A stretch of DNA of 57,051 nt. Origin: an uncultured virus (IMG/VR IMGVR_UViG_3300031566_000004) (lineage: Duplodnaviria; Heunggongvirae; Uroviricota; Caudoviricetes). Shown piece by piece: positions 1-57,051 of the stretch (its first letter is position 1; each line of letters opens with the position of its first letter). The translations under genes and the position numbers were made by a program. The DNA lies in the IMG/VR virus record IMGVR_UViG_3300031566_000004; one strand, written 5' to 3'. The notes below the pieces were generated by a model. That model was not told where the DNA came from. It made no database searches and saw only the letters and a program-made list of their open reading frames with translations.

Positions 1-1572
1 CTTACTAAAATAGATGATGCTGGAACACTTACACAAACTATTATAGACGAAAATTATAAGATAACACAAAAACCTGTATATGATCTAACTCTATATAAGA
101 ACAAGACTAAAGATACTTTAGCTTACGGTGAGCACATAGATTGGTTATGGATTAATGAAGTCTGGGGAGGTATTAAAATAGGACCTAATAGACCATCTTG
201 GTGGGGTATGTCTAATCCAGGTGGTGTAGATCCAATATATATTGGTGTAAATGGTAATAAACCGGATAAGCTTAAATTTCAATTTAAAGGAGATAATAAC
301 TTATACGGCTGCAAACTTCCAGTAGAAGGTAGAGTATTCTCAGATAGAAATACTATGTCTAGATCTCTTGTAGACAGGATGAAACCTTACCAAGTAGCTT
401 ATAATATGGTTAATAACCAAATAGCTGATATATTAGTTGATGAAATAGGTACAGTATTATTATTTGATCAAAATGCGTTACCTAAACATTCATTAGGTGA
501 AGACTGGGGTCCTAATAACTTAGCTAAAGCTTATACAGTTATGAAAGATTTTAGTATGTTACCATTAGATACATCTTTAACTAATACAGAGAATGGTTTA
601 AATTTTCAACATTACCAAACACTAAACTTAGAGCAAACTAATAGACTTATGTCTAGGATACAGTTATCTAACTATTTTAAACAACAAGCTTTTGAAACAA
701 TAGGCCTTGCCCCTCAAAGAATGGGACAAGAAATAGAAGCTGCTACCGCTGAAGGTGTGAGACAAGCTAGAGAATCTTCATATGCTCAAACAGAATTATA
801 TTTTATTAATCACTGTGATGAGTTAATGCCAAGAGTTCACGAAATGCGAACAAATCTAAGTCAGTATTACTATTCTAATAAACCGTCGGTAAGGTTACAA
901 GGTTTAGTTAATTCAGAAGAGAAGATGAACTTTGAAATTAATGGCACATCATTAATGCTAAGAGATCTTAGTATACACATTGCTACTAAGGCAAACTATA
1001 GAGTTATTATGGAAAGACTTAGAGGTTTAGCTTTAAACAATAATACCACAGGAGCTAGCATATATGATTTAGGTAAAGTAATCAAAGCAGAGTCTGTTTC
1101 AGAAATAGAATCTATTATGAAAGACGCTGAGGTTAAAACAGAACAAAAAATTCAAGAAGATAGAGCGCATCAGCAAAAAATGCAAGAAGACATGATTGCT
1201 GCTAAAGAAAGAGATAAACAACTTGAACAACAGTTTGAAGCTTCTGAAAATGCTAAAGATAGACAAGCTAATATTGTTATGGCAGAAATCAAAGCTGCCG
1301 GTTATGGTTCTATGATGGATATTAATGAAAATAAACAATCAGATTATAGGGATGCTATGGCTGACATACAACAACAAGCTAATTATCAAGAATCTATTAA
1401 TGTTAAACGTGAGGGTGACATTATGAAACAAAGAGAGCATTCTGATAAAATGTCTATTAAACGTGATGAGTTAGATGTAAAGAAATATATAGCCGACAAA
1501 CAGCTTGAAGTAGCTAAGGCTAACAAAAATAAATATGACGTAAAATCTAAGAAAGAAGATAAGAAAAAATAA
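1..1572 (+). CDS. Portal protein of crAss-like phage (5'-truncated; frame is open from base 1)
   Basis: Frame 1 is open upstream of the 208 ATG (LTKIDDAG...DWLWINEVWGGIKIGP). Motifs WxWINEVWxGxKIG and SLVDRMKPYQxxYN, a coiled-coil C-terminus, and position two genes before the MCP match crAss-like portals. Confidence 0.85.
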   Translation, partial: LTKIDDAGTLTQTIIDENYKITQKPVYDLTLYKNKTKDTLAYGEHIDWLWINEVWGGIKIGPNRPSWWGMSNPGGVDPIYIGVNGNKPDKLKFQFKGDNNLYGCKLPVEGRVFSDRNTMSRSLVDRMKPYQVAYNMVNNQIADILVDEIGTVLLFDQNALPKHSLGEDWGPNNLAKAYTVMKDFSMLPLDTSLTNTENGLNFQHYQTLNLEQTNRLMSRIQLSNYFKQQAFETIGLAPQRMGQEIEAATAEGVRQARESSYAQTELYFINHCDELMPRVHEMRTNLSQYYYSNKPSVRLQGLVNSEEKMNFEINGTSLMLRDLSIHIATKANYRVIMERLRGLALNNNTTGASIYDLGKVIKAESVSEIESIMKDAEVKTEQKIQEDRAHQQKMQEDMIAAKERDKQLEQQFEASENAKDRQANIVMAEIKAAGYGSMMDINENKQSDYRDAMADIQQQANYQESINVKREGDIMKQREHSDKMSIKRDELDVKKYIADKQLEVAKANKNKYDVKSKKEDKKK

Positions 1573-1625
1573 GACCTCTCTTATAGCTATATAGTCAGAT
1601 TTTACTTATATTTTTTTATAAGTTT

Positions 1626-1676
1626 ATAAACTATCATAGTTTATTTGATCTTAAGATTTTATATATTATTAATATA
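1626..1676 (+). promoter_or_regulatory. Perfect palindrome ATAAACTAT-C-ATAGTTTAT followed by putative late-promoter motif TTTTATATATTATTAATATA
   Basis: 9-bp inverted repeat at 1626-1644. The downstream motif recurs at 6888, 9466, 14429 and 28704, and the palindrome recurs at 28670. Confidence 0.55.
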
Positions 1677-1689
1677 AACCAATAATTAA

Positions 1690-2922
1690 ATGAGTAAAAA
1701 CACAACAGTTGAATCTGCTACTACAGAAGTAGAAGTAGATTCTTTAGATGATTTATTAGCTATGCCCGGCGTAGGGGATACTACAGAAAAAAATAAGTTC
1801 TTTGAAAAACCTGCTGAAACAGATCTAAGCTTTCTAGATAAAGCTGACGAAGATAGTGACGATGATGATGGTGAGTCTAAAGCTAAAGGAGATGAATCTT
1901 CAGATTTAGACACATTACTTGACGACATCATTGGCGAAGTAGAAGAAGAGGAAGAAGAGGAAAGCTTTTCAGGTAGGCCAAAAGAAACTAAGGAAGTTGG
2001 TATTAAGGTTATAAAGTCTTTAATAGATGAAGGAGTTTTAATGCCTTACGATGATGATGATAAAGCATTAGAAGACTACACTGAGAAAGATATGATGGCC
2101 CTTATTAAGGACAACTTAGAAGAAAAAGAAAATACTTTAAGAGAAAAAGTTTCTTTAGATTTTTTTGACAGTCTTCCTCAAGAGTTACAATATGCTGCGA
2201 AATATGTTATGGATGGTGGTAGTGACATGCAAGGTTTATTCCAAGCTTTAGCTAGTGTGAAGTCTGTTGAGAATCTAAACCCTGGTGAAGAAGATTCTGC
2301 TGAAAGAATAGTTTCAGAGTATCTAGCAGAAACAGGATGGTCTCAAGATGATATAGAAGATGAAATTAATAGCTGGAAAGACGCTGAAGTTTTAGATAAA
2401 AAAGCTGAAAAATTTAAAGATAAGCTTGCTATCATTAGACAGAAAAGGCTTGATGTGAGAATGGCTAAACAAAGCCAAGCTAAGCTTGCTCAACAAAAAG
2501 CTATGAATGCTTTTGTAGGTAATATTTATAAAGCATTAGAACCAGATGATCTTAATGGTATTAAGATGAGTAGAAAAACAAAAGAGATGTTATATTCAGG
2601 TTTAGTTAACCCATCATACGAAACTATGAAAGGTACAAACACAAACTTGTTAGGACACTTACTTGAAAAATATCAACATGTAGAACCTAATTATAAATTA
2701 ATTGCAGAAGCTACATGGTTATTACAAGATCCAGAAGGTTATAGAAAAGAAATTATGAATATGGCAGGTAACAAAGTTACTGAAGAAACAGTAAAAAGAC
2801 TTAAATCTGCACAAGATAAGAAAACAACAAGTTCTTTAGATACAGATGTAAGAGAAGACACAACACGTTCTACATCTAGAAGAGGTTTACAATCTAAAAA
2901 ACAAAAGAATATTTTTAAATAA
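1690..2922 (+). CDS. Acidic protein between portal and MCP, putative scaffold/head-assembly protein
   Basis: 410 aa with a D/E-rich N-terminus and helical C-terminus. Occupies the conserved slot between portal and MCP in crAss-like phages. Confidence 0.6.
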   Translation: MSKNTTVESATTEVEVDSLDDLLAMPGVGDTTEKNKFFEKPAETDLSFLDKADEDSDDDDGESKAKGDESSDLDTLLDDIIGEVEEEEEEESFSGRPKETKEVGIKVIKSLIDEGVLMPYDDDDKALEDYTEKDMMALIKDNLEEKENTLREKVSLDFFDSLPQELQYAAKYVMDGGSDMQGLFQALASVKSVENLNPGEEDSAERIVSEYLAETGWSQDDIEDEINSWKDAEVLDKKAEKFKDKLAIIRQKRLDVRMAKQSQAKLAQQKAMNAFVGNIYKALEPDDLNGIKMSRKTKEMLYSGLVNPSYETMKGTNTNLLGHLLEKYQHVEPNYKLIAEATWLLQDPEGYRKEIMNMAGNKVTEETVKRLKSAQDKKTTSSLDTDVREDTTRSTSRRGLQSKKQKNIFK

Positions 2923-2964
2923 ATTAGTAATCAATAAATAATAAATAATAAATAACAGTTTAAT

Positions 2965-4587
2965 ATGTCCACACCCAGTTTGAATAATGGTATCTACTTG
3001 AGAGATACTGCCTATGAAGCTAGCTCCCACATTGACTCTTATCACCTGACAAACATGCTTGGTGATGTTGAGCCTACAGATATGGGGCCAGTTGATATAT
3101 GGGCCATGAAACAAAAGGTAGAAATGCCTTTATACCAAATGTCGTCTTTTGGCGGTAAGAACGTTATCTTAGTTGATAATGCTAGAGGAGAATATAAATG
3201 GCAGACGCCTATTTCTCAGGATCTTCCTTATGTAATAGAAGATATCGAACCTTTAAATCTTAATAAAGGTGTTGATGGTACTACTTTCAGAATCAAGCTT
3301 AATAAGCGTGACTTTGGACACGGAGATATCATTACTTATGATAAGTACAATGGTGCTGAACTTTATATTACAGATGCTGACATTCACGTATTAGGTGATG
3401 GTTTCATCTATACAGTTCAGTTAGTAAATAACGATAACTACAAGTTTTTAGATAATATTTATCTTGATGCTGGTACTCAATTCTTCAGAAAGTCTTCTGC
3501 TAGAGGTGAGTATGGTGAGAGATTCTCAGATATTAAAACTAACGCTGGTTTTAGAGAGTACTACAACTATGTAGGAAATACTGAAGCACATGTACATTAT
3601 TCTATCTCTAGTAGAGCAGATATGATGTTAAAAGGCGGGATGAAAGCAGACGGTACTGTACCAGTTACAGAAATCTGGAGAAACTTTGATGATAATGTTT
3701 CTAAAGATCCTTCTATTACTTCTCTTGATCAAATGGCAAGTAAAATGGGAGCATCTTATGTAAAGAAAGCTATGAAAGAAGGAACTCTTTCTAGAACATT
3801 CTTAACTAAAATGGAAGCTGCTCACTTAACTAAAATCTCTAGAGATATTGAGACTTACCTTATGTGGGGTCACGGTGGTAGAGTAAGACAAGATGGTCCA
3901 GATGATATTAGAATGTCTGTAGGTCTTTGGAAGCAGTTAGACAACTCTTTCAAAAGAATTTACAATAAATCTAATTTCTCATTAGAGTTATTTAAGTCTG
4001 AAATTTTTAACTTCTTTAATGGTAAAGTAGAGTTTGATGGACCAGATCCTAAAAGAAAGCTTGTTGTACAAACAGGTATGGCCGGGATGAAGATGGTTAA
4101 TGAGTCTATTGCTAAAGAAGCAGTTCAATCAGGTTTAGTAATTAATGGTTCAGACATTGGTGCTATTACAGGAAAAGGAATGGATCTAGACTTTGGTTTT
4201 GCGTACACTTCTTACACAATTCCTTTCTTAGCTAATGTTCAGTTTGTTCTTAATCCAGCATTTGATAACTTGCATACTAATGATATTGAGAACCCATTAA
4301 TTGATGGTTACCCTTTATCTTCTTATTCTTTTGTTATCTTTGATATTACAGATACAGGTAATGATAATATTTTCTTACTTAAGAAGAAATGGGATAGTGA
4401 GTTAAAATGGTGGTACCAAAATGGAACTATGGACTACATGGGTAGATCACAAGGTTTCCAATCATCTGGACAATTTAATGGATATAGAGTTTATATGTCA
4501 CAAGCTCACCCAGCAATTTGGGTTAAAGATCCTACTAAAGTGTTAAAAATAGTTATGAGAAACCCAATCACGGGAGGATCATTCTAA
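2965..4587 (+). CDS. Major capsid protein (crAss-like, HK97 fold)
   Basis: 540 aa in portal-scaffold-MCP synteny, with an A-rich leader, a downstream terminator and crAss-MCP-like segments (LMWGHGG, GLWKQL, IWVKDPTK). Confidence 0.85.
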   Translation: MSTPSLNNGIYLRDTAYEASSHIDSYHLTNMLGDVEPTDMGPVDIWAMKQKVEMPLYQMSSFGGKNVILVDNARGEYKWQTPISQDLPYVIEDIEPLNLNKGVDGTTFRIKLNKRDFGHGDIITYDKYNGAELYITDADIHVLGDGFIYTVQLVNNDNYKFLDNIYLDAGTQFFRKSSARGEYGERFSDIKTNAGFREYYNYVGNTEAHVHYSISSRADMMLKGGMKADGTVPVTEIWRNFDDNVSKDPSITSLDQMASKMGASYVKKAMKEGTLSRTFLTKMEAAHLTKISRDIETYLMWGHGGRVRQDGPDDIRMSVGLWKQLDNSFKRIYNKSNFSLELFKSEIFNFFNGKVEFDGPDPKRKLVVQTGMAGMKMVNESIAKEAVQSGLVINGSDIGAITGKGMDLDFGFAYTSYTIPFLANVQFVLNPAFDNLHTNDIENPLIDGYPLSSYSFVIFDITDTGNDNIFLLKKKWDSELKWWYQNGTMDYMGRSQGFQSSGQFNGYRVYMSQAHPAIWVKDPTKVLKIVMRNPITGGSF

Positions 4588-4601
4588 TATATAATGCAAA
4601 G

Positions 4602-4637
4602 ATAAGTGAGGGGCTAAAAACCCCTCCTTATTTTTTT
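4602..4637 (+). terminator. Intrinsic terminator after MCP
   Basis: ATAAG-T-GAGGGG / CTAAAAA loop / CCCCTC-CTTAT followed by a T-run. Confidence 0.8.
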
Positions 4638-4660
4638 AATAAATAAATAAAACCAAAATT

Positions 4661-5671
4661 ATGAGTTACACACAAGTAGATACCCTACAGAAAAACAAAA
4701 AAAGTACTATTGCTATTAGACCTTATGTTGATCAAAATATAGAAAACATGGGTTTAGAAGCACACAATATGGCCTTATTTGAAGGCGCTTACTATGAAGA
4801 GCAATTAGCATGCTTAGAAATGAACGGCGTTAAAAGATATATTACCGGTCTAAATGAATATTCTCCAGATGTTAAAAAACTAGATGATACAAGGAGAAAA
4901 GCCAAAATAAAAGAAATTAGACAAATAGTTTCTGAATTAGAAAAAGAATTAGCTCAGAATATTTTAAATATAGACGACGAAGACTTTTGGAATAAAGTAA
5001 TTTTACTTAAACCTAATAATTCTGAATTCTGGAATAAAGTAACTATTAAAGTAGGAAATGAGCCTACTTATTTACATTTAGATAAACCTCATGATTTAAT
5101 TAAATATTATGCTATATTAGCTGGAGGGTTCTCTTGTATAGCATCTAGTTTAGATTACGCAAGGTCTGTGTCAAAACCACCTAAATTTTACTTAGACAAA
5201 CATGACGATACATTAAATACTACAACGTCATATACTATAATTTTAAATAAAGCTATCTCTAAATTAGTAGATTTATCAGAAACAAATGCAAATAAATTAT
5301 TGTATATTGCTAAATGTTTAAATAACAATAGTGTAAGTTATACAAAGAGCACTTTAGAAAAAGATATCTATAAAGACATGGATGCTTATGTTAGAGGAGC
5401 GGGTGTAGAATCTAACAAACAAAGAGCTGCTAAGAGTTTTATTGAGATAGCAGAGGAGTCTATGGAAAATCTAATCATAAGATCTATTGTTAAAGACGCC
5501 ACTTTCTTGAAGCTTATTGTTTATAAGTCAGATGGTATGGTACACATGACAAAAGGAGATGTTATTTTAGGAAGAACTAATGAAGATGTTATTGAATTTC
5601 TCAAGAATCCTCTTAATGAAGACATACTTGATCAATTAAAAGAAGAAACAGATAAATATTTTAATATGTAA
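4661..5671 (+). CDS. Conserved crAss-like head-module protein following MCP (function uncertain)
   Basis: 336-aa ORF directly after MCP. C-terminal LGRTxEDVIEFLKNPLN resembles the family found at this position. Confidence 0.5.
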   Translation: MSYTQVDTLQKNKKSTIAIRPYVDQNIENMGLEAHNMALFEGAYYEEQLACLEMNGVKRYITGLNEYSPDVKKLDDTRRKAKIKEIRQIVSELEKELAQNILNIDDEDFWNKVILLKPNNSEFWNKVTIKVGNEPTYLHLDKPHDLIKYYAILAGGFSCIASSLDYARSVSKPPKFYLDKHDDTLNTTTSYTIILNKAISKLVDLSETNANKLLYIAKCLNNNSVSYTKSTLEKDIYKDMDAYVRGAGVESNKQRAAKSFIEIAEESMENLIIRSIVKDATFLKLIVYKSDGMVHMTKGDVILGRTNEDVIEFLKNPLNEDILDQLKEETDKYFNM

Positions 5672-5679
5672 TTAAGAGT

Positions 5680-5732
5680 ACTCGCCACGCTACCCATTAG
5701 AACAGCGTCCCAGGGCGAGTCTTTTTCTTTTT
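5680..5732 (+). other. GC-rich branched hairpin with T-tract (terminator/attenuator or structured RNA)
   Basis: Outer stem ACTCGCC/GGCGAGT, inner stem ACGCT/AGCGT, 12-nt loop, 5-nt bulge, then CTTTTTCTTTTT. Confidence 0.6.
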
Positions 5733-5735
5733 AAT

Positions 5736-6443
5736 ATGAATAATAATACTATACAACTTAAGATTAAGCAACGTCTAAATAAATTAGATAGTCAAGATTA
5801 TGACAACATCCAATGTTGGCAAATAGTCGAAGCATTTAATAAAGCTCAGATAGAATGGGTACGTAGACAACTTGATGGTAAAAACCAGCGTAATACTGGG
5901 GATGAACAATCTAGAAGACGTATAGATGATTTACAGAACTTACTAGTACCTGACACAACAATGTCACTAACTAAGTTTAATATATTTTATCAAAGTGATA
6001 CACTTCCAGATAATTATCTAGAATACAAGCGTATAGATGTATTAGTTAATAAAGAATGTTGTCCTGATAATCAACCTATGGTAGTATATTTAGCAGAGGA
6101 AGATAACAGAGCTCAATTACTTAGAGATGAACATAAGAAGCCTTCTTATGAGTGGAGAGAAACTTTTGCAACTCTTATAGATAATAAAGCTAGAATATTC
6201 ACTAATGGTGATTTTGAAATATCTAAAGGTTTTTTTACATATTACAGGAAACCTATTAACATAGAAATTTTAGGATGCTCTGACCCTTATACTGGGAATA
6301 TTACAGCAGTAGATGTAGAATGTGAATTTAAAGATGATATAGTAGAATTATTGGTTGATGAAACAGTAAGTATACTTGGCGGTGATATAGAATCTCCTAA
6401 TCAATATGGTAGAGGCTTAGAGCAAGCTGAAAGAAATAATTAA
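5736..6443 (+). CDS. Putative ring / head-tail adaptor protein
   Basis: 235 aa with FNKAQ, YYRKP and EIVELLVDxxV-like segments typical of crAss-like ring proteins; lies in the structural module. Confidence 0.55.
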   Translation: MNNNTIQLKIKQRLNKLDSQDYDNIQCWQIVEAFNKAQIEWVRRQLDGKNQRNTGDEQSRRRIDDLQNLLVPDTTMSLTKFNIFYQSDTLPDNYLEYKRIDVLVNKECCPDNQPMVVYLAEEDNRAQLLRDEHKKPSYEWRETFATLIDNKARIFTNGDFEISKGFFTYYRKPINIEILGCSDPYTGNITAVDVECEFKDDIVELLVDETVSILGGDIESPNQYGRGLEQAERNN

Positions 6444-6453
6444 ATAAAAAATA

Positions 6454-6870
6454 ATGTTAAAGAGAAAATTAGAAAGACCTGATTATAGAATAGAAACAAG
6501 TGGTGCAAATTTTATGTCAGAACTTATTACAGAAATGTTACATGGTGCTACTAAAACACATATGACACATTTGAAAACTACAAGTTATGCTGCTCACATG
6601 GCGTTAGGTGCATTTTACGATGCTCTTCCTGACATGGTTGATAGTATTGCCGAACAGTACCAAGGAGTTACTGAACAGTTATTAGATTATGCTGATGTTA
6701 CAGTTAGTCCTATAGAGACTCCTGAAGAAGCTGTTGCTTATTTAACTTTATTATACAGTAAAGTATGTAGAGCGCAGGATAAATGCAGTTATTCAGAAAT
6801 AATTAATGAGTTAGACTTAATCAAAAGTCTTATTAACTCAACTAAGTATAAATTATTATTTCTTAAATAG
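6454..6870 (+). CDS. Ferritin/Dps-like four-helix protein (DUF5856-like)
   Basis: HxxHLxTxSYAxHxALxxFYDxLxDxxDxxAEQYQG and C-terminal xTKYKLxFL pattern. Confidence 0.75.
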   Translation: MLKRKLERPDYRIETSGANFMSELITEMLHGATKTHMTHLKTTSYAAHMALGAFYDALPDMVDSIAEQYQGVTEQLLDYADVTVSPIETPEEAVAYLTLLYSKVCRAQDKCSYSEIINELDLIKSLINSTKYKLLFLK

Positions 6871-6907
6871 TTGCTTATTAGTAAGTATTTGTTTATATTA
6901 TTATATA
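6871..6907 (+). promoter_or_regulatory. Putative promoter (TTG-N20-TATATTA)
   Basis: Resembles the Bacteroidota -33 TTTG / -7 TAnnTTTG layout and shares the TATATTATT core with other intergenic sites. Confidence 0.45.
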
Positions 6908-6938
6908 TAATTGTTTGTAAATTTAAATTAAAAAAAAG

Positions 6939-8285
6939 ATGAGTTATTTTAATCACGCATTTAGTAAAGTATTCTTAGGAACAGGGCAACCTACTATTAA
7001 TCCTACAGGGTATATTGCTGACCAAACTGGAGCAGGTGGTGAACTTACTGTTGATCTATTAGCTACTTACGGTGCTAGAGGTTTTGAGTTTGTTAACCCT
7101 AAAACTTGGGAAACAGTTGGTATAACAGCTCCTGCAAATGGAGAAGAATTAGTATTAGTAGGAACAGCGCTTCAAACTAATGATAAAGTTGGTCCTTTTC
7201 ATGGAGGTTTTCATGAGACTAACAAGTCTAAAAGAATTAATCCAAAAATGATTAAGGGTGTTTATAGAGTAGACTCTGCACTACCTACTAACAACATTGT
7301 ACATATTGGTAAAACTTCTGTAACAGAAGGTTCTTGTCCATGTCCAGTATTTTATTGTGATGAGACTTATTACTTGAGAATTGATCTTAAAGGATCACCT
7401 ATCTTAAGACAAATGAACCGTAATTCTTATAAAACTGTAGATGCCTACACAGGATGTTGTTCAGGTTCTACACCAGAATTATCTGACCCTATTTTAGTAA
7501 TGAAATCTTGGGCAGAAGAGATTGTACAAACTCCAGAATTTTACGGAGTATATGGTCAATATGATCAAAAAGTTATTAGAGTTTCTTTTGAAGCTACTGT
7601 AAATGGTGGTACTACTTGGATTCTTTATGTACAACCAGGTTTATCTTTAACAGAACAAGCTCAAGCTTTGGCTGATGCTCAAGCTGCTGGATCAACTGCA
7701 GCTTCAGTAGATACATGGGATAATTACACTAGTACGTTTAACCCAGCATCTCCAGATAATCACTGTGGTGGTTTAGTTATTGAAGGAGCTTATGTTGAAA
7801 CTAAATTTGGTGATTGTACTTTCCAAGTATCTGACTTCTTTGAAGTAGAGCCAGTTAGAATTTATGCTAGCTTAACAGATGAAACAGGTGACCCATGTGT
7901 ATTTGAGTCTATTTGTGTAACTAAAACACAAGAAGGTGTTCAAGGTATGGGATTTGGTGAAAGAGTTGTAAGAGATGTAATTTTATCAGAATCTTACAGA
8001 CAAAACTTTGTTCACTCTAAAGACATGAGAGTAAGAGAAATAACTCAAGGTTATGATATCTTAGGTCAAGTTGATAGAAATCAAGTTTATACTGCTTATC
8101 ATATTTTACATAGTATTCCTAGACCAATTAACCCATCAGGTGTTTACGACAGCGACGTATATGATCTTTGTATCTATACTAACGCTGCTGTACCAGCACT
8201 TGAGCAATTTATTCAAGATTGGTTGGTAGGTGCTAATAACCCTATTGGTGCAGATATTACTGCTAACGGATTCCCTGCTGAGTAA
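6939..8285 (+). CDS. Putative abundant virion structural protein (auxiliary capsid-like)
   Basis: 448 aa, beta-rich, with its own promoter and terminator and codon usage resembling the MCP. Located in the structural module. Confidence 0.5.
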   Translation: MSYFNHAFSKVFLGTGQPTINPTGYIADQTGAGGELTVDLLATYGARGFEFVNPKTWETVGITAPANGEELVLVGTALQTNDKVGPFHGGFHETNKSKRINPKMIKGVYRVDSALPTNNIVHIGKTSVTEGSCPCPVFYCDETYYLRIDLKGSPILRQMNRNSYKTVDAYTGCCSGSTPELSDPILVMKSWAEEIVQTPEFYGVYGQYDQKVIRVSFEATVNGGTTWILYVQPGLSLTEQAQALADAQAAGSTAASVDTWDNYTSTFNPASPDNHCGGLVIEGAYVETKFGDCTFQVSDFFEVEPVRIYASLTDETGDPCVFESICVTKTQEGVQGMGFGERVVRDVILSESYRQNFVHSKDMRVREITQGYDILGQVDRNQVYTAYHILHSIPRPINPSGVYDSDVYDLCIYTNAAVPALEQFIQDWLVGANNPIGADITANGFPAE

Positions 8286-8310
8286 TATATATATTTTATT
8301 GTCATAATTG

Positions 8311-8346
8311 AAAAGGGGAGTGAGAGTTATCTCCTCCCCTTTTTTT
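8311..8346 (+). terminator. Intrinsic terminator
   Basis: AAAAGGGGAG-T-GAGA / GTTA / TCTC-CTCCCCTTTT plus T-run. Confidence 0.8.
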
Positions 8347-8361
8347 ATTAAAAAAATTAAA

Positions 8362-8922
8362 ATGGCTAAACATAATTTAAGTCTTGAAATACCACAAACA
8401 TTAAACGACTGTATAATGCGTATAGTGGATACTAGTGTTTACGGTGAAGACTGTATAAATGTAAAATGTCCAGTATTACAAATAACTCCTCCAGGATTTA
8501 TATGTGCTGTAGATTTTGTAGAGCCAGATATAACACCTGGATTTTGTAATTTAATATTAACAGCTTGTGACTTAAACCTACAAACCACAAATTGTGATAC
8601 AAAACCTAATTCTTTACCTGATGGCGTATATACTATAAGATATAGTGTTTCACCTAATGAATATGTTTTTGTAGAATATAATCATTTAAGAGTAACACAG
8701 TTACTAAAGTCTTATTATGATGCTTTATGCGAAATAAGAAATTGTACAGGAAAACCAAGTAATGAAATAACTAAAACATTAAGAGATCTTTATGATGTTA
8801 AAATGTATATAGAAGCTGCTAAAGCGAAAGTAGAAGTGTGTCATGAGCCAGAGGCCGGGATGAACTTATATAATTACGCTAAAGAGCTTTTAGGTAAATT
8901 AACTTGTTCAGATCTTTGCTAA
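8362..8922 (+). CDS. Cys-rich putative tail hub/structural protein (start revised to ATG 8362)
   Basis: The TTG start at 8308 lies over the terminator. ATG 8362 follows an A-rich leader. Contains LPDGVYTIRYSVSP and many Cys. Confidence 0.55.
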   Translation: MAKHNLSLEIPQTLNDCIMRIVDTSVYGEDCINVKCPVLQITPPGFICAVDFVEPDITPGFCNLILTACDLNLQTTNCDTKPNSLPDGVYTIRYSVSPNEYVFVEYNHLRVTQLLKSYYDALCEIRNCTGKPSNEITKTLRDLYDVKMYIEAAKAKVEVCHEPEAGMNLYNYAKELLGKLTCSDLC

Positions 8923-8933
8923 AAACCAATAAT

Positions 8934-9125
8934 ATGAAATGTAATAATTGTAATAGTACACTATCTTGCGGATGTCAAAGACAAACTGCTAGAGATGGTA
9001 AATCATGTTGTAACAAGTGTGTATCAACATATAACAAAACAATTAGTAAATCATCAGCTGTTCAGAGAACTAATAACGTTAATTCTGGAATTACAGGAGT
9101 AAGTGCTTCTTTTATAATGATTTAA
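8934..9125 (+). CDS. Small Cys-rich, metallothionein/zinc-finger-like peptide
   Basis: MKCNNCNSTLSCGCQRQTARDGKSCCNKC: 7 Cys in the first 29 aa. ATG preceded by AAAAACCAATAAT; fills the gap between neighbouring genes. Confidence 0.55.
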   Translation: MKCNNCNSTLSCGCQRQTARDGKSCCNKCVSTYNKTISKSSAVQRTNNVNSGITGVSASFIMI

Positions 9126-9126
9126 T

Positions 9127-9465
9127 ATGGCAGGTTTACAGAGATATATAAATCCAGAAAACAAAGTATCTACATGTAGCGTTAAGCAATATGTTAGTAT
9201 CCATTGTAATTTTGCATCAGCTGCTGAAGCTGAAGCTACAAGTAAGACTTATGGTATTTCTGTTTGTTGTAAAAAAGATCTAGATTTAGCATATCTTGAC
9301 TATCAGCTTTTAAAGCTAGATGAAATATATGATCCAGAACTTTGTAAACCTATAGAATCAGGAGCTTGTTGTATACCTCCTTGCCACGTAGTTGCTACAT
9401 TAGAGATAGTAGAGTACTGTTTAGAATCTACAAATGTTAGTGCAACATTAGCATTAATCCCATAA
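9127..9465 (+). CDS. Cys-rich hypothetical structural protein
   Basis: 112 aa with CC pairs and two C-terminal C-x4-5-V-x-ATL repeats shared with the next gene. Confidence 0.55.
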   Translation: MAGLQRYINPENKVSTCSVKQYVSIHCNFASAAEAEATSKTYGISVCCKKDLDLAYLDYQLLKLDEIYDPELCKPIESGACCIPPCHVVATLEIVEYCLESTNVSATLALIP

Positions 9466-9487
9466 TTTTAGTATATTATTAATATAA
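9466..9487 (+). promoter_or_regulatory. Putative late-promoter motif TTTTAGTATATTATTAATATAA
   Basis: Nearly identical to 1657-1677. Confidence 0.55.
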
Positions 9488-9499
9488 GATATAAGTAAT

Positions 9500-10978
9500 A
9501 TGTTACCTACAAATAATAATAGTGCAAAAGGTTGCACACCCCAATCATCAAGCTGTGTAATCTGGAATGGTCCAGATTTACCTTGTATAAATTTATGTAA
9601 AGGTGACACTATAGATGAAATCTTATTTCAAATAGCTACAGAACTATGTGAAGTATTAGATATACTAAACTTAGATAATTATGATGATGTCCCTACAGAC
9701 ATTGATGATATGCAGGGGTTAATACAAGCTATTATAAATGTATTAAATCAACAAAATCCTGATATACCAGTTACACCTGGAACAGAAACATGTACATGCC
9801 CTGTAACTTTAGCTGATTGTTTTCAGTATCAAAATCAATTTGGTGATACTATAACAGAGTTACCATTAATAGACTACGCAAGATTAATTGCTGAAAGAAT
9901 ATGTGATCTTATTGATCAAGTTGACACTAACAGTACAGCGATTATACAGCTTAATGCTACAACAGAAAATTTACAAAATCAAATAGATGCTATTATTATA
10001 AATAATGGTGAAGTACAGTACTACTCTAATATCACAAATACCACAGGCCCTTTATCTGAAGGAGTAAGATCTATAGAAGATTTACTGTTAGACCTTATTA
10101 ATGCAACAGGAAATTCTGGAGATATTTACCAAGCAATGCTTGCTTCAGGTGCTAATATAAACACAGCAGATAGATGTGATGGATTAGGTATTATGTCGTC
10201 TATTCCTGGGTGGGTTACAAGTCCAGCATCCTTAGCTGATAGTTTTAATAACATGTGGTTAGCTGTATTAGATTTAAAGTCTACTTGTGGAGATTGTTGT
10301 GATGGAGGTGGTACAGGTTGTTCAGGAATAACATTAAATTTCAGGGCAGTTTTAGAAACAGGTGGTTCTGACTTGTCACTATATTTAGATGGTTCTACAA
10401 TACCTTCTGGTTTTCAAGATTGTTCACCTTTAGGTTCATCTGTGACTATAATGGATAACTTAGGTAACAACACAACAGTAAACTTAAATATTATAACAAC
10501 ATCTAATACTCCAGCAGGTCAAACTTTTGATTTAGATGTTACACCTATTAACACAACAGCTGATTTAACTATTACGTTAAACTCTTGCTTGTATAACCCG
10601 TTAACACAAACTACTTGTGAGAAAACATATACTTATTATATCTATCCATCATTAGCTTGTCCTAATATGACAATTAATGCATTACCTGATGGAGCGATAT
10701 TAGCATTTACATCGTTAAACATAGGTACAACTTATATTGTGAAAACATATGTTAGTGGTTCTGCTGTTGCAACACAAACAACTAATTTCCCAGCTGCCGC
10801 TGCAACTGAAAATATTACTTTATCAGGATTACCTATAAACACAGCATATGACGTAGAAGTAACTGTAGCAGGAGCTAACGGTAACATGATGACATGTCCA
10901 AGACAAACTTTCACAACAATGTTTGTTTCTTGTCAACCACCTACAGTAAATAATGCAACATTAGTAATATTACCTTAA
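9500..10978 (+). CDS. Cys-rich tail fibre-like protein with coiled coil and C-terminal Ig/FN3-like domains
   Basis: N-terminal CVxWxGxxLxC module, heptad segment, and FN3-like LSGLPINTAYDVEVT motif. Confidence 0.6.
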   Translation: MLPTNNNSAKGCTPQSSSCVIWNGPDLPCINLCKGDTIDEILFQIATELCEVLDILNLDNYDDVPTDIDDMQGLIQAIINVLNQQNPDIPVTPGTETCTCPVTLADCFQYQNQFGDTITELPLIDYARLIAERICDLIDQVDTNSTAIIQLNATTENLQNQIDAIIINNGEVQYYSNITNTTGPLSEGVRSIEDLLLDLINATGNSGDIYQAMLASGANINTADRCDGLGIMSSIPGWVTSPASLADSFNNMWLAVLDLKSTCGDCCDGGGTGCSGITLNFRAVLETGGSDLSLYLDGSTIPSGFQDCSPLGSSVTIMDNLGNNTTVNLNIITTSNTPAGQTFDLDVTPINTTADLTITLNSCLYNPLTQTTCEKTYTYYIYPSLACPNMTINALPDGAILAFTSLNIGTTYIVKTYVSGSAVATQTTNFPAAAATENITLSGLPINTAYDVEVTVAGANGNMMTCPRQTFTTMFVSCQPPTVNNATLVILP

Positions 10979-10987
10979 GAATAGATT

Positions 10988-12292
10988 ATGAATTGTAATA
11001 CATGTAGTAAAAAATATAGCAAGTGTTTATGTAAAGATAATCCTTTGGTAACACCGCCAGATTATATTGCATCAACAGATAATTGTCCTGATCCTGAAAC
11101 ATGTTCTGAGACATTTGACGCTGCTTGTATATGTTATTCAGGTGAAACATTAGATTGTCCAGGTGTAATTACTATAGAACATGAGCAAAGATTAAATGAT
11201 ATCTTATATAATATTGCTAATGCTCTATGTAATGCTTCAGATTATGCTATAGAAGTTTTTGATGAGGGTAACTTAATTACACCATCAATGGCTAGTATTA
11301 ATTTTATAGGAGCACCTATAACAGCAACATCAGACATTAATGGTAATGTTACAGTAGAAGTTACTCCAGGAATTAACGGTACTGATGGTACAAATGGTGT
11401 TGATGGTACTGATGGTGTAGACGGCTTAGGTTATGATAATATGACCTCAGTAACACCAATATATTATAATGTTATTATACCTCATACATTAACAACTACT
11501 ATTGACCCGCAAAAAGCTGTAACAGCAGGTACTAGACTTAGATACGTAGATGTATCTGACGTAAACACATGGGCGGAAGGTATTGTTAATTCTTATAATG
11601 TTTTAACAGGAGCTTGTAATATTACATTTGATAGAAAAAATGGTCTTAGTATAGTAGTTAGTAATCACACTGTTACAGTTATAGGTGAACCGGGCTTAAG
11701 AGGTTTGGATGGTCCACAAGGACCAACAGGAGCGACAGGCCCACAAGGTCCAGCAGGTCCGGGATTAGATTTAAACTTTAACACACCAGACGTAACATTG
11801 GATTTAAATACATCTAATGTTGCATTTGCATCACAGTGGGTTAATCCAGCCTATCTTCCATCTCAAACAAAATATGGTCAACTTTTATACTGGAATGTAA
11901 GTAGTTCTTTATGTTATGTATCCCTTTTTATGATAGTCAATGTAGATAGAGTAGTTGGTACAGGGGCTCTTACATGGAATAGAAGATTAGTAAATCCCCA
12001 AAATCTTATTCAAATTACCGGGTTACCTTTTACGCCTAAATTGGGAAATAGTATTGGGACTGGTTATAACTATAATTTAAATATTGGTGCACATTTCCAC
12101 GGATTTCTTAATGATATAGATTATCCAGATGCATCAGGTGCATATGAGGGACATGAAGTAATTCCATTTAATGGGACAGGTAGTAATGGACTTGTTACAT
12201 CACAATTAACTGCAACATACGGGTATCATGCGCCCGCCATTAGAAATTTTACAATGCACTTACAATTTCAAGGATACATATTTAAAGATTAA
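10988..12292 (+). CDS. Tail fibre / receptor-binding protein with collagen-like repeats
   Basis: G-X-Y repeats (GTDGTNGVDGTDGVDG; GPQGPTGATGPQGPAGPG), Cys-rich N-terminus and beta-rich C-terminal tip. Confidence 0.7.
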   Translation: MNCNTCSKKYSKCLCKDNPLVTPPDYIASTDNCPDPETCSETFDAACICYSGETLDCPGVITIEHEQRLNDILYNIANALCNASDYAIEVFDEGNLITPSMASINFIGAPITATSDINGNVTVEVTPGINGTDGTNGVDGTDGVDGLGYDNMTSVTPIYYNVIIPHTLTTTIDPQKAVTAGTRLRYVDVSDVNTWAEGIVNSYNVLTGACNITFDRKNGLSIVVSNHTVTVIGEPGLRGLDGPQGPTGATGPQGPAGPGLDLNFNTPDVTLDLNTSNVAFASQWVNPAYLPSQTKYGQLLYWNVSSSLCYVSLFMIVNVDRVVGTGALTWNRRLVNPQNLIQITGLPFTPKLGNSIGTGYNYNLNIGAHFHGFLNDIDYPDASGAYEGHEVIPFNGTGSNGLVTSQLTATYGYHAPAIRNFTMHLQFQGYIFKD

Positions 12293-12317
12293 AAAAATTA
12301 AAAATAAATAATATATT

Positions 12318-13469
12318 ATGCCAGCAAATAATGCTCAATTAACCGTAAATTTCACATCTCAGACACTTGGTGATCATAGAGTATGTTGGAGAATTCAAGG
12401 TGTAGGTGCATATGATTGTACAACTATAATTAACTGTCCAGTAGGTGTTACTTGTGACGCTATGATCGGTTTATATGTGAACCCTGAAGAGTGTGAAGAT
12501 ACAGTCATAGAAGGATATGTCCAACCATTATGTAATGATGTAATTAGTTTAACAGGTAGGATACCTTTTACAGCAACATTAGTAGCTAACCCTACCTGTA
12601 TATCTTATCAAGTAACATGTAATTCAGTAGAATTAGAAAGAATAGATGTAATTAGTCCTGGTATAAATTATACCGCTGGGGCAACGTTAGCCCTTACAGT
12701 AGATGGGTCAGCTACAGCTGAATGCACCGTAGGTCTTGGTGAAATATATGATTATAATATTTTAACTGCAGGTACACTTTACTTGCCAGGAGATGTAGTT
12801 AATGTTATAGATTCAGGAGCAGGAGCAGGGGCGACTATACAAGTATTAACAGTAGGTGGATCTGGTGAAATTTTAACTTTAGATCTTATAGCCGTAGGAA
12901 CAGCATACTCTGGACCTAGTGTATCTAGTATTACTAGTGCGTCAGGAGTTGGAGCTACTATATCTTTAAGTACTGACTACGGTATTATTTCTGGAACTAA
13001 CGTATTAATACCTGGTTCAGGTTATAATTCAGTACCTTCTGTAAGTATTACTACACCAGGATCAGGCTTAGGTGCGCAATTTTTAGCAGTATTAAAAACA
13101 TGTTCTGATTTCATAGGAACTTATTGTGATGGAACACTTGACAATAAAATACCATCACCACCTTTAGGTGTCGCAACTACTTTCTGTCTACAAGCAGCCC
13201 CTACAGTATTTGAAACTTATTCTGTAGACCAAGCAGGTTGTTGTTCAGCTGATTGTTGGACATATACATTTGAACATAATTCATCAACAGACGGACCTGT
13301 TGATTTTAAATGGACAGAATGTGGGGGACTACAGAATGTAGTAACATTAAATAATGGGGAAAATTTAGAAGTATGTGCAGTAGATGGTTCGCCATATATA
13401 GTTGATTCTCCTAGTATTTTAGAACCGCTTAATGTAACTATCTCTATAGATACTCCGTGTACGATATAA
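12318..13469 (+). CDS. Cys/Gly/Thr-rich putative tail appendage protein
   Basis: Repeated I/V-x-x-x-G-x-x-Y beta motifs (PGINY, AGTLY, VGTAY, PGSGY) seen in phage structural proteins; Cys-rich ends. Confidence 0.55.
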   Translation: MPANNAQLTVNFTSQTLGDHRVCWRIQGVGAYDCTTIINCPVGVTCDAMIGLYVNPEECEDTVIEGYVQPLCNDVISLTGRIPFTATLVANPTCISYQVTCNSVELERIDVISPGINYTAGATLALTVDGSATAECTVGLGEIYDYNILTAGTLYLPGDVVNVIDSGAGAGATIQVLTVGGSGEILTLDLIAVGTAYSGPSVSSITSASGVGATISLSTDYGIISGTNVLIPGSGYNSVPSVSITTPGSGLGAQFLAVLKTCSDFIGTYCDGTLDNKIPSPPLGVATTFCLQAAPTVFETYSVDQAGCCSADCWTYTFEHNSSTDGPVDFKWTECGGLQNVVTLNNGENLEVCAVDGSPYIVDSPSILEPLNVTISIDTPCTI

Positions 13470-13511
13470 TAGTAAAGTGGTAATTTTGTTGGTTTTATCC
13501 ACTAACTATAG

Positions 13512-13544
13512 ATCTCGGTAGGTTGATACTTACCGAGATTTTTT
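13512..13544 (+). terminator. Intrinsic terminator
   Basis: ATCTCGGTAGG / TTGATA / CTTACCGAGAT plus T-run. Confidence 0.8.
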
Positions 13545-13586
13545 ATATATTTACAACAATAAGCCTTTAAGGCGTAAAATATACTT

Positions 13587-14369
13587 ATGATAAAGAGACT
13601 ATTCTATGATATTGAAACATCATTCTGTGAAGGTCATTTCTGGAGACCGGGTTATAATCAGTTAATACTTCCAGATCAAATAATTAAGTACGCACAAATA
13701 ATATCTATATCTTGGAAGTGGGAAGGTGATGATAAAGTTTATCATGTTGATTGGGGTATAAACAAACAGTGTGACAAAAAATTATTAAAAACTTTTATTA
13801 AGGAATTAGACAAAGCTGACGAAATTGTAGCTCATAACGGTGACAGGTTTGATATTAAATGGATAAGAACAAGAGCTTTGTTTCATGATATAGAAATGAG
13901 AGATACATATATAATGATAGATACATTAAAATTATGTAAAAAATATTTCAATCTACCTTCTAACAAATTATCTGAAGTTGCTAAATACTTTAACTTAACT
14001 AGAAAAATAGATTCAGGGGGTATGAATACTTGGATGAGAATAGTATTCCATAAAGACAAAGAAGCTTTAAATCATTTACATTATTATTGTGACGGTGATG
14101 TTATTACTTTAGAGGAGGTATATAATAAGTTAAAACCTTATGTTAGAAATAAATCTAATTATGCTGTATTAACAGGGGGTGATAGGTTTTCTTGCCCAGA
14201 ATGCAATAGTAACCATGTCCATTTAAATAAAACATATACTACAGCCGCCGGAACTTTACAACATTTTATGAGATGTGCTGATAAAAGTTGTAGACAACCT
14301 TTTAAAATAAATAACAAAACATATCAAGATTTCTTATCATTTAAAATAAGAAATAACATAAAAAAATAG
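13587..14369 (+). CDS. DnaQ/RNase H-fold 3'-5' exonuclease (DEDD) with C-terminal zinc ribbon
   Basis: ExoI LFYDIETS, ExoII AHNGDRFD, ExoIII YCDGD, and CPEC...CxxxxC. Confidence 0.85.
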   Translation: MIKRLFYDIETSFCEGHFWRPGYNQLILPDQIIKYAQIISISWKWEGDDKVYHVDWGINKQCDKKLLKTFIKELDKADEIVAHNGDRFDIKWIRTRALFHDIEMRDTYIMIDTLKLCKKYFNLPSNKLSEVAKYFNLTRKIDSGGMNTWMRIVFHKDKEALNHLHYYCDGDVITLEEVYNKLKPYVRNKSNYAVLTGGDRFSCPECNSNHVHLNKTYTTAAGTLQHFMRCADKSCRQPFKINNKTYQDFLSFKIRNNIKK

Positions 14370-14385
14370 TTATCTTAAATAAAAT

Positions 14386-14418
14386 ATAGCAAGGACTACT
14401 CAATTAAGTCTTTGTTAT
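14386..14418 (+). terminator. 12-bp hairpin after the exonuclease gene (possible terminator)
   Basis: ATAGCAAGGACT / AGTCTTTGTTAT with two G-U pairs; weak T-tract. Confidence 0.4.
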
Positions 14419-14441
14419 TCTCATTAATTTTTAGTATTTTA
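14411..14441 (+). promoter_or_regulatory. Putative promoter TTTG-N20-TATTTTA
   Basis: Bacteroidota-like spacing; TTTTAGTATTTTA resembles the repeated late motif; ATG only 4 nt downstream. Confidence 0.45.
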
Positions 14442-14445
14442 TAGT

Positions 14446-15018
14446 ATGGAAGGTTTTAAAAAACCAGATCTTAATGCCCCTAGAAAAAGAAAAAAAAGTC
14501 TAAATTTATTAGACCATAACTTTTATAAGGAGTTTAAGGAAAGAAACCCTGAGTATGCTGATTTAGATAATAGCATAATTAAAGAAGTAGTAAGATCATT
14601 TAATGAAGAAATCTATAATAATGTTATAGAAAATCGTGATGGTGTAGAACTTCCTGAAAACTTAGGAATAATTTTTATAGGATCTTGTCAAAAGTCTTCT
14701 AAAATAAATATAGATTACAAAAAATCTAAAGAATATGGTGTTAAGGTAAAACATAAAAATTGGGACTCAGATGATCTTCTGATGAAAATATTTTATACAA
14801 ACTATAACAATAGAACTTTATTTAGATTTAGAAATTTATGGCGATTTAAACCACATAGAAATTTTGCAAGAAAAGCTTCTGCAATTTATCGTAAAGGTTT
14901 TAATAAGTATGTTAGAGTAAAATCAGGAATATCTGTTTCAGGTCTATACAAGAATACTGAAATGAAAACTATAAAAGATGGAAACTACAATAGGAGAGAC
15001 AATATCAAGAGTACGTAA
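14446..15018 (+). CDS. IHF/HU-like DNA-binding protein of the crAss tail module
   Basis: Basic protein with IKEVVRSFNEEI...GVELPENLGxI HU-like pattern, located directly before the ring proteins. Confidence 0.6.
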   Translation: MEGFKKPDLNAPRKRKKSLNLLDHNFYKEFKERNPEYADLDNSIIKEVVRSFNEEIYNNVIENRDGVELPENLGIIFIGSCQKSSKINIDYKKSKEYGVKVKHKNWDSDDLLMKIFYTNYNNRTLFRFRNLWRFKPHRNFARKASAIYRKGFNKYVRVKSGISVSGLYKNTEMKTIKDGNYNRRDNIKST

Positions 15019-15664
15019 TATTATGAAGGCAGTTAAAGAAGATGCCTTTGTAACAGATAGATTTTTATATAGTCTTATTCTTAAATATGGAAAAGCATTT
15101 ATTAAAATGCAAAAAGATCAAGATCAAATACAAAAACTTGCTGGTCTTTATAAGTCTGTTCCATGTGTTGAACTAATTCCTGTAGACAAAATAGAAGCTT
15201 GTTGTGGAGGTATTAAGACCAATTGCACAATAATGCGGACTAAGAACAAACTCCCAGATGTTATGTCTAGTAATTCAGGACCTATGTTTAGAACATTATC
15301 CTCAATAGATGGTTCTATAGAAATTCATCCTACTGAGCCTAGAACTTATACAGCAATGGCTAATTCTACAACCTTTAAATATAATAATAAAAAATATTAT
15401 TGGTATATAAATAATTATTTATACTTCCCTAATATATCGTGGCCTTCTGTTAAAGTAGAGGCTATATGGGAAGGTGATATTTCTTCTATAGCATGTGATG
15501 CAAAAGATAGCGATGAGACTTGTCCTAAAAGACAAGACCAATTATCAGCTATTCCTGATTATTTATTTGCAGAAGTAGAAAAACAAGTTTTACAAGAATT
15601 AGGTATTACAACAAGAATACCACCAGACTTAGGAGGTGACGATAAACAAAGCATATATAGATAA
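14978..15664 (+). CDS. Ring / tail tubular protein
   Basis: 228 aa; YYWYINNYLYF and C-terminal IPDYL..EVEKQV...DD pattern; IHF-ring-ring-muzzle synteny. Confidence 0.6.
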   Translation: METTIGETISRVRNIMKAVKEDAFVTDRFLYSLILKYGKAFIKMQKDQDQIQKLAGLYKSVPCVELIPVDKIEACCGGIKTNCTIMRTKNKLPDVMSSNSGPMFRTLSSIDGSIEIHPTEPRTYTAMANSTTFKYNNKKYYWYINNYLYFPNISWPSVKVEAIWEGDISSIACDAKDSDETCPKRQDQLSAIPDYLFAEVEKQVLQELGITTRIPPDLGGDDKQSIYR

Positions 15665-16623
15665 TGAATACACTACTTAAATATAGGTCATTTGATGAGC
15701 TTTACGATGAGGCCACTATTGACATAAGGAATATTACATTAGAGGGTAATCTAAATCCACATGCTTTAATCAAAACAGTTAGAAAGCTTAATCATGATTT
15801 AGGTCTCAGAATATATAGAGAATCTGAAGAAGTTATAGATGTAGAAAAAGGAAGAGCGAAATTACCTGAAGATTTCTATAGTTTAAACTATGCTATGGTT
15901 TGTGGTGAATATAGCTGGACTGAAGTATTACCTCAAGGAACTCATATAGAAGATAAAATGATTCCTAAGTATACACCAATGCAAGAACCAGTTCCTTGTG
16001 TAGATGCTTGTAATACTAAAGACCCTTGTGATCCGTGTAATGATCCCTGTAGTGATGAAAATTTAGCTTGTTCACCTAGAGTTTGTTTAACTAAATGTGG
16101 TGATGAATATATATTAGAACAAAAGATTAAGACCCGTACACGCTCTTTTAAAACATTTTACCCTCTACGTATCAAAGATACAAGAGAAGTGAACTGTAAG
16201 TGTCCTAATTTGCGTTTATTTGGTGCACCTAATGAAGCTAGAATAGACAATGGTTGGTTAAAAGCTAATTTTGAAACAGGCAAGGTATATTTAAACTACA
16301 TGGCTGATATGGTTGACCTTGAAGGTAACCTATTAGTTCCAGATCATGAACTTATAAATGAGTATTACGAATATGCTGTAAAAGAGAAAGTTTTAGAGAA
16401 TATGATGTACGACGGTAAAAACGTTGGGAATTTACTTCAGTATACTCAACAAAAATTAAGAGCTGCTAGAAATAACGCTGTTAGTTATGTTAACACTCCT
16501 AATTTTGAAGAGATGAAAAAACTTCATGAAGTGAACAGAGCTGCTCAATACAGTAAATATTACGACATGTTTAAATCATCACCTAATAACCCAAGTAACG
16601 CGTATAGAAACGGTAATGGCTAA
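15664..16623 (+). CDS. Ring / tail tubular protein with Cys-rich insertion
   Basis: GRAKLPxDF, NFETGKVYLNY, DxEGNLLVPD motifs; coupled to both neighbours. Confidence 0.65.
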   Translation: MNTLLKYRSFDELYDEATIDIRNITLEGNLNPHALIKTVRKLNHDLGLRIYRESEEVIDVEKGRAKLPEDFYSLNYAMVCGEYSWTEVLPQGTHIEDKMIPKYTPMQEPVPCVDACNTKDPCDPCNDPCSDENLACSPRVCLTKCGDEYILEQKIKTRTRSFKTFYPLRIKDTREVNCKCPNLRLFGAPNEARIDNGWLKANFETGKVYLNYMADMVDLEGNLLVPDHELINEYYEYAVKEKVLENMMYDGKNVGNLLQYTQQKLRAARNNAVSYVNTPNFEEMKKLHEVNRAAQYSKYYDMFKSSPNNPSNAYRNGNG

Positions 16624-19600
16624 GAAAAATAAATCACAAAATTTATCACACGAAGATAAGCGTGCTTATAATTTAGGCATGGTTAAGGATTTAAATGCAT
16701 CCTTTCTACCTAACGGTTCGTGGGCTTCAGCTAGAAACGCTAATAATAATTCACAAGAAGGTGATTTAGGTGTTATAGGTAACGAGCCTTCTAATGCATT
16801 ATGTGTATCTATAAATTACACTATAATAGGTAAGATAAAATTATATGATGATAAATGGTTATTATTTTCTACAGATAATTCAGCATCAGAAATTGCTATA
16901 TTTGACGAGTCTGCTTGTACTTATGAACCAATAGTTAATGATACTTGTTTAGGATTTAAAACAACACATTTAATAACCGGCGAGTCTAAAGAAAATTTCG
17001 ACTGTTCTTATCAAGCATATTGGGCAGATAATTTAAACCCAGATAGAACATTAAACATAAGTAATATTCCATATAAAGGGCAGTACCAACCTATACCTAG
17101 TAATCCTAGTTGTGTGGAATTTATAGAAGATTTTCCTAAAAGACTTGATTGTGAGCAAATTAGGTTAATACCTTTAACTAAACAGCCTTGTTTCACCGTA
17201 AAAAAAGCTACATTAGGTGGCCAATTATTTAACGGGTCATATTCTGTAACAGGAGCTTACACACTAAATGGTCAAGTTGTGTCTGATTATTTTTCAGTGT
17301 CTAACGTGCAACCTATATTTGAACATGAGAATGTTGCGGGTTCTATAGACATTACTGTTAATAATATGGAAGATGAAAGTTATGACGAGTTTAAGCTTGT
17401 CGTAATAGCTGTAGTTAATAGTCAAACTAAAGCATATGACTTAGGTATATACTCTACTAGGGAAAAATATATTTATATAGATTACTTAGATCAAGCTTTA
17501 CCTTCTGTACCATTAGACACTATAATGATAAGAACGCCTAATTATGATCGTTCTGAGTCTATACATAGAAATGGTGAGTACTTGATGCGAGTAGCTCCTT
17601 CAGCTAAATTTGATTTTAATTATCAACCAACAGCTAATAATATAGTTACTAAATGGTCTTGTGTAGAATATCCTGCAGATTATTATAATAAAGGAGGATC
17701 TAACCCTAGTTTCTTAAGAGATGAAGTATATGCGTTATTTATAAGATTTGTTTATAATACAGGTGAAAAGTCTTCATCTTATCATATTCCGGGAAGAAAT
17801 CCTAATGCAACAGACACACAAACTATTAATGATAGTAATACAATAGAAGGAGCTAATACACCTAGATGGAAAGTATATAATACTGCAACGTTTACATTAC
17901 TTACACCCACTCAAGTAGATACTAATGGTTATGAGATAGCCGAAGGACTTATGGGTTATTGGGAGTCTACAGAAAAATATCAAGATAATAAACCAGATGT
18001 TTGGGGTAATCTATGCGGTAAAAATATTAGACACCATAAGTTTCCAGATACAACTACAGATGGTGTATTATCTACAAGATGTAATCACTTTGACCAACAG
18101 GGCACACCTGGCACACCTTTTTCTACAGAAAGAGTAATAAGAATAATGGGTGTTAAGTTTTCTAATATAGAATACCCTAAAGACAATCAAGGAGTTCCTA
18201 TAGACGGAATAGTTGGTTATGAAATACTAAGAGGTTCTAGAGAGGGTAATAAGTCTATTATAGCTAAAGGTATGTTTAATAACATGATTGGGTACGTCTT
18301 ACCCGAACATGAAGACAAAGACAACGTACCGGCTAATACTGCACAACTAAACGCTGATTACCCTAAAAAAGGGTTATACCAAAATTACCCTTTTAATGAT
18401 TTAAGACCTGACCCGTTTATTTATAAAAAATTAGAAAGACTTAATGGTAGAAACGTACCTCAATATGCTTATGCTAATAATTTAGTTAACTGGGATTACT
18501 TATCTTTTCATTCACCAGATACGCAGTTTAGAAATCCTTTCTTATCAGCACAAGAATTGAAGCTTTATGGTGCGTTAAGAGGTACAGCTACAGGCAGATT
18601 TAAAGAGCCTGAAGGACACCCTATGCACAAAATTATAACAGACTTTAGTTTTATAGTTGCTGCAATAGGTGGTATTGGTATAGCAGCAGCAGCTTTAGCT
18701 CCGGAAGTTAGGTCTCATTACGGTACAAACTGGGTCAGTGATACTAAACTTGACTCAAATATTTTAGGTACTGGGGGCGGTTTTGCACCGGCTTTTTGGG
18801 GTATGGGTACAGGAGGATCGATAGGTGGATGGGGTTTTGCTGCTGATATTTTGAGTACATCAGGAGCTTTACAAATAGCAGATTTAATATCAGCAGGTTT
18901 CTCCACGACAGCACTAACTACCACATATGATATATTAGCAATATTAGCTGGTATAACTACAGGATCAACTCCCGAATATACTCTTGAAATGACTGCTGCA
19001 GGTAAAAGTGGTTTAAACCCTATTATAAGAGCATTACAATATTTACCAGCTATTGCTTTATATTGGTCACAAGGTACAGATGAAATGTTAAGATTAATAA
19101 GAAATCTTATTCGATTTGAACAATATGCATTAGCTTATGAATCTCATTGTGAATATGATCAATTAATAGATCTAGGTTTAAGTGGTGTTAGGCGTAAAGT
19201 AAAAAATTCAAGATATATTAAAGATGGTTTTCAAGATTATGATTTGAAAACTAAAATAAATAATTTGTATAGAGGTCATTATGTTTGTGTTAATACAGAA
19301 CAAAGCATACCTTCAGGACATCCTCAAGTAAATTATGACAATACACGTAATACATTAGGTACAATAAGAAATGGTGCTGACTTAAAAGGTACATTTGGTT
19401 CAGCTACTGTGGCTAATAGCCCTTATGCACCTCAAGTATCTTATAATGAACCAACTAAATGGTTTAATACACAATCACAATGTTATTACGGGGCATTAAA
19501 AGTATTTATAGATAACCAATATGGTCAACTTAATAATAGAATAAAACAAATACCTATAGGATGTATTCAACCTATTTTAAATCTAAGCACTAGGTTTGAA

Positions 19601-21643
19601 TCAGGTATTATATTTGGAGGTGACACTTATATCACAAGGTACACTGAAAAGAATACTATGTTCTATTTCTATGAATGGTTAAACGGCCAACCAGATGATT
19701 ACGAGTTTAATTATGATAATTATTTAAATGTACCTAGACCTTTATATTGGGTAGATACGAGAGAGTATGATGCAAGTACATTTTTATCAGGAATACTTAA
19801 AAAGATAGGTAAAAAAGAGGCAACTTCTGACTATGGAATACTACCTAATGATTATCATTACCTAGATAGAAAATTTGAGACTAGTATTATAGAGGGACAA
19901 ATTAAAGACACAGGTGGTGATAATAGTTATCAACGTAGAAGTTTATTTAGAATTATAGATGCTTATTTTTATTTGTTTAATTCTGGTGTCAGAGACTTTT
20001 ATGTAGAATCTGAAGTAAACACAGATTTAAGAGATTGGAATGACACACCTGAAGAAAGACATTATGATCCATATAGGTATACTTCATTAAGAGATTTATT
20101 TAATACTGATATAATTAAATCAGGCAACTTATTTAAATACGATTATAGTTTATCTATATCAAGAAATTTTAGAAATTTATCCTCTTGGGGTAATATGCAG
20201 CTAAGATCTTATGATCCTCAAGTTTCTGAAACATGTTATAGTTATTATCCTAAAAGAGTTATTTATTCTTTACCTCAAAATAAAGAACTTATAGCTGATA
20301 ACTGGAGAGCGTGGTTAGTAAATAACTATAAAGATTTTTCAAGTAGAATAACGACTATTAAACCTATAGGTAGAAACGGAGCTATGATGCTTTTTGAACA
20401 AGAGGCTCCTATAATGATACCAGGTGTAGATGTTCTAGAAACAGATGCTGGTACTAAAATTACTATAGGTGATGGTGGATTATTCTCACAACCATTACAA
20501 AATATAGTAAATACAGATAAGGCTTACGAGTACGGTTCTTGTCAAAATAAAGAAAGTGTAATAAACACACCTTTTGGTTTATTCTATATTAGTTTAAATC
20601 AAGGTAAAATATTTAGATATGCTGGAGGTTTAGATGAGATATCTAGAAATGGAATGCAATGGTGGTTTAGTAATCACTTGCCTTATAAGATATTAGAAGA
20701 TTTTCCAGAATTTGAATTAACAGATAATTCTGTAATAGGTGTAGGTGCTCAATGTATTTATGATAATTCTGATAAGATAATTTATGTTTGTAAAAAAGAT
20801 TATAAATTAAAATCTCCTAAAGAAGCTAATTACAGAACTATAGAATATCTTTATGATAATTGGTTTCAAGTAGATAAAGTTATCAGAGTTAGTTTAGGGG
20901 ACCCTAGATATTTTGATGATGCTTCGTGGACAGTATCATTTGACCCTAAAGCAGGTAACGGTCAAGGTGCGTGGGTATCATTCCATGATTGGCATCCGAC
21001 TATGAATATAGCAAGTAAAACTACATTCATGACTGTTAATAGAAATAGTATCTGGAAGCATAATGATAGATGTGATAGTTTCTGTAATTTTTATGGAGTA
21101 GATTATCCTTTTGAAATAGAGACTATATTTTCTACACAAGATCAAGCTACTGTTTTAAGATCAGCTGAATATACACTTGAGTGCTACAAGATAGCATCAG
21201 ATTGTATAGATTGGCATCATAAGCTAGATGAAAATTTTGATGAAGCAATAATATATAACACAGAACAAATATCTGGTATATTAAGGTTAAACTTAGCACC
21301 TAAAAATGATGTTAACGCTATATTACAATATCCGGCGATCACACCTAACTATATAGATATATTATTTGCTAAAGAAGAAAACAAATACAGATTTAATCAA
21401 TTTTGGGATATAACACTAGACAGAGGAGAATATTCAGGTAATACTAGAATCATGTGGGAAACAGATCCTAATGGTTATACTAAGAATATAAACCCTTTTT
21501 ATATTGACTATAATAAACCAGAATTACAAAGAAAAAAGTTTAGACATTATCTCTCGTCTTTAATTTTAAAGAAAAGAGTATCAGGAGATTCAAAATTTTT
21601 GTTTAAATTGAATAAAGAGAAGCAAGTTATAAGTCCAAGATAA
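16616..21643 (+). CDS. Muzzle / tail stabilisation protein (P22 gp10-like)
   Basis: 1675 aa with GMVKD, NIRHHKFP, FGGDTYI and WVSFHDW motifs typical of crAss-like muzzle proteins; precedes the cargo genes. Confidence 0.8.
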   Translation: MAKKNKSQNLSHEDKRAYNLGMVKDLNASFLPNGSWASARNANNNSQEGDLGVIGNEPSNALCVSINYTIIGKIKLYDDKWLLFSTDNSASEIAIFDESACTYEPIVNDTCLGFKTTHLITGESKENFDCSYQAYWADNLNPDRTLNISNIPYKGQYQPIPSNPSCVEFIEDFPKRLDCEQIRLIPLTKQPCFTVKKATLGGQLFNGSYSVTGAYTLNGQVVSDYFSVSNVQPIFEHENVAGSIDITVNNMEDESYDEFKLVVIAVVNSQTKAYDLGIYSTREKYIYIDYLDQALPSVPLDTIMIRTPNYDRSESIHRNGEYLMRVAPSAKFDFNYQPTANNIVTKWSCVEYPADYYNKGGSNPSFLRDEVYALFIRFVYNTGEKSSSYHIPGRNPNATDTQTINDSNTIEGANTPRWKVYNTATFTLLTPTQVDTNGYEIAEGLMGYWESTEKYQDNKPDVWGNLCGKNIRHHKFPDTTTDGVLSTRCNHFDQQGTPGTPFSTERVIRIMGVKFSNIEYPKDNQGVPIDGIVGYEILRGSREGNKSIIAKGMFNNMIGYVLPEHEDKDNVPANTAQLNADYPKKGLYQNYPFNDLRPDPFIYKKLERLNGRNVPQYAYANNLVNWDYLSFHSPDTQFRNPFLSAQELKLYGALRGTATGRFKEPEGHPMHKIITDFSFIVAAIGGIGIAAAALAPEVRSHYGTNWVSDTKLDSNILGTGGGFAPAFWGMGTGGSIGGWGFAADILSTSGALQIADLISAGFSTTALTTTYDILAILAGITTGSTPEYTLEMTAAGKSGLNPIIRALQYLPAIALYWSQGTDEMLRLIRNLIRFEQYALAYESHCEYDQLIDLGLSGVRRKVKNSRYIKDGFQDYDLKTKINNLYRGHYVCVNTEQSIPSGHPQVNYDNTRNTLGTIRNGADLKGTFGSATVANSPYAPQVSYNEPTKWFNTQSQCYYGALKVFIDNQYGQLNNRIKQIPIGCIQPILNLSTRFESGIIFGGDTYITRYTEKNTMFYFYEWLNGQPDDYEFNYDNYLNVPRPLYWVDTREYDASTFLSGILKKIGKKEATSDYGILPNDYHYLDRKFETSIIEGQIKDTGGDNSYQRRSLFRIIDAYFYLFNSGVRDFYVESEVNTDLRDWNDTPEERHYDPYRYTSLRDLFNTDIIKSGNLFKYDYSLSISRNFRNLSSWGNMQLRSYDPQVSETCYSYYPKRVIYSLPQNKELIADNWRAWLVNNYKDFSSRITTIKPIGRNGAMMLFEQEAPIMIPGVDVLETDAGTKITIGDGGLFSQPLQNIVNTDKAYEYGSCQNKESVINTPFGLFYISLNQGKIFRYAGGLDEISRNGMQWWFSNHLPYKILEDFPEFELTDNSVIGVGAQCIYDNSDKIIYVCKKDYKLKSPKEANYRTIEYLYDNWFQVDKVIRVSLGDPRYFDDASWTVSFDPKAGNGQGAWVSFHDWHPTMNIASKTTFMTVNRNSIWKHNDRCDSFCNFYGVDYPFEIETIFSTQDQATVLRSAEYTLECYKIASDCIDWHHKLDENFDEAIIYNTEQISGILRLNLAPKNDVNAILQYPAITPNYIDILFAKEENKYRFNQFWDITLDRGEYSGNTRIMWETDPNGYTKNINPFYIDYNKPELQRKKFRHYLSSLILKKRVSGDSKFLFKLNKEKQVISPR

Positions 21644-21646
21644 GCT

Positions 21647-24600
21647 ATGAGTTTAAATAAAGGAAAAATAAAAGTTAAGTCAAGTCAGACTAAGCAGTCT
21701 AACCCTTATAGTAAGGATATGATTTATGATCCAAGAGGTCAATGGGCTCATCCTGGTCAGAACACAAGGATTCCTGGAGGAGATATTACCATGCAAGGAG
21801 TTAACTACCCTGTAATGGGTGTTGATAATAATGGGCGATCTATAATCATGATGCCTGGAGGAGAATATAACTTTCCTGGTGCTGATTATGTAGATGAATT
21901 TCCTATGTACCAAGATGGTGGTGTAAAGCAAAGATCAACTACATTTGTACCTTATAGAGAAGGTGACATAGTATTAGATCCTGAAAATGATAATAGACCT
22001 TCTACACATTTAATGGCACGAGAATACATTCCCGGTGAAGGTTGGGTAGCTTTCCCTACATTATTTCAAAATGGTAAGGACGACTGGAAAGAAATTCAAG
22101 ACGTTGGTGAAGCTTATGCTGAAGCTAAAAAAAGAGGAGAAGTAAATTATTTTGGAGAAGACGTTAAAGCTGCTATAAGTTTTGCTGATGATGGTGATTG
22201 GAAGCAAGAGAAAAAATATGGAGGTTTAATTAAATACCAAAATGGAGGAGGCAAACCAAAATTACCTTCTAGAGAAGGATGGGTAGGGAGACCTCAAGAA
22301 CCAATTGCTCATGGTATGATGAAAGAATATATTCCAGGAAAAGGATGGGTAGTATTTCCTACATTATTTCAAGATGAAGATGATAATTGGTCAGAAATTA
22401 GAGAACCTATAGATGCTTATGATGAAGCTTTAAAAAGAAAAGAAGTTCAATATTTTGAAAAAGAAGAAGATGCTAATAACTATTACCAATCAAGCTTGGA
22501 TATCCCTGTAGAAACTAGACGTGCAATGTTTTATGATAACACTTCGCCATTTCTTTATAATATACCTCCTCATATAAAATACGGTACTGAAGCTTTCGAA
22601 GATTACATGACAGAAAGAGATGCGGCAAGAGAAGCTATTCCTTTTACTGATGAGTTTCGTAATTACCAGCTTAACCTTGAATATCCTGAGGTAAAAAATG
22701 AACAAGGTAACATGACCCAGAAGGCGTTAAACTCTTTAAAGAAAGATCATTTAAAGCCTAAAAATGAAAAAGAAGCTTTAAAGCTTATTGCTGATAGAGT
22801 ATATAGTAATCCTTTAGAGAATGATGACTATTATGATTACATGAAAAATTATGCTAATTATGAAAACTTGGATGCTTTAGATGAAGCTAATGAATATAAG
22901 ATAAATAACTATGGAGGTTACAGAGGTATGGGGCCAACATCACCTACAAGACCTATGACTGAAGAAGAGATGGTTCAATATGATAAAGGAAAATACCAAG
23001 ATGGTGGTGCCGCTGGTAGAGAAGTCACACCTGAACAATATTATCAATTTTTAGTAGATACTAGAGGTAATAAACCTAAAGTATTAAACTATAGATCGTC
23101 TGTAGGTGTAGTTAATCCAGAACAAGTTGGTGAAAATAATGCAAATATTTATAATTTTACTAATTCTAAACCAGTAATAAAAGGTGAGTATGGCGTGGGT
23201 CAAGATAGATTTTCTTTTGACTCCGATGATTACTCAGGAGGTTTAGATAGTGAGTATGGTGAAGGCTACAGAGTAGTAAGTGTACCTGTTTCTCAAATGT
23301 CAGATCCTAAGTATGCTGATTACACAAAGCAAATGCAGTCTAATAAATTTGGTAAATATGACGATAACCTAAAAAACTTTAATAAGTTCTTTAAGAAGAA
23401 GATGCAAGATGGTGGAGGTAACACTAATCCTTATATCCCTTATGAAAATATTAACTATAATTCACAGAATAAATATGAAGGTCCTGGACCTATGGAGTTT
23501 TATAATAAACCGGGCGCTACACCTGAAGAAATTAAAATGCAAAACTTCTATGATAATTATTATCCTGAAGGGTTTAATGCAGATCAAGGAATGAGTCAAA
23601 CACAAGACAGCTATAAAATAAGAAGTTTTGAAGTACCTATGCCTGATTTTAAAAAATCTATTCCTGATTTTAAAATAGACACATCTAACATGGATAGACG
23701 TATGTTTAACCAAATGCAGTCTATAGACTTGTCTTCTCCTGAATATATAGAGCAACTTAGAAGAGAAGGTAAATCTGATGAAGAGATAATGTCTATGATG
23801 CAAGATGGTGAAGGTTCTTTACATAAAGCACAGGCCGGCGAACAAGTACCTGGAGTATACGGTGAAGATCCTAATGTATATCAACAAGAAGGTTTAAATA
23901 TACTTGCTTCTAATTTAAACGCACCTTTTGTCAATCAACCAGGATATTATGACTATGCTGACAAGTTTAGTGGTAAAAGAGATTATGATAAAATAATGGA
24001 TGCTCGTGCCTTCGCAACATATAGAAAAAACCCTTATGAAGAAGGAACGCGTGATTTTAGACAACAAGATAGGGAAAATATAAAAAATATTAGAGATGTT
24101 TATATGCAATCTAAAGATCATTACAAACAAGTTAAACGTGGTAATGCTAGACCTATTGCTATGTTTGATGAAGGCGGTTCTTATGATGCTTATCCTGCAG
24201 AACAGTTTAGCCAGATGGATCCTAGTATGCTAATGCAATATGCTAACCTAAGTAAGAAAGATTTTAAAGTAGAACCTAATTATGTTCCTCAAGAAGAGAA
24301 TAAAGATTATACTAAAAATAAAAAGACTAACTTTGCTGAATTACTTAGAAATAACGTTATCAATAGTAAGTTAGAAGAAATGTATTCAGGTCTAAAAGAG
24401 CTAAAAAAGCCTCAGATGTTTCAAACAGGTGGTGCTTATGTAGGAGTCGGAGGACAAGGTATCTCAAGAGATATCTATGCTTCTGATATGAGTATATTAA
24501 AACAACAATTAGAATCTGGTCAAATAACTAGAGAAGAATATGATGCACAGTTAAATAATGTTAATGATCTATATGATGGTAAAGGTGATTGGCAAAATTA

Positions 24601-26242
24601 TCAAGGATTAAATAATAATAATGGATTTAATAATAATAATGCTAATAATCCTAATGGTCTCCAAGAGGATTATAGACAGACTATGAATGTACCAATGTTG
24701 GATGATCCATTAGCTCCAGAACCCTTAGACTATGGTGATCCTCTAGGTGTAGACTATAGTATGTCACAAGACCCTTTAAAAATGCAACAAATTCCTGCAG
24801 GTACAATAGCTAATACACCTAACATAGCTAACACGCCTAGCATAGGAAGTAGTATTAACCCAGATGGTTTAACTAAAATGACACCTAAAAGTGCTGGAGT
24901 AATAGAAAACTCTCCTGGAACTTTAACAGATGCTGGTGTAGATAAGCCATTAGGATCTAGTTTACCTCCTCAAATGGGGGCTAAAAAACCTAAGAATAAT
25001 GCGTGGATAGGTCAAGCTGGGGCATCTGGTGCTTTAGCTGGCTTAAGTATGCTAAACGGTTTTTTAGAAAGTAGAGCTAGAGCTGAAAGAGAAAGAGAAT
25101 TAAGTAAGGACAGGATGGCTGATAGTGTGTTTACAACTAAACCATCAATGTCTGGAGACAGAGGAGACTATGAAATGAACACAGGCTTATTTAGACCTGA
25201 TGATAAAACATATGCTCAAAATAGAAATTATAATAGATATCAAAATGGTGGTGCTATAGAGGAATGGTTTGCTCAAGGAGATAAAATAGATGCTGCTAGA
25301 AACGCACATGCTCAAGAAAATACGAGAGTACAGAACGTTAGAAATGCTATTCCAGAAGAAGCTTATAAGATTGCAGCAATGAATAACCCAAGACAATCTC
25401 TTCCTCCAGCAACAGCAAATTGGGTTGGCCAAAATGGTTTCGCTTGCAACACATACGCTTGTCAAGTAATGCAAAATGCAGGAGCAACAGTCCCTTCTGA
25501 TTCTCCAGACATGACTTTTGGTAGTGTGAAAGTGGGTGCTGGTGACCCTTTGCCAATTGTTACAGGTAATGGTAGCTTTAATAGCCAAGCTAAAAACTTA
25601 GGTTTTGATCTTTTACCTGCAGGTACAATACCTGAGTCAGGAGATCTTATTAGGGGCCATTATAACAATACTTCAGGACGTAGTGGAAGTTATCATGCGG
25701 TTATTGCTGGTGAAGATGGTTCTGTTTCTTATAGTCCTGGTGGAGTGGATGAGTTTAATATGTATTCTGGTAACAGTAATAATCCGTGGGTGGATCCGTC
25801 ACGATATGCTAAAGGTAGTGATAATAGAGTAATGAGGTATGTCGGTGATGTTCCTCGTTTAGAAAATGAATTTGATCAAGCTCAGCAAAGATTTCAACAA
25901 ATGGATGCTCCTCACATGCAAAAAAGAGGAACAGGTCAAGTTGCTGCAAATTTGGAGCCTCATAGATTAGTAAACAATGAAGAAAGATGGATGCGTAATC
26001 TAATTGTTGAACAAGATAAAATTGAGGCTATGGATATTGAAGATAAAAAGAAAGCTAAGCTTCATCAGAAATTACAAAAAGAATATAGTGCTAAGTTAGA
26101 TCAGATGGACGATCCTTCTTTAGCTATGAATAAATTTGGAGGAACTAGCGTTAATTATCAAGAAGGCGGCGAATATGAAATGTCTGATGAAGATATTCAA
26201 TATATTTTAGCTAACGGAGGTACAATAGAATATTTAGATTAA
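21647..26242 (+). CDS. Modular cargo/internal virion protein with repeated (Y/F/M)xxGG motifs and a C-terminal NlpC/P60-CHAP-like domain
   Basis: 1531 aa; about 12 GG motifs, a duplicated domain, a Cys...His papain-like pattern and one hydrophobic helix. Confidence 0.6.
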   Translation: MSLNKGKIKVKSSQTKQSNPYSKDMIYDPRGQWAHPGQNTRIPGGDITMQGVNYPVMGVDNNGRSIIMMPGGEYNFPGADYVDEFPMYQDGGVKQRSTTFVPYREGDIVLDPENDNRPSTHLMAREYIPGEGWVAFPTLFQNGKDDWKEIQDVGEAYAEAKKRGEVNYFGEDVKAAISFADDGDWKQEKKYGGLIKYQNGGGKPKLPSREGWVGRPQEPIAHGMMKEYIPGKGWVVFPTLFQDEDDNWSEIREPIDAYDEALKRKEVQYFEKEEDANNYYQSSLDIPVETRRAMFYDNTSPFLYNIPPHIKYGTEAFEDYMTERDAAREAIPFTDEFRNYQLNLEYPEVKNEQGNMTQKALNSLKKDHLKPKNEKEALKLIADRVYSNPLENDDYYDYMKNYANYENLDALDEANEYKINNYGGYRGMGPTSPTRPMTEEEMVQYDKGKYQDGGAAGREVTPEQYYQFLVDTRGNKPKVLNYRSSVGVVNPEQVGENNANIYNFTNSKPVIKGEYGVGQDRFSFDSDDYSGGLDSEYGEGYRVVSVPVSQMSDPKYADYTKQMQSNKFGKYDDNLKNFNKFFKKKMQDGGGNTNPYIPYENINYNSQNKYEGPGPMEFYNKPGATPEEIKMQNFYDNYYPEGFNADQGMSQTQDSYKIRSFEVPMPDFKKSIPDFKIDTSNMDRRMFNQMQSIDLSSPEYIEQLRREGKSDEEIMSMMQDGEGSLHKAQAGEQVPGVYGEDPNVYQQEGLNILASNLNAPFVNQPGYYDYADKFSGKRDYDKIMDARAFATYRKNPYEEGTRDFRQQDRENIKNIRDVYMQSKDHYKQVKRGNARPIAMFDEGGSYDAYPAEQFSQMDPSMLMQYANLSKKDFKVEPNYVPQEENKDYTKNKKTNFAELLRNNVINSKLEEMYSGLKELKKPQMFQTGGAYVGVGGQGISRDIYASDMSILKQQLESGQITREEYDAQLNNVNDLYDGKGDWQNYQGLNNNNGFNNNNANNPNGLQEDYRQTMNVPMLDDPLAPEPLDYGDPLGVDYSMSQDPLKMQQIPAGTIANTPNIANTPSIGSSINPDGLTKMTPKSAGVIENSPGTLTDAGVDKPLGSSLPPQMGAKKPKNNAWIGQAGASGALAGLSMLNGFLESRARAERERELSKDRMADSVFTTKPSMSGDRGDYEMNTGLFRPDDKTYAQNRNYNRYQNGGAIEEWFAQGDKIDAARNAHAQENTRVQNVRNAIPEEAYKIAAMNNPRQSLPPATANWVGQNGFACNTYACQVMQNAGATVPSDSPDMTFGSVKVGAGDPLPIVTGNGSFNSQAKNLGFDLLPAGTIPESGDLIRGHYNNTSGRSGSYHAVIAGEDGSVSYSPGGVDEFNMYSGNSNNPWVDPSRYAKGSDNRVMRYVGDVPRLENEFDQAQQRFQQMDAPHMQKRGTGQVAANLEPHRLVNNEERWMRNLIVEQDKIEAMDIEDKKKAKLHQKLQKEYSAKLDQMDDPSLAMNKFGGTSVNYQEGGEYEMSDEDIQYILANGGTIEYLD

Positions 26243-26247
26243 ACATT

Positions 26248-28650
26248 ATGAGAAAAGTAAGAATAACAGGATTACCGAAATCTAAAGATGGCGGGTCACA
26301 TTATAACAAATTAGAACCTAGTTATAATAATAATGACGAGTATGTTAATACTCCGGATACTACTGTGTCTAATACACTTAAACCTGTAGATAGAGAGGCA
26401 GCTAATTTAGAAGCTGAAAAAGGAGAATATGTTTACACAAATATGACATCAGACATGTTACCTGAACTATATAAAGTAGGGGGTAAACGTCATAGTCAAG
26501 GTGGGACACCTTTAAATATTCCAGAAGGATCTTTTATATTTTCAGATAATAGAGATATGAAAATAAAAGATAAAGCTATTCTAAAAGAATTTAACATGGG
26601 TGGCACTAAAGGAGTTACACCTGCTAAAATAGCCGCTAAATTTGATATCAACGAATATAAAAATATAATCAATGATATTAAGTCAGACAAAATAACTAAA
26701 GATACGGCCATGAGTATGCTTAAAAATAATACTCAATCTTTAGGTAAACTAGCTCTTGTCCAAGAATCTATAAAAGGTTTCCCAGATGGTATACCTAATG
26801 TATCTATGGAATACTTAGCTTCTATAGGTGTTAACCCTGAAGATATTTTACCACAAATGAGTCAAGAAGCTCCTCAAGAACAAATGATGCGTTATGGTGG
26901 CAATGCTCCATGTTATAAGTGTGGAGGTGCCTCTAAGTATGCTAATGGTGGGGAATTAGACAAATATAAAGATGGTAGAGAAGTTAGCAACCCTGTGTTT
27001 AGTAATGGTAAATATTATTACCAAGAATTATATGATGATCAAGGAAATATTATTAAAGCTAAAGATGAAAATTTAAATGAAAAATATGCTGATCGTGTAG
27101 TATATGATGCAAGTGGTAACCCAATTAAAGCAACAAGCCACCAAACATGGCTTAAAGAAGAAAAATTGAAAGAAGAAAATCTACCGTCTAATTCTAATGA
27201 AAATAAACCTAAAGCAGGTGTTTCTAGTATTAAAAACGGTCTTAACATAATTAAAGAAAGATTTAAAACTGATCCTGAATTTAAAAATTTTGTTATAAAT
27301 AAATTTATAGATATAGTAGATAATGCTGATGATCCTAGAGTAACAGAAGAAGTAAAACAAAAAATATTAAAATATAGTGATGACGAAGTATTAAATTTGT
27401 TTAGTACATACCAAGGTCAAGTAGAGCAGATGATTTCTAACTCAGATATTGCAGGCAGAAATCCTCTAACTAATGAAATGAATAAAGGGTATGATAGAGG
27501 GGCTGTTGGTAAAAATAGAGATTATTATAAAGATTTTGGGGATGCTGCTTTATCTCCTGAAGATGTAGGAGTTGTTCAAGCTTTATATTTAGCATTAAAT
27601 GACGCTTCTGTTGAAAATCCTGATCTTATTAAATATGGTTCTAATAACGATGGTTCTCAATTAATGTTAACACAAACTGGTAATAAAGACCACCAAGCAA
27701 GAAAAGAAGGGCAGCCTATTTCTCCTTTAGACCTACAACCCGGTGATACAACAATGTTTCAAGGATTATATGGCGGGTATCAAGAGCAGGCACCTGAAGA
27801 ACTAGCACCTGAGAAAAAAGCAGGAGCTATTCCGGAAAAACCTTTCAATGAAGCTACTAATGAAGATCCTAATAGATGGTGGATGGAAGACATCATTAAT
27901 ACAGCAGGAGCTGCAGGGGATTATGGTAGAATAAATAAATATTTACCTTGGTCTCCAGGTGTAGATGTAGAAGTTATGGATCCTACTTTTTATGATCCTA
28001 CAAGAGCCTTAGCAGCAAATGCTGAACAAGCTAACATTGCTTCTGATGCATCTGCTATGTTTGCTGGACCACAAGCTTTAGGTTCAAGATTATCTAAAAT
28101 ACAAGGAGACTCTGCAAGAAATGCGGCGAATATCACCGCACAATATGATGAACGTAATGTTGGTGTAGCTAATCAATTTGAGCAAGCTAACAAACAAATG
28201 ATTAATCAATATAATGCTGCTAATGCGCTTAGACTTACTGATCAGTATGATAAGACTACAATAGCTAATCAACAATATGACAATTCTAAAGCTGCTGCTA
28301 GAGAGAAATTAAGACAAAGTTATATAGATGGTTTACATAGAGCCTTTAAAAACCAAATAGTAAATGAGATGTATCCTCAATATGACTTTGATCCATTAAC
28401 TAGAGAATTTGGTAGATCAGGTGATGGTCGTCCTATTACAGGAGATGGTGCTTATAGTGAAAATGATGCTAAAAAAGCATGGGATGAAGCATATCAAAAT
28501 GCATATAAAGATTGGTTTAACAGACACCCTAAGTGGGATGAAAAGAAAATACAAAGTAAAGCAGAGGAGGAAGCTGATGCTTTAACTTCTCCTAAGAATA
28601 CATATAAAGCAAATCAAAACCCACCACTAAGTGCATACGGTTTTAAATAA
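26248..28650 (+). CDS. Cargo/internal virion protein
   Basis: 800 aa; NLEAEKGE...GKRHSQGG...FIFSD domain, further xxGG motifs and an Ala/Asn/Gln-rich helical C-terminus. Confidence 0.6.
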   Translation: MRKVRITGLPKSKDGGSHYNKLEPSYNNNDEYVNTPDTTVSNTLKPVDREAANLEAEKGEYVYTNMTSDMLPELYKVGGKRHSQGGTPLNIPEGSFIFSDNRDMKIKDKAILKEFNMGGTKGVTPAKIAAKFDINEYKNIINDIKSDKITKDTAMSMLKNNTQSLGKLALVQESIKGFPDGIPNVSMEYLASIGVNPEDILPQMSQEAPQEQMMRYGGNAPCYKCGGASKYANGGELDKYKDGREVSNPVFSNGKYYYQELYDDQGNIIKAKDENLNEKYADRVVYDASGNPIKATSHQTWLKEEKLKEENLPSNSNENKPKAGVSSIKNGLNIIKERFKTDPEFKNFVINKFIDIVDNADDPRVTEEVKQKILKYSDDEVLNLFSTYQGQVEQMISNSDIAGRNPLTNEMNKGYDRGAVGKNRDYYKDFGDAALSPEDVGVVQALYLALNDASVENPDLIKYGSNNDGSQLMLTQTGNKDHQARKEGQPISPLDLQPGDTTMFQGLYGGYQEQAPEELAPEKKAGAIPEKPFNEATNEDPNRWWMEDIINTAGAAGDYGRINKYLPWSPGVDVEVMDPTFYDPTRALAANAEQANIASDASAMFAGPQALGSRLSKIQGDSARNAANITAQYDERNVGVANQFEQANKQMINQYNAANALRLTDQYDKTTIANQQYDNSKAAAREKLRQSYIDGLHRAFKNQIVNEMYPQYDFDPLTREFGRSGDGRPITGDGAYSENDAKKAWDEAYQNAYKDWFNRHPKWDEKKIQSKAEEEADALTSPKNTYKANQNPPLSAYGFK

Positions 28651-28669
28651 TAACTTACTTATAAAGTGA

Positions 28670-28722
28670 TAAACTTTAATAGTTTACAATCATACTATTA
28701 TAATTTAGTATATTAGTATTAT
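28670..28722 (+). promoter_or_regulatory. Palindrome TAAACT-N5-AGTTTA plus TTTAGTATATTA promoter motif
   Basis: Same two-part layout as 1627-1676. Confidence 0.55.
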
Positions 28723-28734
28723 AAAAGATATCTT

Positions 28735-31700
28735 ATGGCAACATACTTACAGGGTGTAACAGACTACATCCCTAATGTAACATTCAATCCTGATTATAAC
28801 TTTTTTCAAGGAGCTCTTGCAACAAAACAAGGTCAATATGATCAAGGTTGGGAGCAAATTAATAGTGCATATAATAGCATACTAAATGCTCCATTAACTA
28901 GAGGAGCTAATCAAGAACGTAGAGATGAATGGTTGGGTAACATGGAAAGTCAACTAAGAAAGATATCTAATAGTGATCTTTCTTTACCACAAAACGTAGA
29001 TGCTGCAAGAGGGGTTTTTAAACCCTTTTACGAAGATGACCATATGGTTTATGATATTACGTGGACTAGACATTGGAATCAAGAAATGCAAAGATCAGAA
29101 GCTTTAAGAACGTGCATGGATGATGAAAAATGCGGTGATAAATATTGGCAAGGTGGTGTTGATTTATTAAACATAGAACGTCAAGAATTTGCTAATACTA
29201 CAGACGAGCAATCTCTTAAAACAGGTATGAGTAATTATGTTGATAATTTCAATATGATGAAGGAAGCTCAGAAATTAGCTAAAGAAGCCGGTTTTGAAAT
29301 TATACAAGAAGCACCTAACGGTAATTGGTTAGTTACACAAAAGAATGGTTCAATAGCTGAAAGACCTTTATCAGATTTTATATCAGCTGCAATGAGCACT
29401 AATCAACGAGCTATAAACTTTTATAAAGGGAAAGCTAAGTTACTAAGAGTTAGTGATCAAGAATCTTATGCTCAAATATACGGAGATATAACAGCAGCTC
29501 AAGAACAGCAAATAGCTAAAGTTAAGAATGCTCAAAATTTAAATAATCAAGCAGCTAAAGAAGCTAAAGGTAAGGTTAGTTCTGCAAAACGTGAAATAGA
29601 CTATATATCAAATGGTGGTGTTAAAAAAATTACACCAAAATCTATATTAGAAGCAGAATTAGAAAAGTTACAACAAGATTTAAATATTTATGAAGGAAGC
29701 TCAGCTAGAATTCAAAATACAGCTAATAGTACTAATTCTGCAATAGAAAACGTAGGAATAGAGGGGGTTATTCAAAATCCTGCTATGTCTGATAATATTA
29801 TAGCAAGCGCTATGATGAATGGTGATATAATGAATTCAGCAAGAGCTATTGCTAACATTAATACATCACAAACTTTAAAAGCAAATCCTTTTGTTGTTCA
29901 AGCGATTAGTCATCAAAATGCTATGCAGAGAGATGCTATTAATAATGAAAATTCACTATTAAAAGAATTTATTAAAGGTGACATGTCAGTAGAAGACATA
30001 GCACTTCTTACTGATAATCGTGATCTACTAGATAAAATTAAAAACATTCAAGCAGATAGAGATGCTATTGAGTTAGAAAAATTAGAGAAAATACCTAAAC
30101 TAAAAACTAAAACATATGATGAACCTTCAATTGTTGACTGGTTACCTGATCAAGAAGGTTATGATAAGTATGTAGATAAAATTAATAGTGTTATTAATAC
30201 TGTTAAAGACGAACATCAGAAATTAAGTGTCAGTGTATCTGACAAGCTAACAGCAGAATATAATGCTTTATACTCAGATAAAGAAGGTTCAAATTTTAAA
30301 GGAGTAGCTCAAACAACAACAAAAATAGGTGACCAACTTAAAAAGGTAGCTAAAGATGTTTTAAAAAATATGTCATTAACTGAAATGTTAAAGTATGGTA
30401 TAGAACCAGGCGAGCTAAAAGCATTTATAAATGATTTTCCTGACAGTAAAACTGATATACTTCCTGCAAGTATACCAGCTAAGTATAATGGTAAATTTTT
30501 TGAAAAAATATTAGAGGTTGGTGGTAAAATAGGATCTACAGTAAGTTACGCAAATATAGGGATCAATGGTGCTCCTGCTGAAAAGTTATCAAGACTATTT
30601 CAGTTGAACGTTGAAAAAAATAAATATGCTTCAGACTATGTAGAAAATAAAATATACAATAGTGTATATACTCCTGAAACAAAAATACAATTAAATAAAG
30701 CAGAGCAAGTTAAGAAAAAAGCAATAACAGAGCATAAGCAAATAACAGCTGACTATGCTGTTAAATCTGGTAATTCTGATTTTATTGATGAGAATGGTAA
30801 TGTTAAAAATTTTAATAATCTAGCTAACAATATGTTAGTAAAAGGTGATTATGAAAAATATTTTGCAGATGGTGCTTTGATAGGTTTTACGGGGACATCA
30901 GAAGCTAATGAATTATTAAGTGAAGCTGAAAATGTTTTCTTTGGTATTACTCCTTGGAAAGAAGGTTACACTAAACCTGAAGCTAAAAAGTTCATAGAAG
31001 AAAAATTAGGAATAACACTATCAGATGATGCTCTAAATAATTTACTTACTAAAAGTGTTCTTGACATAGACCGATGGGCAAGAAAAATGGGAACTCCCTA
31101 TGATACTTATGTATTTGACAGAGAGGCTTTAGCTGGTTTAGCTAATATGCACGCTAAGTATTCAAGTTATACCGAAGGACTTTTTGAACATTATAACTCT
31201 CAAGATAAAGTTTTAGATAATAGTAAATTTGGAGATTTAGGGGGCACATCAGGTTTAGCTATGGGTAAATATGGTGTTACTACTGGTGCTGTAACTATTG
31301 GTGAAGATGACGTAGTTAGAAGTCAGTTAAGAGAGTTTGTTAACGATGTTTCAGCTTTTAGTGTTATAGATGGTAACTTACTTGCAAATACAATGAATTT
31401 TGAAAGTGTTCCATCTGTGCCCGAAGGTAGCGTATATTTAGTAACATCAGGAGGAGGAGGTTCAACAGCAAATGAGGCTGACATAAATTCGTTACTTGGT
31501 TTATTACAAAACGACTATAAAACAAAAAATGGTATAAAACCTAAATCCCCTATAGTAACTTTTGACAGAAGAGAAGTAGATGAAAATGTATCTGAAGTAA
31601 CTTTCCATATTAATAATGAGGCAGCTGAAGCTAATAAAGTGGCTAGTAAGTATACAATGTATATTAATAATTCAGATTTACCTAAATATGGAGTATCTGC

Positions 31701-32193
31701 TGGCGAGTCAAGTGCTACATTAAATTCCAGAGCTTTACTTGACAAAAAAGGAGATAATTATAGCTTAAATTCTATTCGTGGAGAAGACTATGGTAAGGTT
31801 ACATTGACTAATGTTAATGGTGCTCAATCTTCTGTAGAGTTTACAGTTCCTGTTTATGATCCTTACAAAGATGCGTTTGTGCAAGAAACTGTAGAATCTT
31901 ATAACTATTCATCCGTTGGAGAAACAGATTATGGTAATTATGAGCTAGAATTATTACAAGAACAAGATAAATTTGTTGCTATAAACTATAGTAAAAAAAA
32001 TATTTTTGATTATCTAAAAACATCAAAAAATATTTCTACTGATGATGCTAATTATTTATATGGAGGATTAACTAAAAAAGCTCTTATTAGTATAATAGAA
32101 AATCCTAATAATATACCATTAGTATTATCGCACCCAACTGCATACAGTACTCCAGAAGCACATCAAAAAGCTTTAACATTACTTAATAATTAA
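28735..32193 (+). CDS. Cargo/ejection protein
   Basis: 1152-aa helical protein, first of the giant-gene operon that includes the virion RNAP. Confidence 0.55.
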   Translation: MATYLQGVTDYIPNVTFNPDYNFFQGALATKQGQYDQGWEQINSAYNSILNAPLTRGANQERRDEWLGNMESQLRKISNSDLSLPQNVDAARGVFKPFYEDDHMVYDITWTRHWNQEMQRSEALRTCMDDEKCGDKYWQGGVDLLNIERQEFANTTDEQSLKTGMSNYVDNFNMMKEAQKLAKEAGFEIIQEAPNGNWLVTQKNGSIAERPLSDFISAAMSTNQRAINFYKGKAKLLRVSDQESYAQIYGDITAAQEQQIAKVKNAQNLNNQAAKEAKGKVSSAKREIDYISNGGVKKITPKSILEAELEKLQQDLNIYEGSSARIQNTANSTNSAIENVGIEGVIQNPAMSDNIIASAMMNGDIMNSARAIANINTSQTLKANPFVVQAISHQNAMQRDAINNENSLLKEFIKGDMSVEDIALLTDNRDLLDKIKNIQADRDAIELEKLEKIPKLKTKTYDEPSIVDWLPDQEGYDKYVDKINSVINTVKDEHQKLSVSVSDKLTAEYNALYSDKEGSNFKGVAQTTTKIGDQLKKVAKDVLKNMSLTEMLKYGIEPGELKAFINDFPDSKTDILPASIPAKYNGKFFEKILEVGGKIGSTVSYANIGINGAPAEKLSRLFQLNVEKNKYASDYVENKIYNSVYTPETKIQLNKAEQVKKKAITEHKQITADYAVKSGNSDFIDENGNVKNFNNLANNMLVKGDYEKYFADGALIGFTGTSEANELLSEAENVFFGITPWKEGYTKPEAKKFIEEKLGITLSDDALNNLLTKSVLDIDRWARKMGTPYDTYVFDREALAGLANMHAKYSSYTEGLFEHYNSQDKVLDNSKFGDLGGTSGLAMGKYGVTTGAVTIGEDDVVRSQLREFVNDVSAFSVIDGNLLANTMNFESVPSVPEGSVYLVTSGGGGSTANEADINSLLGLLQNDYKTKNGIKPKSPIVTFDRREVDENVSEVTFHINNEAAEANKVASKYTMYINNSDLPKYGVSAGESSATLNSRALLDKKGDNYSLNSIRGEDYGKVTLTNVNGAQSSVEFTVPVYDPYKDAFVQETVESYNYSSVGETDYGNYELELLQEQDKFVAINYSKKNIFDYLKTSKNISTDDANYLYGGLTKKALISIIENPNNIPLVLSHPTAYSTPEAHQKALTLLNN

Positions 32194-32198
32194 AATAT

Positions 32199-35100
32199 AT
32201 GCCTGATTATAGTAAACTTAACTTAGGTGATCCACTTAAGATAAACAACATGGATTATGCTAATATTAATTTTGCAGATGATGCTAACTCAACACCGCTC
32301 GACTCTTATAATGATTTAAGAAATGTAAGCTCTGGTGTTAAAGATCCTTTTTCTCAAATGGGTGCTCAATATTTTGACGCTAGTAGTAAGGGTTTTAATT
32401 ATGAAAGATATTATAATCATCCTAAATTTAATAAGTTAGGTTTCTCTCCTTATAGAGATAATGAAGCAGTGTATAATGCTAATAGTTCTTGGCTTGATGA
32501 AATGTCGAGAGCAAGTGGTCAGTGGGGTACTTTGGCAAAAATAGGCGCTATGTCTAACATAAAGTCAATGGGGAGAATGTTAGGAGGAGATTTTTCTCCA
32601 GACTTAAGTGAAGCAAGAGAGTATGAACGAGCTGCTAATATTGGTTCATCATCTAAAGGTGGTATTGGTGGTTTTACAACTAATCTATATTTAAACTCAG
32701 GTTATACTGTAGGTATGATTGCTGAAATATTTGCAGAAGAAGCTATTATGGCTATAGGCTCCGCGGTAACATTTGGAGGAGCTGCTCCTGCTGCAGGTGT
32801 TAGAACAGGTTACAATGCTGGTAAGCTGGGTAAAGCTTTTAGTAATATGTTTGATTATACTAAAGCTGTTAAATCTTTTGATAAGGTTAAAGATGTTAGC
32901 AATATGTCTAAAGCTAATAATTTTTATAAAAATGCTAATAAAGTTGGTGATTTTTTAAATCCTTTGTCAGGAACTACAAATACATTACGTAATTGGGATA
33001 AGATGGATAATCTTACCAATTTAGCTAAAACAAGTAAAACAGCTGCTAACTTCTATAGGGATGTAAGAGAGCTTAACATGGTTGTGTCAGAATCTCAGTT
33101 AGAAGCAGGTATGGCTTTTAATTCTGTTAAAGATGATTTATATGATGAATATATAACTCAAAATGGTAAGGCTCCCGGTGTAGATGACATGGAGAAAATA
33201 AGTAATGCCGCACTTGCTGCACAAGATATGTCTTTTTACTCTAACTTAGGTTTAATCTATATGACCAACAAAGTTAGTTTTGCTCCTATTTTTAAAAAAT
33301 TTAAAGGAGGTGTTTCTACAGATTTATTTCAAGGCCAAGGTTACAAGATGATCCTTAACAAAGAAGGTCTTAAAGATGCTACACAACAGGCTGTTAAAGT
33401 AGTTAAAGATGGTACAAATAAGTTATTTAGTAAAGCTACCTTAAAAAACCCTAAAGCCGGTTTAAAGGCAACAGCATTAGGTGCACTTAAATATTCTAAA
33501 GCAAATTTTTCAGAAGGTATTCAAGAATATTTCCAAGAGTCTATAAGTGAAGGCGCTACATCTTATGCAAAAGATTTATATTCAGATAATTTAGAAGGTG
33601 GTTATTGGAATTATATGGCAGATGGAATTAAATCTATGGCGAATGGTCAAGGTTTTGAGGTTTTTATGTCAGGTTTTCTTATGGGAGCACCTATAACGTT
33701 AGCACAGAAAACAGGTATTAAAACTTTTGACTATGCAGACGCAAAAATATTTAAGAAAAAAGCTGCAGAAAAAAAAGAAAAAAAAGAACAAATAATTAAA
33801 AATGCTGAAAAAACAGCAGATATTTTAAATGATTGGCTTAAGAATAACCCTCAAGATTTTTTTAATTCAAACATAGAAGCATTAAGAAATCAAAGTACAA
33901 GTCAAAGTAAGATGGATGAAGCTGAAATGACTGGTGACCAAAAAGCTTATCAGGATGCTAAAAGTGCTAAAGACATTGCAAGAGCTTTAGATATAATTAA
34001 AAGCCCTCAGAAATTCGAACATTTTAAAAGTATTTATAATGAGTTAGCTAGCTTATCTGATGATGAGTTAGTAAGTGCGTTTGGAGTTAAAGGACAATCA
34101 GGTGAGTCTATTAGAAATAGTATATATAATGATTTAAATAGAGTTCACAAGATACAACAAACTAGAAAAAAATTAGAAAAAATTAATCCTTTTAACCCTA
34201 ATATATCTAAGTTAAAAGAACCTTCATCAGAAGACATTGCTCAAGTAATAGGTTATAATGCTTGGGAAGCTGCTATTGATGATGTCACTTTTCTTCAAGA
34301 AGACTTTGACAACACAATTAGTAGAATTACTAAATTAGGAGATGAGCTACTAAATAATAATATGTTTAGTGTTTTTAAATCTGTAAGTTATGGTGGTAAA
34401 ACTAAAATTTCTCCACAAGATGTTCAAGCAACATTTTCTGTAGAAGGAATGGCTCAACAATTATCATTATTAAATGCAGAAATAGAAGCATTAAGTTACG
34501 CTGAAAATAAAACACCAGAAGAAGTTAAATTATTAAAAAATAAAAGACAGCAAGCAAGATCTTTAAAAAGATTATTTGAAACAGTTAATGTTAATACTGA
34601 AAAAACTAAAGAAGAAAGTGAGAATCTAAAAGAATATTTAAAAGAATTACAAAAAGAAATAAGTGAATATGAGTCTCTTGATTTAACAGAAAAATATCAA
34701 AATAAACTTAAAGAATTAAAAGATCAAGAAGCTTACATAAGAACAAAACATTTTGAAAGAGATGGTAGTCTTAGAGATACATACTTAGATCTTAAAAATT
34801 ATTTTAAAACATTAGCTGAAGTTAACGGAGAAATATTTGATGCAACAAACTTTGATGAAATGTTTGTTAAATATAAAGATCTTTATGCTTTAAGAGAAGA
34901 TGGTAACAATTTATCTAAATCTATTAATGTATTAGCAGATCCTAAAGGTTTCATGAATCACTTTACAGCATTAGAACAATCTTATAGAGATAAATGGGCT
35001 AATCGTAAAGATTATTTAAAAGAAGTTCTTGAGACTCATTATACGTCAGAGGAAATGAATAAGTTAGCCAACGAACTTCTAGATAAATTTGGTGTATTTT

Positions 35101-37820
35101 TATTACCAGAAGATCTTGCTAAAATATTTGATGAAGAAAGTGAACAAAGATTTCCTAATGAAATTTTTGATGCTCACACATTAAAGCCTGTTCAAAACCC
35201 AACAGTTGTTGCGGAAGTAATACAATATCTTGCTAAAGGTATACTTAAACCTATTCAAGAAGAGATTACTAAAGAAGAGGGTGAAGGTAAAATAGAGGAC
35301 GCAATTGATCAAGAGAAATATCCTAATATATTTAAATATGCTACTTTTATATTTCCTCAATCAGAAGGGGGTAATGATTTATCTATAGATTTCTTTAATG
35401 AAATAGTTGATGCCTTTACAGCATTAGACAAAGATGAACAAGAAGCTTATGGTGATGTAGATATCTTATTTGAAAAAAATCCTAAAGTTATACAGAATCT
35501 TAAATCTAAATATAAAATACTAGGTGAAACTCAAGCTAAAGAAGATGCTGAAAAAGCTAAAGTTAAAGAAGTAGTTGACGAGGAAGCCGTTAAAGTAGAT
35601 AAGCAACAAGAAACTTTAGATAAGCTATCTGCGTTACAAGAGAAGAATAAAAACTTTAAAACAGTTACAACAACTATTTCTAAACCAACACAACAATCTA
35701 ATGAAACTGAAGCTAAAAAAGTTGAACTAGAAGCACTTATAGATAGAGAAATGATTTTTCTTGAAAGTGAGGAAATATCAAAAACAATAGATGAATTTTC
35801 AAATACTAATTTAGATAGAAACGGAAAAGAAAATCTTTTATTATCAGATATTCAAAATATTGTAGAAGATTGGGGAATAGATGAACAATCTGTTTCTGAA
35901 TATATGAAAATGCAAGGCACTACTCTTATAAAAGCTGTTTGGAGAAATAATAAAGCTGAATTTTTTAAACTATTAGAAGCTTGGAAAAAAGCTACAGAAT
36001 TAAAAGCAGAACTAAAATCAACACAACAAGATGGTGGAAGTAAGTCACAAACATCTATTTATACAGATGGTAAACTTAAATTAGAAAGACAGTCTAATTT
36101 TAAAGATAGAGTAAATGGCACAACAACTGAATCTAATGACAATATGGCTCAAGGAGCTGCTAGAGGTAACTTAGCTGATATAGTTGGTAGAGATATATTT
36201 GACGGTAAAACAAAAGAAGAAGTTAAAGCAAACAGAGAAAATTATCTAGAAACAGCTAATGAGATGAATGCTAAATCTAGTAGATTTAAAGTAAACATAG
36301 AGCAAGAGCAATTTGAGATAATGGTAGATGCTTTCTTTACACTTAAAGATAATCTAGAAAAACAAGGTTATAAATTTGTAGCTAATGATGTATTTACTTA
36401 TATGGAATTTACAGACGCTGAAAAGAAAGCTACAGGTCTTGACGGTGTTGGTGGTACTTTAGATTTAGTAGCTGTTGCTCCAGATGGTACAATAGCTATT
36501 ATAGATTTTAAAACACTTAAAGCAGGGAATCAAACTACAGCAGCTAAATACATATTTAACGAAGGTGAATTTGAACCTAGAGTTAAAGGATGGTCTGACC
36601 AACAAACAATATATGAGGATTTACTAAGATCTTCTGAAGGAATAGAATCAAGTAGTATTAACATCTTTACTTTAGTTTCTAATTATGAAATGGATGGTGA
36701 TACAGTAAATGTTACATCTGCTGAAGGATTTGAACAAGTTACTCCAGAAAGTACTGTTGATGGTGTTCCCGGATTAATTAAACTAAAAAGATCACCAATA
36801 ACATCTTTACTTAAAAAAGCTGTAAAAGGTTATGTAGATAAAGAAACTGTTAAAAAGAAAGTTGAAGATGATAGTATAATTCCAGCTAAAGGTCAAAAAA
36901 TACCAACTGGAATAGACCCTAATATTGCAATAGATCTTGAAGAAAGTCCACTAAACGAGCAAGAAACAGAAGCATTAGCTTCACTTAAAGATACAGGTTT
37001 TGTTATTAAATCTTATACAGATAAAATTAAAGGTATTGGTGTAGCTCAGACTAAAATATTTAAACATGGTAATAAATTATTTAAAATATCCTATGTAGGT
37101 TATAGAGATTCTACAGAAGTATATAATACCAGTATAATTACGGAAGAAACGCCACAATTAAAAGCTTGGTCTAAAGGACAAGGAAAGTCACATGTTTATA
37201 TAGTTCAAGAAATTACAAATGAGATTACAGATGAAATTTTAGATGAAGCAGACATTGTTTCTACAAGTAAATATGTAAAAAATGTAATGAAGGATGTGAT
37301 ACCTAAAATTCCTTCTATACATACAATAAAAGATAATGCTTTAAGAGATAAAGTTTACACAAAAATTGAGAAATTACTCAAGAGTAAAGAAAATAAATTA
37401 GAAAAATTACTGGGAGGTACAGCAAATTTCACTATTTTTATAAATAACTTAGTCGATGAAGTAATTGCTGATTATAAAAATTCTATAAATAAACCAGGAC
37501 CTGTTGGAGAAGTAGCCGAAGGATCTTTTGTAGAAGTAGAAGGTAAACAACAAAAAGTAGTTAAGCAAGATAAAGATAGTACTACAATAAAAGATGCTGA
37601 TGGTGAAACTAAGCAAGTTAAGAAAACAAGCACTGTTACTAAAACAGCTGTTAAAAAAGAAAAATCTATGTTAAGTAAAGATTCTGTTAAAGCAATGATT
37701 GCCACTTTGCAAGTGAATTCTAAAAAATTAGATAAAGATAAAGCTTTGGCAAAAATTAAGCAAGATTCTAAAGATTTTAAATCTGGTTTTATTAACGCCC
37801 TTAAAAATAATTGTAAGTAA
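32199..37820 (+). CDS. Large cargo/ejection protein with hydrophobic helices and a PD-(D/E)xK nuclease domain
   Basis: 1873 aa; Gly/Ala-rich hydrophobic segments, coiled coils, and GTLDLVAVxxDGxxxIIDFKT...QQxIY. Confidence 0.7.
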   Translation: MPDYSKLNLGDPLKINNMDYANINFADDANSTPLDSYNDLRNVSSGVKDPFSQMGAQYFDASSKGFNYERYYNHPKFNKLGFSPYRDNEAVYNANSSWLDEMSRASGQWGTLAKIGAMSNIKSMGRMLGGDFSPDLSEAREYERAANIGSSSKGGIGGFTTNLYLNSGYTVGMIAEIFAEEAIMAIGSAVTFGGAAPAAGVRTGYNAGKLGKAFSNMFDYTKAVKSFDKVKDVSNMSKANNFYKNANKVGDFLNPLSGTTNTLRNWDKMDNLTNLAKTSKTAANFYRDVRELNMVVSESQLEAGMAFNSVKDDLYDEYITQNGKAPGVDDMEKISNAALAAQDMSFYSNLGLIYMTNKVSFAPIFKKFKGGVSTDLFQGQGYKMILNKEGLKDATQQAVKVVKDGTNKLFSKATLKNPKAGLKATALGALKYSKANFSEGIQEYFQESISEGATSYAKDLYSDNLEGGYWNYMADGIKSMANGQGFEVFMSGFLMGAPITLAQKTGIKTFDYADAKIFKKKAAEKKEKKEQIIKNAEKTADILNDWLKNNPQDFFNSNIEALRNQSTSQSKMDEAEMTGDQKAYQDAKSAKDIARALDIIKSPQKFEHFKSIYNELASLSDDELVSAFGVKGQSGESIRNSIYNDLNRVHKIQQTRKKLEKINPFNPNISKLKEPSSEDIAQVIGYNAWEAAIDDVTFLQEDFDNTISRITKLGDELLNNNMFSVFKSVSYGGKTKISPQDVQATFSVEGMAQQLSLLNAEIEALSYAENKTPEEVKLLKNKRQQARSLKRLFETVNVNTEKTKEESENLKEYLKELQKEISEYESLDLTEKYQNKLKELKDQEAYIRTKHFERDGSLRDTYLDLKNYFKTLAEVNGEIFDATNFDEMFVKYKDLYALREDGNNLSKSINVLADPKGFMNHFTALEQSYRDKWANRKDYLKEVLETHYTSEEMNKLANELLDKFGVFLLPEDLAKIFDEESEQRFPNEIFDAHTLKPVQNPTVVAEVIQYLAKGILKPIQEEITKEEGEGKIEDAIDQEKYPNIFKYATFIFPQSEGGNDLSIDFFNEIVDAFTALDKDEQEAYGDVDILFEKNPKVIQNLKSKYKILGETQAKEDAEKAKVKEVVDEEAVKVDKQQETLDKLSALQEKNKNFKTVTTTISKPTQQSNETEAKKVELEALIDREMIFLESEEISKTIDEFSNTNLDRNGKENLLLSDIQNIVEDWGIDEQSVSEYMKMQGTTLIKAVWRNNKAEFFKLLEAWKKATELKAELKSTQQDGGSKSQTSIYTDGKLKLERQSNFKDRVNGTTTESNDNMAQGAARGNLADIVGRDIFDGKTKEEVKANRENYLETANEMNAKSSRFKVNIEQEQFEIMVDAFFTLKDNLEKQGYKFVANDVFTYMEFTDAEKKATGLDGVGGTLDLVAVAPDGTIAIIDFKTLKAGNQTTAAKYIFNEGEFEPRVKGWSDQQTIYEDLLRSSEGIESSSINIFTLVSNYEMDGDTVNVTSAEGFEQVTPESTVDGVPGLIKLKRSPITSLLKKAVKGYVDKETVKKKVEDDSIIPAKGQKIPTGIDPNIAIDLEESPLNEQETEALASLKDTGFVIKSYTDKIKGIGVAQTKIFKHGNKLFKISYVGYRDSTEVYNTSIITEETPQLKAWSKGQGKSHVYIVQEITNEITDEILDEADIVSTSKYVKNVMKDVIPKIPSIHTIKDNALRDKVYTKIEKLLKSKENKLEKLLGGTANFTIFINNLVDEVIADYKNSINKPGPVGEVAEGSFVEVEGKQQKVVKQDKDSTTIKDADGETKQVKKTSTVTKTAVKKEKSMLSKDSVKAMIATLQVNSKKLDKDKALAKIKQDSKDFKSGFINALKNNCK
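35679..35718 (+). repeat. 40-nt intragenic repeat, copy A (SKPTQQSNETEAK)
   Basis: 36/40 nt identical to 40112-40151 in the next gene. Confidence 0.85.
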
Positions 37821-40800
37821 TGATTTGTGCATTAGGAGATGAAGCTTTAGAATACGTATACGCTAGTGTGTATAAAGAATTACAAACTTTAGTTGATAAT
37901 AATCAACTCTTAAACTTAAAGAGTTTATTACAAAATCAGTATAATAGTTTAGCAGAAGAAGTAGGTCATGAACTTGCCTTAGAAGCTGTACATATTATGC
38001 CTATGTATGCTCTTCAAGCAATGGTTGATGATAGTGAGTTTCTATCTTATTTTAAAGATAACTTTAATGAGATTAGTGAAACAGCTACTTTATTTCAAGA
38101 TCCTACTAAAATAGTAGAGTACTTAGAGTCTACATTAACTCCAGTACAAATTGCTGTTAATAGAAGTAAGATAGATGCAGCTGTACCAACTAATAAAAGA
38201 GTTGAAGCAGTTGAACCACCTAAAGAAGTTACTAAAGCTTCTGATAGACCTGAAACACCTAATGTTACTTACTTTTGGGAAGCTTCATATGGCAATGTAA
38301 ATAGTGAAGGATTTTACGCTTATGGTTTATTAAGAAAGCTTAGTTCTGAATTCCCAGGTAATCCTGATTTTACAACATTAACTTATAATGGTCATACAGG
38401 TTTCAGATTAAAGATGGTAACATCAGAAGAACTTGAAAAAAGTAATGATCTTTATGAGCAAGATAAAGACTTTAAAGAAAAGAATCCTGAAGAATTTAAT
38501 AAAGCAGCAAATGTAGTAGTTACAGATAATGAAGGTAATACTTTATATTTTGATGAAAACTACAATATTTCAAAAGAAAAAAAAGAAGGCTACAAGGCTA
38601 TTTATTTTAAAACAAGAAAACCTGTTAAAGATACCGACGGTAACTGGACACATACTTCATTAAAAAAAGAAATAAAAGAAGGTAAAGAATTTGACGTAAT
38701 AGTTGATGGTGTTAGACAAAGAGCATCTACTATACAAACGCCAAAAGAAATAGCGCATTCTAAGAAGATAAATAGTAAAGAAGCATCTAAATATATACAA
38801 GATGAATATAACAAGCTTGTAGAGCTCCAAAATAAGCTTTTAGAGTCCGGTAAAGCTATTTTACTAGACATAGAATATTTAAGTGAAGGATTTCCTATAG
38901 TAAACTTAGGAGAAAAAAGTAAAACACAACTTAAGGATGTTGATTTTTCTGAAACATATCAAGGATATGCTCTTACAGAAGTTAAACGTGGTGTTTACCA
39001 GATTACGTTAACTAATCCTAATAAGCAAGATAATATTACCGTAAGACAAAATAAACTTACACAAGCTCAACAAAATATAATTTCAGAATTACTTTTTAAC
39101 CCAGCTCTTTCTAATCCAAGAAAATTAGGTAAAAACAAAGTACTTAATGCAAAAGAAAGACATGAGATATTAACTACATTAGTTGGTGATCAATTATATT
39201 TTAAATACGACTATAATTCAAAAGAAGTTCTTCCTACAAACATTAGACTAGTCACTAATGTTAAAGGCAAAAATGTTGCTGAAATTAATGTTACACCTGA
39301 ATACTTGAAAGATAGTTTTTTTAATTCTCCTTTAGGTGATGGGGAAGTAGTAGACGGGGTAACTAAAAATCAAAAAAATAGAATTAATATATTAAGTAGT
39401 TTTATAGGGAAAAATATTAGTGCTCCTATTAAAGTAGAAAATAACGAGATAACTATGGAAACAATGAGTTATGATGACTTCATAATTCAAAACGCTTATA
39501 CTACTAATGAAACACTTAATTATAAGGGTAAAAAGGTTATTTTTAGAAAACACCCATATTTTAAATTTACTCCTTCAGATCAAGCTATTCAAGAAGAAAC
39601 TAAAGAAATAAATGAGACTGCGGGTACTATGACCCAGACAACTCCTTATGGTACTACTGCAGGCCCTATTCTAACGACTTCGACAGCACAACAAACTAAT
39701 GAGGTTGAAATAATATATTCTCCAATAGACATGTCAGGCTATGGTAAAAGTTATAAACAAGCTGATATATCAAAAGGAGGAAAAAGCATAGTCTTTAATA
39801 CACACCAAAATACTATTAGAAAAGATAATAATGGAGTAATAGAATTGTCTATAGATGATGTAGACGGTAAAACTTTCTATCCAATATCAGTAGATTTAAG
39901 TAAAACTGCTGAATATGCTGATTATAAAAAGAAATTAGATATACTTAATGCTGAAAGAAAAAGATTAAAAGAAGCTGGAGAAAAAGGTGTTGAAGATATG
40001 CTTAGAGGTATGGGAGCTTCCATGAGTGTTGCGAAAAAACAATTATTAGAACTTATAGCAACGGAATTAAAAAAGAAGAATAGAGTTGCTCCATATAAAG
40101 GGGGAGAGTTATCTAAACCAACACAACAAACTAATGAAGTTAAAGCTAAAACTAAATTTACACCTAACCCTTTTACAGAGACGGAAGTAGACCCTGATGA
40201 ATTAATGAGATCTAAAAAATTAGACTCAGGTGTAACTAAAGAACAAATAGAGAAGGCTCAAAAATGGTATGAATCTTCAGATATTAATAAACTACTAGGT
40301 TACAAACAAGCATTTAATATAGTTAATTCTGACGCATACGCTACATTTAGCTCTGCTGGAATAACATTATTTAATGGAAGTAATTTTACAGATTTATATC
40401 ATGAATCATGGCATGCTTTTTCTCAATTATTTTTAACTGTTGGAGATAAAACTAAATTATACAATGAAGTAAGTAAGTTATCCGGTAGTTTTACTAATCA
40501 TAATGGACAACAAGTTAAATTTAAAGATGCTAGTTATTTAGAAATAGAAGAATTCTTAGCTGAAGATTTTAGATCTTACATGTTATCAGATGGTACTAAA
40601 GTCTTTAAAGGTAGAACTGCAACTAATAATATATTTAAAAGAATTTTAAACTTCTTAAAAAACTTTTTTAAAGGGACTAAAGCAATAGACTATAGCACCA
40701 TTAACACACAAAATTCTGTTAAAGAACTTTATGATAAACTTAGAGTTGGTAATTTAAACGAATATAATGCTAGTGTTAGTAACATGATGTTTGGTAAACT

Positions 40801-43800
40801 CAACAAAGGTAAAATAATAGCACCATCAAGTGCTAATATTAATCTTAGTAAAGATGAAACTAAACAAGTAATGTCAATGTTTGACTCTATGATGTCTGAA
40901 TATCTTGACTTAAAAAATAAGATGAACGACACTAATAAGTTTACTACTCAGTTTTTCAAAAGTAGTGCAATAAGAAATAACGCTTATGCTAATGCTTATA
41001 ATAGTTTATTAGATAAATATAATAACAAAAACTACCCGGAAGATGCTACAGGTAGAACACAAGAAATTTTTGAACAAGTATTAAATAATTTTAAATTAAT
41101 AGCTGATCATCATCTTGCTAATTCTATATTTGGTAATAATATATCATCAAAAGAATCTAAAAAAGAAAAATTAGCTGAAAATATTGATGAAGAAGTTGCC
41201 GATAAAGACCTTGGAGTAGAGTTACTTAGTAAGTCTAATGTAGACCCAAGTAATTATAGAACAGACATAATAGACTATTTAATGTCTACACTACCTTTTG
41301 TAGACTCAGAAGGAAACTTTAGATTAGATAGATTTGGTGTACCTATGCTTGCAGATAGTTTTCAAGTAAGTACTTTATTAACTAACTTACTTACAGATAC
41401 AAGAGGTATTGATGCCATGTATGAAGTTTTAGATTCTTATGCTAAATCTACTAAACCATATAGTAATATAGTTAATATATTGCTAGCTAGATTAGGAAAT
41501 ACTAAAGATATTAATATTAGTACAGCTGCTACATGGTTTGAATTCCATAAGTCTTTTGGTTTAAATTCAACACCTGTTTCAGTCACTTTAAATAGAAAAC
41601 ACAAAAATGATGATGGAATAGTTACACATGATTTAATACATAAACATAATGATGCTATTGTAGATAAAACTGTAAATAATCTTGATAACGCATTTAAAAC
41701 AGCAGATCCTAGTAAACACATGATTATTAAAGATCCTAGATATGGGAATATTTTAGATCTTGAAGCTATTTATGATAAATATAGAAAGTTCAGTCCACAA
41801 CACGGTGAACATAAAGTAGATTTTATAGAGGGCACTAGAATAGTAGGATTTCTTACAGATATAGGTTTTGACTTATCAGATATAGGTTATAATAGTGAAC
41901 TAGCTAAAGAGTTAAGAGAAGCTACTCAAGGAAAAGGGGATTCAAAACTAAATTTAAATTTTTTATTACGGTCTTTAGTTAAGTCTCATGAAAATAATTT
42001 AAAGAAAAAAGAAAAGGCTGAAAAAGAAGGTACTGACTATGAACCTAAAATGTATAGGTCATTAAGTGAAATATTTAGTGATGATAATAAGCATTTAAAA
42101 AGTATAGCAAAAATCATAGCAAAAAACTCACCTACAGTAAGTGTGGCTATGGTGCCTGATGCTAGTAATAATCCTGTTTATACTAATAAAACTTTCTCTA
42201 CACAGACAGTAATGATTAATTTACTAAATAGTGTAGAACATGTTGACCAACTTAATGGTAAGCATCAAACTGTAGATACTATTGAAGAATTACATCATTT
42301 AGGACCAGACTATGCTTGGGCTTCAGCTAGTATGACTAAACGAGCTATGTTTGATACTAGCGGTAAAAGAAGAAAAGATAGTAGCATAGAAAGTAAAGAA
42401 TTATTAGGCGTTTCAAATACTGCTGAGTCTGTCCATGAGAACGGTGAAAAAACTAATAAATTAACACAAGGTGACAAATTAATAGAAAACATGAATTACC
42501 TTCTATTAAAAGGGGCATCTGAACAAATGCGTTATGGTACTAAATCTACTGCTACAGCTGTTGTAATAAGAAATGTTAATGATAGTAATCAAGATAAATA
42601 TTTATATATAGACTTAGAAAACTTTAAAGAAGCTAACTTAAGTATAGCTAATGAGCAATTTACAGCAATGGTTATTCCTTTTATAGATGCTGAAATAGCT
42701 AGAATGATTGAGTTTAATAAAAAAGATAGTCCTTACAGTAATATTAGTAATTCAAGTAATTTTTATGAGAATGGTAAAGACTTTGTTTTATTTGATAAAA
42801 TACTTAGCGATGAGACAAAAGAAACTATAAAAAATTATTATAATATTAGTGATCCATCAACAGAGATTGTAACATTAGAGCAATCTATGAATAGTGGTGT
42901 TTTAGATAATAGCGAATTAGCTGCTATTAGAGATATGATTTATAATGATTTATCATTATTTATGTCTAAGGCTGTAGATCTTGACATGAATGATTTTAAT
43001 AAAATGCCTTATATTTCTGATAATTTACGACAAAAAATAGAGCTAAGAACTGGGGCTAAAGGTCATGTAGCTAAAAATTTAGCAGTTAAAGCATTTTCTT
43101 ATAATTATGTTTTAAGAAATTTAGACATGCTCGGGTTATTATATGGTGATCCTGCTCAGTTTAATATGGCTAAAGAAGATTTTCATAAACGTATTGGAGC
43201 TATAGCTTCAGGAGGTGTACAATTTTCCAATGATGTAAGTACGAATGAGTTTGTAAATACTAGTGTAGGTAGACCTTTAGCAGAATCTAAAGGATTTACT
43301 AAATCTACTTCTTGGGACGGTAAGCTTAGAACATCTGTAATAGCTGATAACAACGTAAGATCTACAGCTTATGACGCCATGTTTAAAACTTTAACTGAAG
43401 ATTTTGGTTATAGCAAAGTTGATACAGAAAGAAGATTAGAAGCTTATTTGAAAATGACTGAGGGAGATGCTCAGGGGTATATGTCATTAGATACATATAG
43501 AACATTATCTATTATTAGCGGTAAGTGGGACTGGAATAAACAAGAAACGTTATTTCAAAAAATAGTTAATAAAGAAGATATAAACACTGACGATGTAGTT
43601 AAATATTTTCCTCCAAGAAAGTATCAATATTATGGGCCATTAGCTAATAACTTAGACCCAGCTTCAAATAGATCTATATCATTGCAAGCATTTCATAAAT
43701 ATAGTTTACTGCCATTAATTCCTGGAGTGTTTGGTGAAAATGCTGACAAACTTCATGATCAAATGATGGAGCAAGGTATAGATTATACTATATTTGAATC

Positions 43801-46800
43801 TGCTTCTAAAATAAACTCAGTTACTTCCAACGGAAAACCTGATGTAATATATAAAGATTTTGATAATTCAAGAGAATTAAAAGAGACTTTACCCTTTACA
43901 GTTAATGAAATATTTTTAGCATATCTAAAAGATCAAACAGACGTAAATGAAAAATACAAAGGTAAAACTACTTTACCTACTCAAATGCGTAAGTTAGTCA
44001 CTATTGGTATGTTTGACGGGGGTGATAGTACCTCTGAAGAAAATAAAGTTCTTGCAGAAAAATATCAAAGTTTACTTGATGCATTAGTTGCTAAAAATAA
44101 AGAAGATTTAATAGAAGAATTAGGTTTAGAGTATACTACAAATGAAGATGGTGTTAAAACATTTTCTAAAAAGGGTTTAGAAAATCTTACTAATGCTATA
44201 CAGACTGAATTATCTGAAAGAGACTTAGGAGACAATGAGCTAGAATTTATACAGGTAGATAAAAATGGAAATTTAAAAGTAGATTTATCTTTTTCACCTT
44301 CTGCTGAGAAAATAGAAACAGCTTTAGTATCTTTAGCTAATAAGCGTATAGTTAAGCCTAAAGTAGCAGGAGAACCTCTTATTCAAGCGTCATCTAGTAT
44401 TTTAACTGACAATGACATGCCTAGAAATGCTACTAAGGCAGAAAAAGAAGAATACGGTACTAACGGTCTTAAATTTTATAGCTATGATCCCAAAACGGGA
44501 ACTAAAGCTATGCAGGTAAAAATTTCAATGCAAGGTAAATTTAAGCACTTACTACTTAGAGCTGATGTTCTTAAGAAAGCAAAAGATGAAAATATATCTA
44601 CACTTAAAGCTTTAAATCTTTTAATTGAAGACAAAGAATGGATCTCTGAAAATAAAGAGATCCTTACTATGGTGGGCGTAAGGATACCAACTCAAGGTCT
44701 TAATTCTATGGATGTAATGGAGATAGCTGAGTTCTTACCAACACATGCAGGTAATATTATTATAGCACCATCAGAAATAGTAGCTAAAACAGGTTCAGAT
44801 TTTGACGTTGACAAAATGTTTATAATGATGCCAAGTTTAATGAACTTAGACGGTAAAACACATAAATATAAATATGATAAAAGTATAAAAGATAGTACAC
44901 AATCTCTTAAAAATAATTTAAGTGAGTTAATAGAAAAGCAAAAAGAATTATACGAAACATTATACAATGAAGTTACTCCTGAAGTAATTGCAGCTAAATC
45001 TGAAATATATAATGAGTTTAAAGAATCAATAAGTGATCTTAACAGTAAAGTTAAATTAGCTAAAGAAGAGCTTGAGTTATTAAAACTTAGAAGTGTTACA
45101 GAAAATGTTAATGACGAAATAGCCTATGTAGAAAATAATATAGAAAAACTTAATGACCATATTACTAATCTACTTAGTGATAGAAATGAATTATTTGAAC
45201 TTGACGCTACTGAAAAGACTCAAAAAATAAAAGAAGATATAGCAAATACTAAAGAAGAAATTAATAAAGTTAAACTTAATCTAGCTAATTCTTCAGCAGC
45301 AGCTATCCAAACAAGTTTAGTAGATGTTTTAACTGATATACTACTTAAACCTGATAATTTTGCAAATTTAATTACCTCTATTGATGGTGATACTGTTAAA
45401 AATAAGGCTAATGAATTAGGTAAATTTATGAGCTATAACTCCTCTCAAAGTTTAATAGACCAAGATCACGCTAAAAAAGGAATACATGCATTTCAGATAT
45501 TGCTCTCCAGTTATAATTTAGATAAGCATCGTAAAAATAATGAAGGAATGGCCACTTTAGGTCAAGCAGCTATTGATTTAACTTTTAAATCTGAGTTTAA
45601 TAGAATAGGGTTCCACCTTAATCCTTATATGATGTTAGATACTAAAGATAAAGATGGTGAAATTATTAAAACGCAAAGTGATATTGCTCTCAATTTATTG
45701 TTACCACATAACGTTGCTAAAAACGGAGGAATAGATTTATCTAGATTAAAAGATACAGAAGGAGAAGATATTTTTTATATACTTAACTTATTAATTAATG
45801 GTTGGGTAGATATAGAAAAGGATGCTTGGATTTTTAATGTACAAGGTAATAAGAAAGTAGAACCTACATTAGTTATGTTAGTTATGGCTGGTGTACCTTT
45901 TGATAAAGCGGCTGATTTTGTTTCTAACCCTTATGTAAAAGAATACGTAGAGTCTCAAAACTATTATGAATCTTTATTTGTTGAAGCGCATGAAGGATCT
46001 AATTTTACTCAAGGTAATCCTAAAATTAAAGCATTAAATGATATACTTAAAAAATACGATAGTGATAACTTTAAAACAGAAAAACTTAAAAATCCAGCAT
46101 ATGACACTGAGTTTTTAAAACAAATACAAGATAGACGTAAAGAGCTAATAGGTGAAAATGCTATTAAAACTTCTTCATTAGTATCTATAAATGTTGAAAG
46201 TTTATCTGAAAAAGATAAAAAAGACGCATTTGGGGCTTTTCTACATTTTATTGAATTACAAAATATAGCAGAAGATTTAACACAACTTAAGTTACATATG
46301 AACTATGATACAACTGTATCTAGAACATTATATGATATACACCAAAAAGAAGCAAACATACCTTCTTTAAGAACAGGAAAAATCTACGCTGAAGAATTTG
46401 TAGATAGTTTATTAGAAGGTTCGCCTATTGGTACTTTTAATATATCTGACTTTCAATCAGATTTATGGTCTCAAGTGTTAATTCTTAGAAATGACAAAAC
46501 TTTAAATGATAAAATAAAGTCTATTACGTCTGATCCTGGGTTTCAAACAACGCTTAGAGAAACTTTTGGTAAAGGTAATCAAGCAAAATATGTAGAAGCT
46601 TACAGAAATAATTTAATTAAATATTTATTACAAAATAGTTTATTAGAATCTAGATCTAAAGATTTTTATAAAAGTTTAGCTACTAAAACAAGTTTAACTA
46701 AAAAAGAAATATCTAATTTAAAATATGGTGCTGCTGTGCTTGACAAAGTTTTATATATTTCTAAGGATAAAATTAGAGAACAATATAAAAGAAAAGACTT

Positions 46801-49800
46801 TACAAATGCATCTGAATATTTTAAACTTGGGTTAGCTCCTGTACCTTTATTTACTTTTACTCATGAAGGTAAGAATAGCGAGCAAGAATATGAGAATTTT
46901 GTAATAGAAAGAGAATATTTAAGACATTCTATGCCTATAAATGAAGTTATGGGTACACCTATGTTTGAAGAATATAAAAATTCTCCTGAAGAGGCAGATA
47001 ATAATTTTTTACATTTACTACCAGGAGATAATATTGAAAATAAAATTAACTTATTAACATATGAGAGAATAATTAGAGATATGGCGTTAAGTAATATCTT
47101 TAATATTAATAGTTTATTTTCATCTAAAACAAATACTGTTGCTGATCAGTTTTTAAGAATAACAAAAATGTATCCTGAGTTAGCAGAAGAATATGCTGTA
47201 TTTACACAATTTAAAGAGTTACCTACTTTAAATAGTGATGTAAAAAATATAGGACCTATAACTTCTAAACCAAAAGGTGAATTAGTTGAAAGAGTTAGTG
47301 AAAATATTAAAGAACTTCAAAACCATAAAGATATTTTTGTTAGAGATTTTTTCACAAAATTACCTATGTATGCTTTTTTACAATCAGGTCATAATACTAA
47401 AAGTATGAATTCTATTTTGAGATACATGCCTCAAGGAGATTTTGTACAAATGTTAAGTAATCAAATTAATGATGTTAAAGTTACTACTAAGATATTAAAT
47501 AGTTACACAGCTAAATTTAATAAAGTTAATCGTGTTGATAACAAGATAAGATATAAAATACAAGATTACACTGTTCCTAATGAAAAAGATGATCATATTT
47601 CACAAATTAACGTAATAGAAATATCAGCATATAAAGGTGTTCCAGTGAAATACTCTAACAATATTAGAAGTAAACAAAATACTAGAATTGCTGCTAAATA
47701 TAGTGAAGGAGTTATATTATTAGATAAAGAACTTTTACTAGAGGGTTTTAGTAAAAAAGCTTGGACTAGTCCTAGAAACTTATTTGAGACTATTCATGGT
47801 GAAAAAATAAATTCTAAAGCAGATGCTCTAGCCCCAGATACTTTTACAACTTATGAAGAATGGCAAAATTTTGTAATAGAGCATGAATATCAACATACTT
47901 TATACACAAGAAAAGATTTTGATAATGAATTTCCAGGATCTACGTTAGGCCATTATGAATCTGTAATTAATCAAAGAGCTCTTGAAGCTTTAAGTACAGC
48001 AGAAGTTGAAAGTATACCTACAACACTAGTAGAAGATAACAATAACTATACTGTAGTACCTTTAGCTGTAGAAAATGCATTTCAGATAGTAAGACCAGAT
48101 TTTACTGAAGAGGTTGAGAATTCTGTACCTAAAGCAGAACTATTTGAATCTACTCCTGAATTAGCTAATGAAGTATATGAAGCTGCTGGGTTTAAATCTA
48201 ATCTTCCTAGTGTTTTAGATTATAAAATAGGAAAAATATATAATACACAAGGTAAAGAAATATTTGCAGGTGTAGTTGATGGACAAGTTTATATCAACAA
48301 AGAATTATTAGATAAATACTCTAACAAAGAAGTTTTAGATAACCAACTTCCTATTCTTAATACTGTTCTTAAAAACTTAAATGTTTATGATAGGCTAGTC
48401 AATGGTTCCAAAGAACAACTTGTTAGATTTTTAGTTGAACATGAAAAAGCTCACTTAGATTTTGAGAGAGAAGGAAGAAAATTTAAAAACGAAGAAGTTG
48501 AGGAAGTCTATGCTAATGGTAAAGCTTTAATAACCATTGGAATATTAAAAAGTAAAGATTTTGATATAAGTGGATCCAATGAAGCTGTTATTAGATTAAG
48601 TAAATATTTTCCTACCAAAGAGGAATATATTGATGATATGGTAGAACTTGTAGCAAAGGCAATGGATAATGCTACAGTAGATTTATCTACAATAACTGGT
48701 TATGAAGTAGATGTATTTAAGGGTTCTCTTTGGGGTAAAAAATTACAAACTTCTTCAATGGATAATTTCTTTTTTTTACAAGGAAAAGATGGCTATCCTA
48801 AAAATAAAGGAGAATTAAAAGAAGCTATATCTAAAGATATAGCAAGAAATATACCTCGCTCTATTAAAGAAAAATATTGGAAAGAAATATTAAAGTCTTT
48901 ACCTGATGATGAAAAAGCATTATTAAGTAATTGGGCGTACTATAACAATATAAAGTTTTATACTTCACAATATGGAAAACCTTATTTTGATTTTAATAAA
49001 GAAAAATATCCAGAATTAAATAAAGAAGATAAAGAAAAATATACAAACTGGGATAGTTTTATTTCTGGTATTATTGGATCATTTACAGGTGCTGGTAGTG
49101 ACCTTTGGTTTGCAAATAATTTATTAGCAGATGAAGAAGGTAGCATTATTGACTGGTATAAAAATCTTACACCAGAAAAACTTGATGAAAATATAAAAAA
49201 TTTATCAAGAGCAATGGCTTTTAAATCTATGGTTGTATCTTCTTTTGAAAGAGGAAGCTCTATATCAGCTTTAGATCAAAATGCTAGAAAAGTTGAAAGT
49301 ATTAAGGAAGCTTATTATGAAATTAAACAAAGAACAGAAGTATCACCTCCTCAACTTACAAGTACAAGTTTAAGTCAAGAAATAACCCCACAACAAAAAC
49401 AAGAAGCTCAAGAAAAGTTTCAAGAGTATGTTAATGCTACAGGAAGACAAGATATAGAAGGATTTAAAGATTTTGTCAATAAACCAAAACAACAAGCTAC
49501 TGAGGTTGATAAAGTAACAGACGAACAAATTATTAAAAACAACCAAAGTACTACATTTGTAACAGAAGAAGCTACTAGTTTTAATAATACTTACCCGATG
49601 CATATTAAAAATATGGGAGAATCTTTAGGTGAAGAAAATTTTGATTATAACAAAACATTAATTGATAATATCGTAAGTGACTTAAAAGAATTAACAGAAA
49701 AAGGTAATCCTGTGTCATTTTTTGAAAATTATGGAGTATCTTTGAAAAATAGTGCTCCTAAAACATATAAATACCTTAATGAGCAACTTGCAGAAAACTT

Positions 49801-49945
49801 TAGATTATCTAATGACCCCTCTAATGAAACTAAAGAGGTCATGCCTAATATTCTACCAAGAGAAATATCTGATGAAGTTATTCAAAAAGGTATACAGAAT
49901 GAAATACAGGATGCTATGGATAGTTTAAATAATTGTAAAAAATAA
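37820..49945 (+). CDS. Virion-packaged DNA-dependent RNA polymerase (crAss/phi14:2 gp66-like) with accessory zincin domains
   Basis: 4041 aa; catalytic loop GSDFDVDK (44792-44815), RIPTQG (44681) and DAQGY; HExxH motifs at about 40400, 47882 and 48440. Confidence 0.9.
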   Translation: MICALGDEALEYVYASVYKELQTLVDNNQLLNLKSLLQNQYNSLAEEVGHELALEAVHIMPMYALQAMVDDSEFLSYFKDNFNEISETATLFQDPTKIVEYLESTLTPVQIAVNRSKIDAAVPTNKRVEAVEPPKEVTKASDRPETPNVTYFWEASYGNVNSEGFYAYGLLRKLSSEFPGNPDFTTLTYNGHTGFRLKMVTSEELEKSNDLYEQDKDFKEKNPEEFNKAANVVVTDNEGNTLYFDENYNISKEKKEGYKAIYFKTRKPVKDTDGNWTHTSLKKEIKEGKEFDVIVDGVRQRASTIQTPKEIAHSKKINSKEASKYIQDEYNKLVELQNKLLESGKAILLDIEYLSEGFPIVNLGEKSKTQLKDVDFSETYQGYALTEVKRGVYQITLTNPNKQDNITVRQNKLTQAQQNIISELLFNPALSNPRKLGKNKVLNAKERHEILTTLVGDQLYFKYDYNSKEVLPTNIRLVTNVKGKNVAEINVTPEYLKDSFFNSPLGDGEVVDGVTKNQKNRINILSSFIGKNISAPIKVENNEITMETMSYDDFIIQNAYTTNETLNYKGKKVIFRKHPYFKFTPSDQAIQEETKEINETAGTMTQTTPYGTTAGPILTTSTAQQTNEVEIIYSPIDMSGYGKSYKQADISKGGKSIVFNTHQNTIRKDNNGVIELSIDDVDGKTFYPISVDLSKTAEYADYKKKLDILNAERKRLKEAGEKGVEDMLRGMGASMSVAKKQLLELIATELKKKNRVAPYKGGELSKPTQQTNEVKAKTKFTPNPFTETEVDPDELMRSKKLDSGVTKEQIEKAQKWYESSDINKLLGYKQAFNIVNSDAYATFSSAGITLFNGSNFTDLYHESWHAFSQLFLTVGDKTKLYNEVSKLSGSFTNHNGQQVKFKDASYLEIEEFLAEDFRSYMLSDGTKVFKGRTATNNIFKRILNFLKNFFKGTKAIDYSTINTQNSVKELYDKLRVGNLNEYNASVSNMMFGKLNKGKIIAPSSANINLSKDETKQVMSMFDSMMSEYLDLKNKMNDTNKFTTQFFKSSAIRNNAYANAYNSLLDKYNNKNYPEDATGRTQEIFEQVLNNFKLIADHHLANSIFGNNISSKESKKEKLAENIDEEVADKDLGVELLSKSNVDPSNYRTDIIDYLMSTLPFVDSEGNFRLDRFGVPMLADSFQVSTLLTNLLTDTRGIDAMYEVLDSYAKSTKPYSNIVNILLARLGNTKDINISTAATWFEFHKSFGLNSTPVSVTLNRKHKNDDGIVTHDLIHKHNDAIVDKTVNNLDNAFKTADPSKHMIIKDPRYGNILDLEAIYDKYRKFSPQHGEHKVDFIEGTRIVGFLTDIGFDLSDIGYNSELAKELREATQGKGDSKLNLNFLLRSLVKSHENNLKKKEKAEKEGTDYEPKMYRSLSEIFSDDNKHLKSIAKIIAKNSPTVSVAMVPDASNNPVYTNKTFSTQTVMINLLNSVEHVDQLNGKHQTVDTIEELHHLGPDYAWASASMTKRAMFDTSGKRRKDSSIESKELLGVSNTAESVHENGEKTNKLTQGDKLIENMNYLLLKGASEQMRYGTKSTATAVVIRNVNDSNQDKYLYIDLENFKEANLSIANEQFTAMVIPFIDAEIARMIEFNKKDSPYSNISNSSNFYENGKDFVLFDKILSDETKETIKNYYNISDPSTEIVTLEQSMNSGVLDNSELAAIRDMIYNDLSLFMSKAVDLDMNDFNKMPYISDNLRQKIELRTGAKGHVAKNLAVKAFSYNYVLRNLDMLGLLYGDPAQFNMAKEDFHKRIGAIASGGVQFSNDVSTNEFVNTSVGRPLAESKGFTKSTSWDGKLRTSVIADNNVRSTAYDAMFKTLTEDFGYSKVDTERRLEAYLKMTEGDAQGYMSLDTYRTLSIISGKWDWNKQETLFQKIVNKEDINTDDVVKYFPPRKYQYYGPLANNLDPASNRSISLQAFHKYSLLPLIPGVFGENADKLHDQMMEQGIDYTIFESASKINSVTSNGKPDVIYKDFDNSRELKETLPFTVNEIFLAYLKDQTDVNEKYKGKTTLPTQMRKLVTIGMFDGGDSTSEENKVLAEKYQSLLDALVAKNKEDLIEELGLEYTTNEDGVKTFSKKGLENLTNAIQTELSERDLGDNELEFIQVDKNGNLKVDLSFSPSAEKIETALVSLANKRIVKPKVAGEPLIQASSSILTDNDMPRNATKAEKEEYGTNGLKFYSYDPKTGTKAMQVKISMQGKFKHLLLRADVLKKAKDENISTLKALNLLIEDKEWISENKEILTMVGVRIPTQGLNSMDVMEIAEFLPTHAGNIIIAPSEIVAKTGSDFDVDKMFIMMPSLMNLDGKTHKYKYDKSIKDSTQSLKNNLSELIEKQKELYETLYNEVTPEVIAAKSEIYNEFKESISDLNSKVKLAKEELELLKLRSVTENVNDEIAYVENNIEKLNDHITNLLSDRNELFELDATEKTQKIKEDIANTKEEINKVKLNLANSSAAAIQTSLVDVLTDILLKPDNFANLITSIDGDTVKNKANELGKFMSYNSSQSLIDQDHAKKGIHAFQILLSSYNLDKHRKNNEGMATLGQAAIDLTFKSEFNRIGFHLNPYMMLDTKDKDGEIIKTQSDIALNLLLPHNVAKNGGIDLSRLKDTEGEDIFYILNLLINGWVDIEKDAWIFNVQGNKKVEPTLVMLVMAGVPFDKAADFVSNPYVKEYVESQNYYESLFVEAHEGSNFTQGNPKIKALNDILKKYDSDNFKTEKLKNPAYDTEFLKQIQDRRKELIGENAIKTSSLVSINVESLSEKDKKDAFGAFLHFIELQNIAEDLTQLKLHMNYDTTVSRTLYDIHQKEANIPSLRTGKIYAEEFVDSLLEGSPIGTFNISDFQSDLWSQVLILRNDKTLNDKIKSITSDPGFQTTLRETFGKGNQAKYVEAYRNNLIKYLLQNSLLESRSKDFYKSLATKTSLTKKEISNLKYGAAVLDKVLYISKDKIREQYKRKDFTNASEYFKLGLAPVPLFTFTHEGKNSEQEYENFVIEREYLRHSMPINEVMGTPMFEEYKNSPEEADNNFLHLLPGDNIENKINLLTYERIIRDMALSNIFNINSLFSSKTNTVADQFLRITKMYPELAEEYAVFTQFKELPTLNSDVKNIGPITSKPKGELVERVSENIKELQNHKDIFVRDFFTKLPMYAFLQSGHNTKSMNSILRYMPQGDFVQMLSNQINDVKVTTKILNSYTAKFNKVNRVDNKIRYKIQDYTVPNEKDDHISQINVIEISAYKGVPVKYSNNIRSKQNTRIAAKYSEGVILLDKELLLEGFSKKAWTSPRNLFETIHGEKINSKADALAPDTFTTYEEWQNFVIEHEYQHTLYTRKDFDNEFPGSTLGHYESVINQRALEALSTAEVESIPTTLVEDNNNYTVVPLAVENAFQIVRPDFTEEVENSVPKAELFESTPELANEVYEAAGFKSNLPSVLDYKIGKIYNTQGKEIFAGVVDGQVYINKELLDKYSNKEVLDNQLPILNTVLKNLNVYDRLVNGSKEQLVRFLVEHEKAHLDFEREGRKFKNEEVEEVYANGKALITIGILKSKDFDISGSNEAVIRLSKYFPTKEEYIDDMVELVAKAMDNATVDLSTITGYEVDVFKGSLWGKKLQTSSMDNFFFLQGKDGYPKNKGELKEAISKDIARNIPRSIKEKYWKEILKSLPDDEKALLSNWAYYNNIKFYTSQYGKPYFDFNKEKYPELNKEDKEKYTNWDSFISGIIGSFTGAGSDLWFANNLLADEEGSIIDWYKNLTPEKLDENIKNLSRAMAFKSMVVSSFERGSSISALDQNARKVESIKEAYYEIKQRTEVSPPQLTSTSLSQEITPQQKQEAQEKFQEYVNATGRQDIEGFKDFVNKPKQQATEVDKVTDEQIIKNNQSTTFVTEEATSFNNTYPMHIKNMGESLGEENFDYNKTLIDNIVSDLKELTEKGNPVSFFENYGVSLKNSAPKTYKYLNEQLAENFRLSNDPSNETKEVMPNILPREISDEVIQKGIQNEIQDAMDSLNNCKK
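40112..40151 (+). repeat. 40-nt intragenic repeat, copy B (SKPTQQTNEVKAK)
   Basis: Matches 35679-35718; degenerate copies at 36012, 39680 and 49478. Confidence 0.85.
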
Positions 49946-52900
49946 TGAGTTGTACTTTAGTTAGAGATAATCAGGGTAATTTAACAGGTGTTAATGCTAA
50001 AAACGGGGAACCTAGTTTATTATTTGAAAAATTTAAAAGTTTAGGGGTATCTAATGATGAAGCTTTTGCATTTTATGCACAAGTTCATACTAATTCTTTT
50101 AAGTCATGGTACGGGGACTGGGATAATCAACCAGGGTTAGCATCTAAGTATCTAGATGTTAATGGTGAGCCTATTTTATTTTTTCATGGTACAAACGGTA
50201 CTTTTGATAAATTCGATCCTTCTAAAAAAAGATACAATGCTCATGACATAGAAAACGGTATGTTTTTTTCACAAGAATATAGTCATGCTAAAAAATATGG
50301 GGTTAATGTTATTCCTGTATTTTTAAAAGCTCAGACTATTGATAGAACAGAACCTACTCCTGAGATGTTGGCTAAACCTTCACAGTTAAGTGCGTTACGT
50401 AAATATGAGAGTAATATTATAAATACAACTAAGGCTGATTCAGTTGAGCTCCATACTAATGATAAGGAAGGTATCGGTATAAAGCAGAATGTTATATTTA
50501 ATCCTAATAACATATTAATAGTTAGTAAATCTTCAGAAACTACGTCAAAAAAAAGCCCACTAAAGCAACAAGTTGAATCTTCTGACCCTTTAGTGGATGC
50601 TGATAGAATAATTAGTGAAATAGAATCTATTAGTACAATGGAGTCTATATCTAATTCTTTTGAAGTAGAATCTCAAAATTCTTTAGAAATAGTTAGAGCT
50701 GTTGCTGATAGATTATCAGAAAAACTAGGGGTACCTTATTCTGTAGTTAGTGCGACGCAAGCTTATCAAATTACTAAAAATGCTAAAAATCCATACAATG
50801 GTCAACCAGCTTTTTATTATAATGGTGTTGTTCACTTTGTAGAAGGACAGATGAATATGTCTACAGTATTTCACGAATTCTCTCATCCTTTTGTAACAGC
50901 TCTTAGAAATGAAAACAAACCTCTTTATGATAAACTAATTGCAGAGTTAGCTTCTACTGAAAAAGGGGCTCGTTTATTAAAAGAATCTGCTGAAGAATAT
51001 AATAGTGATATTAATGACCCAGCTGTAACAGATGAAGCTTTAGTCAAATCTTTAGAAGAATCTTTATTAGATAATAATACTCCTGAATTTACTTCTTTAA
51101 TTAAGAAGATAATTTATAATATTAGACAAATGCTTAGAAGAGTATTTGGTAAAAATGTTACAGTTTCTAAATTAGGTTTAAATACATCAGTAAAAGATTT
51201 AGCTAAAATATTAAAATCTAAATATGTTAGAATAGAGCCTATAGAAATAACTAAAGCTGACTATGTTGCATATAAGCGTATGTCCATAGATGAATCTAAT
51301 AAATTAGCTGAAGACTTAGCTAAAAACTTAGATAATTCTGATGTTTTACAAATGCTTGATGCTTTTTATACACATACTTCTTCTCAATTAAGAGAGTTAA
51401 AGAAGAATAAAGACATAAAAGGTCTTAATGAGCTTTTAGCTACTGTATACGGTGATAATCCATTACAGAAAATGGCTAGTGTGTTAGGTAAATACGAAAC
51501 TATTACTCATAATAATTATGATGAAATACGTAGTAAAGTTGAGTCAACAGAAGCGTTAACTCATGAAAGAACTAAAGCTATAGTAAGTAGTTTAGAGGAA
51601 ACTAAAACTATGTTAGAAGCTATGGTTCCTAGACTCTTTGATTTAACAAAACAAGCTACAATTGAGTTATCCGACTTACAATTAGCAATGGCTACTTATC
51701 AAACTATTAAGTCTTATGAAACTTTTGTAACAAGCGTCAACGAAATACTCACAGAACAAGGCTTCCCTAATAATTCAGGTATAATGGATTTATTAGGTGT
51801 TATACAAGGTAAATTAAAATCAGTAGACTCTCACATAAAAAAAATACAACAAAAAGGTGTTAGCTCTGTTATAATAGATCAATCTAAAAGCTTAAGAGAT
51901 GAATTAATCAATGATAGAAAAGAACGTATAAAAGAACTTAAAAATGAAAGCGCTAATTCAAAAGTAAATAGAGATAGTGAGATTAAAAAATTAGAGAATG
52001 AAATAAAAACTATTGAAAATCACGCTAAAAAGATTGCTGATATTTTAGCTAATAAGTCTAAAGACTCAAACATGCTTTCTTGGTTAACATCTCCTATGAA
52101 TTCACAGGACCCATTAATATCAGGTTACGCAAAATTAATTAAACTATCTAAAAGTGATGCAGCTCTTAAAACGCAAAGAGAGCAAAATCAAATTTTAGAA
52201 GAACTTGCTCCATTATTAGAAAAAGTAAGAACTAATAGACATTTTGATAGAGTAGATCAAATAGGTCAAGCTATAACTTATGAAGCTACAAAATTATTTA
52301 GAAACGAAGCTGGTGAGTTAGAAGAAAGAAAAGTATATGCTTTTTTAGATAAATATAAAGATCATAAAACAGGTTTAGAAAAGCTTAAGTATGAAGCTTT
52401 CCAAGCTAGAACTAAATGGCAAGAAACTAATGAAGAAAGTGCTTATAGAGAATATTTAGATGCAAGAGCTGCTTTAGAGCAACATAAATTAAACTTTTTC
52501 CAACAACCATATGTTAAAGAGTTTTATGCACCTAAGAAAGTTTTATTAGAAACTACTGAAACTATTGATGGTGTAATATATAATATTGGTAAAGATGCTT
52601 TTATTAAAAGATCTGAAATACTTGAGAAAATTCAAGAGTATACTGACAGAAGTGAGAAAGAAGAAGATCCTAGTGAAAAACAAAAAGAACTAGATCTTAT
52701 TAATGTTTTATGGAAAGAATATAGAAGATTATATTCTACAGTAGACGAGTATGGTAATAAAAAAACAGGTGTAGCACTAGCAGAAGCTAAGGCTCTTATT
52801 AAATATAGAAATTCTAATAATGTTTTTTATAAGTATACTGAAAAAGAAGGAGCTTTTCAAACAGCTCTTCAGGAATATGAAAAGTTTTTAGAGACTTCTT

Positions 52901-55900
52901 ATGATCTCTCAACAGATGAAGGGAAAGAGGAATACGCTAGATTAAGAGAACATTGGATATCTAAAAATACTAGAAAATCACCTAATGATCAATATTTTGA
53001 AGATTTAAATAGAGAATATAACGAATTATCTAAACTTTTTGAACAAGCTGGTATAAAGGATCCTAAAAATCTAGAAGAACTAAGAGAAATTATTCAAGGT
53101 ATAAAAACTTCTAATAAAGATAAAAACGGTGAAGTTAAGGCTTCTGAGATGAATGATACTTTAATTACTAAAGTTAAAGACGTTGATCAAAAAATATTAG
53201 ATCTTAGAGACAATATTCCAGGTATATCAGGATTAACACCTGCTGAATCTAGAGAGTATTCAATATTAAATTCATATGAGGAGGAAGATCTAACTGAAGA
53301 AAATATTTCAAGATTAGAAGAACTTAACACTAAAAAAGAAGACAATCCAGTTCCTTTAAGTATAAGGAAAGCAATAGGTAAAGTATTTAAAAATATATCT
53401 AATATTACAACAAGAGAAGCATCTACTGATTATATAGATATTATGAATACTTGGATTCACGATATAGATAATGGTGAACACTTAAAATCTACTTTAAAAA
53501 CAGCTAGTTTATCTAAAGCTAATGCTGACAAATTTCTTAGTGAGAATATATATAGATATTACATAAATCAAAGTGAGGAGTTTAAAGAATTTTTTGAAAG
53601 ATCTCATATTAGTAAAAAAATAGTAAAAGATGAGGAAATAGAAGGAATTTCTTATAAAAATGAGGTTACAGCTTATTTAAGAACTTCTATATGGAGTAAT
53701 AACGTACCTAATAATTCTAAATATTTAAGTAATATTAAAATACTTGATGAATCAGGTAATACAATAGAGACTATTCCTGGCCAACCTATATTTGAATTCT
53801 TTACTAGGGAAGTTAAAGAAAATTATAAAAATAAACGTATAGTAGGTGAAACAGTAGATGTGTGGGGTAATTGGCTACCTAAAGCTGCTGAAGACATGGA
53901 TACGTCTTTAGAAGGTTGGGATAGGTACATCAACAAAGATTACGAAAAAATGAAACAAAGTGATCCTGACATGTTTAGGATTCTTGAAATTTTACGTAAA
54001 GCTCATTATAAAGCACAAGAAGGCTTAGAAGATTCTGCTAAATTAGGTAATGAAATAGCTAGATTTAGAAAAGATAAAACTGAGACTTTACAGACAAAAG
54101 ATTTTACTAAAAATGAATTAGAAAACTTAAAGCTTAAGCTTAAGACTGTAGGTAAGCAGTTTACAGCGATGTTTAAAGCTCAAAAAGATGATATTGAAGA
54201 AGCAGGTTTAAACTTAGATGATATTGACCCTAATGATTTAAGCGATGTAGAAGATGTTGGCATGTTTTTAAATTTAGCAGAACAAATGAACCCATCTAGA
54301 TCATTAGTAATTAAAGGTACATTTAATATAGGTTTAGACATCACATCTTTAGATGTTATACAGTCTACTCTAAAATATATGAATTCTGCTAATGAGCAAA
54401 AAGAACTTATTAAGATCAACCCTGTTGCGCAATCTTTAGTAAGTCTTGTAGATGAACTTAACGCTAAAGAATCTTCAGAAATTAGCGGTAAAAAATCTAA
54501 AAGAGCTTGGGGATTATTCAATAAAAAAGGTGAGACTACAAGAGCTAAAGTGATTAAAGCTTTAACAGAAAGAGAATTTTATGGGCAAAATGTTGCAGGA
54601 TGGGGCGCTAATAACCCTGGGTTAATTAAGGCGCTTAATACTATGATATCTGAAACATCTAGATCTTACTTAGGTCTTAATTTTCCATCAGATATTAAAA
54701 ACAGATTTTCTCAAACATATCATAATTTTATTAATGGTATAGCCGGTGTAGACGTAAGCCCTACTGCTATGATTAAAGGTAAAGCTTTTGGTTGGCAGTT
54801 AATGACTGAAATAAGTAAACAAAGATACAAAGTTGGTGCTAAAAGTTATAATTTTCAATTATTAGAAGTATTTGATTTTATGGAAGATAGATTTTCATCT
54901 AAATTAGGTGAATACGCTACTTCTTCCGCTACAAGGGACGTTATTAACTTAACGTGGATGACTTCATTTAGAAAATTAATGGAACAAGAAGGTGCTTTTG
55001 AATTATTTGGAGCTTTACTTATTAATCAGAAAGTAGAGCAAACTCAAGAAGACGGTAGTATTAGTAAAATAGAACTTAAGGACGCTTATGAAATTAAAGA
55101 TGGTCAAATACAATTAAAAGATAATATAGTTGATAAAGAATGGGCTATAGGAGGTAGAAAATTTAATGAATATAAAATTAAAATGCAGACTATATTGGAA
55201 GGTACTGCAGGTACTTATTCTAAATTTTCACAACCACTTGTTGATAGAAACTTAGGATGGAAAGCATTTATATCATTAAGAAAATTTGCTTATTCCATGT
55301 ATAGAAGAAGGCTTAATGGTGCAAGTGTAGATCCTGAAATATCTAATTATTGGAAAGCTTTAGGATCTACAGCAGTTACTGGAGAAAGAAAAGCAGGTGG
55401 TACGTTTGATTTAGCTTACGGCGATATGCACACAGGGTACTATGCAGAAGCTTTAGTAGGCCTTGCTGTATTGTATAATGGTTTAAGAAATGGTCAAGTA
55501 AATAGTTTAACTAAAGAAGAGAAATCAGCACTTAAAGCTGTAACTGCAGAATTAGCTGTTATAGGATTGCTTACAGCATCTATGTTCTTATTAGGTTATG
55601 ACGATGATGATAAAGATAGATTTAAGAAAGTGAGAAATTTATCAGGACCATTACCTCTACCTTGGGTATCTGATGATCCTAATAGACCATCATTCAATAT
55701 GGGAGGCTGGATGCATGCTCACGTAATTTATCAATTAATGCTTGTTAAAAGTGAGAATGAAGCTTTCTCACCTTCTCTTTCTGGTATAAGTCAAATGCTT
55801 AGCTTTAAAGATAACACTTCTGTTATATTTGGACCAACTGTAGATAAGTTATTTACGCTTACTCAGGATTTAGTTAGATGGGGTATTGGTGACGAAAGAG

Positions 55901-56055
55901 CATATTATAAGAAAGATATAGGACCTTTTGCTTGGCAGAAAGCAGAAAGTTTTAAGTTTTATAATCATTTATTACAATCATTTTACTTTAGAGGTAAGGC
56001 TGTTGATCCAGGTAAGGGTATTAGAGATCAGGCTACTTTTGATAATCTGAGATAA
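49945..56055 (+). CDS. Large cargo/ejection polyvalent protein with N-terminal ADP-ribosyltransferase-like and zincin-like domains
   Basis: 2036 aa; FKSWYGDW...NGEPILFFHGT...FD...GMFFS...PVFL...VIFNPNNI; FHEFSHP; hydrophobic helices near the C-terminus. Confidence 0.7.
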   Translation: MSCTLVRDNQGNLTGVNAKNGEPSLLFEKFKSLGVSNDEAFAFYAQVHTNSFKSWYGDWDNQPGLASKYLDVNGEPILFFHGTNGTFDKFDPSKKRYNAHDIENGMFFSQEYSHAKKYGVNVIPVFLKAQTIDRTEPTPEMLAKPSQLSALRKYESNIINTTKADSVELHTNDKEGIGIKQNVIFNPNNILIVSKSSETTSKKSPLKQQVESSDPLVDADRIISEIESISTMESISNSFEVESQNSLEIVRAVADRLSEKLGVPYSVVSATQAYQITKNAKNPYNGQPAFYYNGVVHFVEGQMNMSTVFHEFSHPFVTALRNENKPLYDKLIAELASTEKGARLLKESAEEYNSDINDPAVTDEALVKSLEESLLDNNTPEFTSLIKKIIYNIRQMLRRVFGKNVTVSKLGLNTSVKDLAKILKSKYVRIEPIEITKADYVAYKRMSIDESNKLAEDLAKNLDNSDVLQMLDAFYTHTSSQLRELKKNKDIKGLNELLATVYGDNPLQKMASVLGKYETITHNNYDEIRSKVESTEALTHERTKAIVSSLEETKTMLEAMVPRLFDLTKQATIELSDLQLAMATYQTIKSYETFVTSVNEILTEQGFPNNSGIMDLLGVIQGKLKSVDSHIKKIQQKGVSSVIIDQSKSLRDELINDRKERIKELKNESANSKVNRDSEIKKLENEIKTIENHAKKIADILANKSKDSNMLSWLTSPMNSQDPLISGYAKLIKLSKSDAALKTQREQNQILEELAPLLEKVRTNRHFDRVDQIGQAITYEATKLFRNEAGELEERKVYAFLDKYKDHKTGLEKLKYEAFQARTKWQETNEESAYREYLDARAALEQHKLNFFQQPYVKEFYAPKKVLLETTETIDGVIYNIGKDAFIKRSEILEKIQEYTDRSEKEEDPSEKQKELDLINVLWKEYRRLYSTVDEYGNKKTGVALAEAKALIKYRNSNNVFYKYTEKEGAFQTALQEYEKFLETSYDLSTDEGKEEYARLREHWISKNTRKSPNDQYFEDLNREYNELSKLFEQAGIKDPKNLEELREIIQGIKTSNKDKNGEVKASEMNDTLITKVKDVDQKILDLRDNIPGISGLTPAESREYSILNSYEEEDLTEENISRLEELNTKKEDNPVPLSIRKAIGKVFKNISNITTREASTDYIDIMNTWIHDIDNGEHLKSTLKTASLSKANADKFLSENIYRYYINQSEEFKEFFERSHISKKIVKDEEIEGISYKNEVTAYLRTSIWSNNVPNNSKYLSNIKILDESGNTIETIPGQPIFEFFTREVKENYKNKRIVGETVDVWGNWLPKAAEDMDTSLEGWDRYINKDYEKMKQSDPDMFRILEILRKAHYKAQEGLEDSAKLGNEIARFRKDKTETLQTKDFTKNELENLKLKLKTVGKQFTAMFKAQKDDIEEAGLNLDDIDPNDLSDVEDVGMFLNLAEQMNPSRSLVIKGTFNIGLDITSLDVIQSTLKYMNSANEQKELIKINPVAQSLVSLVDELNAKESSEISGKKSKRAWGLFNKKGETTRAKVIKALTEREFYGQNVAGWGANNPGLIKALNTMISETSRSYLGLNFPSDIKNRFSQTYHNFINGIAGVDVSPTAMIKGKAFGWQLMTEISKQRYKVGAKSYNFQLLEVFDFMEDRFSSKLGEYATSSATRDVINLTWMTSFRKLMEQEGAFELFGALLINQKVEQTQEDGSISKIELKDAYEIKDGQIQLKDNIVDKEWAIGGRKFNEYKIKMQTILEGTAGTYSKFSQPLVDRNLGWKAFISLRKFAYSMYRRRLNGASVDPEISNYWKALGSTAVTGERKAGGTFDLAYGDMHTGYYAEALVGLAVLYNGLRNGQVNSLTKEEKSALKAVTAELAVIGLLTASMFLLGYDDDDKDRFKKVRNLSGPLPLPWVSDDPNRPSFNMGGWMHAHVIYQLMLVKSENEAFSPSLSGISQMLSFKDNTSVIFGPTVDKLFTLTQDLVRWGIGDERAYYKKDIGPFAWQKAESFKFYNHLLQSFYFRGKAVDPGKGIRDQATFDNLR

Positions 56056-56068
56056 TTAGCAACTACGT

Positions 56069-56111
56069 AAAAAAAAGGGGGGAATACTAACACTAGTACA
56101 CCCCCTTTTTT
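56069..56111. terminator. Bidirectional intrinsic terminator between convergent modules
   Basis: A8-G6...TACTA/ACAC/TAGTA...C5-T6, between converging + and - strand genes. Confidence 0.85.
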
Positions 56112-56120
56112 ATTTATTAT

Positions 56121-56318
56121 TTAACGCTTTAATGTTTCAAGTTCTTTAATTGCCCTTTTTAAATATAAGGCTTTATCGAGAGATTCCTCATATGCATGAT
56201 TTAACCAGTCTTTTAAAGACAAGTCTTCTCTATCTAAAGTAACTCCGTATTTTTTAATACCTACTTCAGATCTTTGTTTTAAGTCTTCTCTAACAGACTC
56301 TACTATACTATCTTCCAT
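56121..56318 (-). CDS. Small conserved phage protein (GxxKYG...WLxHAxEExLDxxLY)
   Basis: 65 aa; acidic EExxD helix suggests an all-alpha NTP-pyrophosphatase-like fold. Confidence 0.55.
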   Translation of the reverse strand: MEDSIVESVREDLKQRSEVGIKKYGVTLDREDLSLKDWLNHAYEESLDKALYLKRAIKELETLKR

Positions 56319-56694
56319 TAATTATACTACTAATATTTGGTTTAAAATAATTATCACCTTTCAACACTTTACCGTCCTCTCTATAAATAGGTTTTCCGTT
56401 TTCATCTAACTTACTCATATTTGATCGGTGTATTTCATCAAAAACTTCAATAACTTTGTCTTGCATGCCGTGTGCTAGTATTGTACCAGCTAACACGTAA
56501 AGCATATCACCAAGAGCGTCAGCTACTTCTATCATATTGCGATCAGCGCAAGCATGAAGATATTCTTGATTTTCTTCAGCCATAAGTTTAAACCTTAATT
56601 CACATGTGTCAAATCTAGGAATAGTGATTTCACTAGATGATTTGTGATTAGTAGCATCACTAAACTCTTTAACTTTATTTAGTATTTCTATCAT
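56308..56694 (-). CDS. MazG-like nucleoside triphosphate pyrophosphohydrolase (DR2231-type)
   Basis: EExxE...EVADALGD, HRSNMSK, REDGKVLKG motifs. Confidence 0.85.
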   Translation of the reverse strand: MIEILNKVKEFSDATNHKSSSEITIPRFDTCELRFKLMAEENQEYLHACADRNMIEVADALGDMLYVLAGTILAHGMQDKVIEVFDEIHRSNMSKLDENGKPIYREDGKVLKGDNYFKPNISSIINGR

Positions 56695-56845
56695 TTTGGT
56701 ATTTCTCGATTAACTTTCTACGTTTATTAATAAATGCCTTAACAGCTGCACCGAAGTTAGCATCATTAGGCATTGTTTTTTCTAAAAATTCTATAGTATC
56801 TACATACTTATTTTTAGATATTTCTTCTTCAATTTGTTCATTCAT
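56675..56845 (-). CDS. Small hypothetical protein (56 aa, not in ORF track)
   Basis: MNEQIEEEISKNKYVDTIEFLEKTMPNDANFGAAVKAFINKRRK...; packed tightly between neighbouring minus-strand ORFs. Confidence 0.55.
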   Translation of the reverse strand: MNEQIEEEISKNKYVDTIEFLEKTMPNDANFGAAVKAFINKRRKLIEKYQNDRNTK

Positions 56846-56847
56846 AA

Positions 56848-57051
56848 TTAAAGTATTTCATAATTAGTTTCTCCATAAATACTGAAGGCCATTCCATTTA
56901 ATAAAGTTTGACCCACTCTTCTATCATCAGCATGTATAGCATGAATTAATTCTAAAGTGTTCTTATCAGCTAATAATCTTTGGTATGGTCTGTCTAATTT
57001 AATAGTAGACAAACTGCTTTTATTAAGTATACAAGCACTTTTTACATCATA
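56848..57051 (-). CDS. Hypothetical protein, C-terminal fragment (starts beyond the window)
   Basis: Open frame YDVKSACILNK...GETNYEIL*, ending 2 nt before the next ATG. Confidence 0.5.
   Translation of the reverse strand, partial: YDVKSACILNKSSLSTIKLDRPYQRLLADKNTLELIHAIHADDRRVGQTLLNGMAFSIYGETNYEIL

Follow-up and report, generated by a model that had tools for sequence, protein, structure and literature searches.

Results

Three adjacent giant genes of an uncultured virus encode proteins that together hold exactly four cysteines in 7,950 amino acids, one at each inward-facing end. The pattern points to putative disulfides that would join the three proteins, P1, the virion RNA polymerase (RNAP) and P3, into a thread of ~8,000 residues. 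All three are probably injected into the host. The window analysed is the whole 57,051-nucleotide stretch of IMG/VR record IMGVR_UViG_3300031566_000004, and its relevant features are as follows.

21647..32193, + strand: three Cys-poor genes upstream; every one has a single close pair of internal Cys, and none has a terminal Cys
32199..37820, + strand: link 1 (P1), 1,873 aa, 210 kDa; corresponds by gene position to phi14:2 gp67 and crAss001 gp47
37638..37817, + strand: P1 tail module, last 60 aa; a docking helix is predicted, with Cys1872 (codon 37812-37814) at its end
37818..37822, + strand: TAATG stop/start overlap at junction 1, a case of ordinary translational coupling that is not conserved
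37820..49945, + strand: link 2, virion RNAP, 4,041 aa, 459 kDa; Cys3 and Cys4039 only
37820..38164, + strand: RNAP head module, an all-helical domain of ~100 residues from Cys3 (codon 37826-37828)
44798..44812, + strand: DFDVD catalytic motif of a two-barrel RNAP, residues 2327-2331
49871..49942, + strand: RNAP tail module (ISD...LNNC helix) ending in Cys4039 (codon 49934-49936)
49943..49947, + strand: TAATG stop/start overlap at junction 2; not conserved
49945..56055, + strand: link 3 (P3), 2,036 aa, 232 kDa; orthologue of phi14:2 gp65 and crAss001 gp49; Cys3 codon 49951-49953

The sole cysteine of P1 is residue 1872 (...LKNNCK*), the RNAP has cysteine only at residues 3 (MIC) and 4039 (...LNNCKK*), and the sole cysteine of P3 is residue 3 (MSC). 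The original prediction had read these terminal residues as essentially the only cysteines, C-terminal in the first protein, at both ends of the middle one and N-terminal in the last; the computed count agrees on every point, with zero internal cysteines overlooked, a depletion like that of ejected proteins of the N4 gp50 type. For comparison, the first 17 genes of the window contain 141 cysteines in 6,840 aa (2.1%), with a cysteine within 10 residues of the end at 3 of 34 ends. The chance that four cysteines fill all four inward 10-residue ends is ~6e-11, a post-hoc figure, so the conservation counts in relatives are the real test. The nearest virus record (G001) shows 100% identity across 36500-51000; it may be the same assembly, and therefore gives no independent check.

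Judged by its matches to PDB 6VR4 (E 8e-18) and phi14:2 gp66 (E 2e-23), the middle ORF is a crAss-type RNAP; the three Asp of its DFDVD motif are invariant across 38 aligned homologues. It is larger than its counterparts (4,041 aa vs 2,180 in phi14:2 and 2,412 in crAss001; core identity ~24-27%). P3 has an ART-PolyVal domain at 71-164 and HExxH at 310, and a profile of its C-terminal part matches gp65 (E 8.5e-22) and gp49 (E 3.5e-29). P1 gave no direct match to the named phages by tblastn or profile; its proposed equivalence to gp67 and gp47 is based on gene position, the cysteine pattern and transitive matches through P0103 and P0109. The phi14:2 and crAss001 orthologues have been detected in virions by mass spectrometry.

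Conservation of the junction cysteines

Single-sequence searches for related loci gave nothing, and an alignment-based search succeeded. All locus counts use translation table 11; gene calls with table 15 in eight loci (L021, L039, L070, L084, L113, L115, L117, L125) read through real stops and were discarded. In 86 clusters, which are related and not independent samples, both cysteines are present at 79 of 80 first junctions and 81 of 82 second junctions. Outer ends with a cysteine number 0 of 70 (whole P1 N-termini 0/11; P3 outer ends 0/59), and internal cysteines of the relatives' chain proteins come to 29 in 568,122 aa. A cysteine lies within 10 residues of the C-terminus in 313, and of the N-terminus in 288, of 316 RNAP homologues of at least 2,900 aa.

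The same holds for 19 named phages, which cover all four Crassvirales families and Fpv3: 26 of 26 junctions comply, phi14:2 and crAss001 included, and 0 of 36 uncut outer ends carry a cysteine (the crAss002 start being taken at the in-frame Met33). The terminal cysteines are thus kept in orthologues, as the original prediction needed them to be. An N-terminal cysteine of P1 was found neither in the window nor in the clusters with a whole P1 nor in the named phages. In phi14:2, gp67, gp66 (PDB 6VR4) and gp65 have exactly four cysteines in equivalent places (gp67 C1797, gp66 C3 and C2179, gp65 C3); crAss001, with homologous RNAP and P3, shows the equivalent pattern (gp47 C2339, gp50 C5 and C2404, gp49 C5). 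Some gut relatives have many internal cysteines (39 in 6,386 aa for cr272_1; 26 in 5,801 for cr130_1). The P3 head module is found as well within giant proteins from three phages outside the crAss group; no terminal cysteine is present at their visible ends, so the rule does not reach them. A search over 3,564-5,000 aa found no protein longer than P3 at E 0.001.

The cysteines had originally been placed at TAATG-coupled junctions, and both overlaps are present in the window (37818-37822 and 49943-49947). As part of the mechanism, TAATG coupling did not survive comparison: a -1 overlap of this type occurs at 12 of 80 first and 8 of 82 second junctions (20/162), and six named Steigviridae encode P1 on the opposite strand, beyond P3, with the cysteine retained. 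The overlap is incidental. Both window junctions read TGT(AAA/AAG)nTAATGnnnTGT, as would be expected if the cysteine codons were a by-product of a DNA or RNA signal for translational coupling or frameshifting at the stop-start overlap. Against this, junction gaps vary from -11 to +154, P1 ends 130-260 nt from the RNAP start in four Intestiviridae, the opposite-strand P1 genes keep their cysteine, and TGC is used for 43 of 321 junction cysteines (13%) vs 16 of 141 (11%) in other window genes. Gap, codon and strand counts refute this explanation, to which we give practically no chance.

Gene fusion and fission

Fused genes lack the cysteine pair and genuine extra splits gain one. Long RNAPs without the N-terminal cysteine have P1 homology at their N-terminus in 13 of 23 cases, against 0 of 167 with it; the remaining 10 have no P1 homology, and some of them are partial or mis-started. 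At the other end, P3 homology follows the RNAP in 7 of 8 tested ORFs without the C-terminal cysteine (0 of 16 with it), the eighth being exon 1 of an intron-split gene. One protein of 6,118 aa (P0108) has both homologies and lacks terminal cysteines. Single-sequence P1 seeds served better for these calls than a P1 profile from 12 sequences, which was too weak (1-2 matches). For Suoliviridae, cr108_1 and Fpv3 it is gene order by itself that suggests a P1 fusion, filtered P1 seeds having given no match to their giant proteins. The cr108_1 RNAP, considered as a split gene, proved instead to have an intron-like insert interrupting the catalytic motif.

Extra splits behave in the opposite way. One locus (L027) has a 602-aa N-terminal RNAP piece split off, and six loci have an extra link of 242-261 aa, each time with an additional cysteine pair. 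In 18 other loci, which have only two cysteines, the C-terminal half of this link forms the end of the RNAP itself. The link is predicted as two modules around a 38-residue disordered stretch (pTM 0.33, from 12 sequences only). Head scores of 40-66 with the closest family of P3 heads weakly suggest that the ~250-aa link serves as an adaptor joining two types of coupler. Seven gene breaks without cysteines (L010, L035, L088, L094, L117, L123, L136) were rejected as true splits, each being a one-base frame change or a single stop past which a relative reads on; at an eighth (L130) there is only an overlapping open frame. All eight were chosen by eye and may be assembly errors or real mutants.

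Evidence for tail-to-head docking

In 64 orthologues each, the cysteine is the sole invariant column of the P1 tail and of the RNAP head. AlphaFold2 predicts the head domain well (mean pLDDT 90.2, pTM 0.81), and fold searches with it turned up no convincing counterpart: the best Foldseek E was 0.59, and the best Z was 6.7 (rmsd 3.8 over 93 residues). At junction 1, the 16 residues preceding the P1 cysteine co-vary inversely in charge with the 22 residues that follow the RNAP cysteine (Spearman -0.57, n=75; r -0.63 from 72 independent contrasts). None of 300 pairs of internal windows was as low, the signal being confined to Cys-adjacent windows, and non-cognate tail/head pairs gave a correlation of about 0; a sign test reached only 43 of 64. 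Junction 2 shows weak co-variation of charge, with r -0.23 to -0.32 for the contrasts, a non-significant Spearman value and 30/60 in the sign test. There, head families accompany tail families, and the distance from I(T/S)D to the cysteine tracks head type (12 in 20 of 23 of the CP type; 16-19 in 12 of 12 of the second type), a co-segregation that may reflect linkage since both ends adjoin on the DNA.

The co-fold proposed originally was run at junction 1 and gives weak support, with a score of 0.60 against 0.01 for the best of 3 controls and with no contacts or Cys-Cys distance given. Of 157 solved complexes, 116 reach the mark used, as do 2 of 215 mismatches; but only 18 of the 157 do so with a score of 0.60 or less, and both mismatches fall in that range. 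At least 92% of contacts are shared between runs, and partner pLDDT is at least 67.

These data bear on whether the cysteines build an ordered chain at all. A two-Cys protein could close on itself, or like ends could be stapled into homo-oligomers, and the RNAP does have a cysteine at each end, and crAss001 gp57 offers a homodimer disulfide (PMC10172136). Self-closure or stapling is nevertheless very unlikely: P1 and P3 have one cysteine each, always inward, and a fusion loses the N-terminal cysteine and retains the C-terminal one, or vice versa. RNAP tail and RNAP head charges are not inverse (contrast r +0.05 to +0.09), and the short extra link is the two-module prediction, with its disordered middle, described above.

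Chemistry of the link

The closest precedent is the pre-ejectosome of cyanopodophage A4 (Anabaena phage A-4L). The A4 report (PMC12002296) describes a gp27 Cys1715-gp26 Cys5 disulfide in the mature virion, with the C-terminal helix of gp27 in a cleft of the next protein, and its authors propose a chain reaction upon ejection. The sole cysteine of gp27 (1,717 aa) is third from the C-terminus and that of gp26 is residue 5, so that A4 resembles the crAss arrangement in having adjacent ejection genes in the same order, with a single cysteine near one C-terminus and then near the next N-terminus. It differs in having one junction, two proteins and no RNA polymerase, in one T7-like phage, whereas the crAss pattern has two or three junctions, is order-wide and is exchangeable with fusion; the A4 disulfide is described there as stabilising the packed assembly (PMC12002296). 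A4 was absent among the matches listed in phage and fold searches with the window proteins. In crAss001, too, inter-subunit disulfides arise in the virions even though the host is an anaerobe (PMC10172136).

An ordered chain held by disulfides or shared metal had been predicted. Conservation, fusion and fission, and charge co-variation support the ordered head-to-tail link, and metal has become the less likely of the two chemistries. A metal ion (Zn) held by the two docked cysteines, its remaining ligands being water, Asp/Glu or a second chain's Cys pair, would have the merit of functioning while particles are assembled in the reducing cytoplasm; each protein is packaged in several copies (~6 suggested for crAss001, PMC10172136), and two junctions could supply four cysteines. 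We regard it as improbable, as a second cysteine within 15 residues accompanies 0 of 321 junction cysteines and a nearby His only 22, and the cysteines sit 1-8 residues from the C-terminus or 3-7 from the N-terminus with their neighbours free. A CxxC or a Cys and His pair per partner, the motif of a zinc hook or clasp, was not found. Furthermore, the sole solved analogue (A4) is a disulfide, and a metal bridge generally resists pulling less than a covalent bond.

The terminal cysteines might instead serve other chemistries, such as polyprotein joining of the thioester or native-ligation type, lipidation or a processing signal. Any covalent link would fit the equivalence of fusion and fission, and NNC at both window tails resembles an intein end. 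We consider such chemistry very improbable, given that NNC is not conserved, residue 2 takes 12 values and the residue before the tail cysteine 17, so that there is no motif beyond the cysteine itself, which is the last residue in only 52 of 160 tails and stands at 3-7, not 2, at the N-terminus. Pfam and PHROG scans of the window gave no intein-like or ligase domain, and the split-intein set (Hint domain, Cys1, terminal His-Asn followed by Cys/Ser/Thr) did not appear in them.

A further alternative keeps the cysteines reduced in the particle and has the host's periplasmic disulfide machinery join them on infection, riveting the ejected tunnel and the polymerase anchor. It would account for the avoidance of all other cysteines and for fusions substituting equally well for the pair. 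It is unlikely, since the RNAP ends would work on the cytoplasmic side and would cross the periplasm briefly, unfolded and with docking lost; the A4 bond is already in the mature particle, and crAss001 virions have other disulfides.

Discussion

We think it likely that non-covalent tail-to-head docking, latched by a disulfide in the virion, keeps the three proteins one thread through unfolding and ejection. The three genes would be separately translated links of one ejected thread, in the order P1-RNAP-P3. During infection each link would dock inside the cell, as the co-variation suggests, by placing its C-terminal helix non-covalently on the small N-terminal head domain of the next, which would set both order and a 1:1:1 packaging ratio and bring the two cysteines together. 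The original prediction assigned stoichiometric packaging to the cysteine link. A disulfide is unable to set packaging stoichiometry in the reducing cytoplasm, and hence non-covalent docking must do it. In the released particle the pair would oxidise, as the A4 structure and the crAss001 tail disulfides lead us to expect. Passage through the tail channel would need partial unfolding, which would break the docking; the disulfide would then replace a peptide bond, each link pulling the next, and the RNAP would stay tied to its neighbours much as the N4 polymerase, a single chain free of Cys, holds its domains together. Optionally, cytoplasmic reduction may free the links. Release by reduction in the cytoplasm, which the original prediction included, is doubtful as an obligatory step, since in entire families the links are encoded as a single polypeptide (unless it is cleaved). 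A thioredoxin search of G001 (a record 61% complete) gave no match. Purified gp66 was assayed alone in DTT (gp66 preprint), so catalysis needs no link.

The N4/DEV (Schitoviridae) polymerases gp50/gp71 are likewise giant ejected enzymes with flanking N- and C-terminal regions and almost no cysteine, a scarcity attributed to passage through the periplasm (PMC11445570). Avoidance of internal cysteines in the crAss chain may be explained in the same way as published for N4-like phages, since it too would cross the oxidising periplasm. Unlike the crAss proteins, the N4/DEV polymerase is one polypeptide of T7-type fold with zero cysteines, and has neither terminal cysteines nor separate links.

A literature search found no report of the terminal-Cys junction pattern for crassviruses. 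The gp66 preprint text contains neither 'cys' nor 'disulfide' (0 matches each), and the seven mentions of 'disulfide' in the PMC10172136 text concern gp57 and the tail, none the RNAP-module cysteines. The crystal structure of gp66 lacks both termini, and the crAss001 maps do not resolve these proteins (PMC10172136). How, and in what order, several megadaltons of protein pass through a channel of <50 A is described as an open question in PMC10172136 and PMC13434306, and PMC13434306 leaves open how the three crAss proteins relate to the N4 NTD, core and CTD. The pattern maps them onto the single-chain N4 polymerase, and orders the three RNAP-associated proteins even where genes are rearranged. 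Fused forms, taken in the gp66 preprint as polyproteins that are probably cleaved, can be re-read as the covalent equivalent and not as precursors requiring cleavage. In phi14:2 and in crAss001 the pattern names four residues each at which linkage can be tested, and it offers an annotation rule for true starts and for telling true splits from frameshift errors.

A broader proposal, to which we give a little less than even chances, is that crassviruses use a disulfide-spliced polyprotein, in which exchangeable couplers of a one-Cys tail helix and a head domain would make a single ordered thread of 5,000-9,000 residues, pulled through the tail link by link. Fusion and coupler would then be freely exchangeable in evolution, the chain could take up further cargo, of which the 250-aa extra link would be an example, and the disulfide would bear load during injection and not merely stabilise the packed state. 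This would hold for the whole order, including the commonest gut phages. If the couplers are modular, they would provide a natural way of attaching cargo to a phage injection chain.

The surroundings of the module add some minor observations. Its closest relatives are uncultured contigs with 33-44% core identity. Promoter and terminator counts around P1 are at chance level (54 vs 48.8), and P1 residues ~1320-1480 contain a weak PD-(D/E)XK nuclease-like insert (PDDEXK_1, E 3e-4; its 21.2 bits fall short of the cut-off, 22). Upstream lie crAss-type capsid and several tail ring genes (PF23898, E 1.7e-32; PF25702, E 1.6e-19; PF24228, E 2.5e-14) and a portal gene (phrog_6547, E 2.2e-35). The proteins encoded at 21647..32193 are probably ejected as well, and stand outside the chain.

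Terminal cysteines mark the junctions of three giant proteins

The window comes from the genome of a crAss-like phage and carries portal, crAss capsid and tail ring genes and a large tail gene, followed by six cysteine-poor genes. The last three of these encode giant proteins, probably injected into the host, that hold four cysteines altogether:

32199-37820: P1, 1,873 aa, sole cysteine at residue 1872
37820-49945: virion RNA polymerase (RNAP), 4,041 aa, only cysteines at residues 3 and 4039
49945-56055: P3, 2,036 aa, sole cysteine at residue 3

The original prediction had described the terminal cysteines as essentially the only ones in these proteins, and this observation is exact. The pattern is real, far beyond chance and maintained throughout the order; in the window's first 17 genes cysteine frequency is 2.1% and a cysteine lies within 10 residues of an end at 3 of 34 ends. 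The identification of the RNAP, which has DFDVD at residues 2327-2331 and matches PDB 6VR4 (E 8e-18) and phi14:2 gp66 (E 2e-23), is sound.

Conservation across relatives

The first search listed 120 RNAP homologues (24-41% core identity, the window's RNAP included), of which 115 have a cysteine in the last 10 residues and 97 in the first 10. When every collected homologue of at least 2,900 aa is counted (316 proteins; 19 shorter ones excluded), the corresponding counts are 313 and 288; 221 have exactly the two terminal cysteines, and internal cysteines number 153 per 1.16 million residues. Gene context was taken from 160 loci, the top 80 among 235 viral ones and the top 80 among 296 from metagenomes, which fall by shared 6-mers into 86 clusters that are related and not independent. 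Conservation in orthologues holds in these clusters: 79 of the 80 first junctions visible (P1 end, RNAP start) and 81 of 82 second junctions (RNAP end, P3 start) keep both cysteines, internal cysteines amount to 29 per 568,122 aa, and the outer ends carry none (0 of 11 P1 starts, 0 of 59 P3 ends). Eight cysteine-less breaks were examined, the two junction misses and six more chosen by eye; seven are a frame change or a single stop where the reading frame of a relative continues, and the eighth (locus L130) has an overlapping open frame only. Cysteine is the sole invariant column in alignments of 64 P1 tails (C-terminal modules) and of 64 RNAP heads (N-terminal modules).

Nineteen named phages were examined: eight Steigviridae (phi14:2, crAss001, cr85_1, cr128_1, DAC15, cr106_1, cr116_1, cr108_1), five Suoliviridae, four Intestiviridae (jaberico, LMMB, crAss002, cr3_1), one Crevaviridae (cr127_1) and the Flavobacterium phage Fpv3. 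Both cysteines lie within 10 residues of the ends at 26/26 junctions, with crAss002 gp33 scored from in-frame Met33, and all 36 uncut outer ends lack one there. In phi14:2, gp67, gp66 and gp65 have four cysteines in total, placed as in the window. Gut phages are richer in internal cysteines (up to 39 in 6,386 aa in cr272_1; 26 in 5,801 aa in cr130_1), which counts against the exclusivity of the terminal ones. Depending on the host, cysteine avoidance may be less strict; loci L173 (cr130_1) and L180 (cr272_1) and the homologues P0102 and P0104 have 19-39 cysteines in giant proteins and still keep those at the junctions.

Several details concern individual phages. The in-frame MSC start of crAss002 gp33 (L175:9645-9750), 32 codons downstream of the annotated one, fits the rule, and the annotated start is probably mis-called. 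In Fpv3 a single cysteine at residue 5 of the first small cargo-type protein (L176:746-2542) falls outside the three-link rule. In two phages an insert interrupts the RNAP gene exactly at the GSD-x-D catalytic motif, a short intron-like one in cr108_1 (L170:16800-17100) and one carrying its own ORF in cr116_1 (L179:13837-14678). Here crAss001 gp50 (L002:16938-24176) matches the RNAP core and gp49 matches P3/gp65, whereas PMC10172136 terms the crystallised phi14:2 protein a gp49 homologue.

The signal lies in the protein

Both window junctions overlap by TAATG, and the original prediction had tied the cysteines to this arrangement, which proves incidental. The evidence can be summarised as (i) a -1 overlap occurs at 12 of 80 first and 8 of 82 second junctions, with gaps ranging from -11 to +154; (ii) TGC makes up 13% of junction cysteine codons and 11% in other window genes; (iii) P1 is encoded on the opposite strand beyond P3 in six Steigviridae with its C-terminal cysteine kept, as is the N-terminal cysteine of the RNAP. 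The cysteine pattern is a protein-level and not a DNA-level signal; that it is a by-product of the DNA is hardly conceivable.

Cysteine pairs in gene fusion and fission

P1 and RNAP are, by gene order, a single ORF in seven named phages, with the N-terminal RNAP cysteine absent, and RNAP and P3 are a single ORF in five, with the C-terminal cysteine absent. P1 homology is found at the start of 13 of 23 long RNAPs without the N-terminal cysteine versus 0 of 167 with it, and each of the 13 matches at least one free-standing P1. Among the other ten, in which no P1 homology was found, are the set's two Suoliviridae giants and records that are partial or mis-started. At the other end, P3 homology (E 1e-19 or better) is present in 7 of 8 tested RNAP ORFs without the C-terminal cysteine, the eighth being an exon of an intron-split gene, versus 0 of 16 with it; four shorter proteins lacking this cysteine (2,421-2,898 aa, probably truncated) gave no P3 match. 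The homologue P0108 (6,118 aa) unites P1, RNAP and P3 parts and has no terminal cysteines. Conversely, locus L027 encodes the N-terminal 602 aa of the RNAP separately, with a further cysteine pair at the junction this creates. An extra link of 242-261 aa with cysteines at both ends occurs in six loci (two clusters). In 18 further loci (six clusters), where there are just two cysteines, its C-terminal half forms the end of the RNAP. The cysteine pair occurs where the peptide bond is missing and is absent where it is present.

The extra link stands fourth, between RNAP and a short P3 (L026, L032, L033, L035, L040 and L045; for example L032:14931-15689), and is predicted to be two modules connected by a disordered acidic stretch.

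Probable docking of tail on head

The 16 residues preceding the P1 cysteine and the 22 following the RNAP cysteine vary inversely in net charge (Spearman -0.57, 75 loci; independent contrasts on the RNAP tree, r -0.63, 72 contrasts; sign test 43/64). Of 300 internal window pairs drawn at random, no pair falls below -0.28, and the signal declines outside cysteine-adjacent windows. Non-cognate pairs, RNAP tail with RNAP head included, are near zero or positive, and self-closure or the stapling of like ends is very unlikely. Co-variation is weak at junction 2 (r -0.23 to -0.32; sign test 30/60), where several unrelated head families are each paired with their own tail type and tail length; DNA linkage can account for part of this pairing.

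The RNAP head is confidently predicted as a helical domain beginning at Cys3 (pLDDT 90), for which structural comparison gave no clear match. Co-folding of P1 tail and RNAP head (0.60 versus 0.01 for the best control) supports docking weakly. Of 157 solved complexes 116 reach the mark, as do 2 of 215 mismatches; both mismatches and only 18 of the 157 complexes reach it with a score no higher than 0.60. Runs agree to at least 92%, with a partner pLDDT of 67 or higher; the output gives no contacts and is no demonstration that the two cysteines meet.

The closest precedent is cyanopodophage A4, in which, according to PMC12002296, the helix at the C-terminus of gp27 reaches into a cleft in gp26 and Cys1715 is bonded to Cys5. 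The sequences confirm that these are the only cysteines of gp27 (1,717 aa) and gp26, and the genes are adjacent. Links of this kind, in which a disulfide joins the tail of one ejection protein to the head of the next, are already known. No report of one in a crassvirus was found in open-access papers and bioRxiv; Extended Data Tables 2 and 3 of PMC10172136, on disulfides and mass spectrometry of reduced and non-reduced virions, may bear on this. The proposed link is directly testable in two cultured phages.

Probable bond and proposed model

No junction cysteine has a second within 15 residues (0/321), histidine is near only 22 of 321 and flanking residues vary freely, which argues against a zinc clasp, intein, ligase or lipidation signal. 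The metal bridge that the original prediction offered beside a disulfide is unlikely, other cysteine chemistry even more so, and for one cysteine per side a disulfide would be the simplest use.

During assembly the cytoplasm does not allow a disulfide to form, so docking must precede the bond. We propose, as the probable sequence, that the links dock on one another, are packaged docked, have their cysteine pairs oxidised in the released particle and are ejected as a single thread. The sequences show the cysteine pattern, its conservation, the exchange of pairs with gene fusion and fission, and the charge co-variation, whereas packaging of the window phage's proteins, the docking geometry, the bond with its timing, and its pulling role are inferred. 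Inter-subunit disulfides form in crassvirus particles, anaerobe-grown ones included (PMC10172136), and a bond made instead in the periplasm is improbable. The same paper describes tail constrictions under 50 A that force partial unfolding, which would undo docking and spare a covalent bond; the disulfide would outlast docking and have a pulling role. Internal cysteines are also avoided in N4-like ejection proteins (PMC11445570). Cytoplasmic reduction may follow ejection and is not required, since fused forms are common; the gp66 bioRxiv preprint suggests that fused polyproteins are cleaved.

Other features of the window

Three upstream cysteine-poor genes have two close cysteines each:

21647-26242: residues 1267 and 1272
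26248-28650: residues 222 and 225
28735-32193: residues 127 and 133

Comparable single pairs occur in phi14:2 gp69 (369/378), crAss001 gp45 (390/398) and A4 gp28 (1036/1039); in the proteins ejected first, such a pair probably forms a disulfide within the protein or a metal site. By eye, we take residues 1230-1400 of the 1,531-aa gene (25334-25846) to resemble a Cys/His cell-wall peptidase of NlpC/P60 or CHAP type; Pfam gave no match for this stretch. A short motif, (Y/M/F)(Q/A)xGG or (Y/F)GG, is repeated within 21647-28650, with ten copies in this gene and three in the 800-aa gene, and may be a maturation cleavage or packaging signal.

The P3 start (49945-50544) combines an NGxxS..F...WxGDW module with ART-PolyVal; this combination also lies inside giant cysteine-poor proteins of the unrelated phages Pseudoalteromonas Y7, Shewanella Y11 and Bacteroides BF1-TP2. 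A PD-(D/E)XK-like stretch in P1 (36099-36749, match below cut-off) and four HExxH sites (RNAP 861, 3355 and 3541, P3 310; 40400-40415, 47882-47900, 48440-48455, 50872-50887) may be plug-in domains of the chain, in place of which relatives have Pfam domains of helicase, NADAR and 2OG-Fe(II) oxygenase type. Among the structural genes lies a small ferritin/Dps-like gene (6454-6870; phrog_858, DUF5856).
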